Assembly: GCA_043808545.1 (NCBI GenBank)
Contig: JAZDEU010000002.1
Coordinates: 1 to 32,972 of the forward strand
Direction of reading: 5' to 3'
Length of the DNA stretch: 32,972 bases
Source: a bacterium
Lineage (GTDB): Bacteria > Patescibacteriota > Patescibacteriia > JAZDEU01
Within the stretch, counting starts at the first letter, position 1, and each line of letters begins with the position of its first letter. The notes beneath the pieces are model-generated. The model made no database searches. It was given only the letters and a program-made list of their open reading frames with translations, and was not told where the DNA came from. Positions 1 to 32,972 of the stretch are shown here, piece by piece. The translations under genes were made by a program, and so were the position numbers.

Positions 1-180
1 TCTTCCTTGCCCGACTTTCTTTTTTCTGCCTATCCGTTGATTTAATCGATTGTATTCTCTTTCCTTCCATTCGGGTCTTAGCTTATCTGCTAATGTTTGG
101 AATTCTTCCAATGAGAATGTTGTTAATCTGCGGAATAGGTATGGCTTATTGAAAATTTTTGACAATGTTTGCTTGCTCAT
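1..180 (-). CDS. Transposase N-terminus (HTH region of IS5/ISL2-like DDE transposase), partial
   Basis: Manual translation from ATG at 180: MSKQTLSKIFNKPYLFRRLTTFSLEEFQTLADKLRPEWKEREYNRLNQRIGRKKKVGQGR. The FRRLT..S.EEF..L and RK...G.GR pattern is typical of these transposases. Confidence 0.7.
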   Translation of the reverse strand, partial: MSKQTLSKIFNKPYLFRRLTTFSLEEFQTLADKLRPEWKEREYNRLNQRIGRKKKVGQGR

Positions 181-252
181 AGTTATTTGTTTTTGTTAAT
201 TGTTAATGTACTTATATTTTAGCAGAAATTATATAATTATGCACGCAAGTCT
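1..252 (-). mobile_element. Partial insertion sequence, IS5 family (ISL2-like), running off the window edge
   Basis: The minus strand reads TT|AGACTTGCGTGCATAA at the point where the PfkB frame loses plausibility, resembling ISL2-type ends. A transposase-like ORF starts 72 bp inside. The other end is outside the window. Confidence 0.65.
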
Positions 253-914
253 AATATATCAAGCATTATTTCCAAACTCTTTTGGCTAAGCCCGAGCATA
301 CTTAAAATCAGCTGAACTTCATAATCATTCGCGATTAAAATTCTCGCTCCATCAATAGCAGACGATAATTCACCGACAGTAAGAGCTGTAATCTGCTGAC
401 CCGGGTCAAAAATATAAGGGATATTTTTTTTCTTATATATTTCAACATAACGGATCATCCTTTTTACAAACTCGGGAGAAATAATTGCAATTTTTATATC
501 GTCTATATTTTCTGCCGCATCGCAATAGCTAACATCCAAATGACCCGGATAAAACCCTGTTATCTGATTATCATCCTGATCAGTCATAATATTCGCCGCC
601 GCCGTTGACTCCCCTCGCATTTCTTTTATATAAGAAATGTCTATATTTTTCTGGCTCAGCCACTCTTTATATCTATTAAAATCCTCTCCGACTGGACTTA
701 AAATAACCGGCCTTTCTCCGAGCAACGCTAAATTATAAGCGATATTGCCAGCTGTCCCGCCGAAATTTTCCTTAATCTTATCAACAACAAAACTCACATT
801 TAAAATATGTATCTTATCAGGCAAAATATGATCCTTAAATTTTCCATTAAAGTCCATTATCCTATCGTAAGCAACAGACCCGGAAACAAAAATTTTTCTC
901 ATATTTTTACTCAT
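237..914 (-). pseudogene. PfkB-family (adenosine/nucleoside) kinase, 3'-truncated by the IS
   Basis: GSVAYD, GGTAGNIAYNL, FDPGQQ and NDYE motifs are present. It is only 225 aa and lacks the C-terminal DxxGAGD motif; the last residues DLRA* come from the IS end. Confidence 0.8.
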
Positions 915-916
915 TA

Positions 917-947
917 TTTTTGACTTTTGATTTTTGACTTTTGATTT
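917..947. repeat. Short tandem heptamer repeat (TTTTGAC/TTTTGAT)
   Basis: tttttgacttttgatttttgacttttgattt; near-identical tracts at ~4627-4649 and ~11083-11113. Confidence 0.8.
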
Positions 948-950
948 ATT

Positions 951-1979
951 TTAGTTGTCCCACTTAAATCCATGTCCAAAATGTCCATGCTGCGCAGTCT
1001 TATAATAAATCTGTTTTTTAAGATCCAGCGCCGCAATAATTCCTTTTGGCGATAAATCATATTCATTCCCAGCGTCTTTTAAAATATCTATGAATTTTTC
1101 TTCGCCATTTATTTTCAAAAGCGCGCAAGCCATAGCCGGTTCCGCGCGGCCGATAATATACGCAAGTTTCACAAGCGCCTCATCCGCGCCATATTTTTTT
1201 AAATAATTAACAGCGATTTTTCTCGCCATATACGCTCCGCTTCTGTCCACTTTTGAAGGATCTTTTCCAGAAAAACATCCGCCGCCGACTGGGACATTCG
1301 GACCATAATTATCAACCGCTAATTTTCTCCCGGTTAAACCCGTATCCGCGTCAAACCCGCCAATCTCAAATTTTCCAGTAGGATTTATAAGAATTTTCGT
1401 ATTATCAGTTATCGCGCTTTTAATTTCTTCATCCTTTAAAACTTTTCCTCGTATAACTTCATCAAAATATTTTTCATCAGTAGTCTGGTTAGAAATAACC
1501 ATCGCAGTTATTTTATCATTGCTATCAAGAGTAAGTTGCGCCTTTCCATCTGGAAGAATTTTTTCATCCTGCAAATCTTCAACCATCATTGTAATTTTCC
1601 GCGCGAGATATAACTCATGCGGAACCATTCCATTATTTTTTCCGCACGCATACCCGACCATAATCCCCTGATCTCCCGCCCCGCCGGTATCAACCCCCTG
1701 CGATATATCCGGACTTTGACTTACTATATTTGTTATCACTCCTATCTTGTCATTATATCCGACATCTTTATAAACTTTCTTAGCTATTTCGTGTATGTTC
1801 ACATACGCGTTTGTGGTTAATTCTCCGCAAACATAAATATTATTATGTCCGCCCATAACCTCTATCGCCACTCTTGAATTTTCATCTTGCTTTAAACATT
1901 CGTCCAAAATAGCGTCTGAAATTTGATCGCAAATCTTGTCCGGGTGTCCCCGTTTAACGCTTTCAGCTGTTTTTAACAT
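951..1979 (-). CDS. metK: S-adenosylmethionine synthetase
   Basis: ESV..GHPDKICDQISD, GAGDQG, DTGLTGRK and GGGCFSGKDPSKVDRS motifs. Start placed at ATG 1979 (MLKTAES) rather than the ORF-track start. Confidence 0.97.
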   Translation of the reverse strand: MLKTAESVKRGHPDKICDQISDAILDECLKQDENSRVAIEVMGGHNNIYVCGELTTNAYVNIHEIAKKVYKDVGYNDKIGVITNIVSQSPDISQGVDTGGAGDQGIMVGYACGKNNGMVPHELYLARKITMMVEDLQDEKILPDGKAQLTLDSNDKITAMVISNQTTDEKYFDEVIRGKVLKDEEIKSAITDNTKILINPTGKFEIGGFDADTGLTGRKLAVDNYGPNVPVGGGCFSGKDPSKVDRSGAYMARKIAVNYLKKYGADEALVKLAYIIGRAEPAMACALLKINGEEKFIDILKDAGNEYDLSPKGIIAALDLKKQIYYKTAQHGHFGHGFKWDN

Positions 1980-2064
1980 AAAAATATATCCATTTTTTCC
2001 TCTAAAAAACCCTGTCAGATAAAATTTCAATATGTTAATAATATTGTGTAAAAGCTATAGAAAA

Positions 2065-2112
2065 TGTCATCCCGAGCGTAGTTTTGTCATCCCGAGCATA
2101 GCCGAGGGATCT
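2065..2112. repeat. TGTCAT-family palindromic element (partial copy plus full copy)
   Basis: tgtcatcccgagcgtag then tgtcatcccgagcatagccgagggatct (2085-2112). Reverse-complement relatives at 17226-17280 and 29221-29247. Confidence 0.8.
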
Positions 2113-2322
2113 TTTTCACACTAAAACTAATTGAATTCTTATCTAAAAGAGTAAGAGAAATAAAACGGAAAATTAAAATTATTAATTTCTAATTTTTAAT
2201 TCTTAATTTTTATTCAATTCTTAATACTTTAATTTTAAAAAATTAAAAATTAAAAAAATAAAAATTGATTAAAAATTTTAAATTATAAATTAAAAATTTC
2301 CTGTTCAAATTCCACCGCTTTT

Positions 2323-2351
2323 ATTATAATAAAATCCAACCAAAAACACAA
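2323..2351 (-). promoter_or_regulatory. Putative sigma70 promoter for metK
   Basis: TTGTGT-N17-TATAAT on the minus strand. Confidence 0.45.
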
Positions 2352-2398
2352 CCCTTGACAAAAAGACTAAATTTCACACGCCACCGCCCCTCAACATC

Positions 2399-2439
2399 AA
2401 AAGCTCCCAAATCCGGAAAAACCAAATCAGGGAGCTTTT
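2399..2439 (-). terminator. Inverted repeat, probable intrinsic terminator downstream of the cyclophilin gene
   Basis: AAAAGCTCCC ... GGGAGCTTTT 10-bp stem with T tracts on both strands. Confidence 0.5.
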
Positions 2440-2455
2440 TTATATATGTGAACTA

Positions 2456-2561
2456 TTTTGGTGACAGTCACCTCTAATCCAAACTTAACTATTATACAAA
2501 TTTTGGCTGGCAGTCGCGAACAAAAAAACAGAATAAAATTTGTCGGTGACTGTCACCAAAA
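2456..2561. repeat. Inverted pair of GGTGAC(A/T)GTCACC palindromes (REP-doublet-like)
   Basis: ttttGGTGACAGTCACC (core 2460-2472) and GGTGACTGTCACCaaaa (core 2545-2557). Confidence 0.75.
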
Positions 2562-2581
2562 CACTCAAACACTATTTTTCT

Positions 2582-3136
2582 CTACTTCTCCACTAATTCC
2601 ACATTCTCAACAATAACATCACTTAAAGGATGATCATTCTCATTTTTTTCCACACCCTCAATTTTATCTACAACATCCATCCCCTCAACAACTTCACCGA
2701 AATTAGTATGTTTGCCATCAAGCCAAGGAGTCGCCTCCGCGGTTACAATAAAAAACTGCGACCCGTTTGTGTCGGCGCCGGAATTTGCCATAGCAAGACT
2801 TCCGCGGACTAATTTATGAGAATTAAATTCATCCTGAAATTTATATCCAGGCCCGCCCGTCCCGTCATTAGACCAATCATCATCCTTGCTATTAGGATCT
2901 CCGCCCTGAATCATAAAATCTTTTATAACGCGATGAAACTTTGTGCCGTTATAAAAACCTGATTTCGCTAAATTTAAAAAATTATTAACCGTAATCGGAG
3001 ATTCCGTTCCATAAAAAGAAACTTTAATATCCCCTAAATTCGTCTTAATTACAGCCATGTTTTTCTCATTTTTTGCGCATCCCGCGCCGAGAAAGACCAT
3101 TGAATAACAAACTAAAATTACAAAAAACTTTTTCAT
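2582..3136 (-). CDS. Cyclophilin-type peptidyl-prolyl cis-trans isomerase with lipoprotein-like signal
   Basis: [35 protein letters not shown] and [10 protein letters not shown] motifs; N-terminal hydrophobic stretch ending LGAGC. Confidence 0.95.
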
Positions 3137-3214
3137 ATTATTCTTATTATAGATATCGCCGTCAGACAGACAAACAGAATGAATGATGAACGATATACTT
3201 TAATACAAAATACA

Positions 3215-3976
3215 CTATACTATAGCATAATTTTTCGCGCCCTCCCACGCTAATTCAAATGTTTTTTTCTGCGCATCCGCAATCTCCTCGCTTTCAATAA
3301 TAACCGCAAATTTTCCGCGCCAAGAGAGAATCATAATTTTATTATCATAAATATTCGTCTCGACAGAAAAATAAAATTTATCGCGCGGAACTAATATGCT
3401 TGTTCTCATTTCTTTCTTATCATTCGCGGAAACCATCCTGCTATCTAAAGTGTCCGGCGCGATAACACGCGTTCCTATATTTTTTTCTACTCGCTTTTTA
3501 AAATATTCGCGAAAATATTCTTTTGATAAAACTTTAAACATATCTTCCCCGACCGCATACGCCCTAATATCCTCTTTCGCCGTCAATGTATCCTCAAACG
3601 CCTCGCGTACTCCGTCAATCCCTTCATAAAATCTTACCTTCGGCTTTTTCTTCGTATTATAAACAGAAAGCAGCTGCGGAACTAACGAATACGCCGCGGA
3701 AAGTTTTTCCTGCCCCTCTTTTATTTTATTTTCTAAAAAACTTAAAACTTTTTGCGGACTCTCCGCGGAAAATTTTTGCACCTTTGCTTGAGCTAATAAA
3801 TTAACTAACCCATTTCCTGCTAAACTTTCTAAAATATCATAACTTGTAGTGCGATTTATTTTAGCTTTTCTAGAAATTTGCGTTGCAGTAGAAGGACCCA
3901 ATTCTAAAGACGCTAAATATACTTTGGCTTCTTTAGAACTAAACCCTATTTCAGTTAATTCTTTATATGAAATCAT
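3215..3976 (-). CDS. TrmB-family transcriptional regulator
   Basis: GFSSKEAKVYLASLELG...INRTTSYDILESL winged HTH, followed by a PKVRFYEG..G motif and effector domain. Start placed at ATG 3976. Confidence 0.88.
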   Translation of the reverse strand: MISYKELTEIGFSSKEAKVYLASLELGPSTATQISRKAKINRTTSYDILESLAGNGLVNLLAQAKVQKFSAESPQKVLSFLENKIKEGQEKLSAAYSLVPQLLSVYNTKKKPKVRFYEGIDGVREAFEDTLTAKEDIRAYAVGEDMFKVLSKEYFREYFKKRVEKNIGTRVIAPDTLDSRMVSANDKKEMRTSILVPRDKFYFSVETNIYDNKIMILSWRGKFAVIIESEEIADAQKKTFELAWEGAKNYAIV

Positions 3977-4084
3977 AAACAAACTAATTTTTAATTTCTA
4001 ATTTTTAATCAAATTTTAATTTATAAATTTTTAAACATTAACTGCTTAATACATAATACTGCATACTTAATACTAATTCTGACT

Positions 4085-4211
4085 TAAAACTCCGCCCTTC
4101 CGCGCGATAACCCAAAACTAAGATAATTATCATTAGCTCTAGGCTAAAAAGAAGAGCGGAGTTAGATTGAAAGGGCTAGACAAGCATGGGAATTATAAAA
4201 CTAATTCTCAT
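4085..4211 (-). ncRNA. Candidate structured 5' leader or sRNA upstream of the TrmB-type gene
   Basis: A 13-bp helix 4151-4163/4088-4100 is fully paired only on the minus strand (one G-U), encloses two hairpins and is followed by U residues. It lies directly downstream of a consensus promoter. Confidence 0.45.
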
Positions 4212-4217
4212 ATTTTT

Positions 4218-4246
4218 ATTATAGCGCATAAAAAAATTTGTGTCAA
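4218..4246 (-). promoter_or_regulatory. Perfect consensus sigma70 promoter
   Basis: TTGACA (4246-4241)-N17-TATAAT (4223-4218). Confidence 0.8.
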
Positions 4247-4496
4247 TACTTTTCCACAAAATTTTATAAAAATACAAATTAAAATTTTATCGCCACATCA
4301 TTTCCAGTAATTTTTATTATTTAAAAACACTTTTAATACTTATTCTGCTATCACAATAATTTATTATTCATATATTATTTTGTGGATATTGATTGACAAA
4401 ATAACAGATAAGTCAAATAAAAAAAGAAAAAACACCTATCAAATTTATAAATGGTTGTCAAAAAAATACATTTAATTAAATGTATTTTTATAATTT

Positions 4497-4571
4497 TGGG
4501 GTGGCTATCGGGAATCGAACCCGAAATAACAGGACCACAACCTGCTGTGTTGCCACTACACCATAGCCACC
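4497..4571 (-). tRNA. tRNA-His (GUG)
   Basis: GGTGGCTATGGTGTAGTGG...GCAGG TT GTG GT CCTGT...GGTTCGATTCC...AGCCACCCCA; encoded G-1 and CCA. Confidence 0.96.
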
Positions 4572-4651
4572 ATAACCCGCCACAGGCGGAATTTTAAATT
4601 TTAAATTTTAAAACAATTTTTCCATATTTTTGACTTTTGATTTGATTTTAG

Positions 4652-4723
4652 TATGCCCAGAGGGAATCGAACCCCCATAACCAGCTTAGAAGGCTGGTGT
4701 TCTATCCATTGAACTATGGGCAC
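4652..4723 (-). tRNA. tRNA-Arg (UCU)
   Basis: GTGCCCATAGTTCAATGGATAGAA...CCAGC CT TCT AA GCTGG...GGTTCGATTCC...TGGGCATA; CCA not encoded. Confidence 0.96.
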
Positions 4724-4729
4724 AAAATA

Positions 4730-4908
4730 TGGACATCACACTCCAAAATGGCACTTAGAACTTAATAAAAATTGATGAATGGCGAAGTTTTGCAGTTTAG
4801 AAAAACCGCAAATGTATCAGTAGATACATTGAGGATTTTTCTAAACGAAAAACAAGCCAGTCGCAATTTTTATAAGTTATGGAGTGCTGTTTTGGAGTGT
4901 GATGTCCA
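4730..4908. mobile_element. 179-bp palindromic element (RPE/MITE-like), copy 1
   Basis: Ends TGGACATCACACTCCAAAA / TTTTGGAGTGTGATGTCCA with nested internal inverted repeats. A second, inverted copy is at 22479-22657. Confidence 0.85.
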
Positions 4909-4934
4909 AAACACAAAAAACCCATTACTAATAA

Positions 4935-4963
4935 AATTTATCAGTAATCGTCTAAAATGTCAA
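4935..4963 (-). promoter_or_regulatory. Putative promoter of the tRNA-Arg/His transcript
   Basis: TTGACA-N17-TAAATT with an extended TG. Confidence 0.55.
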
Positions 4964-5067
4964 TGTTAATGTTTTCTAAAAAGACAAAAATTCTTTTTAT
5001 TATTTGTTATTAAAATATTTATTATTTTTTTAAAATTTAAAGCATGTCCTGAGCTTGCCGAATGGAT

Positions 5068-7137
5068 TTAAAATTCTATTCCCCCAATCCGCTCCCAAGT
5101 ATTTTCGTCTATTACCGTTATGCCAGCATCCCCTGCCATATACATATAATTATCCATATATATCGCGCGACTGATTTGCGTTTGGCTGATAGCTTTCTTA
5201 AGGCTTAAATTATCGTTCTCATAAGAGAATATATATCCGCCCTGTCCTCCTGGCATAAAAAAAACTTTATGGTCAGAATCCAGCAAAAATGCGTGATGCG
5301 TATTTAAAACATCTGACCAATATTCATCTAACATATATTTAGAAACCTCGCACGGATTTTCCGCATCGCTCACATCAAATAATGAGATTTTAACTTTTCC
5401 CCCATCTCTCCCAATTCCTAAAATTTTATCTTTAGTAATCGGATGCAAATATGATGAATAACCCGTAATTTTTAATTCCCCTTTCTTGTGCGGATTTTCT
5501 GGAGATGATAAATCAATAACATAAAATGGATCTGTCTCTCTAAATGTGACAACATATCCTTTGTCCTCTATAAATCTTACTGAATAAATTTTTTCTGTTT
5601 CTCCTAAATCTTTTACACTGCCAGTTATATTAAGATTTTTATCCAACACATAAACATCGTTAACGCTATCTCCGCTTTGCCAAAACATACTATTTGTTCC
5701 GCTAATAGTAGTAGCTGTTCTTAAATATCCATTATATTCATCCAGCGAGAACTGATTTAATAAAGTTCCGGGAACACTGCCGTTGGCTAAAATTTCTAAA
5801 TTATCAGTACTCACCTTAAAAATTCCAGTTTTTTCTAATTCTCTGCCCTTTTCTTTAAAATAAGATTCTCCCCTATTTTCAATTTCGTTTTGAACTCTTA
5901 AATTCTCATCTTCATCTAATGAAATTCTATAATTATTTAATATTGTCTCTATTTCTGAAGACTTAGCCTGTGCGCTTATATCATAATTTTTTAATTTTGC
6001 TAATTTCGCGATTACTTCTTTAGGAATTAAATCAGCGCATTTTTCCGTAAAAAAATCCGCGAAAAAACCGACAAAATCTCCTGAATATTCATAAGTTGCG
6101 TATAACGCATTCGGCGACATATAGATAACTGTATTATTTGCTGACCCGACAAAAGAAATATCTTTTTCTACCGCGCCATCTTCAGGATTTATTATGCTAA
6201 TAGTATATGTGCTATTCGTTTCCACTGGAACAGGGGGATGATAAATATTATCGCAGGAGACAGAAAAAATATTTCCATCAATATCAAAAGGAACTAATGG
6301 GCAAGGCTTAAAACTATTAACTGCCTGATTTGTCACTAAATATACTTTCCCATTGTATAATCTGCTTGTTGTTAAATAGTTATTCTGCTTTAAACTTATC
6401 GTCCATTTCTTTACAGGAGCTTTTTTATCGCTAACATCATAACCATAAATTTTATCATAGGTAAAAACCATTAAGATATTATTCTTAAGAAGCAGATTTC
6501 CTTGCGCTATTATTTCCGAGTCTAATCCAAGCGACTCTGGCGGAAAAGATTTAATTAATTTTATCGCCGCTTCTTTATATTGCGGCATGATCTGTTTCGT
6601 TTCGCTATTTACCCCGACAGTATTTCCGACAGAAACATCTCCGCGCGTATAATATCTTAAAGATGATGAATAATAAATTTCTTTTCCGTCATTCTTTATA
6701 ATATCCGGCTCATCAATCCCTTTTACTTGCGCGTTTGTTTCGGAAACTCTCTCTGCCGAATTCCCACTTCCTAACGCCTGTGTTTGCGCGATATTACTAT
6801 CCATTACAGCCGGCATTGGCGCAGCCTCTTTCCTAAAATCAGTTGCCCAAGTTTCTACCATTCCTCTCGTTGCGAAACCGCCGCCATATCCTAAATCTTT
6901 GCTTTGCGCCAGATATTCTTTAAATTCATCTTCCGAAACAAATTTCAAGAGACGCGCTTGCGTATTTTTTTCTGGAGCAACGCCAGTATTTCCATTCTCC
7001 GGACGAACAATAAGATTACCCATCCCGCGCGGAAGATTAACTGAAGAAAAAACTGCTAAAATAAAAATAAAAAATGTGGCGAATAATCCGCAAACGGAGA
7101 AAAATAAAACTGTTAAGAAAAATTTTTTGTCTGTCAT
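5068..7137 (-). CDS. Secreted/membrane-anchored beta-propeller domain-containing protein
   Basis: N-terminal TM segment; SETNAQVKGIDEPDIIKNDG, LNQFSLDEYNGYLR, GYVVTFRETDPFYVIDLS and GELKITGYSSYLHP motifs typical of this family. Confidence 0.88.
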   Translation of the reverse strand: MTDKKFFLTVLFFSVCGLFATFFIFILAVFSSVNLPRGMGNLIVRPENGNTGVAPEKNTQARLLKFVSEDEFKEYLAQSKDLGYGGGFATRGMVETWATDFRKEAAPMPAVMDSNIAQTQALGSGNSAERVSETNAQVKGIDEPDIIKNDGKEIYYSSSLRYYTRGDVSVGNTVGVNSETKQIMPQYKEAAIKLIKSFPPESLGLDSEIIAQGNLLLKNNILMVFTYDKIYGYDVSDKKAPVKKWTISLKQNNYLTTSRLYNGKVYLVTNQAVNSFKPCPLVPFDIDGNIFSVSCDNIYHPPVPVETNSTYTISIINPEDGAVEKDISFVGSANNTVIYMSPNALYATYEYSGDFVGFFADFFTEKCADLIPKEVIAKLAKLKNYDISAQAKSSEIETILNNYRISLDEDENLRVQNEIENRGESYFKEKGRELEKTGIFKVSTDNLEILANGSVPGTLLNQFSLDEYNGYLRTATTISGTNSMFWQSGDSVNDVYVLDKNLNITGSVKDLGETEKIYSVRFIEDKGYVVTFRETDPFYVIDLSSPENPHKKGELKITGYSSYLHPITKDKILGIGRDGGKVKISLFDVSDAENPCEVSKYMLDEYWSDVLNTHHAFLLDSDHKVFFMPGGQGGYIFSYENDNLSLKKAISQTQISRAIYMDNYMYMAGDAGITVIDENTWERIGGIEF

Positions 7138-7224
7138 AGGGAATTAGTTAAAAGTCTATAAAGTCGTAAAGTCTAAAGTCGTTGACTTTCCTGCTTTATG
7201 GACTTTATAACTTTATGAACTTTT

Positions 7225-7252
7225 GTACGGGCGCGATGCTTCGCGCCCCTAC
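7225..7252. repeat. GTAG-family 28-bp REP
   Basis: gtacgggcgcgatgcttcgcgcccctac; relatives at 10140-10167, 15843-15868 and 27028-27112. Confidence 0.8.
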
Positions 7253-7370
7253 TTTATAACTATTCTTATTATACCATAAAATAAAAAAATCACGAATTGA
7301 TCCCTTTACCTTTAAGGTGGACGGGGAATATTTTGACCCGCTTTCCCAAATGGTGGAACAAAAAATAGCC

Positions 7371-7399
7371 TTGCGGAGAAGACAGATTTGAAGTAAAAT
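7371..7399 (+). promoter_or_regulatory. Putative promoter for the glgA-galT-ROK-PBP run
   Basis: TTGCGG-N17-TAAAAT. Confidence 0.4.
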
Positions 7400-7455
7400 A
7401 AGGAATAGAATTAGGAAGCAGGAATTTTATGATTCATAATTCAAATTTATTTAAA

Positions 7456-7489
7456 ACACACCCCTATCCTCTCTTGTTAGAGGGGAACT
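7456..7489. repeat. C-rich palindromic element (CACCCC..CCCTC..GAGGGGAA family), intergenic copy
   Basis: acacacccctatcctctcttgttagaggggaact; coding-region copies occur in glgA, the Xer gene, dnaG and the ligase. Confidence 0.75.
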
Positions 7490-7504
7490 ATCAAAATCAA
7501 CTTT

Positions 7505-9091
7505 ATGAAAAATCCCAAACTCAAACCCCTAAAAGTCCTATTCGTATCCGTAGAAGCTGCTCCATTTGCTAAAGTCGGCGGACTTGCCGATGTCGCAGGC
7601 GCGCTTCCGCAAGCTCTAAAAAATTTAGGAGTTGATATTAGCGTAATAATGCCGCTTCACAAATGCGCTAAAAAAATATTAGCTGAAAAAAAATATAATG
7701 TAAAAAAAATTATTCATAATTTTTCTGTTGAATATAATGGGGGAAAAGAAAAAATAAATGTTTATCAAGCAATGTTAAAACTTGCTAATAAAGGCTTAAC
7801 ACCCCCCTTACCCCCCTCAAGAGCCTGCCCTGAGCGACAGCCGAATGGGGGGGAACTAAAGGACAGTGTCTTAGTTTATTTTATTGATCATAAGATGTTT
7901 ACATCCGCGGAAGAAGTCTATGAAAATGAAAATAAATTTTTATTTTTTTCAAAAGCTGTAGTAGAGCTTATCGCGACTCACACCCCCCTTGCCCCCCTCA
8001 AGTGTGGAATTTATAATCCAGATATTATTCACTGCAATGATAATCATATCGCGCTAATACCAGTGCTAATAAAAATTAAAAAGCTCCCCATAAAAACAGT
8101 TTTTACAATACATAATCTGATGTATCAAGGAAAAATATCCACTGAAGATTTAAAACTTTTAAACATCTCTAAAGAAAGCGCAAGCTCGCTCAAAAAAGAT
8201 TCTGAAAACGGCGATATAAATAAAATGGCACAAGGGATTCTTTTATCAGACATAATAAATACTGTGAGTCCAACTTACGCAAAAGAAATTTTGACAAAGG
8301 AATACGGCGAAGGACTGGACAATATTTTAAAGATGCGAAAGAAGGATTTATATGGTATAATAAATGGCATAGACACTGAAAATCTTAATCCAGAAAATGA
8401 TCCTTTAATACCTTATGATTATTCTATAAAAAATTTGGAAGGCAAAAAGAGATGCAAAGAGGAGTTATTAAGAAAATACTGGGTTACCCCTCTTTTTAAA
8501 GGAGGGGAATGTACCGATTTACCACCGCTCATCGGACTTGTTTCTCGGATAGACTCGCAAAAAGGAATAGACTTAGTAATTGAAGCTATGCCGGAATTAT
8601 TTAAAAACCATCCAGATACGCGTTTTATTTTATTAGGAACGGGACTCCCAGAATACGAAAATCAATTAAAGACGCTGGCTTCAAAATATCCTGATAATTT
8701 TAAAGCACTAATTAAATTTGATATAAAAATAGCGCAAAAAATTTATGCGGGTTCTGATATATTTTTAATGCCTTCCAGATTTGAACCTTGCGGTCTTGGG
8801 CAGTTAACTGCTATGCGATATGGGACTGTTCCGATTGTAAGGAAAACAGGCGGACTTGCGGACACGGTTATAAAACTCAAATCTCAAATCTCAAATCTCA
8901 AAACTGCGGATGGATTTATGTTTGATGAATATTCAAACATTGCGATGCTAGAAGCTATTGATATAGCATTAAATGTTTATCAGGATAAAAAAATATGGAA
9001 ACAGCTAGTGATAAACGGGATGCGCAGAGATTCATCGTGGGACGCGTCAGCTAAAAAATATTTGGAATTATACAAAAAAATGTCTGCGTAA
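7505..9091 (+). CDS. glgA: Glycogen synthase (GT5) carrying in-frame repeat-derived inserts
   Basis: KVGGLADV, TIHNLMYQG, TVSPTYAKE, PSRFEPCGL and GGLADTV motifs. At 528 aa it is longer than typical GlgA because of the inserts. Confidence 0.96.
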   Translation: MKNPKLKPLKVLFVSVEAAPFAKVGGLADVAGALPQALKNLGVDISVIMPLHKCAKKILAEKKYNVKKIIHNFSVEYNGGKEKINVYQAMLKLANKGLTPPLPPSRACPERQPNGGELKDSVLVYFIDHKMFTSAEEVYENENKFLFFSKAVVELIATHTPLAPLKCGIYNPDIIHCNDNHIALIPVLIKIKKLPIKTVFTIHNLMYQGKISTEDLKLLNISKESASSLKKDSENGDINKMAQGILLSDIINTVSPTYAKEILTKEYGEGLDNILKMRKKDLYGIINGIDTENLNPENDPLIPYDYSIKNLEGKKRCKEELLRKYWVTPLFKGGECTDLPPLIGLVSRIDSQKGIDLVIEAMPELFKNHPDTRFILLGTGLPEYENQLKTLASKYPDNFKALIKFDIKIAQKIYAGSDIFLMPSRFEPCGLGQLTAMRYGTVPIVRKTGGLADTVIKLKSQISNLKTADGFMFDEYSNIAMLEAIDIALNVYQDKKIWKQLVINGMRRDSSWDASAKKYLELYKKMSA

Positions 9092-9157
9092 AATCCGCGT
9101 CACTATCCGCGTAAATCCGCGAGAATAAAATAAATATTTACTAATCTATTCAAAAAT

Positions 9158-10084
9158 ATGAGCATATTAAAACCAGAGATACGAAAAGACTACATCCAAG
9201 AAAAATATGTTATTATCGCGCCTTTAAGAAAAAAGCGCCCGCGCCAGATTGAAAAACCGCAAATATCCGAGGTCCAAGACCAAACATGCGTTTTTTGCCC
9301 GGAGCAAGTTGATAAAGTAAAAGATTTATTAACAATCGGTCCGCGAAAAAATTGGCGCATAAAAATTATTAGAAATATATTCCCTGCTGTTTCTTTAGAT
9401 AATCCTAATGCTTATGGAACGCAAGAAGTCGTTATAGAAACTCCTGAACATGTAAGAGAGTTAGATGACTTGCCTGAAAAACATATTATGGAGCTCTTAG
9501 AAGTTTACGCTTTGCGCACTAAAGAAATATCAAAAAATAAAAAAATCCAATATATCCTGATTTTTAAAAATAACGGCGGACGGGCGGGAGCTTCAATAAT
9601 CCATTCTCATTCGCAAATTTTCGCCACATCCTTCATCCCTCCGAATTTAATTGATAAAAGCCAAAGAGTCCAAGCTTATAAATTAAGCAATGGGAAATGC
9701 GTTTACTGCGATGTTATTGAAAAAGAATCAAAAAGTCCGAGAATAATTTATAAAGATAAAAATGTAATAGCATTTACTCCTTACGCGTCTATTCATAATT
9801 ACGAAGCATGGATAATGCCGCTCAAGCATATTGATAATATAACATGCCTTAATAAAAATGAAAAAGAATCTTTCGCTAAAATTTTAAAAATGATTCTTAA
9901 AAAAATAAACGCGCTAGGACTACCCTATAATTATTATTTCCATCAGGTTATTAATGATGAAGATCAGCATTTATATATGAAGATAACACCGCGCGGAAGC
10001 GTTTGGGCCGGCGTGGAAATCGGCTCCGGGTTAGTTATAAATCCAGTTTCTCCCGAAGACGCGGCAGAGTATTATAGGAAATAA
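9158..10084 (+). CDS. galT: Galactose-1-phosphate uridylyltransferase-family protein
   Basis: CVFCP, N.FP, GASIIHSHSQ (HxHxQ) and CVYCD motifs. Confidence 0.88.
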   Translation: MSILKPEIRKDYIQEKYVIIAPLRKKRPRQIEKPQISEVQDQTCVFCPEQVDKVKDLLTIGPRKNWRIKIIRNIFPAVSLDNPNAYGTQEVVIETPEHVRELDDLPEKHIMELLEVYALRTKEISKNKKIQYILIFKNNGGRAGASIIHSHSQIFATSFIPPNLIDKSQRVQAYKLSNGKCVYCDVIEKESKSPRIIYKDKNVIAFTPYASIHNYEAWIMPLKHIDNITCLNKNEKESFAKILKMILKKINALGLPYNYYFHQVINDEDQHLYMKITPRGSVWAGVEIGSGLVINPVSPEDAAEYYRK

Positions 10085-10139
10085 TGAATTATGAATCATG
10101 AATTATGGTTTATTGTCTAGATATTTTGTTATAAATTTT

Positions 10140-10167
10140 GTAGGGGCACGATGCTTAGTGCCCCTAC
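10140..10167. repeat. GTAG-family 28-bp REP
   Basis: gtaggggcacgatgcttagtgcccctac. Confidence 0.82.
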
Positions 10168-10182
10168 TTTACGAACTAATAT

Positions 10183-11070
10183 ATGTTCACACTCGGCATT
10201 GACACCGGCGCTACTTCAATAAAAAGCGGCGTTGTTGACGAAAAAGGAAAAATAAAAAATTTTATAAAAATAAAAAACCAATTTGCCAATGGGGAAAATT
10301 TTTTAATTAAACAATTAGCAGGAATAATAAATGATTACAAAAAAATCTTTCCTATAAAAAAAGCTGGAATCGGATTCGCTGGATCAGTAAATTTCAAAAG
10401 AGGGATTATTATTGGAACTGCTAATATGAACGGAATAAAAAATTTATATATAAAAAGAGATTTAGAAAAAAAATGCGACATAGAAATAACAGTTGATAAT
10501 GACGCGCATTGTTTCGCTCTCGCGGAAACTCATTTCGGAGCAGGTAAAAATTATAAAGACATACTTTGCATAACTTTAGGCACAGGTATAGGCGGAGGAA
10601 TAATAATAGATAAAAAACTCTGCCGCGGAGCTGATAATACAGCTGGGAAAATAGGACATATTATAATTGATAAAAATTCTGATATAAAATGCGGATGCGG
10701 AGGCTTCGGACATTGGGAGAGCTTTACAAGCGGCAAAGCTTTAGCTAAGCTATATAAAGTAGCGACTGAACAAGAAGTGGATGCGGAGATAATCGCTGAA
10801 ATGGCGGGCAGAGGCGAGAAAATAGCGCAAAAAGTTATTATTGAGGCTGGCTATAATTTCGCGATAGGCATAGCGAATCTTCTAAATATTCTTAATCCTG
10901 AAATTGTAATTATCGGAGGAAGCCTTATAAAAATAGATTTGCTTTGGAACACATTTTTAAATAACCTTCCATCATTTCTAGAAGGAAAGGCCGTAGCAAA
11001 TACTAAAATAGTAAAATCAAAATTCGGAGATGAAGCGGGAGTAATTGGGGCGAGCTTATTATTTAAATAA
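10183..11070 (+). CDS. ROK-family sugar kinase (glucokinase-like)
   Basis: GIDTGAT, DNDAHCFALAE, LGTGIGGG, CGCGGFGHWE and IIGG motifs. Confidence 0.93.
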   Translation: MFTLGIDTGATSIKSGVVDEKGKIKNFIKIKNQFANGENFLIKQLAGIINDYKKIFPIKKAGIGFAGSVNFKRGIIIGTANMNGIKNLYIKRDLEKKCDIEITVDNDAHCFALAETHFGAGKNYKDILCITLGTGIGGGIIIDKKLCRGADNTAGKIGHIIIDKNSDIKCGCGGFGHWESFTSGKALAKLYKVATEQEVDAEIIAEMAGRGEKIAQKVIIEAGYNFAIGIANLLNILNPEIVIIGGSLIKIDLLWNTFLNNLPSFLEGKAVANTKIVKSKFGDEAGVIGASLLFK

Positions 11071-11119
11071 TGCTTTTCATTATTTTTGACTTTTGATTTT
11101 TAACTTTTGATTTTATTTT

Positions 11120-14044
11120 ATGCCCATACCACAGCTTACATATAAAGATCATAAAAGGCTTAATAATTCATCCTCTTCCCGCCGAAATCTTTATGATTCA
11201 CGCAGGAACCATACACTTCAAAGGGGGAAATATAATAAAAAAAATAAAAGAAGCTTTAAATTAAAAGTTTTTTTATTTCTTCTTAAAGCCGCTCTATTTC
11301 TTTTCGCCGCCGGCGCTATTGCTTTTGCATTTTTACTATGGAGATATTCAAAAGATTTACCTGCCGCGGACAAACTCATTGAAAGAGACATAGCTTTAAG
11401 CACGAAAATTTATGATCGCGCGGGCGAGACAATTCTTTATGATGTTCACGGAGAACAAAAAAGAACAATGGTAAGTCTTGATGAGATTCCGCAATACGCA
11501 AAAAACGCGACTATAACTGCGGAGGACCGAGATTTTTATACCCATCACGGCTTTGATTTAAAAGGAATAATACGAGCCATATTAACAAATCTATTAAGGG
11601 GAACATTGCATGGTCCGGGCGGCTCTACTATAACACAACAATTGGTAAAGAATGCTGTGCTAAGCTCTGAAAAAACATACTCGCGGAAATTAAAAGAACT
11701 TGTCTTATCTTACAGAATAGAAAATAAATTCTCAAAAGACGAGATTTTAAAAATGTATCTTAATGAAATACCATATGGTTCTACTGTTTATGGGATTGAA
11801 GCGGCGGCGCAAACTTTTTTCAATAAAAAAGCGTCTAAATTAACTCTGGCAGAATCTGCCATCCTCGCATCTTTGCCTAAAGCTCCAACTTACTATTCGC
11901 CTTATGGAAACAATAAAGATAAACTAATCGGCCGCCATCAGTATGTCTTAGATTCTATGGTTGAACAAGGATACATAACAAAAGAAGCCGCGGAAGAAGC
12001 GAAGAAAGAAACATTGAATTTTAATCCATTAACAGAAAATATTATTGCGCCCCATTTTGTTATGTATGTTAAAGAAATGCTGGCGGAAAAATACGGAGAA
12101 GATTTTATGGAACAAAGCGGTCTTAAAGTAATAACGACTCTTGATTTAGATAAGCAAAAAAAAGCAGAAGAAGCGATTAAAACCGGCGTTGAAAAAGCAA
12201 AAGAATTTAATGCAGGAAACGGCGCGCTAGTTGCTATTGATCCGAAAACTGGACAAATTCTCGCAATGGTCGGATCTCGCGATTATTTTGACACAGAAAA
12301 TGAAGGGAATTTTAATGTGGCGCTTGCGAAAAGACAGCCTGGCTCATCATTTAAGCCTATAGTTTACACCGCATTATTAGAAAAGGGATATACTACCGAA
12401 ACAATTCTTTTTGATGTAGCGACAAATTTTAAACCTAAAAATGATACTGCGGGAAAAGCTTATATCCCGCTTGACTATGACGAAAAAGAACGCGGTCCGA
12501 TAACAATAAGAAAAGCTCTGCAAGGATCTCTTAATATTCCCGCAGTCAAAGCGCTATATCTCGCGGGCTTAGATAATGTTTTAGATTTAGCAAAAAAACT
12601 AGGTTATACCACTTTACAAGACAAGAACAGATACGGACTTTCTCTTGTTTTAGGAGGAGGAGAAGTAACACTTTTGGAACATACTGCCGCTTATGGAATT
12701 TTAGCAAGAGAAGGAATTTTTAACCCTGCGGTCGCGATACTAAAAATAGAAGATAAAGACGGCAATGTAATAGAGGAATTTAAAGAAAACGGGACGAGAG
12801 TAATAGATGAGGAAATCGTGAGAAAAATGAATGACATTTTGTCTGACGACTCCGCGCGAAGTTATATTTTTGGATCTAACAGCAAACTAACTTTAAAGGG
12901 TCGCCCTGTGTGCGCGAAAACAGGAACGACAAACGATTATAGAGATGCGTGGACGATGGGATATACGCCATCTCTTGTTGCTGGAGTATGGGTTGGAAAT
13001 AATGATAATTCAGAAATGAAAAAGGGCGAAGGAGGAACGAGAGCCGCCGCGCCTATTTGGAATGAATTTATGACAAAAGTTTTAGGAGATGGAAATAAAG
13101 GAGATTCAACTCCGGTGGAAGAATTTAAAAAACCGAAAGAAGATTTTGTTGACAAAGTAATGCTTAACGGACAATCCAACAATGAAACACTCATAAAAAT
13201 AGATAAAGTATCTGGTAAAATCGCCACTGATTTTTGCCCTGAGTCTTATGTGGAAGAAAAAAAGTATGGTTCGGTGCATTCAATTTTATATTATGTTTCC
13301 AAAGATAAACCGAGAGGAGACATTCCAGAGAATCCCAGCGTTGATCCGCAATTCGCTGGCTGGGAGACTGCGGTTTTAAAATGGGCGACCAGCACAAAAG
13401 AATTGACTTTAGAAAATCCGCCAACGGAAAAATGCTTTTTGCATAATTTAGAAAATAAACCTGTCTTAAATATTGTTTATCCGTCTGACAAAGATACTGT
13501 GCAATCTAAAAATATAGAAATACGGGTTGACGCGACCGCGCCAAAAGGAATACATCATATTGATTATTATATAGATGATACGCTCGCGCAAACTGTCGCC
13601 ACTTATCCTTTTAATTTAAGTTATCCTGCTGTAAAAATAGCTAACGGATTTCATACGATAAAAGCAAAAGCTTATGATGATGTTGAAAATTTTAATGAAG
13701 CTTCCATTGAAATAAATTTGATGATTGGACGGGATCCGATTAGCGCGTATTTTGAAGCGCCCCAGCAAAATGCGTCTTTCTCATCATCTTCTTTCCCTAT
13801 AAAATTCGTAATAAAAATTTCCGATCCCCTAAACTCGCAAAGCATAAAAATTTTATCGCAAAAAGATGGCGAAACAAGTCAGATAATAAAAACTTTTTCT
13901 GATAATGAAATATTATCTGACACGCTTGAGTTTACTTGGGGAGATAATCCTGTTGCTGGAAATTATAAATTTTACATTGAAGCGATTGATAAAAAAAATA
14001 GATATACAAGAAGCGAGGAGCTTGAGATGAAAATTTTGAGATAA
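11120..14044 (+). CDS. Class A penicillin-binding protein (PBP1A) with C-terminal Ig-like domains
   Basis: TM helix; transglycosylase motifs EDRDFYTHHG, GGSTITQQLVKN and RKLKE; transpeptidase motifs SSFK, SLN and KTGT. Confidence 0.95.
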   Translation: MPIPQLTYKDHKRLNNSSSSRRNLYDSRRNHTLQRGKYNKKNKRSFKLKVFLFLLKAALFLFAAGAIAFAFLLWRYSKDLPAADKLIERDIALSTKIYDRAGETILYDVHGEQKRTMVSLDEIPQYAKNATITAEDRDFYTHHGFDLKGIIRAILTNLLRGTLHGPGGSTITQQLVKNAVLSSEKTYSRKLKELVLSYRIENKFSKDEILKMYLNEIPYGSTVYGIEAAAQTFFNKKASKLTLAESAILASLPKAPTYYSPYGNNKDKLIGRHQYVLDSMVEQGYITKEAAEEAKKETLNFNPLTENIIAPHFVMYVKEMLAEKYGEDFMEQSGLKVITTLDLDKQKKAEEAIKTGVEKAKEFNAGNGALVAIDPKTGQILAMVGSRDYFDTENEGNFNVALAKRQPGSSFKPIVYTALLEKGYTTETILFDVATNFKPKNDTAGKAYIPLDYDEKERGPITIRKALQGSLNIPAVKALYLAGLDNVLDLAKKLGYTTLQDKNRYGLSLVLGGGEVTLLEHTAAYGILAREGIFNPAVAILKIEDKDGNVIEEFKENGTRVIDEEIVRKMNDILSDDSARSYIFGSNSKLTLKGRPVCAKTGTTNDYRDAWTMGYTPSLVAGVWVGNNDNSEMKKGEGGTRAAAPIWNEFMTKVLGDGNKGDSTPVEEFKKPKEDFVDKVMLNGQSNNETLIKIDKVSGKIATDFCPESYVEEKKYGSVHSILYYVSKDKPRGDIPENPSVDPQFAGWETAVLKWATSTKELTLENPPTEKCFLHNLENKPVLNIVYPSDKDTVQSKNIEIRVDATAPKGIHHIDYYIDDTLAQTVATYPFNLSYPAVKIANGFHTIKAKAYDDVENFNEASIEINLMIGRDPISAYFEAPQQNASFSSSSFPIKFVIKISDPLNSQSIKILSQKDGETSQIIKTFSDNEILSDTLEFTWGDNPVAGNYKFYIEAIDKKNRYTRSEELEMKILR

Positions 14045-14049
14045 AAAAT

Positions 14050-14677
14050 ATGCTTCATAATATCGAACAACTACAGAAAAAATTTGGCAAAATTTTCAAC
14101 TTTATTGATTTTGGGAATGTAAATAAATGGTTTGATAAAGATAATAAAAATTTTGATGGAACTATTCTAAAAGAAAATGAAAAATTAATTGTTGATATTA
14201 ACAAACTTGCTAATTTTACTAAAACATTTTCAAAGCACGCTAGATTTTATTATGGGCTTGATCCTGAGAATAAAGGTTCAATCCATATAATCGCTAAAGC
14301 AAGAAAGCACTTCAACAAAACAGTCGCGAAGCCTTTACAGAACATTAAACATTATCTAATGGGCGACGAGGACAGCACGCGAAAAATAAATCATGATTCT
14401 AAAGGAAAATTTATCTATATCCCAAAATGCAACTTTGATGTTGAGATTTGCATAGATGCCGTTAGATTTATTAATAAATATAATACTTTTTGTTTGTTTT
14501 CCAGTGATGCTGATTTTGTATATCTACTTAACTTTCTGAAAAAAAAATAATAAAAAAATAATTCTAATAAAGGGAGGGTATGCGCAATATAATCTGGTAA
14601 AACAAGCAGATTTAGTTATCAATGCTCAAGAAATAAAAAAATATATCACCCTTATAAAGCAAAAATCTCGCCACTAA
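14050..14677 (+). pseudogene. NYN-domain (PIN-like) nuclease gene with a one-base frameshift in an A9 run
   Basis: FIDFGNV, KCNFDVEICID and SSDADF motifs. The ORF stops at 14550, but removing one A from 14539-14547 continues KKNNKKIILIKGG...ADLVINAQEIK...KQKSRH* to 14677 (208 aa). Confidence 0.85.
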
Positions 14678-14733
14678 GGCGAGATTTGCGTATATCTGAC
14701 CCGCATCCGCGGGCAGGGTAATCTTTCAATTAC
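14659..14733 (-). ncRNA. Candidate ~75-nt small RNA convergent with and overlapping the NYN gene end
   Basis: GUAAUU-GAAA-GAUUAC hairpin, CUG-CCCGC-GGAU-GCGGG-U-CAG hairpin, and a 10-bp terminator stem AAAUCUCGCC/GGCGAGAUUU plus U tract. It has its own promoter. Confidence 0.6.
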
Positions 14734-14739
14734 AATATT

Positions 14740-14767
14740 ATTGTATCACATACTAATATATTGTCAA
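14740..14767 (-). promoter_or_regulatory. Promoter of the candidate sRNA
   Basis: TTGACA-N16-TACAAT with an extended TG. Confidence 0.6.
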
Positions 14768-15001
14768 GAGTTTATGTCAGTTTTGTCAGTTTTATTATAA
14801 AATAATGGTTGACTTTTTAATTGAAGAAGGGAAATTTAAAAAAATACTTTTCCCAAACAAAAATTCGCGTCTTCGTTGTATAAAAAAAACGAGAGTTTAT
14901 TTTGATTACCTCGTTAATATAAAACATCGCATTGAATTAAAATAAAAAAGGGGACCTTTGCTCTTGCGATCGCCGGGACCCTTTTGTCTTGATGTAATAT
15001 T

Positions 15002-15030
15002 AGTATATATCAAATTAATTCGTTTGTCAA
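15002..15030 (-). promoter_or_regulatory. Near-consensus sigma70 promoter with no convincing downstream CDS
   Basis: TTGACA (15030-15025)-N17-TATACT (15007-15002). Confidence 0.6.
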
Positions 15031-15060
15031 GAATTAAATTTTCATGTTCTGTTTCAACAA

Positions 15061-15104
15061 AAAAAATAAGGCTTCGCAGTTTTGTAAAAACAACTGCGAA
15101 GCCT
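15061..15104 (-). terminator. Intrinsic terminator of the repeat-protein gene
   Basis: 13-bp stem AGGCTTCGCAGTT/AACTGCGAAGCCT followed on the minus strand by TATTTTTTTT. Confidence 0.75.
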
Positions 15105-15120
15105 GTATTGGCAGTAATCG

Positions 15121-15576
15121 TCAAGAAAAGAATAATTCCAAAATATTTTTCTCTTTGGCGCTATCAACGACCGCTTTCAGGGAAAGCTCGCGGCTAAGGT
15201 TGCGGACATCGCTATCACCGAAAGTTTGGCAGTTAATAAGATATTCCAGCTGTTTCGCCAATTCTTCCTCTGCTACTTTCAGGGAAAGCTCGCGGCTAAG
15301 GTTGCGGACATTGCTATCATCGGATTTTTGGCAGTTAATAAGATATTTCAGCTGTTTCGCCAATTCTTCCTCTGACATTCTGCGCATTACTTTCAGGGAA
15401 AGCTCGCGGCTAAGGTTGCGGACATTGCTATCATAGGATTTTTGGCAGTTAATAAGATATTCCAGCTGTTTCGCCAATTCTTTCGCCACTACTTCTGAAT
15501 TATTAACTGTCCTCATAACTTCCAAATGACTAATACTTCCTTTTTGTATCTCTTCAAAAATCATTTCTATAGACAT
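15121..15576 (-). CDS. Small hypothetical protein with three near-identical helical (HEAT-like) repeats
   Basis: 3x ELAKQL(E/K)YLINCQ...DS(N/D)VRNLSRELSLK. It has an upstream GAGGGG SD-like motif and a downstream terminator. Confidence 0.7.
   Translation of the reverse strand: MSIEMIFEEIQKGSISHLEVMRTVNNSEVVAKELAKQLEYLINCQKSYDSNVRNLSRELSLKVMRRMSEEELAKQLKYLINCQKSDDSNVRNLSRELSLKVAEEELAKQLEYLINCQTFGDSDVRNLSRELSLKAVVDSAKEKNILELFFS
15174..15482. repeat. Coding tandem repeat, three units
   Basis: Units start at 15174, 15276 and 15390 (periods 102 and 114 bp, both multiples of 3). Confidence 0.9.
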
Positions 15577-15606
15577 TTCACGCCCCTCATCTTAAATTGT
15601 TAATTT

Positions 15607-17421
15607 ATGCAAACTACAGAACAAAAAGATCAATATAATAAACTATCATATCTAAAAAAAATTGTCAAATATTTATTCTTTCTTTTTATATTTCTTTTGC
15701 CCATCCAAACCCGCTATATCTATCAACAAGCCACGCTAAATAATGGCGCGTGGGAATACGGGACTTTAAGCTTATACGCGACGGAAATCTTGTTAGGGAC
15801 AATAATTATTTTGTATATAATTGGATTTATAGGGGCGTATTCTAGGGCATATCGCAATATGCCCCTACAATTATACACTGAAAACGGGAAAAAAAATCTA
15901 AAAAATCCGCTTATTTTTTTACCGCTCGCATTACTGCTTTGGTCTGTAGCATCTATCTTTTGGGCTTATGACAAAATGCTCGCTTGGGATAGATGCATAA
16001 TTTTAATGGAAGGGATTATAGTGTATTTGTTCATTATTAAAATCCCCCTCTTTTCCAAAGAACCTGCCCTGAGCGATAGCCGAATGGGGGGGTTAGGGCC
16101 TGCCTGCCTGTCTGCGCAGGCAGGCGCAGGCAGGGAGATTTCTCCAAGCGCAAAACCTACTCAAATAGAAAACGCCTCCAGATATAACAACCCAGAAAAA
16201 TCCCCCTGTATCCCCCTTTACAAAAGGGGGAGCTATCTAATCCCCCTAATCGCCAGCGCAATCTGCCAATCAATGCTCGCTATTTACCAGTTCGCTTCCC
16301 AGCAAATAATTGCGAATAAATGGCTTGGCATAGCATCCCACTTGCCAGAAACACTCGGGACATCTGTTGTTGAAACGCCGCTTCGCCGATGGTTGCGCGC
16401 TTACGGAAGCCTGCCGCATCCTAATATTCTAGCGGCATATTTAGGAATTGCTCTCCTTCTCTTTATTATATTTATCTTCAATAAATCTCCAAAAAAAAAT
16501 CAGCAATCCGAACTTACAAATACCGAAGAATTAAAACAACGATTATCAGGGATACTAAAAGTATTCGCTATTTTCTTAATAAGCGCAGCTATTATTTTTA
16601 CATTTTCCCGCGCCGTATGGATAGGATTATTTCTCTCTATAATAATATTTTTAGTCTTTAATAAACTACCGCGTCATCCTGATAAAAATAAAACACGGCG
16701 TCATCCTTCCCCCGCTTTAGCGGGGGAAGGATATCTCAAAATGACACAAAATTTTCCCTTTATCCCATCTTTCGGTTTTTTTATTTTATTCCTCTTCGTT
16801 TTATTCCTCGCGCGCGAACCTATAATGGCGAGAATTTCAAATTCAAACAGATTAGAACAAAAATCAAACCAAGAACGTATGTTATCCTATAAAGAAAGCA
16901 AGGATATTATAAAAGAAAACTGGTTGATTGGAACTGGAATTGGAAATTACACTCTTGCTTTATACAAAAAAAATCCAAGTCTTTCCGCTTACGAATACCA
17001 GCCTGTTCATAATTTATTTATACTAATATTCGCCGAACTAGGAATCTTCGGCTTATTGATTTTTTTATTATTCCTTTTTTATATTACTAAAAAAATTATA
17101 CAAAATCACTTAGTGTCTGTTGAAATATTCGCAGAGTGTCATTCCGACCGAGCGAACCAGCCACCCAAACGGCTGGTTCGTAAGTGGAGGAATCTGTTTA
17201 TTAAACCAAATTTGGTGCGGTCAACAGATCCCCATTCGGCTATCGCTCAGGGCAGGCTCTCGGCTACACTCGGGATGACAAAGGAATACTATTTCAACAG
17301 CAACTACTTCATCATCTTATTTATATTCATACTTCTAATCTCTCTTTTTGACCATTATTTCTGGAGCCTGTATTTCGGAGTAATACTCTTCTGGATTTGT
17401 ATGGGAATTATAATCTCTTAA
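15607..17421 (+). CDS. O-antigen ligase (Wzy_C)-family membrane protein with multiple repeat-derived inserts
   Basis: Multiple TM helices; RAYGSLPHPNILAAYL, TFSRAVW, GTGIGNY, PVHNLFILIFAELG and LFDHYFW motifs. Confidence 0.88.
   Translation: MQTTEQKDQYNKLSYLKKIVKYLFFLFIFLLPIQTRYIYQQATLNNGAWEYGTLSLYATEILLGTIIILYIIGFIGAYSRAYRNMPLQLYTENGKKNLKNPLIFLPLALLLWSVASIFWAYDKMLAWDRCIILMEGIIVYLFIIKIPLFSKEPALSDSRMGGLGPACLSAQAGAGREISPSAKPTQIENASRYNNPEKSPCIPLYKRGSYLIPLIASAICQSMLAIYQFASQQIIANKWLGIASHLPETLGTSVVETPLRRWLRAYGSLPHPNILAAYLGIALLLFIIFIFNKSPKKNQQSELTNTEELKQRLSGILKVFAIFLISAAIIFTFSRAVWIGLFLSIIIFLVFNKLPRHPDKNKTRRHPSPALAGEGYLKMTQNFPFIPSFGFFILFLFVLFLAREPIMARISNSNRLEQKSNQERMLSYKESKDIIKENWLIGTGIGNYTLALYKKNPSLSAYEYQPVHNLFILIFAELGIFGLLIFLLFLFYITKKIIQNHLVSVEIFAECHSDRANQPPKRLVRKWRNLFIKPNLVRSTDPHSAIAQGRLSATLGMTKEYYFNSNYFIILFIFILLISLFDHYFWSLYFGVILFWICMGIIIS
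17111..17306. mobile_element. Composite MITE-like element inside the ligase CDS
   Basis: Terminal inverted repeats TAGT..CTGTTGAAATA / TATTTCAACAG..ACTA enclose a TGTCAT...ATGACA doublet (17137-17280). Same architecture as 29104-29267. Confidence 0.7.
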
Positions 17422-17445
17422 TTATTGTATAAAAAATATATCGGG

Positions 17446-17563
17446 TTGTCATTCCGACCGAAGCGAAGCCCGAAGGATGAGGGCAAGCGAAGCGGAGGAA
17501 TCTCTTTTAATCCCCATAATTTGGATTATTTAAAAGATTCCTCCACTTCGGTCGGAATGACAA
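17446..17563. repeat. TGTCAT-family inverted doublet between convergent genes
   Basis: ttgtcattccgaccgaag...ggaggaatct / agattcctcc...cttcggtcggaatgacaa. Confidence 0.85.
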
Positions 17564-17587
17564 AAAATAATTTTTACGAAAAATTCA

Positions 17588-18544
17588 CTACGCCACTATA
17601 AGCATATCCAAAAGCAATTCTATGTTAACAGAGCTTGACTTTGATTTTAAATCAATATTCATAATACATCTATAAATTTTTTTTAACGCTTCTGTATTAT
17701 AAAAACTGACTTGCGAATATAATTTTTGCGCGACGAACGGATGAATTTTCAACCCTAAAGCTAACGACCTGCTATTCGCCCTATTATCCCTGGCTAGATA
17801 ATCTTTTGCCTCTAATAAAAGTCGATACTGCCGCGCAAGCATAGCCAAAATATAATTTATATTTACGCCCAATCTTATCTGCTCAGTTAATAACCGCAAA
17901 GCAAGCTTCTTATTTTTTGCGCCGATCGCGTCAACTAAATTAAAAATATTATCATCATCTTTAGTTTTCACAAATTTTTTTATATTCTCGCAAGTTACAT
18001 TTTTATCATAGCTGATAATTTTTTCTATTTCATTATTCATGCTCCAAAGATCGCTCCCAATCCTCTCAATTAACATATTTACTGCCTCTGCCTTTATCTC
18101 TCCGCCTTTATCCGATACTTCTTTTATAATCCACTTTTTCAACGCAACACCCTTTAGAAGCTCAAACTCTTGCTTAAAAACAGACCCTGCGTTGAGTCCA
18201 GTCAAAAACTTAAATAACACATCTTTCTCTTTTTTTTCTTCCTCCCAAAAAATAAGAACATTTTCATTCCCGCCTGCATCTTTCTTCAAAAAATCAATTA
18301 TCTCTTTCTGTAAATTTTTATCTTTTCCCTTTGAAATAATGTTCCTTAAAATTATCATCCTTTTTCGCGACATAAAAGAAACCGTTGATATTTGCTTTTT
18401 AAATTCACCGTAAGTTAATTTTTCGCCATCAATATCAGCGAGATTCAAAGATCCGCCTTCAACTTCCCGCAGAAATCTATTTTTCAACTCTTTTAATTTT
18501 TGCAAACTCCGAAATGTATCCGGACCGTATAGGAAGATAATCAT
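17588..18544 (-). CDS. holA: DNA polymerase III delta subunit
   Basis: MIIFLYGPDTFRS start; SFMSRKRMIIL, NEIEK, IFNLVDAI, HPFVAQK and IDLKSK motifs. Confidence 0.93.
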   Translation of the reverse strand: MIIFLYGPDTFRSLQKLKELKNRFLREVEGGSLNLADIDGEKLTYGEFKKQISTVSFMSRKRMIILRNIISKGKDKNLQKEIIDFLKKDAGGNENVLIFWEEEKKEKDVLFKFLTGLNAGSVFKQEFELLKGVALKKWIIKEVSDKGGEIKAEAVNMLIERIGSDLWSMNNEIEKIISYDKNVTCENIKKFVKTKDDDNIFNLVDAIGAKNKKLALRLLTEQIRLGVNINYILAMLARQYRLLLEAKDYLARDNRANSRSLALGLKIHPFVAQKLYSQVSFYNTEALKKIYRCIMNIDLKSKSSSVNIELLLDMLIVA

Positions 18545-18627
18545 ACAATTATTTCAACTTAACCTTTAATTCAAAGGCACTGAGCGTTGGCCGAATGTAT
18601 GGTGTATTAAGCCAATCGTTATATTTT

Positions 18628-18693
18628 TCATTTCCCAGATTTAATCCTATTGCATTGTTTGCATAACATTTGGCAATTCTTTGAAATGGTTTT
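18628..18693 (-). pseudogene. C-terminal remnant of an HNH endonuclease
   Basis: Manual translation KTISKNCQMLCKQCNRIKSGK* matches the HNH tail N.Q.LC..CN..K. It has no start and begins exactly at the 24-bp motif. Confidence 0.7.
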
Positions 18694-18717
18694 TCGGGTC
18701 ATACAGAATATAGGGTT
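18694..18717 (-). repeat. 24-bp site, copy A
   Basis: Minus strand AACCCTATATTCTGTATGACCCGA; 23/24 identical to 20335-20358 on the plus strand. Confidence 0.85.
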
Positions 18718-18820
18718 ACCCAGCAGTGGAATAAATAGCAAGTTCCCACCTTGCCGTGTCAATTATTCCATACATTATCTTGAGCATTAGCTATGGATTT
18801 TGTTAAATCTTATTAGTAAG

Positions 18821-18898
18821 CGAGGGGGGGGGGGGGACAGGGTGGTGTTAAGCCTTAGTTTTGCGCGCCAATTCCTCGTTTAACACCCCCCTTGCCCC
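18821..18898. repeat. Degenerate inverted doublet of the C-rich family containing a G13 run
   Basis: gaggg...ggtggtgttaagcctt (its reverse complement matches aaggcttaacaccccc at ~7791 in glgA) and ttaacaccccccttgcccc. Confidence 0.65.
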
Positions 18899-18950
18899 AT
18901 TCATTTAATGTCAAATTATTTGTTATTTTTTTAAAATTTAAAATCTAAAA

Positions 18951-19931
18951 TCATCCCCCCCGATGGTATTTAATAAATGTCTCCCTTAAATGTTTGTCCG
19001 TAATATGCGTATAAATCTGCGTCGTGGTAATAGAAGAATGTCCTAGCATTGTTTGAACTGACCGAATATCCGCGTCATTAGCGAGTAAATCTGTCGCAAA
19101 CGAATGGCGCAAAGTATGAGGAGAAATCTGTTTCGTTATTCCCGCAACTTTCGCGTATTTTTTTACTATTCTTTGAATAGTCCGCGGAGTTAAAGACTCT
19201 AAACTTTCATCTCTTTTATCTTTCGCCCGATCATGGCTTGAAAATAAAAACGGAGAAACATCCCGCCGAACATCTAAATATTTTTTAATCCAGTACTTAG
19301 ACTGATTAGATAAAAAAACTATCCTAACCTTGCGTCCTTTTCCCCGAACCGTCAACTCCTGAGCTTTGCTTTGGTCTGCCTGCGAAGGCAGGTCTTTTAA
19401 ATCTATTTGCTCTATTTTTAAATTTACCAGTTCTGAAACACGAAGCCCTGTTGAAAATAATGTTTCTAAAATCGCCTTATCGCGAAGCGCGATTAAATTA
19501 TTCCCCTCTTGAGATGGGTTAGGGGTATGTAGCGGAGCATTCAAAAATCGTTCTAACTCGGCGCCTTCTATAAAAGTTATATCTCGCTCCGACATCTTTC
19601 CTAATTCAATTTTTTCCGATGCCAAAGTTTTTACATCAATTTTCGCCAAATATTTTAAAAACGCGCGCAAAGAAATAAGATGGTAATTCTGCGTGCTTTT
19701 TTTCAAAGATTCCCCTTTTTCATTTTCCAGCCTGTTGAGCCACAACCGATATTGCGTAACATCTTCCAGCTTGATTTCAGACGAATCATCTATATTATGC
19801 TCCCCAGCCCAGGCAGCAAATCTTTTTAAATAAAATTCATAATTTTTAACAGTCGCCAAACTGCGATTTTTTTCAATCTCAAGATAGGTCAAAAATTTAG
19901 TTATGTATTTTTGTAGATTTTGATTCGCCAT
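18951..19931 (-). CDS. XerC/XerD-family tyrosine recombinase
   Basis: N-terminal SAM-like domain; RDKAILETLFSTGLRVSEL, GKGRKVR, HTLRHSFAT, LGHSS and TTQIYTH catalytic motifs are intact. Confidence 0.95.
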   Translation of the reverse strand: MANQNLQKYITKFLTYLEIEKNRSLATVKNYEFYLKRFAAWAGEHNIDDSSEIKLEDVTQYRLWLNRLENEKGESLKKSTQNYHLISLRAFLKYLAKIDVKTLASEKIELGKMSERDITFIEGAELERFLNAPLHTPNPSQEGNNLIALRDKAILETLFSTGLRVSELVNLKIEQIDLKDLPSQADQSKAQELTVRGKGRKVRIVFLSNQSKYWIKKYLDVRRDVSPFLFSSHDRAKDKRDESLESLTPRTIQRIVKKYAKVAGITKQISPHTLRHSFATDLLANDADIRSVQTMLGHSSITTTQIYTHITDKHLRETFIKYHRGG

Positions 19932-19970
19932 ATTTTATATTTTACGACATTACAAAATAATATGCAAACA

Positions 19971-19998
19971 TTGACATATTCTCTATTCTTGTTATTAT
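19971..19998 (+). promoter_or_regulatory. Putative tRNA-Ile promoter
   Basis: TTGACA-N16-TATTAT with an extended TG. Confidence 0.5.
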
Positions 19999-20056
19999 AT
20001 AAATAAAAGACAAAAGCATAAAGCTGGCTTCTTTGTTTTCTTGTTTTCTTGAAAAA

Positions 20057-20130
20057 GGGCGTATAGCTCAGTTGGTTAGAGCGTTACACTGATAATGTAA
20101 AGGTCCATGGTTCGAATCCATGTACGCCCA
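20057..20130 (+). tRNA. tRNA-Ile (GAU)
   Basis: GGGCGTATAGCTCAGTTGGTTAGAGCG TTACA CT GAT AA TGTAA...GGTTCGAATCC...TACGCCCA; CCA not encoded. Confidence 0.96.
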
Positions 20131-20140
20131 CTAATTTTTT

Positions 20141-20166
20141 AAAACGAGGTTTCTCCTCGTTTTTTA
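20141..20166 (+). terminator. Intrinsic terminator after tRNA-Ile
   Basis: AAAACGAGG-tttct-CCTCGTTTTT. Confidence 0.7.
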
Positions 20167-20274
20167 TTTTACGCTTTTCTATAGATATTCAAAAATATTT
20201 TTAAAGGGAACTATAGCCAATTAAATATTTTTTCGTGAGTGGAGAAATCCCTTTTAAATAGGCTAAATAATAAC

Positions 20275-20328
20275 AGATTCCTCCGCTCCGACCCCCACCC
20301 AGAGCTCTGGGTGGGGGTCGGAATGACA
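20275..20328. repeat. TGTCAT-family half element containing a perfect GC-rich palindrome
   Basis: agattcctccgct-CCGACCCCCACCCAGAGCTCTGGGTGGGGGTCGG-aatgaca. Confidence 0.78.
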
Positions 20329-20334
20329 TTCTCC

Positions 20335-20358
20335 AACCCTATATTCTGTATGAGCCGA
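20335..20358 (+). repeat. 24-bp site, copy B
   Basis: AACCCTATATTCTGTATGAGCCGA, inverted relative to copy A. Confidence 0.85.
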
Positions 20359-20524
20359 TAATCCGCGAGTGGAACGGGCGCACTTAACAGACGAGATAGA
20401 ATTTTATCAGCAAGGAAATATTTGCAAAACTTTTGAAGAACGGGAAATGAGAATAGAAAAACATATCAAAAAAACACGCCAGCGCGCGTCTTTAATTGAA
20501 AAAATTTTTCACACACAAAACTAA
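20357..20524 (+). pseudogene. Fragment of an integrase-core (IS481-like) transposase
   Basis: Manual translation DNPRVERAHLTDEIEFYQQGNICKTFEE... resembles the N..VER.H.TD..EFY helix carrying the catalytic Glu. It has no start codon, and the 3' part may be unrelated. Confidence 0.65.
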
Positions 20525-20560
20525 CTACAAAACTATATTGAGATAGACACAATTTACTAA

Positions 20561-20956
20561 CTAAATAAAGCCATTTTCCTTTAATACCTTCTTCACTTCA
20601 GAAACGATCTCATCAGTCGTAAACTGCGCTTTTATTAAATATCCATTAGCCCCTAATTCCCGCGCTTTTTCCATGTCAGAATCTTGCCCTAAATTAGATA
20701 AAACAATAACAAGCGTCTTTGCCGTATTCGGATCTTTATCCTCCCTTAACTTTTTTAAAATCTCAAATCCGTTAAGCGCCGGCAGCATAATGTCTAAAAG
20801 AATCAAATTCGGTTTTTCTTCTTTTATTTTTTTTATCGCCTCTCCGCCGTCAATAACAGTCGCAACATTAAAACCGGCTACAATTAATTTTTTTACGCAT
20901 ATCTCTCTTAGGAGTTGGTCATCTTCCACTAAAATAATTTTTATCGCACTATTCAT
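20561..20956 (-). CDS. Single-domain response regulator (receiver)
   Basis: IILVEDD, LILLDIMLP, LSNL and YLIK motifs. Start placed at ATG 20956. Confidence 0.92.
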   Translation of the reverse strand: MNSAIKIILVEDDQLLREICVKKLIVAGFNVATVIDGGEAIKKIKEEKPNLILLDIMLPALNGFEILKKLREDKDPNTAKTLVIVLSNLGQDSDMEKARELGANGYLIKAQFTTDEIVSEVKKVLKENGFI

Positions 20957-21015
20957 ATGCAATGCAATAAGCAAAATTATTCCAAAATTTCAACATAAAA
21001 AAATCTGAAAAACTG

Positions 21016-22461
21016 CTATTGCAAATTAATGTTTCTTTCTTTTTTTGTAATCGGGATGGAAAATAAAACTTCGGTGCCTTCGCCTTCTTTGCTCTTTATT
21101 GCAATTTTACCTCTATGCCAATCTATTATATTTTTTACTATAAATAATCCCAGTCCAGTGCCTTCCGCCTGCATCCTCACGACATTGCTGCCTCTAAAAA
21201 ATTTGCTATACAATAAATTCTGCTCTTTTATTGGAATTCCAATTCCATTATCTTTCACGATTACTATTAAATTCTTTTTTTCCAGTTTTATATTTATATC
21301 AATAATCCCATTATGCGGAGTATATTTTAAAGCGTTATCTAAAATATTAAATAAGGCTAATTCCATTTTTTCTTTATCTGCGTATATTATAGGAAACTTT
21401 TCGTGTTTATTAATATTTAATGCAATATTTTTATTCTTTTTTAAATTTTGAAAGCTACTTAATGCATCATTAAAAATTTGCTCAAAATCGCAATTTTCAA
21501 ATTTAATGCCAGCCCGCTGGTCTTCAATGCTCGCAACATTAAGCAAATCGTTCGCCAATTTTATAACTCGCTCATTGCTTTTATACCCCTTTTTTAACAT
21601 TTCTTTCTGTTCATTATTTAATTCTCCGGCATCTCCATTCGCAAGCGCTTCAAATACCCACTTTATTCCAGTAAGCGGAGTCCTTAGCTGATGCGCGGCA
21701 ATAGATATAAAATCGGATTTCATCTGGCTTATTAATTCATCTCTCTCCTTATTTTCTTTCAACTTTTGCGACATCTTATTAAACGCGCTGGCAAGATGAC
21801 CAAATTCATCATTTGACGTAACCTCTATTTTGTGGTTTACATTTCCTTTGCTAACATATGAAACTCCTTCCATTAAAGAATCTAATGGTTTAGTAAAACT
21901 TTTTGAAAGATAAAATGAAATTATAAAAGCGCACAAAATTATTGGAATAAAAAAAGCAATGCTTCCTTCTGCGATATTTTTTTGCACAGCGGAAATTCTT
22001 TTCAAAGAAATGCCCAAATAAAAATAATAAAATTCTGGATAATTTTTTATATGTATAGGTTCTATTATGATCTTTATTTTCTCCCCATTCTTGTAGTAAT
22101 TCAAATCTTCAATTTTTTCCGATGCAAGACCTTGCGAAATATTGTCAATCTCTTTATTTTGCAGCGATACATCGTCCGATAATAATATCTTGCCGCTAGG
22201 AGAAACCACCCACCAAAAAAGGGTGTCTTGCGATTCATCAATATGTTTGAGCAATTCTAAAGGCCAAAGTCTCGTTAAAGAACCTGTTTCAACAGCCCTT
22301 GATGCTAATCTTGCCGCTAATGTATTTTCTTCTATTAAAGAATCTCTGACTCTCGTGCTAGCTTGGATAATATTATAAGTCAAAACAATCAATCCAGCAA
22401 ATAAACTTGCTAAAATCATTAGCAACAATACTCTTTTAAATATATTTAATCTTATATTCAT
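21016..22461 (-). CDS. Membrane sensor histidine kinase (2 TM, HAMP, HisKA, HATPase)
   Basis: DEFGHLASAFN HAMP; AHQLRTPL H-box; NILDNALKY, DNGIGI and GTGLGL boxes. Confidence 0.95.
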   Translation of the reverse strand: MNIRLNIFKRVLLLMILASLFAGLIVLTYNIIQASTRVRDSLIEENTLAARLASRAVETGSLTRLWPLELLKHIDESQDTLFWWVVSPSGKILLSDDVSLQNKEIDNISQGLASEKIEDLNYYKNGEKIKIIIEPIHIKNYPEFYYFYLGISLKRISAVQKNIAEGSIAFFIPIILCAFIISFYLSKSFTKPLDSLMEGVSYVSKGNVNHKIEVTSNDEFGHLASAFNKMSQKLKENKERDELISQMKSDFISIAAHQLRTPLTGIKWVFEALANGDAGELNNEQKEMLKKGYKSNERVIKLANDLLNVASIEDQRAGIKFENCDFEQIFNDALSSFQNLKKNKNIALNINKHEKFPIIYADKEKMELALFNILDNALKYTPHNGIIDINIKLEKKNLIVIVKDNGIGIPIKEQNLLYSKFFRGSNVVRMQAEGTGLGLFIVKNIIDWHRGKIAIKSKEGEGTEVLFSIPITKKERNINLQ

Positions 22462-22478
22462 CTAAAATGCCATGCATA

Positions 22479-22657
22479 TGGACATCACATTATGAAATCG
22501 CACTCCATAAACTGCAAAAATTGCGACTAGCTTGTTTTTCGTTTAGAAAAATCCTCTATGTATCTACTGATACTTATGCGGTTTTTCTAAACTGCAAAAC
22601 TTCGCTATTCATCAATTTTTTCTAGTTTCTAAGCGCGCTTTCATAATGTGATGTCCA
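22479..22657. mobile_element. 179-bp palindromic element (RPE/MITE-like), copy 2, inverted
   Basis: Ends TGGACATCACATTATGAAA / TTTCATAATGTGATGTCCA, flanked by TA on both sides. Its reverse complement aligns end to end with 4730-4908. Confidence 0.85.
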
Positions 22658-22694
22658 TAGCTACCCGCCATTGGCGGGCAGCTATGGATAAAAA

Positions 22695-24050
22695 TTATCG
22701 GCTAAAAATAGCAATTGAATTAACTAAATTAGCATGCCTGTTTCCTATTCCCGGTATATGGACCTGCTCGCCCAATGTAAATCCGCCGACGAAAGGAACA
22801 TCTCCCAGCTCATCGCTTAACAACAAAGGAACTCGCGATCTTTCTTCTTCTGGGATAGCGAGCAATGTTCCCGCGCAAAAAGTGTAATAAGAGAATAACG
22901 CCTCTCCTTTGCCAATATTTTCACTTGACATTGCCTTTTGCGCCGTTGTCTGCGCTCGATTAACTAACCATTCCCAGCTTCCATGCAAAAGAACAATCTC
23001 ATCTCCTTGCTGAATATTGGCAAAACCGGTTAAGGATTTTTCAGGCAAAATAATATAACCGGGATGAAACACATCAAGTTGGGAAACTTGAGTGTCTTTA
23101 GATTTTAATACTTTAGCTAATGGGTAAAAAGTTGCGGGATGAATTATTACACCGCCTTCTTTTAACTCCTTTTCAAAAGCTCCCCCTGTCCATTCATTAT
23201 ACACTTCAGCGGCTGGACGGTTATCTATCTCATAAAGTTTCCTTCCTTCCGCTTTCGTGGCAATGCCCCTATGCTCTGTGGTTAAATAACCAAACTCATG
23301 TGATGTCCCAATTTTTAATTTTGTATAAATAGCCGTCAAAACCACGCCATTCTTATAGACATTATCATTAGCGACTTGCGACCATTTGCCGGATAAATCA
23401 TTATCGCCGCTGCTTCCGCCGACAATTGGAACTTTATCTGTAACAACATCTTCTATTCCCAAAAGGACTTCTTCCTCTTTGCCCGGAGCAATAGTTAGAT
23501 AAATAAAGGCTGGCTTTTCTGTCTCTCCCGCTTTTTGCATAGCATCCATTATAACTTTCTTACCCGCTTCCCTCGGAGAAAATTTATCTAAATCCACGCC
23601 GGCGACGCTCATTTTTATATCAGGAACTGCAATGCCCAACATAGACATTGAACCTACCTTGCCCACATGATAACCATTTTTGCTCATAACGCCGACCAGA
23701 GAAGACATTCCTTGTATTTCCGTATCATCTCCAAACTCGCTTTTAATTTTATCTTTAATTACATCAGGACTGTATCCAACCGTATAATAAAAAAGGACAT
23801 AATGGGGAATTTTCCCTTGCAATGTTTTTTTAATCATAGCTATAGATTCATCCGCCGCTTCTTCTGCTGTGTCTTTTACGCTCCATCCATATCCTACCTC
23901 TTTAGATTTATTTATATTTTCTTTATTTGTTTTGGGAACGACAGAAACATTATTATTGTTTGAAGAAAATTTTAAAAGCCCCCAAACAATTGCTATGCCC
24001 GAAACCGCGATAACAACCGCAGTGATAAAAATTTTATTAGATTTGACCAT
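22695..24050 (-). CDS. FIST-domain protein with N-terminal membrane anchor
   Basis: PGKEE, PIVGGSSGDND, EIDNRPAAEVY, CAG and GGFTLGEQ motifs typical of FIST-N/FIST-C; hydrophobic N-terminus. Start placed at ATG 24050. Confidence 0.85.
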   Translation of the reverse strand: MVKSNKIFITAVVIAVSGIAIVWGLLKFSSNNNNVSVVPKTNKENINKSKEVGYGWSVKDTAEEAADESIAMIKKTLQGKIPHYVLFYYTVGYSPDVIKDKIKSEFGDDTEIQGMSSLVGVMSKNGYHVGKVGSMSMLGIAVPDIKMSVAGVDLDKFSPREAGKKVIMDAMQKAGETEKPAFIYLTIAPGKEEEVLLGIEDVVTDKVPIVGGSSGDNDLSGKWSQVANDNVYKNGVVLTAIYTKLKIGTSHEFGYLTTEHRGIATKAEGRKLYEIDNRPAAEVYNEWTGGAFEKELKEGGVIIHPATFYPLAKVLKSKDTQVSQLDVFHPGYIILPEKSLTGFANIQQGDEIVLLHGSWEWLVNRAQTTAQKAMSSENIGKGEALFSYYTFCAGTLLAIPEEERSRVPLLLSDELGDVPFVGGFTLGEQVHIPGIGNRHANLVNSIAIFSR

Positions 24051-24137
24051 ATTTGCTTTTTTAAGCGAATGTTGAAATAATAATTTATAATTCAACAAAC
24101 AACTATTTATTAAATATTTAAAATTCGCGATATTAAC

Positions 24138-24929
24138 CTATCGACCTAAAGTTAATATCTTAGAAGATATTTCAACAACTTTTTTATGAATTGCCATTCC
24201 ATTGCTTGCTAAAAAAAATCTGTTTCTCTCATCCGCTTCTTTGTTGCCAAAAAAATCAGTCACAATCCCGCCAGCTTCTTTTACAATCAATTTTCCCGCG
24301 GCATAATCATAAATTTCATTTCCGTTATTTATAAAACATTCTATCTTTCCTTCAGCCAAGCGGCATAAATCAAGCGCGGGGGACATATTTATCAAAAATC
24401 TTTTTATATTTTTCTTCTCTAAATTTTTTATCAAATCTCTCAACCTTTTTTCAAAATAATGCCCGTAATCGCAATCATAAGCTAAATTAATATTGCTAAT
24501 ATTTTTTTGTGAATTCACTTTTATCCTTTTGTTATTTAAATATGCGCCTTTCCCTCTTCTCGCGCAATATATCTGATTTAATATAGGGTTGTTCACCACG
24601 CCCGCTATAATTTTTTTTTCTTCCAATAAAGCGATGCTCGCGCAAAAATTAGGCATCCCCATCACAAAATTGCTTGTCCCGTCCAAAGGATCAATCACGA
24701 AAGTAAATTTTGACTTATGATCAATAAATCCAACTTCTTCTGAAAGAATGTTATAATCAGGAAAATTTTTTGATAAATCTTTTATAATTTTCTTTTCTGA
24801 TTCCAAGTCAGCTCTTGTGCGGAAATCAAGCGCTATGCTCTTTTTATATAATTTAAAACATTGTCCGAAATATTTCCGCAAAACTTCAGCGCCTTTATTG
24901 CTTGCTTCTATTATTTTTTCCAAAACCAT
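24138..24929 (-). CDS. suhB: Inositol monophosphatase family protein
   Basis: T.AD..SE, ILSEE, IDPLDGTSNF and YDYAAG motifs. Start placed at ATG 24929. Confidence 0.88.
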   Translation of the reverse strand: MVLEKIIEASNKGAEVLRKYFGQCFKLYKKSIALDFRTRADLESEKKIIKDLSKNFPDYNILSEEVGFIDHKSKFTFVIDPLDGTSNFVMGMPNFCASIALLEEKKIIAGVVNNPILNQIYCARRGKGAYLNNKRIKVNSQKNISNINLAYDCDYGHYFEKRLRDLIKNLEKKNIKRFLINMSPALDLCRLAEGKIECFINNGNEIYDYAAGKLIVKEAGGIVTDFFGNKEADERNRFFLASNGMAIHKKVVEISSKILTLGR

Positions 24930-25030
24930 AGTTATTTGACTTTTAATACTAATTATTAATTTTATTATACCACAAAACAAAAAAATATTAAAATATAAAA
25001 AGACCTCAAATTATGATGCCTTTTAAAATT

Positions 25031-26473
25031 TTATTTTTTTATAACAGCAGATTCCCCATTGCTATCTTTCAAATAAAATCCCATCTCCTCAATTCCTTTT
25101 CTTAATTCATCCGCCTTTTTCCAGTTTTTCTTCTTTCGCGCTTCCTCCCTTTCTTTAATTATTTTGTTCACTTCCTCAGGAATTTCCGCCTTTTTTTCTT
25201 TTTTAGCATTTTCCAACCCTAACCCGAACACTTTATCAAAATCAAAAATCAAATTTAATTTTTTCATATTCTCCAGATTATCCGCTTTCACAACTTCCCA
25301 TAAAACCGCTAACGCCTGCGGAATATTCACGTCATATTCTATCGCCGCAATAAATTTATTTCTATATTTTTCCCCATCTTTACTCTTTTTCCCTTCTATC
25401 CCTTCTTGCCCGCCTATCCCTTCCTTTAATTCTATAACCTTCCCCCTTAACTTATTTAAACTAACTTCCGCAGATTTTAGCGCCTCCCAAGTAAAATTCT
25501 GCTTTGAACGATAATGCGAGTTTAAGAAAAAATATCTTAACGCCAAAGGATCATACCCCTTTTCTTTTATCTCAGCGAGAGACCACGCCGCGCCTTCGGA
25601 CTTTGACATCTTGCCATCATTCACATTCAAATGTTCATTATGCAACCAATAATTTACAAACTTTTTCCCATTCGCAGATTCGCTCTGCGCGATCTCGTTC
25701 GTATGATGAACAGGAATATGTTCTACTCCGCCCATATGCAAATCCAGTGTATCTCCTAAATATTTTTTTGCCATAGCAGAACATTCTATATGCCATCCCG
25801 GAAAACCATCGCCATTTTTTACAAGATCAGATTTAAATGGACTCTTCCAAAACTGTAAAGCATTTTTATGCGTACCCGCCTTAAAAAACCATAACGCAAA
25901 ATCCGCGGGATGCTTTTTATTTTTATCTTCCACATCCGCTTTTCCAGCCGATGATATATTGTTTTCTAAAATTTGTCCTGATAACTTTGTATAATCGCGC
26001 GCTTTTGACACATCAAAATAAATTGCTAAATCCGTCGCGTAAGCATAACCTTTTTCCAGCAATGTTTTTACCATCCCTATCATTTCCTGAATATGCTCAG
26101 TCGCCCGCGGCTTTATATCCGCGTCTTGCGCATTAAGATCGCGCAAATCATCCTCAAAAACTTTAATATATTTTTCCGCAATCTCCTGTGGCGTTTTATT
26201 TTCTCTTCTCGCGCCTTTTTCCAGCTTATCCTCGCCAGTATCTTCATCAGAAGTTAAGTGTCCGACATCAGTATAATTTCTAACGAAATTTACTTCATAT
26301 CCAAGATAATTCAGCGACCGCCTGATTAAATCAGCTAAAACCATAGCCCGCATATTTCCAATATGCTGCGCCCAATAAACCGTCGGCCCGCAATGGTAAA
26401 ATTTTATTTTTCCATTCTCAATCGCCTTAAACTCTTCCTTTTTCTTAGTTAATGTATTATATATTTTTAGCAT
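25031..26473 (-). CDS. cysS: Cysteine--tRNA ligase
   Basis: CGPTVY, HIGN, PGWHIECSAM, H.NEIAQSE and KMSKS motifs. Confidence 0.98.
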   Translation of the reverse strand: MLKIYNTLTKKKEEFKAIENGKIKFYHCGPTVYWAQHIGNMRAMVLADLIRRSLNYLGYEVNFVRNYTDVGHLTSDEDTGEDKLEKGARRENKTPQEIAEKYIKVFEDDLRDLNAQDADIKPRATEHIQEMIGMVKTLLEKGYAYATDLAIYFDVSKARDYTKLSGQILENNISSAGKADVEDKNKKHPADFALWFFKAGTHKNALQFWKSPFKSDLVKNGDGFPGWHIECSAMAKKYLGDTLDLHMGGVEHIPVHHTNEIAQSESANGKKFVNYWLHNEHLNVNDGKMSKSEGAAWSLAEIKEKGYDPLALRYFFLNSHYRSKQNFTWEALKSAEVSLNKLRGKVIELKEGIGGQEGIEGKKSKDGEKYRNKFIAAIEYDVNIPQALAVLWEVVKADNLENMKKLNLIFDFDKVFGLGLENAKKEKKAEIPEEVNKIIKEREEARKKKNWKKADELRKGIEEMGFYLKDSNGESAVIKK

Positions 26474-26551
26474 AATTTTATCTTTTTATTTCCCATTTTT
26501 TAAAGGGAGGCTAATGGTTTTAAAATACTTAAATCTATCTGAATATAAATA

Positions 26552-26580
26552 ATTATATCATACATTCTGACTAATTTCCA
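26552..26580 (-). promoter_or_regulatory. Putative cysS promoter
   Basis: TGGAAA-N17-TATAAT with an extended TG. Confidence 0.55.
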
Positions 26581-26643
26581 GTGAACTTTTGGCGCTCTCC
26601 CTTGCCCTCTCCCAAAGCGCATTATATAACAATAACAAAGGCT

Positions 26644-26686
26644 AAAAAAAATAAAAACCGCATCAGCTTGTGTTAAACTGATGCGG
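26644..26686 (-). terminator. Intrinsic terminator on the minus strand
   Basis: CCGCAUCAGUUU-aacac-AAGCUGAUGCGG followed by UUUUUAUUUUUUUU. Confidence 0.8.
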
Positions 26687-26692
26687 ACAATG

Positions 26693-26998
26693 AACCATAA
26701 AAAAAATTTACCACTTTATAATTCCCCCTGCATATAGGGAATTTTTCGCAGGCGGCCAGTCATCCCACTGGCGCTGAAACATTATAAATGACGAAAAGCC
26801 ATTTTAAAATTGGTAAAAAAATTTTAAGTTATGCCCATGCAGAACCTTCCCATACAGGCATCTTTAGAGGATCATCTTTCCGTCCCGTCAGAGTCTCCGG
26901 CATGCCTTTGCTTCCTGTCTGCGCCAGCCTGCGCTGGCAGGCAGGGACCCTGACGCTTCAGCGAGATAAAATGTCGCGCCTTGCAAGGTTTTATGGTT
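26693..26998 (-). ncRNA. Candidate large structured RNA (~306 nt), unassigned
   Basis: A 10-bp terminal helix encloses at least seven helices, several of which pair through G-U only on the minus strand. A terminator follows immediately. Confidence 0.6.
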
Positions 26999-27027
26999 TA
27001 GGATAAGATAAGATAAGATAATCTGTC

Positions 27028-27112
27028 GTAGGGGTACGATGCTTGTCGTAGGGACACGATGCTTCGCGCCCCTACTTTATAAAATTTCGTAGGGGTGCGA
27101 TGCTTCGCGCTC
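27028..27112. repeat. Cluster of three GTAG-family REP copies
   Basis: Copies start at 27028 (partial), 27048 (full, to 27075) and 27089 (partial), all with GTAGGG...CGATGCTT. Confidence 0.82.
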
Positions 27113-27133
27113 ATCCTTTATAGACGATGTTCT

Positions 27134-29026
27134 ATGGATCAAGTAGAAGAAATAAAACAAAAACTTGATATCGCGGATGTAATTTCAGGTTATATTAAAC
27201 TCACTCCGGCGGGAATATCTATGTTTAAGGCGAATTGCCCGTTTCATAGCGAAAAAACGCCTTCTTTTATGGTGTCCCGCGAAAAGCAAATTTTTAAATG
27301 TTTCGGATGTGGAAAAGGAGGGGATATCTTTTCTTTTGTTATGGAAATGGAAGGGGTTGATTTTAAAGAAGCGCTTGAAATTTTAGCTCAAAAAGCGGGC
27401 GTACAGCTTAAAAAACAAAGTCCAAAAATAGCAGGCGAGAAAAATAAAGTATTGGATTGTCTAGAGATGGCGTCAAAATTTTATTATCAGGTTCTCTTGA
27501 ACGCCAGCTTGGCAGAAGACGCGAGAGCCTATCTTAAAAAAAGAAAAATAAACGAAGATACGATTGATAATTTTAAAATAGGATACGCGCCAGATTCATG
27601 GGATTCTTTATACAATGCGTTAAGAAAAAAAGAATTTTACGCGAATGACATTGAAAAAGCGGGTCTCATAATAAAAAAACAAAACGCGAATGATTATTAT
27701 GATCGTTTCAGAAACAGGATTATGTTTCCGATAAAAGATGTGAACGGAAGAGTAATAGGATTTTCGGGAAGAATACTGGAACAACACCCCCCTGCCCCCC
27801 CTCAAGGGGGGAACTCGCGTTCCAATGACGGTGCGGGTACTCCGGCTAAATACATAAATACTCCGCAGACAATAATGTTTGATAAAAGCAGAGCGCTTTA
27901 CGCGATAGATAAAGCGAGAGATGAGATAAGAAAAAATAATTTAGCAGTTATCGTAGAAGGGCAAATGGATGTTATCGCGTCGCATCAGGCTGGCATAAAA
28001 AATGTTATCGCGTCTTCTGGGACGGCGCTAACCTTAGAACATTTAAAAATTATAAAAAGATATACTTCTAATATCGCTCTTTCGTTTGATGGAGATGAAG
28101 CTGGAAAAAATGCGGCTAGACGAGCCGTAGAAATCGCGCTCCCTTTTGACATGGATATTAAAATAATAAAAATATTAGGGGTGAAAGATCCAGATGAGTG
28201 CATAAGAGAAAATCCAGAGAAATGGAAACAAGCTATTTTAGACGCGCAAAAATTTATGGATTATTATTTTGATGAAACGATTGTGAGCGCTAACTTAGAA
28301 AATATTGGAGAGAAAAAAACAGCGGCGAAAAAAATGCTGGAACTTATATCAAAAATTTTTGATAAAGTAGAACAAACGCATTATTTGCAAAAACTATCAG
28401 CATATCTGAATGTGCCTGAAAATATTTTGAGAGAAGTCCTGTCTAATAAAAAAAATGTTATAAAAACAGAAGAATCAAAAAAAATTATTAAAAAAAATTA
28501 TTTCGGAGAAAAGGATATAAACGCAAAAATAGCGGAAAGAATCATATCGTTTGCAATAATATACGCGGAGAATTTACCTTATGTCGTTGCTCATCTTTTG
28601 CCTGAATTTATAACTTCGGAAAAATTAAATAACCTTTACAAACAGATTATTATATATTATACTGAAAATCAAGGAAATGAATCTTTTTTAAGCGAAAAAA
28701 ATGCTTTAAAATTTTTTAAAAATTTTGCTTTGAAAGAAGAGGCAAGAGAAGAAAAAGAATATTTTGACGAGCTTTGGATATACGGAGAAAAAGAAATTAT
28801 TGACTTTAAAGAAAGCGAAGAAATTTTAACTCCTCAAAGAATAAAATTAGAGCTGGAAAAAGGAATTTCAGAGCTTAAAGAAAGTTATAATAAAAGAAAA
28901 CTTAATTCTTTGCAAAGAGAACTTCAAAAAGCGGAAGAAGAAAATAACAAAGAAAAAATAGAATTATTTTCAAAAGAATTTAATAAAATCATGGGAGAAA
29001 TGAGCAGAAATCTTGATGATAATTAA
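27134..29026 (+). CDS. dnaG: DNA primase
   Basis: CPFHSEKTPSF...CFGC zinc finger, DRFRNRIMFPI, KYINTP, and VEGQMD/FDGDEAG TOPRIM motifs. Start placed at ATG 27134 (MDQVEEIK). Confidence 0.98.
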   Translation: MDQVEEIKQKLDIADVISGYIKLTPAGISMFKANCPFHSEKTPSFMVSREKQIFKCFGCGKGGDIFSFVMEMEGVDFKEALEILAQKAGVQLKKQSPKIAGEKNKVLDCLEMASKFYYQVLLNASLAEDARAYLKKRKINEDTIDNFKIGYAPDSWDSLYNALRKKEFYANDIEKAGLIIKKQNANDYYDRFRNRIMFPIKDVNGRVIGFSGRILEQHPPAPPQGGNSRSNDGAGTPAKYINTPQTIMFDKSRALYAIDKARDEIRKNNLAVIVEGQMDVIASHQAGIKNVIASSGTALTLEHLKIIKRYTSNIALSFDGDEAGKNAARRAVEIALPFDMDIKIIKILGVKDPDECIRENPEKWKQAILDAQKFMDYYFDETIVSANLENIGEKKTAAKKMLELISKIFDKVEQTHYLQKLSAYLNVPENILREVLSNKKNVIKTEESKKIIKKNYFGEKDINAKIAERIISFAIIYAENLPYVVAHLLPEFITSEKLNNLYKQIIIYYTENQGNESFLSEKNALKFFKNFALKEEAREEKEYFDELWIYGEKEIIDFKESEEILTPQRIKLELEKGISELKESYNKRKLNSLQRELQKAEEENNKEKIELFSKEFNKIMGEMSRNLDDN

Positions 29027-29103
29027 CGCGAAAAACACAAAACAGAACACGAAACGCGCGAAATATAATTATGCGCCGCAACTTATTTATAATATATCTA
29101 TTA

Positions 29104-29267
29104 GGCTGTAGAAAAATCTTTTTTGTCATTCCTCCGCTTCCTGCCTGCGCAGGCAGGAGCGGAGGAATATTAGATCATGCTTAAAACTGTTATTATAAAT
29201 GCAATGGATGGCGCAATAACAGATCCCTCGGCAAGCTCGGGATGACAAGGTATATTTTTCTACACCC
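29104..29267. mobile_element. 164-bp composite MITE-like element with TTA direct repeats
   Basis: TTA|GGCTGTAGAAAAAT ... ATTTTTCTACACCC|TTA. It encloses a TGTCAT doublet (29124-29247) and the 18-bp palindrome CCTGCCTGCGCAGGCAGG (29140-29157). Confidence 0.78.
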
Positions 29268-29284
29268 TTATCTATCTATATTTT

Positions 29285-30676
29285 ATGCCAACAACAAAAA
29301 ACAATAAAAATAAATTTAAAAATAAAACAAATAAGATTAAAAATCCTATTAAGAAAGTTGCGGGTAAAAAATTTATGACGAAAAAGATGCTAATGAAAAA
29401 AAAAATTACTATAAAAAACGCATCTAAAAATAAAAAAATAAAAAAAAATAATTCTTCTTCAAAAAAACATTTCAACAAAAATTTCTTTAAAAAAATAAAA
29501 CTTAAGGCGCAAAAGACCATAGAAAAAATTATTGCTCATCCTGTTAATCCGCCAACGCCCGAAATGATAAAAGAACTTATCAGGAAAGGAAGGCTAAGAG
29601 GTTTTATAACTGACTATGAAATAATGCAGAGTTTTCCTAATTTAGAATATTACATAGATATTTATGAAGATTTTTTAGATCAGATGGAAGAAAATGGCGT
29701 TCAATTTATAGAAAAAAAGGGCGGATTTTTAGGAGAAGTTTTTAAAATTGAAGCGCCATTAAAAGAAGGCGAGAAAAAGATAAGAAAAATAAGCAAGAAA
29801 AAAAGCGATGTGCTAAAAGCAGAACGAGAGGAGCGGATGGATTTAGCTGATATATCCGCAGATTCTATCCAGATGTATTTGAGAGAAATAGGCAAAGTTC
29901 ATCTTCTTTCTTCGGAAGAAGAAATCGCGCTTGCGAAAAGAAAAGAAAAAGGAGATGAGGAGGCTAAGAAAAAACTTATAGAAGCAAACTTAAGATTAGT
30001 CGTTTCCATCGCAAAAAAATTTACCGGCAAAAGTTTGACCTTGCTGGATTTAATCCAAGAAGGAAACATTGGACTATTTCGCGCTGTTGAAAAATTTGAA
30101 TATACAAAAGGATATAAATTTTCTACTTACGCGACATGGTGGATTAGACAGGCGATTACCCGCGCGCTCGCGGATCAATCAAGAACAATCAGAATACCTG
30201 TCCATATGGTAGAAACAATAAACAAATTCCAGCAAGTAGAACGGCAGCTAATTCAAGATTTAGGAAGAGAACCTCTCTCGGAAGAAATCGCCGCTGAGAT
30301 GGGAGAAGCTTTAGACAAGGTTAGACATATAATAAAAATTTCGCAAGATACTATTTCTTTAGAAACAACAATGGGAGAAGATGATGAAGATTCAACTTTA
30401 GAAGATTTTATAGAAGATGTTAAAACAATGACACCTGATAAATCCGCCGCGCTCCAGCTTCTTAAAGATTATGTAAAAGAAGTTATCACAAAATTATCGC
30501 CAAGAGAGCAAAAAATATTAGAATTAAGATTCGGTTTAACCGATGGCGTTTCGCATACTTTGGAAGAAGTTGGAAAAGAGTTTAATGTTACCCGCGAACG
30601 CATTAGACAGATTGAGGCAAAAGCATTAGAAAAAATACGAAAGCAGGATGGGATTAAGAAATTAAAAGACTATTAG
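29285..30676 (+). CDS. rpoD: RNA polymerase primary sigma factor with Lys-rich N-terminal extension
   Basis: [48 protein letters not shown] and [10 protein letters not shown] motifs; lies downstream of dnaG. Confidence 0.97.
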
Positions 30677-30772
30677 GGGGCGCATGAATCAAGAAGCATG
30701 AATTATGAATCATGAATTTTTTCTCCGCCGCAGTCTCCGAAGGGACTGTGGCGCGGCAAAATATATTTCGCC

Positions 30773-30801
30773 TTGACAAATTTTGTTTTAGATATTAAAG
30801 T
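30773..30801 (+). promoter_or_regulatory. Putative tRNA-Asn promoter
   Basis: TTGACA-N17-TAAAGT. Confidence 0.5.
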
Positions 30802-30896
30802 GGTAAAAATAACTGTTTCTTCACAATTACGATAAAATTATAAAAAACAAAAAATGTTTTGTTGCTTTCTTGTTTTTTTGTTTTTTTGAGTAATAT

Positions 30897-30968
30897 TCCG
30901 GGGTAGCGCAGTGGTAGCGCAGTTGACTGTTAATCAATTGGTCGTGGGTTCGAATCCCACCCCCGGAG
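30897..30968 (+). tRNA. tRNA-Asn (GUU)
   Basis: TCCGGGGTAGCGCAGTGGTAGCGCA GTTGA CT GTT AA TCAAT...GGTTCGAATCC...CCCCGGAG; followed by CAT, not CCA. Confidence 0.96.
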
Positions 30969-32441
30969 CATTTCCGAACATTCGTTCGCTAAAAGCACCG
31001 TATCAAACGGTGTTTTTAAGTTAAATAAAAGCTTTTTGCCTTTCAATTCAAGGTTCTGAAGTATAAAATTTAGAAGTTGCCTTTTTTCATCCACTTCAGA
31101 ACTTTCAAAAATCTCATAAGCTCTTTGAGCAAGAGAAAGCACTGTATTTATCGTAGTATAATAAGTTTCATCGGCAAAAGTATGCCTTTTTAATTCCTCG
31201 TCTATTTCATACTGCCTTTCCTTGTATTCCTTTAGCTTTTGATCAAACATCTCTTCAGTAATACTGCCATCAAACCTTAAATCCATCATCCCGCTTATTC
31301 TCTTTTGGATTTTATCGTATTCCTGCCTTAAATTATTTATAGCCCTCTCGTTAAATTTATTTTGTGATTCGTTGGTTTCCCTTAATCCTTCCACGATCTC
31401 TCTTATTTTCTCATCTGATAATTGAATATTTTTTAAAACCTCTTTAATAGGTTTCATTAAATCTTCCTCCCTTACATAAATCCGTTTATCGTGCATTTTT
31501 TTGTAATTCGTACAAGAATAATAAGTATGCTCTTTCGCTCGCTCTGGCGTTATAGTACAACCGCAATCCGCACATTTTATCATCCCACGCAAAATATAGG
31601 GCTTAGAAGCGTATTTAAAGGGCTTTTTGTGCCATCCTGTCCTTATTTCTTGGGCTTTCTCAAACAATGCCTTAGAAATCAAATTCCCGTGCCTATGCGG
31701 GTATAATTTATCTTTAATCCTCATCATCCCATAATAAAAGGGATTATTGAGTATATGGTAAATAATATTATTATTTAAAGCCGTTGGCGTTTTTGTATTG
31801 CTCCTTACTCCCAATCTCGCCATCTCTTTTTTAATGGTTTGAATTGAAGCATTGCCACTCGCATACATTTCAAAAATTTTAACCACATATTGCCCTCGCA
31901 TAGGATCAGTCGTTATTTCTTTATTGCCTTTCTCATCCTCTATGTTTAAATATCCGAAAGGAGCTTTGCCTATCCATTCACCTTCTTTTATTTTATTCTC
32001 ATAAGCTCTTTTTACATTATCGCTAATTGCGTCAGAGTAATATTTTGCCAGTCCCAAATTCATCCCAAAATGAAATTTTTCAGTTGCGGATATATTGGGA
32101 GAAATCACAAGGTTATCAGAAGCAAAATGTATTTCAATCTTATCCGTCATTGCTAATTCATAAAGATAAGCAACCCTCTTGTCAAAAACATTCCTTGAAA
32201 ACCTATCAACCTTATCAAAACAAACAACAACCTTTTCAACGGTTGTTTTTAAATAATCCAAAATTCTATCAAACCCGTCTCTTTTTGTTTTATACGCACT
32301 TTCGTCAAAACTATATTCCTTTATTATTTCAAGATTTTTTCTTTTGCAATAATCTTTTAAACGGATTATTTGAGCAGGCAAAGAATTACCCGCCTCTTTT
32401 TGTTCTTCGGTTGATACTCTTGCGAGGATTATTGCTTTCAT
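30930..32441 (-). CDS. Large serine recombinase (integrase)
   Basis: ARVST catalytic Ser, DKVDRFSRN, recombinase domain (APFGY, LNNPFYYG), zinc ribbon CADCG...YYSC and a coiled coil. The C-terminus reads antisense into tRNA-Asn. Confidence 0.95.
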   Translation of the reverse strand: MKAIILARVSTEEQKEAGNSLPAQIIRLKDYCKRKNLEIIKEYSFDESAYKTKRDGFDRILDYLKTTVEKVVVCFDKVDRFSRNVFDKRVAYLYELAMTDKIEIHFASDNLVISPNISATEKFHFGMNLGLAKYYSDAISDNVKRAYENKIKEGEWIGKAPFGYLNIEDEKGNKEITTDPMRGQYVVKIFEMYASGNASIQTIKKEMARLGVRSNTKTPTALNNNIIYHILNNPFYYGMMRIKDKLYPHRHGNLISKALFEKAQEIRTGWHKKPFKYASKPYILRGMIKCADCGCTITPERAKEHTYYSCTNYKKMHDKRIYVREEDLMKPIKEVLKNIQLSDEKIREIVEGLRETNESQNKFNERAINNLRQEYDKIQKRISGMMDLRFDGSITEEMFDQKLKEYKERQYEIDEELKRHTFADETYYTTINTVLSLAQRAYEIFESSEVDEKRQLLNFILQNLELKGKKLLFNLKTPFDTVLLANECSEMLRGWDSNPRPID

Positions 32442-32972
32442 AGTTACTTAAAATAATTTTTCCAAAGGTTGCCAATTCTCATTTAAGCTAATCTTATTTT
32501 TCTGACAAGAATATTTAATAATCGGTTCGTCTTTGATAATAAAATTTATTGGTTTTAAGGCATCCTTTTTAATTTTTGTATTTGTATTAACATACCAAAT
32601 CCCATTCGCAAAAATAGTTATTCCACCCAAAAAGTTTTTTCCCAATTCTTTTATTTTTAATGCCAATGCTTTGGCCTTATCAGCCGTTTCGGGGTCTGTT
32701 GCTGTTTGTCCCTTTTTAGGGTCAAAAATGCCTATTTTGCCATTTTTAAAGCGTATTATAAAGTCTGGGTAAAATAGGGCTTCTTTATCATCAACGCTGT
32801 TATAATATTTAATAGCAAAATACTCTTTACCCTGATTACCATTTTTAAACCACCAGTCAATTTCTTTACTTTTACTTTCAAGATATTTAATAAAATTAAG
32901 CTCGTTATCTTTTCCTTTATACTCTTTAAGCACAAAACACTTATCCAAAGCGCAAAGTTTTTGCGGCACTTC
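30969..32972 (-). mobile_element. Left edge of an integrated island at tRNA-Asn
   Basis: The integrase abuts and overlaps the tRNA 3' half and is followed by restriction-type cargo. The other boundary is not in the window. Confidence 0.75.
32448..32972 (-). CDS. C-terminal fragment of a type III restriction (Res)-like helicase/endonuclease
   Basis: E..FI.YLE, WWFKNG, FYPDFII and IFDPK PD-(D/E)xK-like motifs. The frame is open to the window edge. Confidence 0.7.
   Translation of the reverse strand, partial: EVPQKLCALDKCFVLKEYKGKDNELNFIKYLESKSKEIDWWFKNGNQGKEYFAIKYYNSVDDKEALFYPDFIIRFKNGKIGIFDPKKGQTATDPETADKAKALALKIKELGKNFLGGITIFANGIWYVNTNTKIKKDALKPINFIIKDEPIIKYSCQKNKISLNENWQPLEKLF

Follow-up and report, generated by a model that had tools for sequence, protein, structure and literature searches.

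Short repeat families between and within genes of a groundwater patescibacterium

The same short repeats lie between genes and, in frame, inside several unrelated proteins of a groundwater Patescibacteria (CPR) genome, which raises the question of how they came to occupy coding regions and how the host proteins accommodate them. The genome is small and AT-rich (34% GC) and is represented by a bin of 71 contigs that is 82% complete; the window analyzed here is a stretch of 32,972 nucleotides. An earlier note on this window proposed that small palindromic elements had been inserted in frame into glgA, a Xer recombinase, dnaG and a ligase. Every coordinate and peptide listed in that note was located by repeat search and translation, and each site falls in a stretch missing from orthologs of the same class but other families. 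The explanation we favor, with a probability of about 85%, is that the repeat families spread at the DNA level and that in-gene copies are kept by a filter on frame, stop codons and loop position, giving rise to lineage-specific loops in proteins that are otherwise intact.

Repeat families and their distribution in the genome

Altogether, 635 repeat regions were found across the genome. Regions internal to ORFs number 132 and are distributed over 76 of 739 ORFs, or about one gene in ten; the ORF set consists of crude calls (at least 90 aa, greedy by length), so the 76 may include upstream repeats taken in through wrong starts. Among ORFs of at least 200 aa, 55 of 450 (~12%) carry repeats. Replication, translation and cell-wall genes are represented, including those for DnaG, GyrB, IleRS, PheT, TsaD, MurB and RecJ, and Pfam domains were present in all 20 additional repeat-host ORFs that were sampled. 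The median repeat region measures 34 nt inside ORFs versus 58.5 nt in intergenic DNA. Shuffling 429 kb of the genome with a first-order Markov model left no repeat regions, compared with 233 in the real sequence; G035, a relative from another family, has 12 regions in 400 kb, an approximately 20-fold lower load. This census agrees with the observation, made in the window, that the repeats occur both intergenically and within open frames.

The C-rich unit (F1; window family D6) has four copies in the window, at 7787, 7968, 18871 and 27772. It had been described as read in all three frames, and the translations TPPLPPS, HTPLAPLK and HPPAPPQ bear this out. Genome-wide, nhmmer returned 55 F1 matches, with 37 in ORFs (30 sense and 7 antisense, in differing frames), 16 in intergenic regions and two at an ORF edge; F1 subtypes have 10 of 11 and 7 of 7 copies in ORFs. 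Intergenic examples include a long-loop subtype upstream of glgA (7453-7491, plus strand) and a G13 tract with an inverted F1-like C-rich arm (18824-18903), detected by repeat search. Two direct copies of F2, a 31-nt unit, span 7820-7850 and 16059-16089, and a third, at 17230-17260, is inverted; they are 97% alike (I11/I12), and 8 of 11 copies genome-wide lie within ORFs. The CTGCCTGCGCAGGCAG unit constitutes window family D7.

F3, CCTGCCTGCGCAGGCAGG, is an 18-nt palindromic unit; its flanks beyond ±1 show complementarity near chance (0.17-0.39). Its 42 sites are split evenly between ORFs (21) and intergenic DNA (21), with all three frames in use (11, 7 and 4), and the family-by-family census places 22 of 39 F3 copies in ORFs. 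The 16-nt palindrome, allowing at most one mismatch, has 42 sites in this genome versus 0-7 in each of 40 relatives: three genomes of the same family have 7, 1 and 0, and 37 others have 0-2 each. The reversed control of this pattern gave no matches in any genome. A perfect 18-nt palindrome of this family lies between dnaG and rpoD (29135-29159). REP-like palindromes of the GTAG/CTAC type (D3/D5) are mostly intergenic (8 of 11 copies), as at 7226-7253 (hairpin z -4.49); repeat search located more copies at 10143-10164 and 27048-27122.

Two longer families are MITE-like. The first is a 186-nt element with 45-nt terminal inverted arms (I1, I4, I5), present at 4727-4912 and again at 22475-22662; none of its 18 genome copies lies in an ORF. 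The second, a 201-nt family, has one of 13 copies in an ORF, the exception being the ligase copy. MITE-like units of the GTCATTCCGACC... type also lie between genes, downstream of the ligase (17446-17567). Families open in all or most frames reside in genes, whereas the 186-nt and 201-nt families are almost entirely intergenic, and in-gene copies without exception keep the frame and lack stops. By placing short stop-free families in genes and long stop-containing ones outside, the census is in line with the frame-preserving selection suggested earlier.

In the repeat alignment, unit boundaries are sharp and identical across unrelated contexts, and units nest in one another's loops. The repeats are DNA-level units used in multiple frames and both orientations, not peptide-level ones. 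Their description as palindromic applies to many in-gene copies, but glgA sites 1 and 2 and Xer site 1 fold no better than shuffles (hairpin z +0.21, -0.88 and -1.09, respectively).

Inserts in four host proteins

Orthologs of GlgA (21), DnaG (24), Xer (19) and the ligase (15), drawn from 41 genomes searched, were aligned. All listed inserts lie in gaps of other-family orthologs, and distant orthologs with the same peptides were not found. As the earlier note had stated for the catalytic motifs, the hosts are intact and not decaying: 308 of 316 strongly conserved columns are kept (79/82 in GlgA, 85/88 in DnaG, 105/106 in Xer and 39/40 in the ligase), and the frames are open across conserved domains on either side of the inserts. 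Furthermore, all five proteins with cluster mates have equal-length counterparts with 1-8 differences in one or two other assemblies, which speaks against a one-off assembly error.

The glycogen/starch synthase gene glgA (7505-9091, plus strand; Pfam Glyco_transf_5 and Glycos_transf_1) carries three repeat-derived inserts. Insert 1 (7797-7857, plus strand; residues ~98-117) is a C-rich F1 unit whose loop and G-tract are separated by a nested F2 unit of ~27-31 nt (7820-7850). It is missing in 17 of 21 orthologs, and sister genera have another sequence or nothing at that position. Insert 2, HTPLAPLKCGI (7979-8010, plus strand), is an F1 copy with a decayed G-tract arm, and insert 3, TPLFKGGE (8487-8507, plus strand), is a short CCCCTC...GAGGGG hairpin (z -1.79); the glgA of G003 holds a full F1 copy in the loop occupied here by insert 3. 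The AlphaFold2 model of GlgA has a mean pLDDT of 90.1, with values below 50 solely at residues 95-116 (insert 1) and 160-167 (insert 2), while residues 331-340 of insert 3 reach 67.

The primase gene dnaG (27095-29026, plus strand; Pfam zinc ribbon, DNAG_N and Toprim) contains an F1 copy, HPPAPPQGGN (27783-27815, plus strand), between the GRIL and KYIN motifs. The form on record comprises 630 aa from the ATG at 27134; a start at the GTG at 27095 passes through the upstream repeat. The insert corresponds to a gap of 17-18 residues in the solved primases 2au3 and 5guj and is modeled as coil with pLDDT 47-58, flanked by strands 207-214 and 240-242. The AlphaFold2 models thus put the GlgA and DnaG inserts in low-confidence coil loops between well-modeled elements, as the surface-loop prediction required. 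Related sequence at the DnaG site in G002 and G003 makes this insert common to three genera, so at least some inserts are old and do not by themselves prove present mobility.

The cleanest insertion case is LPSQAD in the xerC/D-type tyrosine recombinase (18951-19931, minus strand; Pfam Phage_integrase). This F3 palindrome (19375-19392; hairpin z -2.61) is an exact 18-nt, six-codon excess over the DNA of sister genera G002 and G003, is lacking in two 93%-identical proteins (P0002 and P0003), and shows no target duplication. It is the only insertion with a known near-identical empty site; relatives at 90% identity or more were looked for in the case of GlgA and TsaD and none was found. The second Xer insert, HTPNPSQEGN (19500-19531, minus strand), is an F1 copy in a region that varies among the closest relatives.

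The ligase is a Wzy_C O-antigen-ligase-like membrane protein (15607-17421, plus strand; Pfam Wzy_C). Five sites had been attributed to it and at least five are present: a GTAG...CTAC-ended REP-like palindrome (15830-15868, plus strand, its repeat site spanning 15845-15868; hairpin z -3.81), an F2 unit (16059-16092, plus strand; I12 repeat), a compound copy of the F3 palindrome (16100-16137; hairpin z -2.88), a CGTC-preceded perfect hairpin with a 13-bp stem and a 4-nt loop (16693-16731, plus strand; z -6.25), and a 201-nt composite MITE-like element (17109-17309, plus strand; residues ~501-568; depth 43) that is read through in frame. Genome-specific runs occupy residues 157-213, 363-380 and 524-563. 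The CGTC-preceded hairpin, at residues 363-380, is a gap in orthologs and is single-copy under the blastn criteria used. The 201-nt element is a gap in all 15 orthologs, and 17 of its 26 other genome copies have stops in the corresponding frame.

Spread, selection and alternative explanations

According to the favored explanation, several unrelated short families, mainly GC-rich and hairpin-forming, would multiply as DNA in this genome and its family and would insert anywhere. Copies in genes would survive only where their length keeps the frame, the frame is free of stops, and a surface loop or other tolerant segment takes up the 6-70 added residues; conserved proteins would thereby gain lineage-specific loops and stay otherwise intact. 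The loop positions probably reflect purifying selection rather than targeting. Spread may proceed by copy-and-insert of single-stranded hairpins, driven either by template switching during replication or by an HUH/Y1-type enzyme that acts in trans.

Neither a RAYT nor another dedicated mobilizing enzyme was found in the 82%-complete genome. The sole PF01797 match is an IS200/IS605 TnpA equivalog, interrupted by an in-frame TAG, on a 2.8-kb contig and with its own end hairpins. Like the few DDE transposases, this broken gene is not flanked by the repeats. The earlier note saw no mobilizing enzyme in the window; no plausible one is indeed present there, but the window does encode recombinases, namely Xer and a large serine recombinase (30930-32441).

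A bolder reading, which we regard as rather doubtful, sees in the tag-less micro-palindromes of CPR bacteria a separate class of mobile DNA that dwells in genes and is a main source of the lineage-specific insertions in essential CPR proteins. Unit lengths would be multiples of three (18 nt for F3, 27 nt for the nested glgA unit) and stop-free in most or all frames, movement would require no RAYT and leave no target duplication, and permissive loops of DnaG, GyrB, TsaD and aminoacyl-tRNA synthetases would be re-seeded repeatedly.

An unlikely alternative to transposition as elements is that the copies arise and spread through ectopic gene conversion or templated repair: at breaks or stalled forks in hairpin-prone DNA, short patches would be taken from copies elsewhere in the genome, with no element-specific enzyme. 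Such copying would fit the Xer insertion without target-site duplication, the failure to find a RAYT or other repeat-associated transposase in the genome, and the nesting of units. It would also fit the repeated occupation of four TsaD loops across CPR lineages and the recurrence of different sequences at the same junctions, seen in GlgA loops of four genera and after DLKD of Xer, where P0009 has a different insertion. However, HUH-type transposition (IS200/IS605) makes no target duplication either, the unit boundaries remain constant in unrelated contexts with flanks at chance, and the rise of F3 to 42 sites is confined to one genus and resembles the burst of a discrete element.

Loss of the inserts before the mature protein, through intron-like RNA removal, intein-like removal or ribosome bypass, is highly improbable. 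Many units form stable hairpins, but direct support for such removal is nil. In-gene copies are in frame and stop-free even though most other 201-nt copies have stops in frame, and long stop-containing families are kept out of genes; neither constraint would exist if the inserts were removed before translation. Moreover, units of 18-33 nt are too short for splicing machinery, Rfam matches in the window were limited to four tRNAs with no intron family, and the Pfam search gave no intein domains. An intein or self-splicing intron was rejected on the same searches and on the insert size of 6-67 residues. The inserts are probably translated. Least probable of all is an artefact, in which a metagenome bin was mis-assembled at repeats, which break assemblies and often lie at contig ends of this 71-contig, 82%-complete bin, or the hosts are pseudogenes: the flanking domains, conserved columns and equal-length proteins described above argue against it, as do inserts in the same loops of sister genera.

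Relation to known small repeats

The phenomenon itself is known from Rickettsia palindromic elements (RPEs) and intragenic REPs, which the available texts of PMC3733652 and PMC10969869 describe in several phyla; the lineage, the families and the high density are new. Our literature search found no report of intragenic palindromic repeats in CPR, and CPR is not named among the phyla with REPs in the available text of PMC3733652. Protein-coding palindromes were first presented as a peculiarity of Rickettsia and later appeared sporadically as intragenic REPs; here they affect ~12% of larger ORFs. If general, they would offer a concrete DNA-level origin for many unexplained CPR protein insertions, call for caution in CPR annotation, alignment-based phylogeny and structure prediction, and provide natural 'loop-insertion scans' marking permissive sites of essential enzymes. 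The 18-nt unit with its clean empty site renders the movement of tiny palindromes testable.

RPEs, as far as summarized in PMC10969869 (after Ogata et al. 2000, 2002), are palindromic repeats of ~150 bp with 44 insertions, found intergenically and in frame in functional genes, where their peptides were judged fold-compatible. Several families of them populate a genome that is small and AT-rich, in a bacterium dependent on its host, and that summary knows of no dedicated transposase. The repeats described here are alike in lying both between genes and in frame within functional ones, in their fold-compatible sites, in forming several families in such a genome, and in that no dedicated transposase was found. 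They differ in phylum, in size (in-gene units mostly span 18-40 nt, with a median of 34 nt) and in number (132 internal regions in 76 ORFs). The likeness, drawn from descriptions of RPEs, is one of mode of action rather than of membership in the RPE-1 to RPE-10 families, and the host belongs to Patescibacteria, not Rickettsiales.

GTAG- and CGTC-tagged REPs are, in the available text of Di Nocera et al. 2013 (PMC3733652), palindromes of 20-40 bp, some of them intragenic and many in replication and repair genes; the CGTC repeats lack a dedicated transposase and have an 8-9-bp stem, a 4-5-nt loop and CGTC at one end. Stem-loops with a GTAG end occur here at 7226-7253, 10143-10164, 27048-27122 and 15830-15868. 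However, F1, F2 and F3 lack the GTAG tag, no flanked RAYT was found in the 82%-complete genome, and F1 and F3, the most gene-resident families, carry neither GTAG nor CGTC. Compared with the CGTC form of PMC3733652, the ligase hairpin at 16693-16731 has the CGTC and a 4-nt loop but a 13-bp stem, and is a single copy.

The 186-nt and 201-nt families resemble MITEs in their long terminal inverted arms and 13-18 copies. Neither a parent IS nor target duplications were identified for them, and the DDE transposases present are unlinked to these repeats. Elhai et al. reportedly described in 2008 very small dispersed repeats of cyanobacteria, ~21-27 nt long, nested and also located in conserved genes. 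They would share the nesting and the conserved-gene location with the repeats described here and differ in phylum and sequence.

In-frame repeats in four conserved genes

The earlier note's observation of small repeats lying in frame within four genes was confirmed, and its interpretation of them as inserted palindromic elements is supported. Every peptide it named is encoded where it was placed, the underlying DNA is repeated both in the window and across the Patescibacteriota genome that includes it as contig C2 (G000; 878,563 bp, 71 contigs, GC 34%, completeness 82%), and host genes use all three reading frames of the C-rich unit, as it stated. The closest named relatives of the window's proteins are Patescibacteria (CPR) records, namely Uhrbacteria, Falkowbacteria, Kerfeldbacteria and Komeilibacteria. 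Pfam assigns the hosts as glgA (7505-9091, + strand), a Wzy_C O-antigen-ligase-like membrane protein, here called the ligase (15607-17421, +), a Xer-type tyrosine recombinase (18951-19931, -) and dnaG (27095-29026 as the longest ORF, +).

Judged by their sequences, all four are genuine genes. They are under constraint: where orthologs show conservation of at least 90%, G000 has the conserved residue in nearly every column (79/82 in GlgA, 85/88 in DnaG, 105/106 in Xer and 39/40 in the ligase). The start of dnaG in the record is the ATG at 27134, and the resulting 630-aa form is present in the protein collection while the 643-aa form is absent; the longest ORF starts at a GTG (27095) and reads through a GTAG-type repeat (27095-27133), so that ORF callers can absorb upstream repeats in this genome. 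Proteins of the same length as GlgA, DnaG, the ligase, TsaD and RecJ, with 1-8 substitutions, are encoded on contigs of other assemblies, and the inserts are therefore not confined to one assembly.

We searched 41 genomes (G000, its family members G001-G003, and 37 that belong to the same class but not to this family) and aligned 21 GlgA, 24 DnaG, 19 Xer and 15 ligase orthologs. Stretches were taken as G000-specific when gapped in at least 80% of alignment rows. Gaps matching the repeats were found in all four proteins: at residues 95-120, 160-168 and 330-336 of GlgA, 237-247 of DnaG, 181-190 of Xer, and 157-213, 363-380 and 524-563 of the ligase. The cleanest is that at the Xer peptide LPSQAD, which is the strongest single insertion case. 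At this point the G000 DNA exceeds that of G002 and G003 by exactly 18 bases, corresponding to the palindrome of family F3, and no target duplication is visible at the insertion. Two proteins 93% identical to the window Xer, compared at the protein level since the relatives found on contigs are all at most 62% identical, read DLKD-QSKAQ with LPSQAD absent. Ligase residues ~499-570 have 26 other genomic matches, 17 of which contain stops in the same frame, so this segment is a non-coding element that the open frame reads through. An AT-rich repeat in glgA (8868-8905; VIKLKSQISNLKT) was rejected as a fourth insert, the loop of the orthologs being similarly long there.

Predicted structures agree with the proposed location in loops. 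In the GlgA model (mean pLDDT 90.1, pTM 0.89), values below 50 occur only at residues 95-116 and 160-167, both modeled as coil; the former lies between strands 80-92 and 121-128, and the latter between helix 143-157 and strand 174-178. The third GlgA site also falls in modeled coil (pLDDT 67). The DnaG insert is predicted as coil between strands 207-214 and 240-242 (block pLDDT 47-58, model mean 84.3, numbering from M14), and the solved primases 2au3 and 5guj have a gap of 17-18 residues at this position.

Repeat families and their genomic distribution

Three short families were distinguished. F1 is a C-rich unit of ~33 nt (best window copy 27783-27815), F2 a unit of ~27-31 nt (16059-16089), and F3 a perfect 18-nt palindrome, CCTGCCTGCGCAGGCAGG (29140-29157). 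The window also contains palindromes ending in GTAG...CTAC (7226-7253 and 15830-15868), a hairpin preceded by CGTC (16693-16731) and MITE-like elements 186 nt and 201 nt long. The F1 ends are sharp, with alignments diverging immediately beyond them, and its 7-bp stem is paired in 216/235 cells, as against 152-162 of ~235 with a shifted partner. At one stem position 19 copies have a T-A pair and 8 have C-G, which may reflect two subfamilies. The F3 unit is 18 nt; position ±1 is C/G in 35/41 copies, and complementarity of the flanks beyond it is at about chance level. Nesting was noted as well, with F2 inside the F1 copy at the first GlgA site, and F3 or another palindrome inside three intergenic or ORF-edge F1 copies. 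The palindromic nature put forward for the repeats holds for part of them only: several copies fold strongly (z -2.2 to -6.3 against shuffles), but others fold no better than shuffles.

Two 186-nt copies, at 4727-4912 and 22475-22662, have 45-nt inverted arms, with mutual complementarity of 86%; the copy at 4727-4912 directly adjoins tRNA-Arg and tRNA-His. In the holA-xer spacer, a run of G13 (18824-18836) faces an F1-like, C-rich arm at a distance of 40 nt.

Self-BLAST of G000 (depth at least 3) yielded 635 repeat regions totaling 49,101 bp, of which 398 are intergenic, 139 lie wholly inside ORFs and 98 at ORF edges; since ORFs were called crudely, the counts are approximate, upper figures. 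This approach was preferred to K-mer single-linkage clustering, which placed 1024 of 1119 intervals in one cluster, and to a scan for GC islands, which was too unspecific (3034 islands). Chance does not explain the repeats, as a Markov shuffle of 429 kb gave 0 regions compared to 233 in the real sequence, and a reversed F3 pattern had 0 matches in 41/41 genomes. When the count is restricted to ORFs of at least 90 aa, and to regions that stay 30 nt or more away from the ends of the ORF, 132 regions occur in 76 of 739 ORFs. Of the GC-rich regions (GC at least 0.45), 88 are internal, 20 lie at an edge and 141 are intergenic; they are found in 55 of 450 ORFs of at least 200 aa. All 20 further host ORFs sampled have confident Pfam domains; they include GyrB, IleRS, PheRS-beta, TsaD, MnmA, RecJ, MurB, RsmH, a UvrD/PD-(D/E)XK helicase-nuclease, two Mur ligases and a class-V aminotransferase.

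The family content of genes fits the proposed selection for frame preservation. By blastn criteria, copies in ORFs amount to 22/39 for F3 (six of six seed frames open), 10/11, 7/7 and 3/10 for the dnaG, Xer and long-loop types of F1 (5/6, 3/6 and 3/6 frames open), 8/11 for F2 (4/6) and 7/45 for the 34-nt GTCATCCCGAGC family (4/6). For the longer 201-nt and 186-nt elements they are 1/13 and 0/18, with 1/6 and 0/6 open frames. Because ORFs make up 80% of G000, even short units occur in genes somewhat less often than this share would give, and the long, stop-containing ones far less often, as such a filter predicts. The median region length is 34 nt for internal vs 58.5 nt for intergenic regions.

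A rigid IUPAC pattern for F1 had no match in G000 but 13 in G001, which has its own C-rich variant, and an nhmmer profile was used instead. Of its 55 matches, 37 fall in ORFs, 30 of them in sense and 7 in antisense orientation; a further 16 are intergenic, and the last 2 lie at ORF edges. F3 has 42 sites in G000, divided equally between ORFs and intergenic DNA (21 each; frames 0/1/2 were 11, 7 and 4), with 7 in G003, 1 in G002 and none in G001; the 37 other-family genomes have 0-2 apiece.

AT-rich repeats appear to form a second class of in-frame repeats: 44 such regions lie inside ORFs, encoding peptides like KLEIRNWKL-, FQILNFKF- and SKFKVQSSKL-. Short tandem AT-rich motifs of the ATTTTTGACTTTTG type also recur upstream of genes, for example at 892-966, 11058-11118 and 8868-8905.

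Re-used loops and insert age

The DnaG insert is old: in both G002 and G003, related sequence of the C-rich or hairpin kind is present at this site. Other sites differ in content between relatives. At the first GlgA site G001 has a different MITE-like sequence and G003 nothing; at the second, G003 has a long composite element; at the third, G003 has a full F1 copy vs a shorter hairpin in G000. Another Xer, P0009, has an 18-residue insert at the exact LPSQAD junction. Four G000 insert sites in TsaD coincide with variable-length insert sites in Falkowbacteria- and Uhrbacteria-named proteins, and CPR TsaDs of 338-342 aa have none of the four.

The phenomenon may extend beyond the family of G000, though the other-family genome G035 (GC 50.5%) is repeat-poor, with 12 repeat regions in 400 kb. 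Repeat-like peptides were also seen at the same variable ligase and Xer loops in four loci of other families (L061 and L077 in G024, L065 and L083 in G031).

Known systems and candidate mobilising enzymes

In-frame palindromic repeats are an already known kind of feature, and the small dispersed repeats of cyanobacteria are a further comparison system besides those that follow. A 2024 MITE review (PMC10969869) singles out Rickettsia RPEs, which are ~150 bp long and of whose 44 insertions almost half lie in ORFs, and suggests that RPE-like cases may exist elsewhere. Di Nocera et al. (PMC3733652) report CGTC repeats without a dedicated transposase. In contrast to the tagged REPs treated there, the two commonest in-gene units of G000 carry neither a GTAG nor a CGTC tag. 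Literature searches for a CPR report of in-gene repeats, which left aside the supplementary intragenic-REP list of Di Nocera et al., returned nothing relevant. New are the CPR lineage and the repeat families, a unit of only 18 nt for which a clean empty site was demonstrated, the insert density, and the finding that different genera repeatedly use the same loops.

No mobilising enzyme could be assigned to the repeats in G000, which is 82% complete. The search proposed in the note, for RAYT/Y1, GIY-YIG or DUF559 genes flanked by the repeats, gave no such link: DUF559 and TnpB were not found in G000, and the in-gene families do not specifically flank any of its TnpA, DDE or GIY-YIG genes. The single PF01797 match is an IS200/IS605 equivalog (NF033573) that is interrupted by one in-frame TAG and has hairpins of its own at the ends. 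This TnpA (C67:316-759, L087) shares a 2.8-kb contig with a broken DDE transposase. Three DDE_Tnp_1 genes (one broken) exceed the Pfam cut-off, and a fourth match is weak. One small GIY-YIG ORF (C43:22819-23109) lies between MITE copies; this was rejected as evidence of a link because repeats are present in roughly half of all spacers between genes.

Between an NYN-domain gene and the ligase, a tandem array (15174-15482) contains 2.9 copies of a 114-nt unit with 89% matches; it is overlapped by one ORF on each strand (+, 15044-15436; -, 15121-15576), both without a convincing Pfam match. Next to tRNA-Asn lies a large serine recombinase (30930-32441, -; domains Resolvase, Recombinase and Zn_ribbon_recom) that is regarded as unrelated to the repeats. 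It ends inside or against the tRNA gene (30897-30969, +), and the pair resembles the boundary of an integrated element running off the window.

Follow-up and report, generated by a model that had tools for sequence, protein, structure and literature searches.

The stretch of DNA analysed here, referred to as the window, is a 32,972-nt stretch of contig JAZDEU010000002.1 (assembly GCA_043808545.1) from a tiny groundwater CPR bacterium, the genome of which (G000, 0.88 Mb (878 kb), 82% complete) is a fragmented metagenome-assembled genome of 71 contigs. It contains ORFs for GlgA, a Wzy_C-like protein and DnaG, and three copies of a 27-base module, one in glgA and two in the Wzy_C-like ORF (Table 1). 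Pattern search of the window recovers all three intact copies where the original prediction had placed them, each with 0 mismatches, and the pattern has 0 matches in 100 dinucleotide-preserving shuffles of the window. Each of the three copies is in frame with its ORF, and these ORFs match Pfam families; the copies all have AG^GG junctions without target duplication, as that prediction likewise held. The element boundary carries a one-base ambiguity within G runs, where heptamer hosts favour the register originally given. Having neither terminal inverted repeats nor a target duplication, the 27-mer is not itself a MITE.

Table 1. Module copies, their hosts and related features of the window.
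Feature	Positions	Strand	Remarks
Module copy 1 (27 bases, GACAG variant)	7822..7848	+	In frame in glgA; encodes part of ...SRACPERQPNGG...
C-run/G-run hairpin repeat, host of copy 1	7800..7857	+	CACCCCCC..CCCCCCTCAAG^GGGGGAACT, split by copy 1; intact paralogue 27785-27815 in dnaG
glgA ORF (starch/glycogen synthase)	7505..9091	+	Copy 1 in variable-length loop; PF08323, E 6e-63
Module copy 2 (27 bases, starts AACC)	16061..16087	+	In frame in Wzy_C-like ORF; encodes EPALSDSRMG
Repeat mosaic around copy 2	16044..16138	+	Hairpin CCCCCTCTTTTCCAAAG^GGGGGTTAGGG, then CCTGCC/GGCAGG palindrome
Module copy 3 (27 bases)	17232..17258	-	Nested in TGTC-type stem-loop of MITE-like element; opposite strand encodes PHSAIAQGRL
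MITE-like host of copy 3, ~190 bp plus 27-mer	17110..17307	-	Wholly within Wzy_C-like ORF; terminal inverted repeats CTGTTGAAATAGT
Wzy_C (O-antigen-ligase-like) ORF, 604 aa	15607..17421	+	Carries copies 2 and 3; Pfam
Empty TGTC-type stem-loop	2085..2112	+	TGTCATCCC GAGCATAGCCGA GGGATC; host type of copy 3
Empty C-run/G-run hairpin repeat	27785..27815	+	In frame in dnaG (643-aa ORF, DnaG by Pfam)
Sibling module, TGTCCT type	5041..5065	+	Short loop GAGCTTGCCGAA; intergenic, within AT-rich direct repeat
Degenerate module-like stretch	18577..18603	+	GGCACTGAGCGTTGGCCGAATG..; intergenic

Excision of copy 1 from glgA gives CCCCCCTCAAGGGGGGAACT, which has one further intact occurrence, at 27796-27815 in the DnaG ORF, confirming the relation that had been proposed between these two genes. 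The parallel claim for copy 3, that its removal restores the element at 2085-2112, is borne out by a 28-mer equal to the reverse complement of that element at 26 of 28 positions when the sequences are read by eye; about 30 copies of this TGTC-type stem-loop are listed, and the copy 3 junction has 28 exact empty 8+8 counterparts elsewhere in the genome. For the surrounding MITE-like host 27 full copies were aligned, the window copy having inverted repeats of 13 bp at 17117-17129 and 17288-17300. Two degenerate free copies had also been suggested. That near 18577 is truly degenerate, but the one near 5043 proves intact and belongs to a sibling subfamily of shorter modules. The Rfam scan of the window returns four tRNAs and no other match.

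Three further genomes were compared, one from a sister genus (G003) and two others (G001 and G002). The glgA loop holding copy 1 is empty in the G003 orthologue and carries other inserts in G001 and G002; when GlgA is aligned to solved synthases, residues 63-116 are skipped. In the frame used by copy 1 the T variant of the module would read TAG, and copy 1 has C there. The G001 orthologue of the Wzy_C-like ORF is without residues 146-213, corresponding to the copy 2 mosaic, and without residues 502-565, corresponding to the MITE-like host.

Anatomy and spread of the module family

The 27-mer is one subfamily among dispersed DNA modules of 24-27 bases with a common grammar, in which a 5' tail AGCNTG is followed by a 4-bp stem YCCY / R(N)GGR enclosing the conserved loop GAGC-N2-4-GCCGA. 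One of the four stem pairs is supplied by the target, and the loop comprises 11-14 bases. The stem covaries and tolerates G.T(U), the inner pair being T/A in 84, C/G in 18, C/A in 3 and T/G in 3 of 108 listed places tallied by hand, and the loop sequence is kept across phyla. The module DNA folds at -1.9 kcal/mol (z +1.1), 174 of 200 shuffles folding as well, and none of 13 module loci matches an Rfam covariance model at E ≤ 1.

The source genome contains 25 modules of the general grammar, with 11 copies of the 27-mer at ≤5 mismatches, and the sister-genus genome contains 40 modules of 24-27 bases; among related genomes copy number ranges from 0 to 40. The 27-mer is not peculiar to the source genome and belongs to a cross-phylum family. 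Module cores each occur at more than 100 loci from very many phyla, on megabase contigs and in cultured isolates such as Leeuwenhoekiella and, on a plasmid, Trichlorobacter lovleyi, with no cyanobacterial locus among the matches listed. Acidobacteriaceae have the module as a fixed component of a single composite repeat whose flanks are conserved.

Exact insertion and target choice

For 21 of the 25 modules in the source genome, cutting out exactly 24, 26 or 27 bases leaves a joined 8+8-mer that recurs elsewhere in the genome, compared with 176/3000 random positions and 136/3000 AG^G sites. No target duplication is seen at module junctions. Of 22 family copies, 18 have a 5' flank ending in AG and the other 4 one ending in AA. 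The AG^GG rule, true of the window copies, is a special case of a wider rule in which insertion takes place at purine steps, chiefly AG^G or AA^G/A, and our reading of the module list gives at least 15 distinct junction contexts in this genome. Tabulation of the modules reveals no link between their first two bases (AG or AA) and the two bases that precede them.

Pairing between the first stem base and the first target base 3' of the insert holds for 25/25 modules of the source genome and 26/29 in the sister genus. Across phyla, the base after the C type is G in 92/102 cases and A in 0, and that after the T type (n=124) is A in 60 and G in 55. The hosts are mostly C/G-run hairpins, TGTC-type stem-loops of a MITE, 7-9-base tandem arrays and other modules, and modules are seen nested in one another. 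The element had been pictured as a hyper-parasite of hairpins; the precise insertion inside other repeats stands, but not the hairpin specificity, as from the module list about 11 of the 25 sit in the tandem arrays. Nor do the flanks of the cross-phylum set bear out the anticipated enrichment inside palindromes, pairing in 8/96 cases against 5.9% for shuffled flank pairs.

Empty and filled alleles, which the original prediction had proposed to look for, are seen among paralogous host copies and also at two sites of orthology, filled in the sister genus and empty in the source genome. At these two sites the gaps cover 27/27 module columns, amid flanks with identities of 179/229 and 144/194. A third orthologous site has the module in both genera, 27/27 identical compared with 162/213 (76%) in the flanks. 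Relative to their consensus, module-bearing host copies are diverged.

Twelve of the 25 modules lie in ORFs of at least 292 aa, and in each the removal length is 24 or 27. Pfam names these module-bearing ORFs as glgA, Wzy_C, GT4, PheS, FemAB, PolA, two Mur ligases, a UvrD/PD-(D/E)XK helicase-nuclease, GT2 and a hydrolase. Modules occur in both orientations and several frames within unrelated genes, and also in intergenic DNA, without a fixed location with respect to gene ends.

Relation to known repeats and insertion sequences

The module sequence strings have no match in the literature text searched. The closest known kinds are the small dispersed repeats (SDRs) of cyanobacteria and the CGTC/TGTC-tagged REPs. 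Elhai et al. are said to have described, in 2008, SDRs of Nostoc punctiforme and other heterocystous cyanobacteria as dispersed units of 21-27 bases, reportedly found in many cases within other repeats, hairpins and heptamer tandem repeats; their insertion is said to be precise, and the authors to have argued for mobility. The module resembles them in size, nesting, the link to heptamer arrays and precise presence or absence at otherwise alike sites, and forms tandem arrays of period 24; the likeness is one of description. Unlike SDRs, it is found in CPR bacteria and many other phyla, and not in cyanobacteria among the matches listed. To our knowledge, pairing with a target base is not part of the SDR description. 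A passage in PMC2884548 gives SDRs as ~20 bp, tandemly repeated and possibly mobile.

CGTC-tagged REPs, in the relevant sections of PMC3733652 (Di Nocera, De Gregorio and Rocco 2013), are small stem-loop repeats of 20-40 bp with an unpaired terminal tag CGTC, also TGTC or CCTC, stems of 8-9 bp starting AT, loops of 4-5 and a CCA tail. By that account they are unusually alike across phyla, have no dedicated transposase, and are sometimes found inside other palindromes or inserted in frame into genes, those of replication and repair in particular; the module shares these features. At 24-27 bases, with 25 copies in the source genome and 40 in the sister genus, the module has the size and copy number of a REP, and the host stem-loop TGTC-AT-CCC...GGG-AT-C fits the CGTC/TGTC REP grammar of those sections. 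T-type modules have TGTC directly before the stem, while the 27-mer has TGCC, which these sections of PMC3733652 do not list as a tag and which is preceded by four more bases, AGCN. The module differs in its 4-bp stem, its 11-14-base loop and the lack of a CCA tail, and for CGTC-tagged REPs the same sections describe neither habitual nesting nor insertion into tandem arrays.

More distant likenesses are also evident. The module shares in-frame gene insertion (12/25 modules in Pfam-named ORFs) with the Rickettsia palindromic elements (RPEs), which measure roughly 100 bp or more. Part of PMC3733652 describes RPEs as in frame in housekeeping genes and translated; they are longer palindromes confined to one lineage, and a nested 27-base unit is absent from that part of their description. 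Landing in other repeats is shared with insertion sequences that target REP hairpins (Tobes and Pareja 2006, PMC1525189), IS1397 (cited in PMC3116915) among them. These are complete insertion sequences that encode a transposase of their own and duplicate their targets.

A possible mover and its alternatives

Because its edges are exact in repeats and genes, and near-identical copies occur in many unrelated phyla, the 27-base piece behaves as a mobile DNA element that would rank among the smallest known. The explanation we prefer, with a probability for the whole of about 0.45, is a family of mobile 24-27-base modules moved in trans by a Y1 (HUH) single-strand DNA transposase. The descriptive part of it, which covers the anatomy, exact ends, empty and filled sites, target-base pairing, in-frame gene copies and cross-phylum distribution, we hold with high confidence. 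The mover is a tentative assignment on circumstantial grounds: our best guess is an enzyme of the IS200/RAYT kind.

On this view a module enters DNA as a single unit with exact ends, leaving the target unduplicated; its landing sites are purine steps, for the most part within other low-complexity repeats. The first target base beyond the insertion point closes the module stem, so that module sequence and target base match. Gene copies would survive only if length (24 or 27) and frame leave the gene open, and would then be translated as additional loop residues. The putative Y1 enzyme may work in trans, on DNA that becomes single-stranded in hairpins, in slipped repeats or at the replication fork.

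IS200/IS605 and REP/REPIN-RAYT, the Y1 HUH systems, leave no target duplication, insert sequence- and strand-specifically beside a short motif, depend on DNA secondary structure, recognise the target by pairing with element bases and act in trans on tiny non-coding units. Known Y1 elements require a hairpin at each end. The module is like IS200/IS605 in the absent target duplication, the fixed short motif beside the insertion and the single orientation. It has, however, at most one, weak stem-loop, whereas IS200/IS605 have hairpins at both ends and REPINs move as inverted REP doublets, both being 5 to 50 times longer, and the target base with which it pairs is 3' to the insertion point as the strand is written, unlike in either system (both are treated in PMC3116915 and in passages of the PMC3733652 discussion).

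A Y1_Tnp match is present in each of the four genomes, an IS200-like tnpA (139.6 bits) with an in-frame TAG in the source genome and RAYT-like ORFs in the other three. The RAYT-like protein of the sister genus has no counterpart in the 82%-complete source assembly (best E 0.038), and the flanks of RAYT-like genes contain no module-type motif. In the class sample (n=301) a Y1_Tnp match occurs in 36/48 genomes with modules against 127/253 without, although such matches are common overall (163/301), many are weak, and related genomes are not independent. Cross-tabulation gives a match in 11/11 genomes with at least three modules; 12/48 module-carrying genomes have none, some of them at 99-100% completeness.

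It is unlikely, in our estimate, that modules are instead copied by template with no dedicated enzyme, the nascent strand switching to another module copy and back, while slippage-prone DNA (hairpins, heptamer arrays) is being replicated or repaired, through 1-3-base purine microhomology (..AG / ..GG+R). The host structures are indeed slippage-prone, the RR^R bases flanking the insert are also in empty sites, as microhomology predicts, and pairing of the 3' target base would be automatic if the return switch used GG+R. Yet the same ends recur in at least 15 contexts and several phyla with only 1-2 bases of homology, the first two module bases are not associated with the preceding two, and at the loci inspected no copy carries donor flank and none is partial.

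Less probable again is that the modules are old passengers, ancient insertions no longer self-mobile that spread and persist only as parts of larger repeats such as MITEs, hairpin repeats and tandem arrays. Some do share both host and junction (the TGTC stem-loop and one CTCAAA array hold three each, GTGGAG^GAATC two), the Acidobacteriaceae module is fixed within its composite repeat, and module-bearing host copies have diverged. Such passengers are difficult to reconcile with at least 15 distinct junction contexts in one 0.88-Mb genome, with orthologous sites filled or empty between sister genera, and with a module 27/27 identical amid 76%-identical flanks, unlike an old neutral passenger.

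That module identity, the cross-phylum loop conservation and the covarying, G.T(U)-tolerant stem would also suit a selected structural motif, a DNA or RNA stem-loop bound by a protein (e.g. a nucleoid, RNA-processing or ribosomal protein) and kept where useful. We consider this improbable, as modules lie in either orientation and several frames, in unrelated genes and between genes, at no constant place relative to gene ends, copy number runs from 0 to 40 among related genomes, Rfam families are unmatched and the predicted fold is weak. An assembly or sequencing artefact, conceivable in a metagenome-assembled genome of 71 contigs, is for practical purposes refuted, since modules are read in frame within intact genes, an independent genome has one at an orthologous site, and others lie on megabase contigs and in the cultured carriers.

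Beyond the preferred reading of modules moved by a Y1 transposase lies a broader proposition that we advance as speculative and rather doubtful, namely that 24-27-base modules form a pan-bacterial class, the smallest self-defined mobile DNA, whose own bases would read the target, the first target base completing the stem, and which ubiquitous Y1 enzymes or the replication machinery would move. If so, nested landing in hairpins, tandem arrays and each other would build REP-, BIME- and MITE-like mosaics, and the modules would add loop residues to essential proteins across phyla.

Module copies in the window and their host repeats

The three 27-base copies named in the original prediction are all present in the window as zero-mismatch matches (table), whereas 100 shuffles of it gave 0 matches to the pattern. 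The observation is genuine and lies well outside what chance would give. Copy 1 lies in frame within a starch/glycogen synthase ORF (PF08323, E 6e-63), and copies 2 and 3 are both in frame within one Wzy_C ORF. The host repeats, i.e. those into which the unit is inserted, reappear once it is taken out, as had been claimed: excising copy 1 restores CCCCCCTCAAGGGGGGAACT, an intact twin of which lies at 27796-27815 inside DnaG (the ORF there matches Pfam DNAG_N and Zn_ribbon_DnaG), and excising copy 3 leaves 28 bases, 26 of which match the reverse complement of 2085-2112. Three bases upstream of this full copy is a truncated TGTC-type stem-loop (2065-2081, TGTCATCCCGAGCGTAG). Immediately 3' of copy 2 a GC-rich palindrome of CCTGCC/GGCAGG units (16097-16138) is translated in the Wzy_C-like ORF; its 10-mers (e.g. 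GCAGGCAGGC) have 10-18 occurrences, both strands counted, in the genome holding the window (G000).

Locations of the modules and associated elements (^ marks the insertion point)
Feature	Location	Strand	Sequence and properties
27-mer copy 1	window 7822-7848	+	..CTCAAG^ 5', GGGGGAACT 3'
27-mer copy 2	window 16061-16087	+	..CCAAAG^ 5', GGGGGTTAGGG 3'
27-mer copy 3	window 17232-17258	-	..GCCGAG^ 5', GGATCTG 3' (minus-strand reading)
MITE-like element, ~190 bp	window 17110-17307		13-bp terminal inverted repeats CTGTTGAAATAGT; TGTC-type stem-loop near both ends
IS200-like Y1 tnpA	G000 C67:316-759 (L123)		139.6 bits; one in-frame TAG
Plasmid pIAE1 module	L142:2501-2528		AGCCTGCCCTGAGCGTAGTCGAAGG; after TAG, within annotated transposase gene; region adjoins qacEdelta1 and sul1

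The MITE-like element has 27 full copies in G000, the one in the window lying entirely within the Wzy_C-like ORF. As host copies occupy the first bases of several contigs, the element probably breaks the assembly, which comprises 878,563 bases in 71 contigs (34% G+C, 82% complete), the window being contig C2. All relatives sampled within the class have genomes of 0.6-1.6 Mb, like CPR/Patescibacteria. Four groundwater metagenome runs from one study contain the window, with 0.25-0.87 of sampled words present, and a metagenome search with GlgA for near relatives gave six loci at no more than 44% identity, which is too remote for alleles to be compared.

Exact ends, target and base pairing

The 27-mer belongs to a widespread family of tiny modules that are inserted precisely. 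G000 contains 11 copies at up to 5 mismatches and 25 modules under a looser grammar, which reads A[G/A]CN, TG, the stem half YCCY, GAGC, 2-4 variable bases, GCCGA, R, an optional T and GG. Subfamilies vary in the loop (GATA/GACA, GAA, AAA, TT, CT, GC), in the stem (TGCCCT..A(T)GG+G; TGTCCT..A(T)GG+A; TGTCCC..GGG+A) and in the length of the unit removed, which is 27, 26 or 24 bases. These ends were defined by joining 8 bases from each side of a module for every offset pair and seeking the resulting 16-mer elsewhere in G000. An exact empty site, i.e. host sequence without the module, exists for 21 of the 25, and the unit that the best offsets delimit is AGCN...(T)GG. Among 27-mers, no removal length other than 27 works, in the register originally proposed or one base leftward. 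Copy 3 has 28 empty paralogues in G000. In the controls, joined 16-mers recurred at 176 of 3000 random positions and, for AG^G sites, at 136 of 3000.

Comparison with the sister genus, G003, provided three informative orthologous sites and bore out the suggestion that filled and empty alleles might be found in a sister genome. Two sites (L005 and L020) are filled in G003 and empty in G000, where contigs C58 and C43 are gapped over the same 27 module columns, with flank identities of 179/229 and 144/194, respectively. The third (L002) is filled both there and in G000 C9, with module identity of 27/27 against 162/213 in the flanks. Empty sites therefore exist among paralogues and orthologues alike, which removes the objection, raised with the original prediction, that there might be none. 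At a further place in an orthologous gene, G003 has a C/G-run hairpin plus module (L008, C72) where G000 has a GACTTTT tandem array (C10:9985-10058), and different repeats thus take up one permissive site.

The junctions share a purine step. In the 22 copies compared from G000, the relative G002 and G003, the last two bases of the 5' flank are AG in 18 and AA in 4, and 20 have G as the first base of the 3' flank. A two-base target duplication (AG|AG) was rejected, as by our own tabulation the flank is not associated with the first two module bases. By our reading of the module listing, no fewer than 15 different junctions are represented among the 25 G000 modules. These include the border of loop and 3' arm in C-run/G-run hairpins, the TGTC-type stem-loop of the MITE-like element together with a second site in the same element (GTGGAG^GAATC), and, for about 11 of the 25, arrays of GTCAAAA, CTCAAAA, GGAAATT or TTAGGTGAA units, whose 7-base periodicity comes back once the unit is removed. 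The view of the 27-mer as a parasite of other repeats was right in outline, but the targeting of hairpins was too narrow a description, given these tandem-array hosts and the finding that flanks pair as a perfect stem of at least 5 in 8 of 96 cross-phylum copies versus 5.9% of shuffled pairs. Modules are also nested in one another: removal exposes a reverse-oriented module core across the junction in 3 of 263 cases and a forward one in 1 of 263. Head-to-tail arrays of a 24-base sibling module, with period 24, are seen in unrelated metagenome-assembled genomes (L216, L225, L248), the first A of every unit being the stem-closing base for the preceding one.

As a stable palindrome the 27-mer was rejected, since alone or with its flanks it folds no better than shuffles. 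Two pairs of positions nonetheless covary. The inner pair, the base before GAGC and that after GCCGA, was hand-tallied at 108 places as T/A 84, C/G 18, C/A 3 and T/G 3. The outer pair joins the Y of TG-Y-CC, the first stem base, to the base following the final GG, which belongs to the target, as the empty sites and the heptamer periodicity show; it is complementary in 25/25 modules of G000 and 26/29 of G003. Across phyla, G comes next after 92 of 102 cores with C at this position and A after none; of 124 cores with T, 60 have A next and 55 have G. The pattern reads as Watson-Crick pairing with G.T wobble tolerated. Because the outer pair is complementary, either the element picks a target base that pairs with itself, or only such insertions survive.

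Modules within genes and across phyla

Twelve of the 25 G000 modules are within ORFs of 292-1100 aa, and judged by removal length every one of these is a 24- or 27-base unit, while all three 26-base units are outside long ORFs. By Pfam the ORFs concerned are GlgA, Wzy_C (two modules), GT4 and GT2 glycosyltransferases, PheS, FemAB, DNA polymerase I, two Mur ligases, a UvrD/PD-(D/E)XK helicase-nuclease and an alpha/beta hydrolase, with five modules on the coding strand and seven on the opposite one. The forward strand of the 27-mer has a stop in two of three frames, and in the frame used by the glgA copy the T variant would give TAG; the copy has C instead. The glgA insert stretch is missing from the G003 orthologue, is replaced by other inserts in the relatives G001 and G002, and is passed over when aligned to solved starch synthases; likewise the G001 orthologue of the Wzy gene is without both repeat-bearing segments. 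We therefore conclude that in-gene modules are translated and tolerated, not spliced out. Comparison of the GlgA orthologues (L129-L131) with window 7505-9091 shows that all four differ at two loops, by a different insert or none, with a REP-like (repetitive extragenic palindrome) translated stretch in G001 and a long insert further on in G003.

With up to 3 mismatches allowed, a search of 61 relatives located a 25-base core in 3 (G000 11, G002 4, G003 12), and 57 other families of the class yielded none. The general grammar matches 48 of 301 class genomes, usually with 1-3 copies each (25 in G000, 40 in G003), compared to 5 matches in total for a reversed-pattern control. Beyond the class, an exact 20-mer of the 27-mer occurs at no fewer than 102 loci, those listed including Acidobacteriota, Planctomycetota, Verrucomicrobiota, Bacteroidota (with Leeuwenhoekiella isolates), Methylococcaceae, Thermomicrobiales and several CPR groups; an 18-mer of a sibling module occurs at no fewer than 120 loci, with still more phyla among the matches listed, and Dehalococcoidia in this listing have closed chromosomes with many modules. 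In Acidobacteriaceae (L032, L034, L047, L048, L055 and some 25 further loci) the module is a constant component of a single composite repeat, of which each genome has several copies, with highly conserved flanks and a TTCTCG..CGAGAA hairpin before the module. The plasmid collection gave a single weak match (E 0.9), in Trichlorobacter lovleyi plasmid pIAE1.

Derivation from rRNA, tRNA or some other RNA already described was rejected on Rfam, which had no match to the element in 13 cross-phylum loci (E up to 1) or in the window (gathering score); the G000 assembly itself has no 23S gene and only a partial 16S. The nearest description would be that of the small dispersed repeats (SDRs) of cyanobacteria, reportedly given by Elhai et al. 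2008. With the CGTC REP superfamily the modules share a cross-phylum likeness, and the host stem-loop and T-type modules carry TGTC, a possible counterpart of its tag, but they do not have its defining stem, loop and tail; that superfamily, according to PMC3733652, likewise has no known transposase and is also present inside replication and repair genes. Literature searches with exact module cores, complements and peptide strings returned no paper, and a word search found none on such repeats in CPR bacteria. In the parts available, RepRanger 2025 (PMC12306157) mentions neither CPR nor nesting, and Delihas 2011 (PMC3184786) leaves SDRs uncited; PMC9284123 and PMC2703918 contributed nothing of use.

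Candidate mechanism and its implications

The modules are gained or lost as whole units; their ends are exact, nothing is duplicated, the purine-step target is strand-specific, and the module pairs with the target base. Because these are hallmarks of single-strand Y1 (HUH) transposition, which IS200/IS605 elements are known to use and which has been suggested for REPs and RAYTs, we infer a transposase of this class as the candidate mover. G000 encodes an IS200-like tnpA with CGTC-type stem-loops upstream and matching hairpins either side, and solo ends of this element (C27:10966 and C29:5030) each have a module beside the hairpin. RAYT-like ORFs are present in G001-G003; no module motif was found beside these genes, and a tblastn search of the 82% complete G000 assembly with the G003 ORF reached a best E of 0.038. 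By our own cross-tabulation a Y1_Tnp match is present in 36 of 48 module-bearing class genomes versus 127 of the 253 without modules; every one of the 11 genomes that hold at least three modules has such a match. However, such matches are common overall (163/301) and many are weak, the genomes are related and so not independent, and 12 carriers have no match. The module moreover has one weak stem-loop, whereas known Y1 elements require two.

Among other explanations, templated copying via purine microhomology would draw on the same purine steps, and we think it unlikely. Passive carriage inside larger repeats, by which modules would travel with their hosts, is more doubtful still, and a selected binding motif is improbable. 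Single-strand Y1 transposition would remain the leading candidate.

If the modules truly move, they would set the lower size limit of mobile DNA at about 24 bases, with a simple target rule: insertion at a purine step in which the 3' base can pair with the element's own sequence. Movement would also explain the origin of nested repeat mosaics, and provide a source of extra loops in essential enzymes of the very compact CPR genomes, here PolA, PheS, Mur ligases, DnaG (through its host repeat) and GlgA. In practice such modules cause gene predictions to be split and inflated and assemblies to break. The cultured carriers Leeuwenhoekiella and Trichlorobacter lovleyi open the way to experiments, and the family may shed light on how CGTC-type REPs, for which no transposase is known, are propagated, and may help explain near-identical short repeats in unrelated phyla.

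What the first reader, a model, noticed from the sequence alone, without database searches (positions are those of the whole stretch)
16040..16232. Triple-nested repeat inside the O-antigen ligase reading frame
Seen: an outer C-rich element (AATCCCCCTCTTT...AAAG/GGGGGTTAGGG/GAGATTT, with an inverted partner at ~16197-16232) carries the 27-bp element. At 16099-16134 it also carries CCTGCCTG[CCTGTCTGCGCAGGCAGG]CGCAGGCAGG, an 18-bp palindrome inserted into another copy of itself. The lengths 27, 18 and 18 are all multiples of three. The same 18-mer is at 29140-29157, with variants at 19375-19392 and 26914-26945. Inference: serial insertion events, each preserving frame, which gives an order of arrival.
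Basis: seen in the sequence. Interest (0 to 1): 0.75.

Follow-up and report, generated by a model that had tools for sequence, protein, structure and literature searches.

The report
Stacked selfish mini-repeats inside a gene
A membrane-protein gene of an ultra-small groundwater bacterium carries a stack of tiny GC-rich repeat elements, inserted one inside another and read through as a floppy protein loop; this resembles the coding palindromes of Rickettsia and yeast mitochondria.

Summary
The sequence is as described, and contigs from two samples give the same sequence. Window 16039-16250 lies in a 604-codon Wzy_C ("O-antigen ligase"-like) gene of an 878-kb, 34% GC Patescibacteria genome.

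It stacks four dispersed GC-rich repeat families:
- two three-arm C/G hairpin elements (BoxC/PIT-like design) in opposite orientation;
- a 27-nt oriented element;
- an 18-nt perfect palindrome, CCTGCCTGCGCAGGCAGG, present as a 36-mer that parses as one copy inside another.

Genome counts: 46 copies of the 18-mer at two or fewer mismatches, 11 copies of the 27-mer, 40 three-arm elements. Same-family orthologues lack the whole segment, and AlphaFold models it as a disordered loop.

Nested insertion is well supported for the 27-mer and for 36-mers, using paralogous empty sites in a 32-copy MITE. "Order of arrival at this locus" is only partly supported, because the composites recur elsewhere (C9, C24, two metagenome contigs) and may have arrived pre-assembled. 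Arm-wise duplication remains a rival for the 36-mer. Frame preservation is mostly survivorship.

No mobilising enzyme was identified. This is a new member of a known kind (RPE, intragenic REPs, yeast var1 GC clusters). This scan has reported the same phenomenon in other Patescibacteria genomes.

The parts
15607..17421 (+). Host gene: 604-aa Wzy_C / O-antigen-ligase-like polytopic membrane protein with three lineage-specific inserts
   Evidence: ORF. Pfam PF04932 at residues 320-487, E=2.5e-20. Homologues are mostly 408-548 aa. It keeps all 23 columns invariant in 50 sequences. AlphaFold2 gives mean pLDDT 82 and pTM 0.85, with pLDDT below 50 only at 153-205 and in short stretches within 365-386 and 535-559.
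16039..16141 (+). Element E1: three-arm C/G hairpin element (C-arm CCCCCTC, loop, G-arm, TTAG, G-arm), interrupted twice
   Evidence: Intact relatives include C11:4472 CCCCCCCTTTCCAAAGGGGGGTTAGGGGGG and C54:645, plus C65, C9 and C20. There are 40 three-arm elements in the genome against 5 for the mirror-order control.
16061..16087 (+). 27-nt oriented element (AACCTGCCCTGAGCGATAGCCGAATGG) inserted at CCAAAG^GGGGG of E1
   Evidence: 11 genome copies. The unit length of 27 follows from the MITE copy with it against most full-length copies without it. By my reading, the flanks are AG^G in 10 of 11 copies.
16099..16134 (.). 36-mer: outer 18-nt palindrome (16099-16106 + 16125-16134) holding an inner copy, inserted at TTAGGG^GAG of E1
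   Evidence: The outer copy equals the consensus with 0 mismatches. The same architecture occurs at C24, C36, C49 and, diverged, C42.
16107..16124 (+). Inner 18-mer, the 'T variant' CCTGTCTGCGCAGGCAGG
   Evidence: The same variant stands alone at C1:5486, C3:24201, C3:24233, C6:9640, C15:382, C27:8127 and C34:6933. It also occurs in other genomes: G003, G028, G042, G391 and G099.
16142..16194 (+). Non-repeated stretch between the elements, probably the native loop
   Evidence: No other genome copy beyond 14-16-nt chance matches. It aligns with loop residues of P0003 and P0004.
16197..16232 (-). Element E2: uninterrupted three-arm element in the opposite orientation (core 16202-16230)
   Evidence: Copies at C28, C55, C59, C20, C39 and C47, 86-95% identical. 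Another AATCCCCCT follows at 16239-16247.
16703..16732 (.). Second insert of the gene: unique 30-nt hairpin ATCCTTCCCCCGCTTTAGCGGGGGAAGGAT
   Evidence: Insert relative to homologues. No other genome copy at E<=0.05. Stretches with pLDDT below 50 lie within 365-386.
17117..17300 (+). Third insert: full MITE (inverted ends CTGTTGAAATA...TATTTCAACAG) read through in frame
   Evidence: 32 aligned copies with roughly 7-10-bp flanking direct repeats. About 35 translated matches in the genome. Absent from the G003 and G001 orthologues.
17230..17256 (-). Second copy of the 27-mer, nested in the MITE at GATCC^CTCGG
   Evidence: It is the only one of the 32 aligned MITE copies with this insertion. MITE-end fragments at C49:3673 and C53:2254 carry it at the same site.
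29140..29157 (.). Consensus 18-mer at the apex of a longer hairpin (ATTCCTCCGCT...AGCGGAGGAAT), outside long open frames
   Evidence: (11-nt inverted flanks).
19375..19392 (.). Diverged 18-mer in frame inside a XerC/D-type integrase gene
   Evidence: Pfam Phage_integrase, E=3.6e-39.
26914..26945 (.). 32-nt nested variant (T-variant outer copy plus 14-nt inner part), outside long open frames

Best explanation
The segment is a pile-up of non-autonomous, GC-rich miniature repeat elements in a loop-coding part of a Wzy_C membrane-protein gene. There are two three-arm hairpin elements. One of them carries a 27-nt oriented element and an 18-nt palindrome nested in its own kind.

The elements are selfish DNA that spreads through this AT-rich genome and its relatives. 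They insert without a resolvable target duplication. They favour structured or repeated DNA, including each other and the centre of the 18-mer itself.

Copies that land in genes survive only if three conditions hold:
- their length is a multiple of three;
- they are free of stop codons in the frame hit (the 18-mer and the 36-mer are open in all six frames);
- they fall in a tolerant surface loop.

The insert is then simply translated as a disordered loop.

Shown here: repeat families and copy numbers, nesting, absence from orthologues, loop location, and an assembly reproduced in a second sample.

Inferred: mobility as discrete units, translation of the insert, and that part of the stack arrived as pre-formed composites.

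Unknown: the enzyme. My guess is trans-mobilisation by a single-strand, hairpin-recognising (HUH/Y1-type) transposase, or templated repair at hairpin breaks.
For: Dispersed families:
- 18-mer: 15 exact copies, 46 at <=2 mismatches, 51 at <=3 mismatches, in 878,563 bases.
- 27-mer: 11 copies.
- Three-arm elements: 40, against 5 for the mirror control.

Discrete insertion:
- The MITE copy with the 27-mer spans 181 nt, against about 154 nt in most other full-length copies.
- The 36-mer is exactly inserted in a MITE end at C49.
- In C65 and C47 the 27-mer sits at TTAGAG^GGGATTT, the site that holds the 36-mer in the window.

Absent from orthologues: the G003 hit pieces jump from query residue 149 to 211 within 12 nt, and from 504 to 569 with no gap. 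G001 is similar. Eleven homologues lack most or all of it in alignment A1.

Tolerated loop: pLDDT is below 50 at 153-205, between helices 123-145 and 211-231 that score above 90. All columns invariant across the 50 aligned sequences are kept.

Genome-wide pattern:
- 15 of 15 long frames tested that carry the 18-mer are Pfam families, including PheT, MurB, TGT, MnmA, RecJ and a UvrD-like helicase.
- The TGT and MurB copies fall in stretches missing from solved homologues.
- 81 of 738 long frames hold a GC-rich repeat island, and this gene ranks first with 9 islands and 182 nt.
- Only 22% of GC-rich repeat bases lie in open frames, against 82% of the genome.

Patchy, expansion-like distribution:
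- 18-mer at <=1 mismatch: 38 copies in G000 and 5 in G003. Among 401 phylum genomes (G000 included) 14 have a match, with up to 20 copies outside G000. The reversed-pattern control gave 0.
- 27-mer: found only in this family. G003 has 12 and G002 has 4. None of the 400 other phylum genomes searched has it.

Independent assembly: contigs of two samples agree.
Against: - No mobilising gene was linked. The only Y1 transposase in G000 is an IS200-like gene with an internal TAG and its own hairpins.
- Five Y1-like genes fetched from 18-mer-bearing genomes have no flanking 18-mers. One copy lies about 1.9 kb away in L019.
- Co-occurrence of the 18-mer and Y1_Tnp is 12 of 14 genomes against 169 of 387 (p=0.002). 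This is not corrected for kinship and may only reflect general mobile-element load.
- No polymorphic or intermediate state of this locus was seen in 4 runs or in related genomes.
- No RNA or protein data exist, so translation of the insert is inferred.
- The 36-mer has an alternative origin (see rivals).
- The genome is 82% complete, so absences are weak evidence.
Confidence: 0.75

Rival explanations
1. The 36-mer did not arise by insertion of one 18-mer into another. It arose by duplication within each arm of a single palindrome (slippage or misaligned repair): CCTGNCTG doubled on the left and CGCAGGCAGG doubled on the right.
For: - In two contigs of an unrelated organism (57-60% GC; L017, L018) the same motif appears with unequal unit numbers in the two arms. 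L017 has about 9 left units against 4 right units, and L018 has 3 against 2. The arms can therefore grow independently.
- G000 has one-sided forms: C1:5486 (extra CTGCCT on the left only), C58:19593 (extra CACAGGCAGG on the right only) and C34:6933 (extra CAGG).
- CCTG/CAGG tetranucleotide runs are slippage-prone (general knowledge).
- No single-copy intermediate was found at this locus.
Against: - It needs two matched events, +8 and +10 nt, where nested insertion needs one.
- The four well-preserved composites in G000 each add exactly 18 nt and restore the outer consensus at 0-1 mismatches. A fifth, at C42, is diverged with 3 mismatches.
- Simple slippage of CAGGCAGG predicts 4- or 8-nt periods. 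The 10-nt period CGCAGGCAGG actually seen is what insertion after position 8 predicts.
- The inner copy is the T variant, which exists as a free-standing subfamily at 7 loci.
- Whole 36-mers behave as discrete insertions at C49.
Confidence: 0.25
2. The inserted sequences are functional: for example a selected variable surface loop of the protein, or DNA/RNA structures (terminator, attenuator, protein-binding or uptake site) placed in the gene for regulation.
For: - The region folds more stably than shuffles (z=-3.9).
- The 18-mer is identical across distant families of the phylum, which could mean recognition by a conserved factor.
- Several copies outside long frames lie 22-38 nt after a frame's end.
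- Three-arm elements are not depleted in frames (24 of 40).
Against: - The same elements sit in 15 unrelated housekeeping and other genes, and all three frames are used.
- They are absent from orthologues in the same family.
- Distribution is patchy: 387 of 401 phylum genomes have no copy.
- The density, about 1 per 23 kb, is far below that of uptake sequences.
- No Rfam family matches.
- The inserted segment is modelled as disordered.
Confidence: 0.06
3. The stack is an assembly artefact: a chimeric join through short repeats.
For: - Short GC-rich repeats break assemblies. Several MITE copies lie at contig ends.
- The X3 contigs stop at 16092 and restart at 16161.
Against: - Contigs assembled independently from two samples run through 15578-17259 and 15455-17252 with 0 and 2 substitutions and no gaps.
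- No alternative joint was reported inside 16040-16232.
- The reading frame stays open through all three inserts.
Confidence: 0.02
4. The inserts are not translated. They are skipped at the RNA or ribosome level, as with the GC-cluster 'byps' of Magnusiomyces mitochondria.
For: A precedent exists for GC clusters in coding regions being bypassed during translation (PMC8811140, passages read). The elements are strong hairpins.
Against: - The in-gene copies I examined (the 18-mer copies and this locus) keep the frame and contain no stop, which bypassing would not require.
- I found no clear case of a gene split by an element among the 23 copies outside long frames.
Confidence: 0.03

Closest known systems
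Rickettsia palindromic elements (RPE; Ogata et al. 2000, as cited in PMC3184786, passages read)
   Same: Selfish palindromic repeats found in frame inside many housekeeping genes of a small AT-rich genome, translated as extra loop segments.
   Different: RPEs are about 105-146 bp, a single unit, and limited to Rickettsia. Here the units are 18, 27 and about 25-30 nt, belong to several families, and are nested. No sequence relation was tested.
Intragenic REP elements, GTAG/CGTC-tagged palindromes (PMC3733652, passages read)
   Same: Short GC-rich stem-loops, mostly extragenic, with some copies and clusters inside ORFs (clusters encoding 43-82 residues are reported). Copy number varies between relatives.
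   Different: The 18-mer is a perfect palindrome. I saw no conserved GTAG or CGTC tag in the flanks of 46 copies. No RAYT gene flanked by copies was found.
GC clusters of yeast mitochondrial DNA, including in-frame insertions in var1 (PMC8811140, passages read)
   Same: GC-rich palindromic clusters in AT-rich DNA, in-frame coding insertions, and AG/TAG terminal repeats. The 27-mer here sits at AG^G in 10 of 11 copies. The clusters shuffle and combine into new clusters.
   Different: Organelle against a free bacterial genome. The sequences are different. No target duplication can be resolved here.
Short palindromic repeats of Volvox carteri organelle DNA (PMC2670323, passages read)
   Same: Palindromes 'inserted within another palindromic repeat', giving larger composite repeats that recur at several places.
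   Different: In Volvox they are confined to intergenic and intronic DNA and one rRNA module. Here many copies are in protein-coding frames.
BoxC / PIT / TMECO intrastrand-triplex motif repeats (PMC4666352, passages read)
   Same: Elements E1 and E2 and their 40 relatives share the three-block design of a C-arm, a short loop, a G-arm, a roughly 3-nt loop and a second G-arm.
   Different: The arm sequences differ: C5/G5 or CCCCTC/GAGGGG, against the consensus CCCTCNCCC. TMECO is reported as always intergenic in E. coli, whereas 24 of 40 copies here lie in long open frames. Triplex formation was not tested.

Membership tests
Wzy_C / O-antigen ligase family (host gene) | Pfam PF04932 match above the gathering score | tested here: met
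   73.2 bits against a cut-off of 31.7, residues 320-487.
Wzy_C / O-antigen ligase family (host gene) | Conserved residues and polytopic helical fold retained | tested here: met
   All 23 columns invariant across the 50 aligned sequences are kept. AlphaFold2 pTM 0.85, with helices above pLDDT 90. Enzymatic activity was not tested.
REP / REPIN elements | Conserved GTAG (or CGTC) tetranucleotide at one end | tested here: not met
   I read the flanks of 46 copies and saw no conserved tag. The criterion comes from PMC3733652.
REP / REPIN elements | Cognate RAYT (Y1 transposase) gene flanked by the repeats | tested here: not met
   The one Y1 gene in G000 is IS200-like, carries a TAG, and has no 18-mer nearby. 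Five Y1-like loci in other carriers were not flanked. G000 is 82% complete.
REP / REPIN elements | 20-40-nt GC-rich imperfect palindrome, high copy number, mostly extragenic | tested here: inconclusive
   It is 18 nt and a perfect palindrome. There are 46 copies, of which 23 lie outside long frames that cover 82% of the genome.
Rickettsia palindromic elements | In-frame presence inside many conserved genes | tested here: met
   15 of 15 carrier frames are Pfam families. The TGT and MurB inserts are absent from solved homologues.
Rickettsia palindromic elements | Unit of about 105-146 bp, sequence family of Rickettsia | tested here: not met
   Units are 18, 27 and 36 nt. The RPE size is taken from PMC3184786. 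No sequence comparison was made.
Yeast mitochondrial GC clusters | GC-rich palindromic cluster in AT-rich DNA with in-frame coding insertions | tested here: met
   The genome is 34% GC and the region reaches 48-52% GC. The insertions are in frame.
Yeast mitochondrial GC clusters | AG/TAG terminal repeats read as target duplication | tested here: inconclusive
   The 27-mer flanks are AG^G in 10 of 11 copies (my reading), but no duplication can be resolved. The 18-mer has no such flank.
BoxC / PIT / TMECO triplex-motif repeats | Three consecutive blocks: C-arm, N3-6, G-arm, N3, G-arm | tested here: met
   Core 16202-16230 on the minus strand. 40 genome matches against 5 for the mirror control.
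BoxC / PIT / TMECO triplex-motif repeats | Consensus CCCTCNCCC...GGGNGAGGG...GGGNGAGGG; intergenic location | tested here: not met
   The arms are C5/G5 and 24 of 40 copies lie in long frames. The consensus is from PMC4666352.
MITE (third insert, 17117-17300) | Terminal inverted repeats, flanking direct repeats, many copies, no transposase | tested here: met
   32 aligned copies with inverted ends CTGTTGAAATAG/CTATTTCAACAG and flanking direct repeats of about 7-10 nt.

The most novel reading that the evidence does not exclude
The 18-nt perfect palindrome is itself a mobile unit, among the smallest known. It integrates without target duplication at the apex of DNA hairpins, including a fixed offset (after base 8) of its own centre. 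Repeated hits would then build (CCTGNCTG)n(CGCAGGCAGG)n arrays. It has spread horizontally among distant Patescibacteria families and into GC-rich bacteria. This would imply a hairpin- or cruciform-specific integration activity (an HUH/Y1-type enzyme or templated break repair) that has not been described.
Probability: 0.2. Interest if true: 0.7.

Novelty: new member of a known kind. Interest (0 to 1): 0.42.

Why it matters
It shows how far a streamlined, 0.9-Mb genome tolerates selfish DNA inside intact genes. Eleven per cent of long open frames carry GC-rich repeat islands, and one membrane-protein gene has gained about 150 codons from them.

For annotation, it explains over-long, low-complexity "loops" and GC spikes in Patescibacteria proteins, and the contig breaks in their assemblies.

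The nested copies give paralogous filled and empty sites. From these, unit lengths and target preferences of very small elements can be read without experiments. The self-nested 18-mer is a concrete substrate for testing how hairpin DNA is copied into hairpin DNA.

Tried and rejected
- DNA of the closest relative (P0003, 63% identity) could not be obtained. The search for related loci found nothing in genome contigs or metagenome contigs. The CLSAQAGAGRQ argument therefore rests on protein sequence only.
- The exact 36-mer pattern gave 0 hits in genome contigs. At three or fewer mismatches it gave 0 of 5 other 18-mer-bearing genomes.
- Reads: only Logan contigs were available, not raw reads. 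Nothing bridged 16093-16160 in X3, and X4 has no cover over 15637-16000. I treat both as uninformative.
- A universal flanking signature for the 18-mer was not found. Mean flank complementarity and direct-repeat scores are not significantly above controls (Mann-Whitney p=0.06 and 0.23). Only subsets stand out: 4 of 45 copies have inverted flanks and 7 of 45 have direct flanks scoring 8 or more, against 1.9% and 3.2% of controls.
- RAYT/REPtron idea: see the membership test; not met.
- TnpB (PF07282): no match in G000. Three DDE_Tnp_1 genes exist, but none of their contigs carries an 18-mer.
- Rfam: no relevant family. The single hit, E=0.47, is a plant miRNA model.
- My first 14-mer repeat census was dominated by AT-rich low complexity. 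I discarded it and redid it for GC-rich words.
- The search of earlier findings by sequence found nothing.
- Literature: searches listed no paper describing palindromic or MITE-like repeats inside genes of CPR/Patescibacteria. I checked the listings and abstract starts only. The library lacks most subscription journals.
Full report
**What is there**

The window is contig C2 of an 878,563-base, 71-contig genome with 34% GC. Its best protein matches are named Patescibacteria.

ORF 15607-17421 (+) encodes 604 residues with a Wzy_C "O-antigen ligase" domain (PF04932, residues 320-487, E=2.5e-20). The 119 listed homologues other than the gene's own entry are 408-548 residues long. Against 11 of them, the protein has three extra segments:
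- about residues 146-215, which is the finding;
- about 372-400;
- about 515-570.

GC rises to 48-52% over 16000-16400.

**Check of the observation**

The quoted sequence is exact. Removing 16107-16124 restores CCTGCCTGCGCAGGCAGG with no mismatch.

The window holds 8 strand matches to the 18-mer at three or fewer mismatches, against 0 expected in 100 shuffles. The copy at 29140-29157 is the perfect consensus, one base different from the inner copy.

The 26914-26945 variant is a 32-nt nested form lying outside long frames.

Logan contigs from X1 (possibly the source) and from a second sample, X2, run through the whole stack. They show 0 and 2 substitutions and no gaps, and no alternative joint was reported. 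These are contigs, not raw reads.

In X4, a diverged contig (22 differences over 16270-16448) has 52 leading letters that do not fit the window. This hints that a relative differs just where the stack ends, but I could not see those letters.

**Anatomy**

Four dispersed families are stacked.

(i) Two three-arm elements: a C-arm, a loop, a G-arm, a roughly 3-4-nt loop and a second G-arm.
- E1 (16039-16141) is on the + strand and E2 (16197-16232) is on the - strand.
- Intact relatives such as CCCCCCCTTTCCAAAGGGGGGTTAGGGGGG exist.
- The genome has 40 such elements against 5 for the mirror-order control, and 24 of the 40 lie in long open frames.
- A note from an earlier report of this scan led me to compare these with BoxC/PIT/TMECO triplex-motif repeats. 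The block design matches the published consensus layout, but the arm sequences and the intergenic-only location do not (PMC4666352, passages read).

(ii) A 27-nt oriented element (16061-16087).
- It has 11 copies.
- The unit length is fixed by a natural experiment. The MITE that forms the gene's third insert spans 181 nt here, against about 154 nt in most of the other full-length copies among the 32 aligned. The difference is exactly this element, at GATCC^CTCGG.
- By my reading, the flanks are AG^G in 10 of 11 copies.
- In C65 and C47 it sits at TTAGAG^GGGATTT of a three-arm element. In the window that same site holds the 36-mer, while the 27-mer sits at CCAAAG^GGGGG.

(iii) The 18-nt palindrome.
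- There are 15 exact copies, 46 at two or fewer mismatches, and 51 at three or fewer.

(iv) Its nested 36-nt forms.
- C2:16099 and C24:19502 are one type, split after base 8.
- C36:7717 and C49:3627 are a second type.
- C42:2448 is diverged.
- The C49 copy is an exact 36-nt insertion into a MITE end, CCCGAGCG^TAGCCGAG.

Between E1 and E2, 16142-16194 has no other copy. It aligns with loop residues of the two closest homologues, so it is probably native.

**Surroundings and relatives**

Same-family genomes G003 and G001 have the gene in 441- and 474-codon frames without the inserts. In G003 the hit pieces jump from query residue 149 to 211 within 12 nt, and from 504 to 569 with no gap.

AlphaFold2 on a 50-sequence alignment gives pTM 0.85. 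The helices score above pLDDT 90. pLDDT falls below 50 at 153-205 and in shorter stretches within the other two inserts. All 23 columns invariant across the 50 aligned sequences are retained. The gene therefore looks functional, with the stack read through as a disordered loop. That last step is inferred.

**Genome-wide picture**

- 23 of 46 18-mers lie in stop-to-stop frames of 100 or more codons, which cover 82% of the genome.
- 15 of 15 such frames tested are Pfam families, including PheT, MurB, TGT, MnmA (three copies), RecJ, a UvrD-like helicase-nuclease, two GT4 transferases and a second Wzy_C.
- In TGT and MurB, the 18-mer lies in stretches missing from solved homologues.
- GC-rich repeated 14-mers cover 2.3% of the genome, and only 22% of that lies in long frames.
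- 81 of 738 frames hold an internal island. This gene ranks first, with 9 islands and 182 nt.

The pattern is depletion by selection, with survivors in tolerant loops. The 18-mer and the 36-mer have no stop codon in any frame (read from the sequence). The 27-mer is open in 4 of 6 frames and is in an open one at both places in this gene.

**Distribution**

- 18-mer at one mismatch or fewer: 38 copies in G000, 5 in G003, none in G001 or G002, and 1-2 copies in 3 of the 57 other same-class genomes searched.
- In a phylum sample, 14 of 401 genomes have it, with 20, 11, 10, 7, 4, 3 and 2 copies in seven genomes of different families. The reversed-pattern control gave 0 everywhere.
- 27-mer: G000, G003 (12 copies) and G002 (4), and none of the 400 other phylum genomes searched.
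- The exact type-I 36-mer occurs in two contigs of a 57-60% GC organism. There it lies in a repeated sequence outside the main ORFs, and its arms have unequal numbers of CCTGYCTG and CGCAGGCAGG units.

**How it most likely works**

These are selfish miniature elements that copy themselves into structured or repeated DNA, including each other.

- A subset of 18-mers sits at the centre of other hairpins, for example window 29125-29172, C38:11813 and L019 in another genus.
- Five 18-mers sit inside other 18-mers. If copies landed at random I would expect about 0.05 such cases, because the 18-mers occupy only about 0.1% of the genome (my arithmetic).
- No target duplication can be resolved.

The enzyme is unknown.
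- G000's only Y1 transposase is an IS200-like gene with an internal TAG, unrelated to the repeats.
- Y1-like genes in other carrier genomes are not flanked by 18-mers.
- The co-occurrence of 12 of 14 against 169 of 387 genomes (p=0.002) is not corrected for kinship.

Nesting does record a relative order: a host element exists before its guest. It need not be the order of arrival at this locus.
- The C-rich+27-mer composite recurs at C9, 94% identical over 48 nt.
- Each 36-mer type occurs twice.
- The closest protein relative has CLSAQAGAGRQ in loop 3 instead of loop 1.

Composites probably spread as units.

Slippage remains a rival for the 36-mer. It is supported by the unequal arms in L017 and L018 and by the one-sided forms in G000. 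It is weakened by three points:
- the 10-nt right-arm period;
- the exact +18 nt, restoring the consensus, in the four well-preserved composites;
- the inner copy being a free-standing subfamily variant.

**Comparison with what is known**

- In-frame coding palindromes are known from Rickettsia (PMC3184786, passages read).
- Intragenic REP clusters encoding 43-82 residues are reported (PMC3733652, passages read).
- Yeast var1 carries in-frame GC clusters with AG/TAG termini (PMC8811140, passages read).
- Palindrome-in-palindrome nesting is described in Volvox organelles (PMC2670323, passages read).

The present case fails the REP tag and RAYT criteria and the RPE size criterion. It works like these elements but is not a member of those families.

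Two literature searches listed nothing on such elements in CPR/Patescibacteria genes (listings only). This scan, however, has reported the same phenomenon in at least eight other Patescibacteria genomes.

**Verdict**

This is a new member of a known kind. Its main interest is as the most heavily colonised gene of its genome and as a clean example of self-nesting by an 18-nt palindrome.

Noticed in passing
window 17117-17300; 31 other aligned copies in G000 (e.g. C16:6550, C28:3036, C48:25399): A MITE family of about 160-190 nt with inverted ends CTGTTGAAATAG/CTATTTCAACAG and roughly 7-10-bp flanking direct repeats of CTAnnTTAG type. Several copies lie at contig ends, so the family fragments the assembly. 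A few copies lie in long frames.
   Followed up: partly
G000 C58:30070-30220 (TGT), C34:6860-7020 (MurB), C3:24170-24290 (MnmA), C43:12020-12150 (GT4): Many 18-mers and some 27-mers are embedded in AT-rich 7-nt-period tandem or direct repeats (AAGTTTA, AGAAATT, CAAATCT types). In TGT and MurB these repeats are also absent from homologues. MurB has a 14-nt direct repeat, AAAGTCCAAAGTTT, on both sides. Seven of 45 copies have direct flanks scoring 8 or more, against 3.2% of controls. Unexplained.
   Followed up: partly
L017:1480-1610 and L018:1495-1545 (minus strand): An unrelated organism (57-60% GC) has a repeated element outside its main ORFs with shared flanks (CTTCGGCGCGA...GGCGCCCTACAATTC). 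Its core is a (CCTGYCTG)n(CGCAGGCAGG)n hairpin with variable unit numbers and contains the exact 36-mer of the window.
   Followed up: partly
G000 C67:300-760 (L015): An IS200-like Y1 transposase gene (139.6 bits) interrupted by an in-frame TAG and flanked by its own hairpins (CCACCGAC...GTCGGT). A DDE transposase with a TAA lies on the same 2.8-kb contig.
   Followed up: partly
window 15100-15580: A tandemly repeated, higher-GC stretch (44% GC) just upstream of the gene. It gives a 151-aa minus-strand ORF with a repeated ELAKQLEYLINCQK...NVRNLSRELSLK unit. Contig depth spikes here in all four runs, so this is probably another multi-copy repeat.
   Followed up: no
G000 C3:24078-25361: The mnmA gene carries three 18-mers in frame. 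One is in the linker between the HUP and PRC-barrel domains, and two, 32 nt apart, are inside the C-terminal domain gap. Earlier reports of this scan also flagged mnmA as a hotspot in other genomes.
   Followed up: partly
G000 C49:3600-3720: A second in-gene stack: a MITE-end fragment, a type-II 36-mer, a 27-mer and AACTTTG repeats, all in frame in an 1100-aa UvrD-like helicase / PD-(D/E)XK nuclease gene.
   Followed up: partly
G000 C42:8540-8600, C42:9460-9540, C47:12760-12880: BoxC-like three-arm elements of CTCCCTCTCC...GGAGAGGG...GGGGTGAGG type also serve as hosts. Two have an 18-mer and one has a 27-mer inserted in or next to the second arm.
   Followed up: no
window 17425-17601 and 17483-17565: Just after the gene's stop there are further GC-rich repeat pieces (a short ORF with the peptides RPKRSPKDEGKRSGGISF and STSVGMTK). 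Contig depth is high and many paralogous contig ends map here.
   Followed up: no
window 16270-16448, run X4: A contig about 88% identical (22 differences in 179 nt, mostly at third codon positions by their spacing) whose preceding 52 letters do not match the window. This is probably a related strain or species with a different sequence where the stack ends.
   Followed up: no

Follow-up and report, generated by a model that had tools for sequence, protein, structure and literature searches.

The locus described here lies on contig C2 of a draft patescibacterial genome (878,563 bp in 71 contigs, 82% complete), and the window is the whole stretch of 32,972 nucleotides that was analysed. The gene holA, encoding the delta subunit of DNA polymerase III, occupies 17588..18544 on the minus strand (Pfam DNA_pol3_delta_C, E = 7e-24; DNA_pol3_delta, E = 2.4e-7). 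It is followed by the 3' remnant of a GmrSD_N+HNH gene, 21 codons and a stop codon at 18628..18693 (-), and by a truncated miniature element (MITE), here called MITE-2, at 18695..18898 (+). Beyond these lie xer, the gene of a XerC/XerD-like tyrosine recombinase at 18951..19931 (-; Phage_integrase, E = 3.7e-39), and a tRNA-Ile(GAT) gene at 20057..20131 (+) found with ARAGORN and scoring 78.5 bits against the Rfam tRNA model. A second truncated miniature element, MITE-1, at 20222..20357 (+), runs into the remnant of an rve-type (IS481/IS3-like) transposase gene at 20357..20524 (+), and the first intact gene past these right-hand relics encodes a response regulator at 20561..20974 (-; Response_reg, E = 3.2e-23). 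In an Rfam scan of 17000-21500 at E ≤ 1 the tRNA was the only credible match, the other three being far under their gathering scores.

Both genes in the middle of the locus are core genes. The recombinase gene is the sole PF00589 match in the assembly; its product of 326 aa scores 228 and 223 bits against the NCBIfam XerD and XerC models, under the equivalog cut-offs of both, and a match was present in all 20 relatives searched, the best 14 being 46-78% identical over nearly their full length. In the two nearest genera holA follows xer after 90 bp (G001) and 18 bp (G002), and by this comparison of gene order the xer-holA adjacency is ancestral; at the present locus the gap measures 406 bp and is occupied by MITE-2 and the HNH stump. 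The recombinase gene is thereby placed outside the mobile element. The tRNA gene is the only tRNA-Ile among the 24 tRNAs that ARAGORN finds in the assembly.

These core genes are bracketed by an inverted 24-nt motif, TCGGGTCATACAGAATATAGGGTT at 18694-18717 and its reverse complement, with a single G/C difference, at 20335-20358. The original prediction had placed this pair on the right coordinates and strands, and 23 of 24 positions are indeed identical. A repeat search lengthens the pair to 30 nt with 90% complementarity (18688-18717 / 20335-20364), and in 100 dinucleotide-preserving shuffles of the window there was not one match to the motif at three or fewer mismatches. Comparison with the other copies puts the probable element termini at 18695 and 20357; the T and the A at the two extremes of the 24-mer would then belong to the flanks. 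That no target duplication surrounds the pair had also been remarked, and comparison of TGGTTTTT with ATAATCCG bears this out. A parse of the motif as 11-6-11 did not survive: between the left arm and the reverse-complemented right arm 2 of 11 positions match, i.e., there is no dyad symmetry. Short open reading frames (ORFs) reading 'NPIFCM(T/S)R' pass through both copies and were rejected as genes, being read-through of the inverted repeat; the same reading also opens a long ORF beside the insertion sequence (IS) at locus L037, described below.

Each terminus abuts a gene that has lost its 5' part, and both gene identities proposed originally were upheld. The HNH tail on the left (18631-18693, minus strand) aligns at 86% identity to the last residues, 356-376, of a GmrSD_N+HNH protein (376 aa) from a relative in the same class, and its DNA shows 85% identity over 72 nt to genes in three genomes (G371, G074, G331). 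The full-length 376-aa relative matches GmrSD_N at E = 9.4e-19 and HNH at E = 1.8e-12; the stump by itself gives a weak match to Pfam HNH that lies under the cut-off (E = 0.0024). When the whole assembly was searched for the GmrSD_N+HNH gene, residues 356-376 were the only part recovered. The integrase-core (rve) tail on the right (20357-~20455, plus strand) has 73% identity to residues ~313-345 of a transposase (427 aa) from another relative, in an alignment of residues 2-34 of the stump to G145:C56. The related full-length 427-aa ORF carries rve_3 (E = 1.3e-12) together with HTH_32 and rve, and the right stump alone has no Pfam match. Homology covers about 33 codons, as far as ~20455, from where the frame diverges up to the stop codon; the stump is matched in 9 of 300 other genomes of the class at E ≤ 0.01. 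Both stumps start within one or two bases of the element terminus, and a flush start of this kind is what remains when a transposable element inserts into a gene.

In other genomes the motif is the end of an insertion sequence. We scanned 596 Gb of sequence, one genome per species, for TCATAC[AG][CG]AAT[AT]TA[AG]GGTT, a pattern loose enough for chance matches in a collection of this size, and examined 79 of the 85 stretches. At 59 of the 79 loci, versus about 4 expected by chance, the pattern is preceded by GG[ACG], and the consensus of the terminal inverted repeat is GG[ACG]TCATAC[AG][CG]AAT[AT]TAGGGTT. By record title, the 59 prefixed loci come mostly from metagenome-assembled genomes (MAGs) of CPR/Patescibacteria and of Nitrospirales, the CPR groups being Moranbacteria, Berkelbacteria, Doudnabacteria, Kerfeldbacteria, Saccharibacteria, and Parcubacteria; many of these 59 lie within ~140 bp of a contig end. 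An ISL3 transposase stands beside the motif at 17 of the 79 loci (tblastn, E ≤ 1e-3). Two elements of ~1.42 kb are complete, one in a Parcubacteria MAG (L037, 2001..3415) and one in a Berkelbacteria MAG (L069, 2001..3414); in both the motif is inverted at the two ends, 1414-1415 bp apart, and an ORF matches PF01610 (DDE_Tnp_ISL3), at E = 1e-48 with the whole model covered in L037 and at E = 1.4e-44 in L069. At all 11 loci examined for this, the transposase is encoded in two frames that overlap. Relic IS termini had been offered originally as the alternative to a dif-like site, and this alternative was the right one: the motif bounds ISL3-family insertion sequences and their MITEs.

The MITEs were found in the genome under study itself. 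A 20-nt core of the motif, allowing four or fewer mismatches, has eight credible copies, two on C2, one on C13, three on C20, and two on C27; nine further core matches at 4-5 mismatches have unrelated flanks and were left out as chance, and two more diverged motif ends lie at C27:16077-16412. A complete MITE-1 of 212 bp (C27:27223-27434) and a second copy of ~205 bp (C20:12813-13016) are non-coding and have the motif inverted at both ends, and a third copy (C13:1-143) is cut by the start of its contig. The MITE-1 copies are 95.6-97.9% alike by blastn, a likeness suggesting that the family was active fairly recently. MITE-2 is complete at C27:16077-16412, where its 336 bp end on both sides in related, more diverged inverted repeats. 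A relative of MITE-1, ~270 bp long and with the same ends, is present in G002, which belongs to another genus of the same family. All of these elements are short, non-coding, and multi-copy, with inverted repeats common to the autonomous 1.42-kb IS, and they are classed as MITEs on these grounds.

Both copies in the window are truncated. The MITE-1 copy (95.6% identity over 135 nt to C27:27223-27434 by blastn) keeps positions 3-135 of the 212-bp element, with its outer repeat at 20335-20357 and the other end missing. It contains a perfect palindrome of 18+18 nt at 20287-20322, and MITE-1 seems to be an inverted-repeat pair inside which a second, unrelated palindromic repeat is nested. The MITE-2 copy keeps ~205 bp, including the intact outer ISL3-type inverted repeat (18695-18718) and a G/C-rich hairpin at 18822-18898 in its interior; it is 77.5% identical over 160 nt to C27:16222-16372, and it has lost ~135 bp on its inner side together with the second inverted repeat. 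The bracket is thus composed of two different half-elements, each without the end that faced xer or the tRNA gene.

ISL3-family elements are expected to generate an 8-bp target-site duplication upon insertion. A clean duplication was detected only at the G002 MITE, which is flanked by a perfect 8-bp direct repeat (8/8, ATATTTTG); the C27 copy of MITE-2 has an abutting repeat of 6 nt, or 7/8 under one choice of end. There is none at L037, at L069, at the MITE-1 copies of C20 and C27, or around the window pair. This last result bears on a reading in which 18695-20357 forms a pseudo-compound transposon or an invertible segment, whose cargo of xer and tRNA-Ile could be excised, moved or flipped by a cognate ISL3 transposase supplied in trans. 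The two ends are oriented as a proper transposon pair and are 23/24 identical, and the likeness of the MITE-1 copies speaks for fairly recent activity in the family; the pair, however, has no flanking target duplication, and the ancestral xer-holA adjacency implies that xer did not arrive with the ends. Excision would moreover be costly, with the only tRNA-Ile and the only Xer of the assembly inside the segment. Nor is a cognate transposase assembled: there is none between the two window copies, and tblastn with four ORFs from the CPR elements returned nothing below E = 0.05 in this assembly, which is 82% complete. The only PF01610 matches in the assembly, at 10 contig ends, come from a second ISL3 element whose ends are different. 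We regard a mobile xer-tRNA segment as very unlikely; were it real, it would offer a CPR genome a route to shuffle or export housekeeping genes. A candidate transposase remnant at 18718-18770 was considered and rejected: beyond the repeat, likeness to L037, L044, and L050 at their transposase-proximal end extends over just seven more bases (TTACCCA), and tblastn found nothing. Most contig ends of this assembly fall in repeats, and a copy of the cognate transposase could be unassembled.

The original prediction had favoured, as one possibility, a CPR dif-like site acting as a hotspot of integration, capture or inversion. A dif site consists of two inverted arms of ~11 bp around a spacer of 6-8 bp and is present in one copy per replicon, at the replication terminus. 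The observations that invite this reading are that the assembly's one tyrosine recombinase gene sits between the inverted copies, that truncated foreign genes adjoin both of them, and that the sole motif copy among the xer loci of relatives, the G002 MITE, sits on the same contig as xer at a distance of 7 kb. The motif is not a dif site because it fails on symmetry, copy number, and linkage: against the expected dyad stand arms that match at 2/11, and against a single copy stand at least eight copies on four contigs. Allowing four or fewer mismatches of 19, the motif is absent from 1.5-5 kb around xer at 16 of 17 xer loci from relatives, and no xer homologue lies within 2 kb of any of the 79 motif loci of other genomes. 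Cumulative GC skew falls steadily over 14-27 kb of the window and makes no turn at 18-20 kb, although skew here tracks the coding strand and the assembly is split into 71 contigs. In many other genomes the motif forms the inverted repeats of elements with a DDE transposase, intact IS among them, and it shows no linkage to xer; such a combination had been named beforehand as speaking against a dif site. A dif-like site of the adjacent single Xer, serving foreign-gene capture or inversion of xer and the tRNA gene, is therefore unsupported, and we hold it to be exceedingly improbable.

A conserved Xer site beside xer was also sought within 350 bp on each side of the gene at 12 loci of the class. 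The only recurrent 11-mer was TGTCGTA[ACT]AAT, found just upstream of the start codon at 7 of the 12 loci, and it looks like an extended -10 element rather than a dif site. Of the roughly ten motif ends found here, two fall less than 1 kb from xer, and in G002 the one copy is 7 kb distant from it; we regard this closeness as a probable coincidence.

The continuity of the locus was addressed with sequencing runs. The stretch is contained in four runs of one study, kept as Logan contigs. The left junction is spanned colinearly by contigs of run X1 (record 1, 18400-19922) and run X3 (record 17, 18400-18815). On the right, the path from tRNA-Ile to the rve remnant crosses a 135-bp repeat, and the bracket might in part be an assembly artefact in which the right copy does not adjoin xer. 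Such an error would fit an assembly most of whose contig ends lie in repeat families and in which contig C13 ends in a MITE-1 copy; among the Logan pieces listed, moreover, none bridges 20131 to 20358, and those matching 20222-20356 run on into the flanks of other copies. The window copy of MITE-1 nevertheless differs from the others (95.6% identity) and has its own truncation at ~20222, which provides the assembler with unique anchors, and run X1 has depth in every bin of 20094-20478. We consider a misjoined right flank distinctly unlikely, and the identity of the motif would stay unchanged by it. No Logan joint links the two motif copies, a result which cannot show the absence of inversion, as these contigs drop rare variants. 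The one joint on opposite strands (18831/18873, run X4) falls inside the G/C hairpin of MITE-2. Among the pieces listed, one from X3 joins 18942 to 20064 at depth 73; its matches are confined to the tRNA and a common AT-rich stretch, and it is taken to come from another organism.

What the sequences show directly is that the motif forms the inverted ends of an ISL3-family IS, widespread in CPR/Patescibacteria, and of its MITEs, that it is multi-copy and unlinked to xer, and that two truncated elements meet two truncated genes exactly at their termini. We hold the overall account to be very probable, with the window copies as surviving outer ends of two different MITEs that inserted independently and with no part for Xer. 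In the sequence of events that we propose, MITE-2 or its full-length parent would have transposed into a GmrSD_N+HNH endonuclease gene at codon 355/356, and MITE-1 or its full-length parent into an rve-type transposase gene near codon 313. Binding of the inverted repeats by an ISL3-type DDE transposase, and its joining of the ends to target DNA, would account for the exact start of each gene fragment at the terminus of an element. Deletions at a later stage may then have removed the inner half from either element and the 5' part from either gene; adjacent deletion mediated by an IS could suffice, as could the ordinary decay of a small genome, and the order of insertion and deletion events is likewise inferred. 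MITE-2 would have come to lie in the xer-holA spacer and MITE-1 downstream of tRNA-Ile, and with two independent insertions beside core genes the inverted layout around xer and tRNA-Ile would be a by-product. The window ends are probably inert now, since no cognate transposase is assembled here.

The finding is an ordinary one by function and by family, ISL3-type ends and MITEs and not a dif site, and its main value is negative in that it removes a tempting but wrong annotation as a 'CPR dif site'. It also yields a usable signature, GG[ACG]TCATAC..TAGGGTT, for ISL3-type IS and MITEs. These elements recur in MAGs of Patescibacteria and Nitrospirales and often lie at contig ends, so that assemblies are broken and accessory genes interrupted by them. 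On a small scale, the window illustrates what an IS insertion and subsequent deletion leave behind in a reduced genome. In the available text of one report, ISL3 is among the IS families found in at least 30 phyla, and CPR go unmentioned in that text (PMC9208149). The publications listed for ISL3 in Patescibacteria and for insertion sequences or MITEs of CPR held, in their accessible portions, no account of these elements and were otherwise general IS surveys; judged from the literature alone, the elements appear to be undescribed.

Compared with known systems, the elements resemble ISL3-family insertion sequences in that the relatives in CPR MAGs are ~1.42 kb long, have inverted repeats of ~23 bp beginning with GG and encode a PF01610 transposase, and in that one derivative, the G002 MITE, has an 8-bp target duplication; an ISL3-family transposon described elsewhere has, in the accessible part of its description, an 11-bp inverted repeat beginning with GGGTC and an 8-bp duplication (PMC9782665). 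The window differs in having two solo ends without a transposase, and the second ISL3 element of this genome has an inverted-repeat sequence different from the motif. The transposase in two overlapping frames, as seen at the 11 loci named above, is a further difference. With the single-recombinase systems of the XerS/XerH type, in which dif lies beside the gene, the only likeness is the closeness of the motif to a single xer, whereas the motif here is multi-copy, lacks dyad-symmetric arms, is unconserved beside xer in relatives, and is an IS end. With MITEs in general the elements share a short length (205-336 bp), a multi-copy state and a place in intergenic or pseudogene DNA, but both window copies are half-elements that have lost one end.

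The transposase of the ISL3-type IS, the 1.42-kb element of CPR genomes whose terminal inverted repeat is the 24-nt motif seen twice in the window, is encoded in two overlapping reading frames at all 11 loci that were examined (L015, L028, L035, L037/L038, L041, L044, L067, L069/L070 and L074). An N-terminal ORF of about 135 aa is followed by a C-terminal ORF of 243-328 aa, with an overlap of 68-71 nt (for example L037:2934-3004), and relative to the N frame the C frame is without exception shifted by +1. Exactly at the opening of the C frame there is a conserved run, T6A4 (GATTTTTTAAAAGAAGA), and the arrangement as a whole resembles that of a gene expressed by programmed +1 frameshifting or by transcriptional slippage.

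The terminal motif of this element was found many times in Nitrospirales MAGs (among others at loci L016, L021, L023, L047 and L057), as the exact AG variant that is present in the window, and one of these loci, L057, retains a remnant of a related transposase with 44-52% identity. The recurrence of the exact variant together with this remnant suggests that the IS family is common to Nitrospirales and CPR. A Kerfeldbacteria MAG (L054, around 2001-2050) has a minimal element of about 45 bp, composed of barely more than two facing inverted-repeat copies, which is possibly a seed form of the MITEs.

The two truncated miniature elements with ISL3-type ends in the window each contain a further structure. 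MITE-2 (18695-18898) includes a G/C-rich hairpin (18822-18898) with a run of 14 G; as the same run is 4 nt shorter in the Logan contigs of sequencing runs X1 and X2, its length is variable or uncertain. The core of MITE-1 (20222-20357) is itself a palindromic MITE-like repeat. Families of such repeats, of about 110-130 bp with a core of GCGTCATTCTGAAC or TGTCATTCCGACC and CTGTTGAAATAGT on the flanks, account for 26 and 8 contig ends of the same genome, among them the start of C12, the end of C14 and the start of C16. Others are present in the window at 17133-17232 and 17446-17563, and a Wzy_C/O-antigen-ligase-like ORF (15607-17421) contains one of these repeats. At least 16 contig ends of this genome (for example C8 end, C10 start and both ends of C27) fall within a second and distinct ISL3-family IS, whose ends are GGGTCTTCTCCCAAACG; ten of these contig ends encode the final ~30 residues of DDE_Tnp_ISL3, and the body of the element is unassembled.

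Upstream of the XerC/XerD-like recombinase gene xer (18951-19931, minus strand), which lies between the two copies of the terminal motif, the sequence TGTCGTA[ACT]AAT is present at 19939-19949 on the minus strand. It occurs 5' of xer in seven of 12 xer loci from the class, the others being L099, L101, L102, L103, L106 and L108 from relatives. In five of the seven the motif is directly 5' of the start codon, beginning 18-26 nt before the matched xer start, while the farther copies are 125 nt (L099) and 49 nt (L106) upstream. The motif looks like an extended -10 element, in which case the xer mRNA would be leaderless or nearly so.
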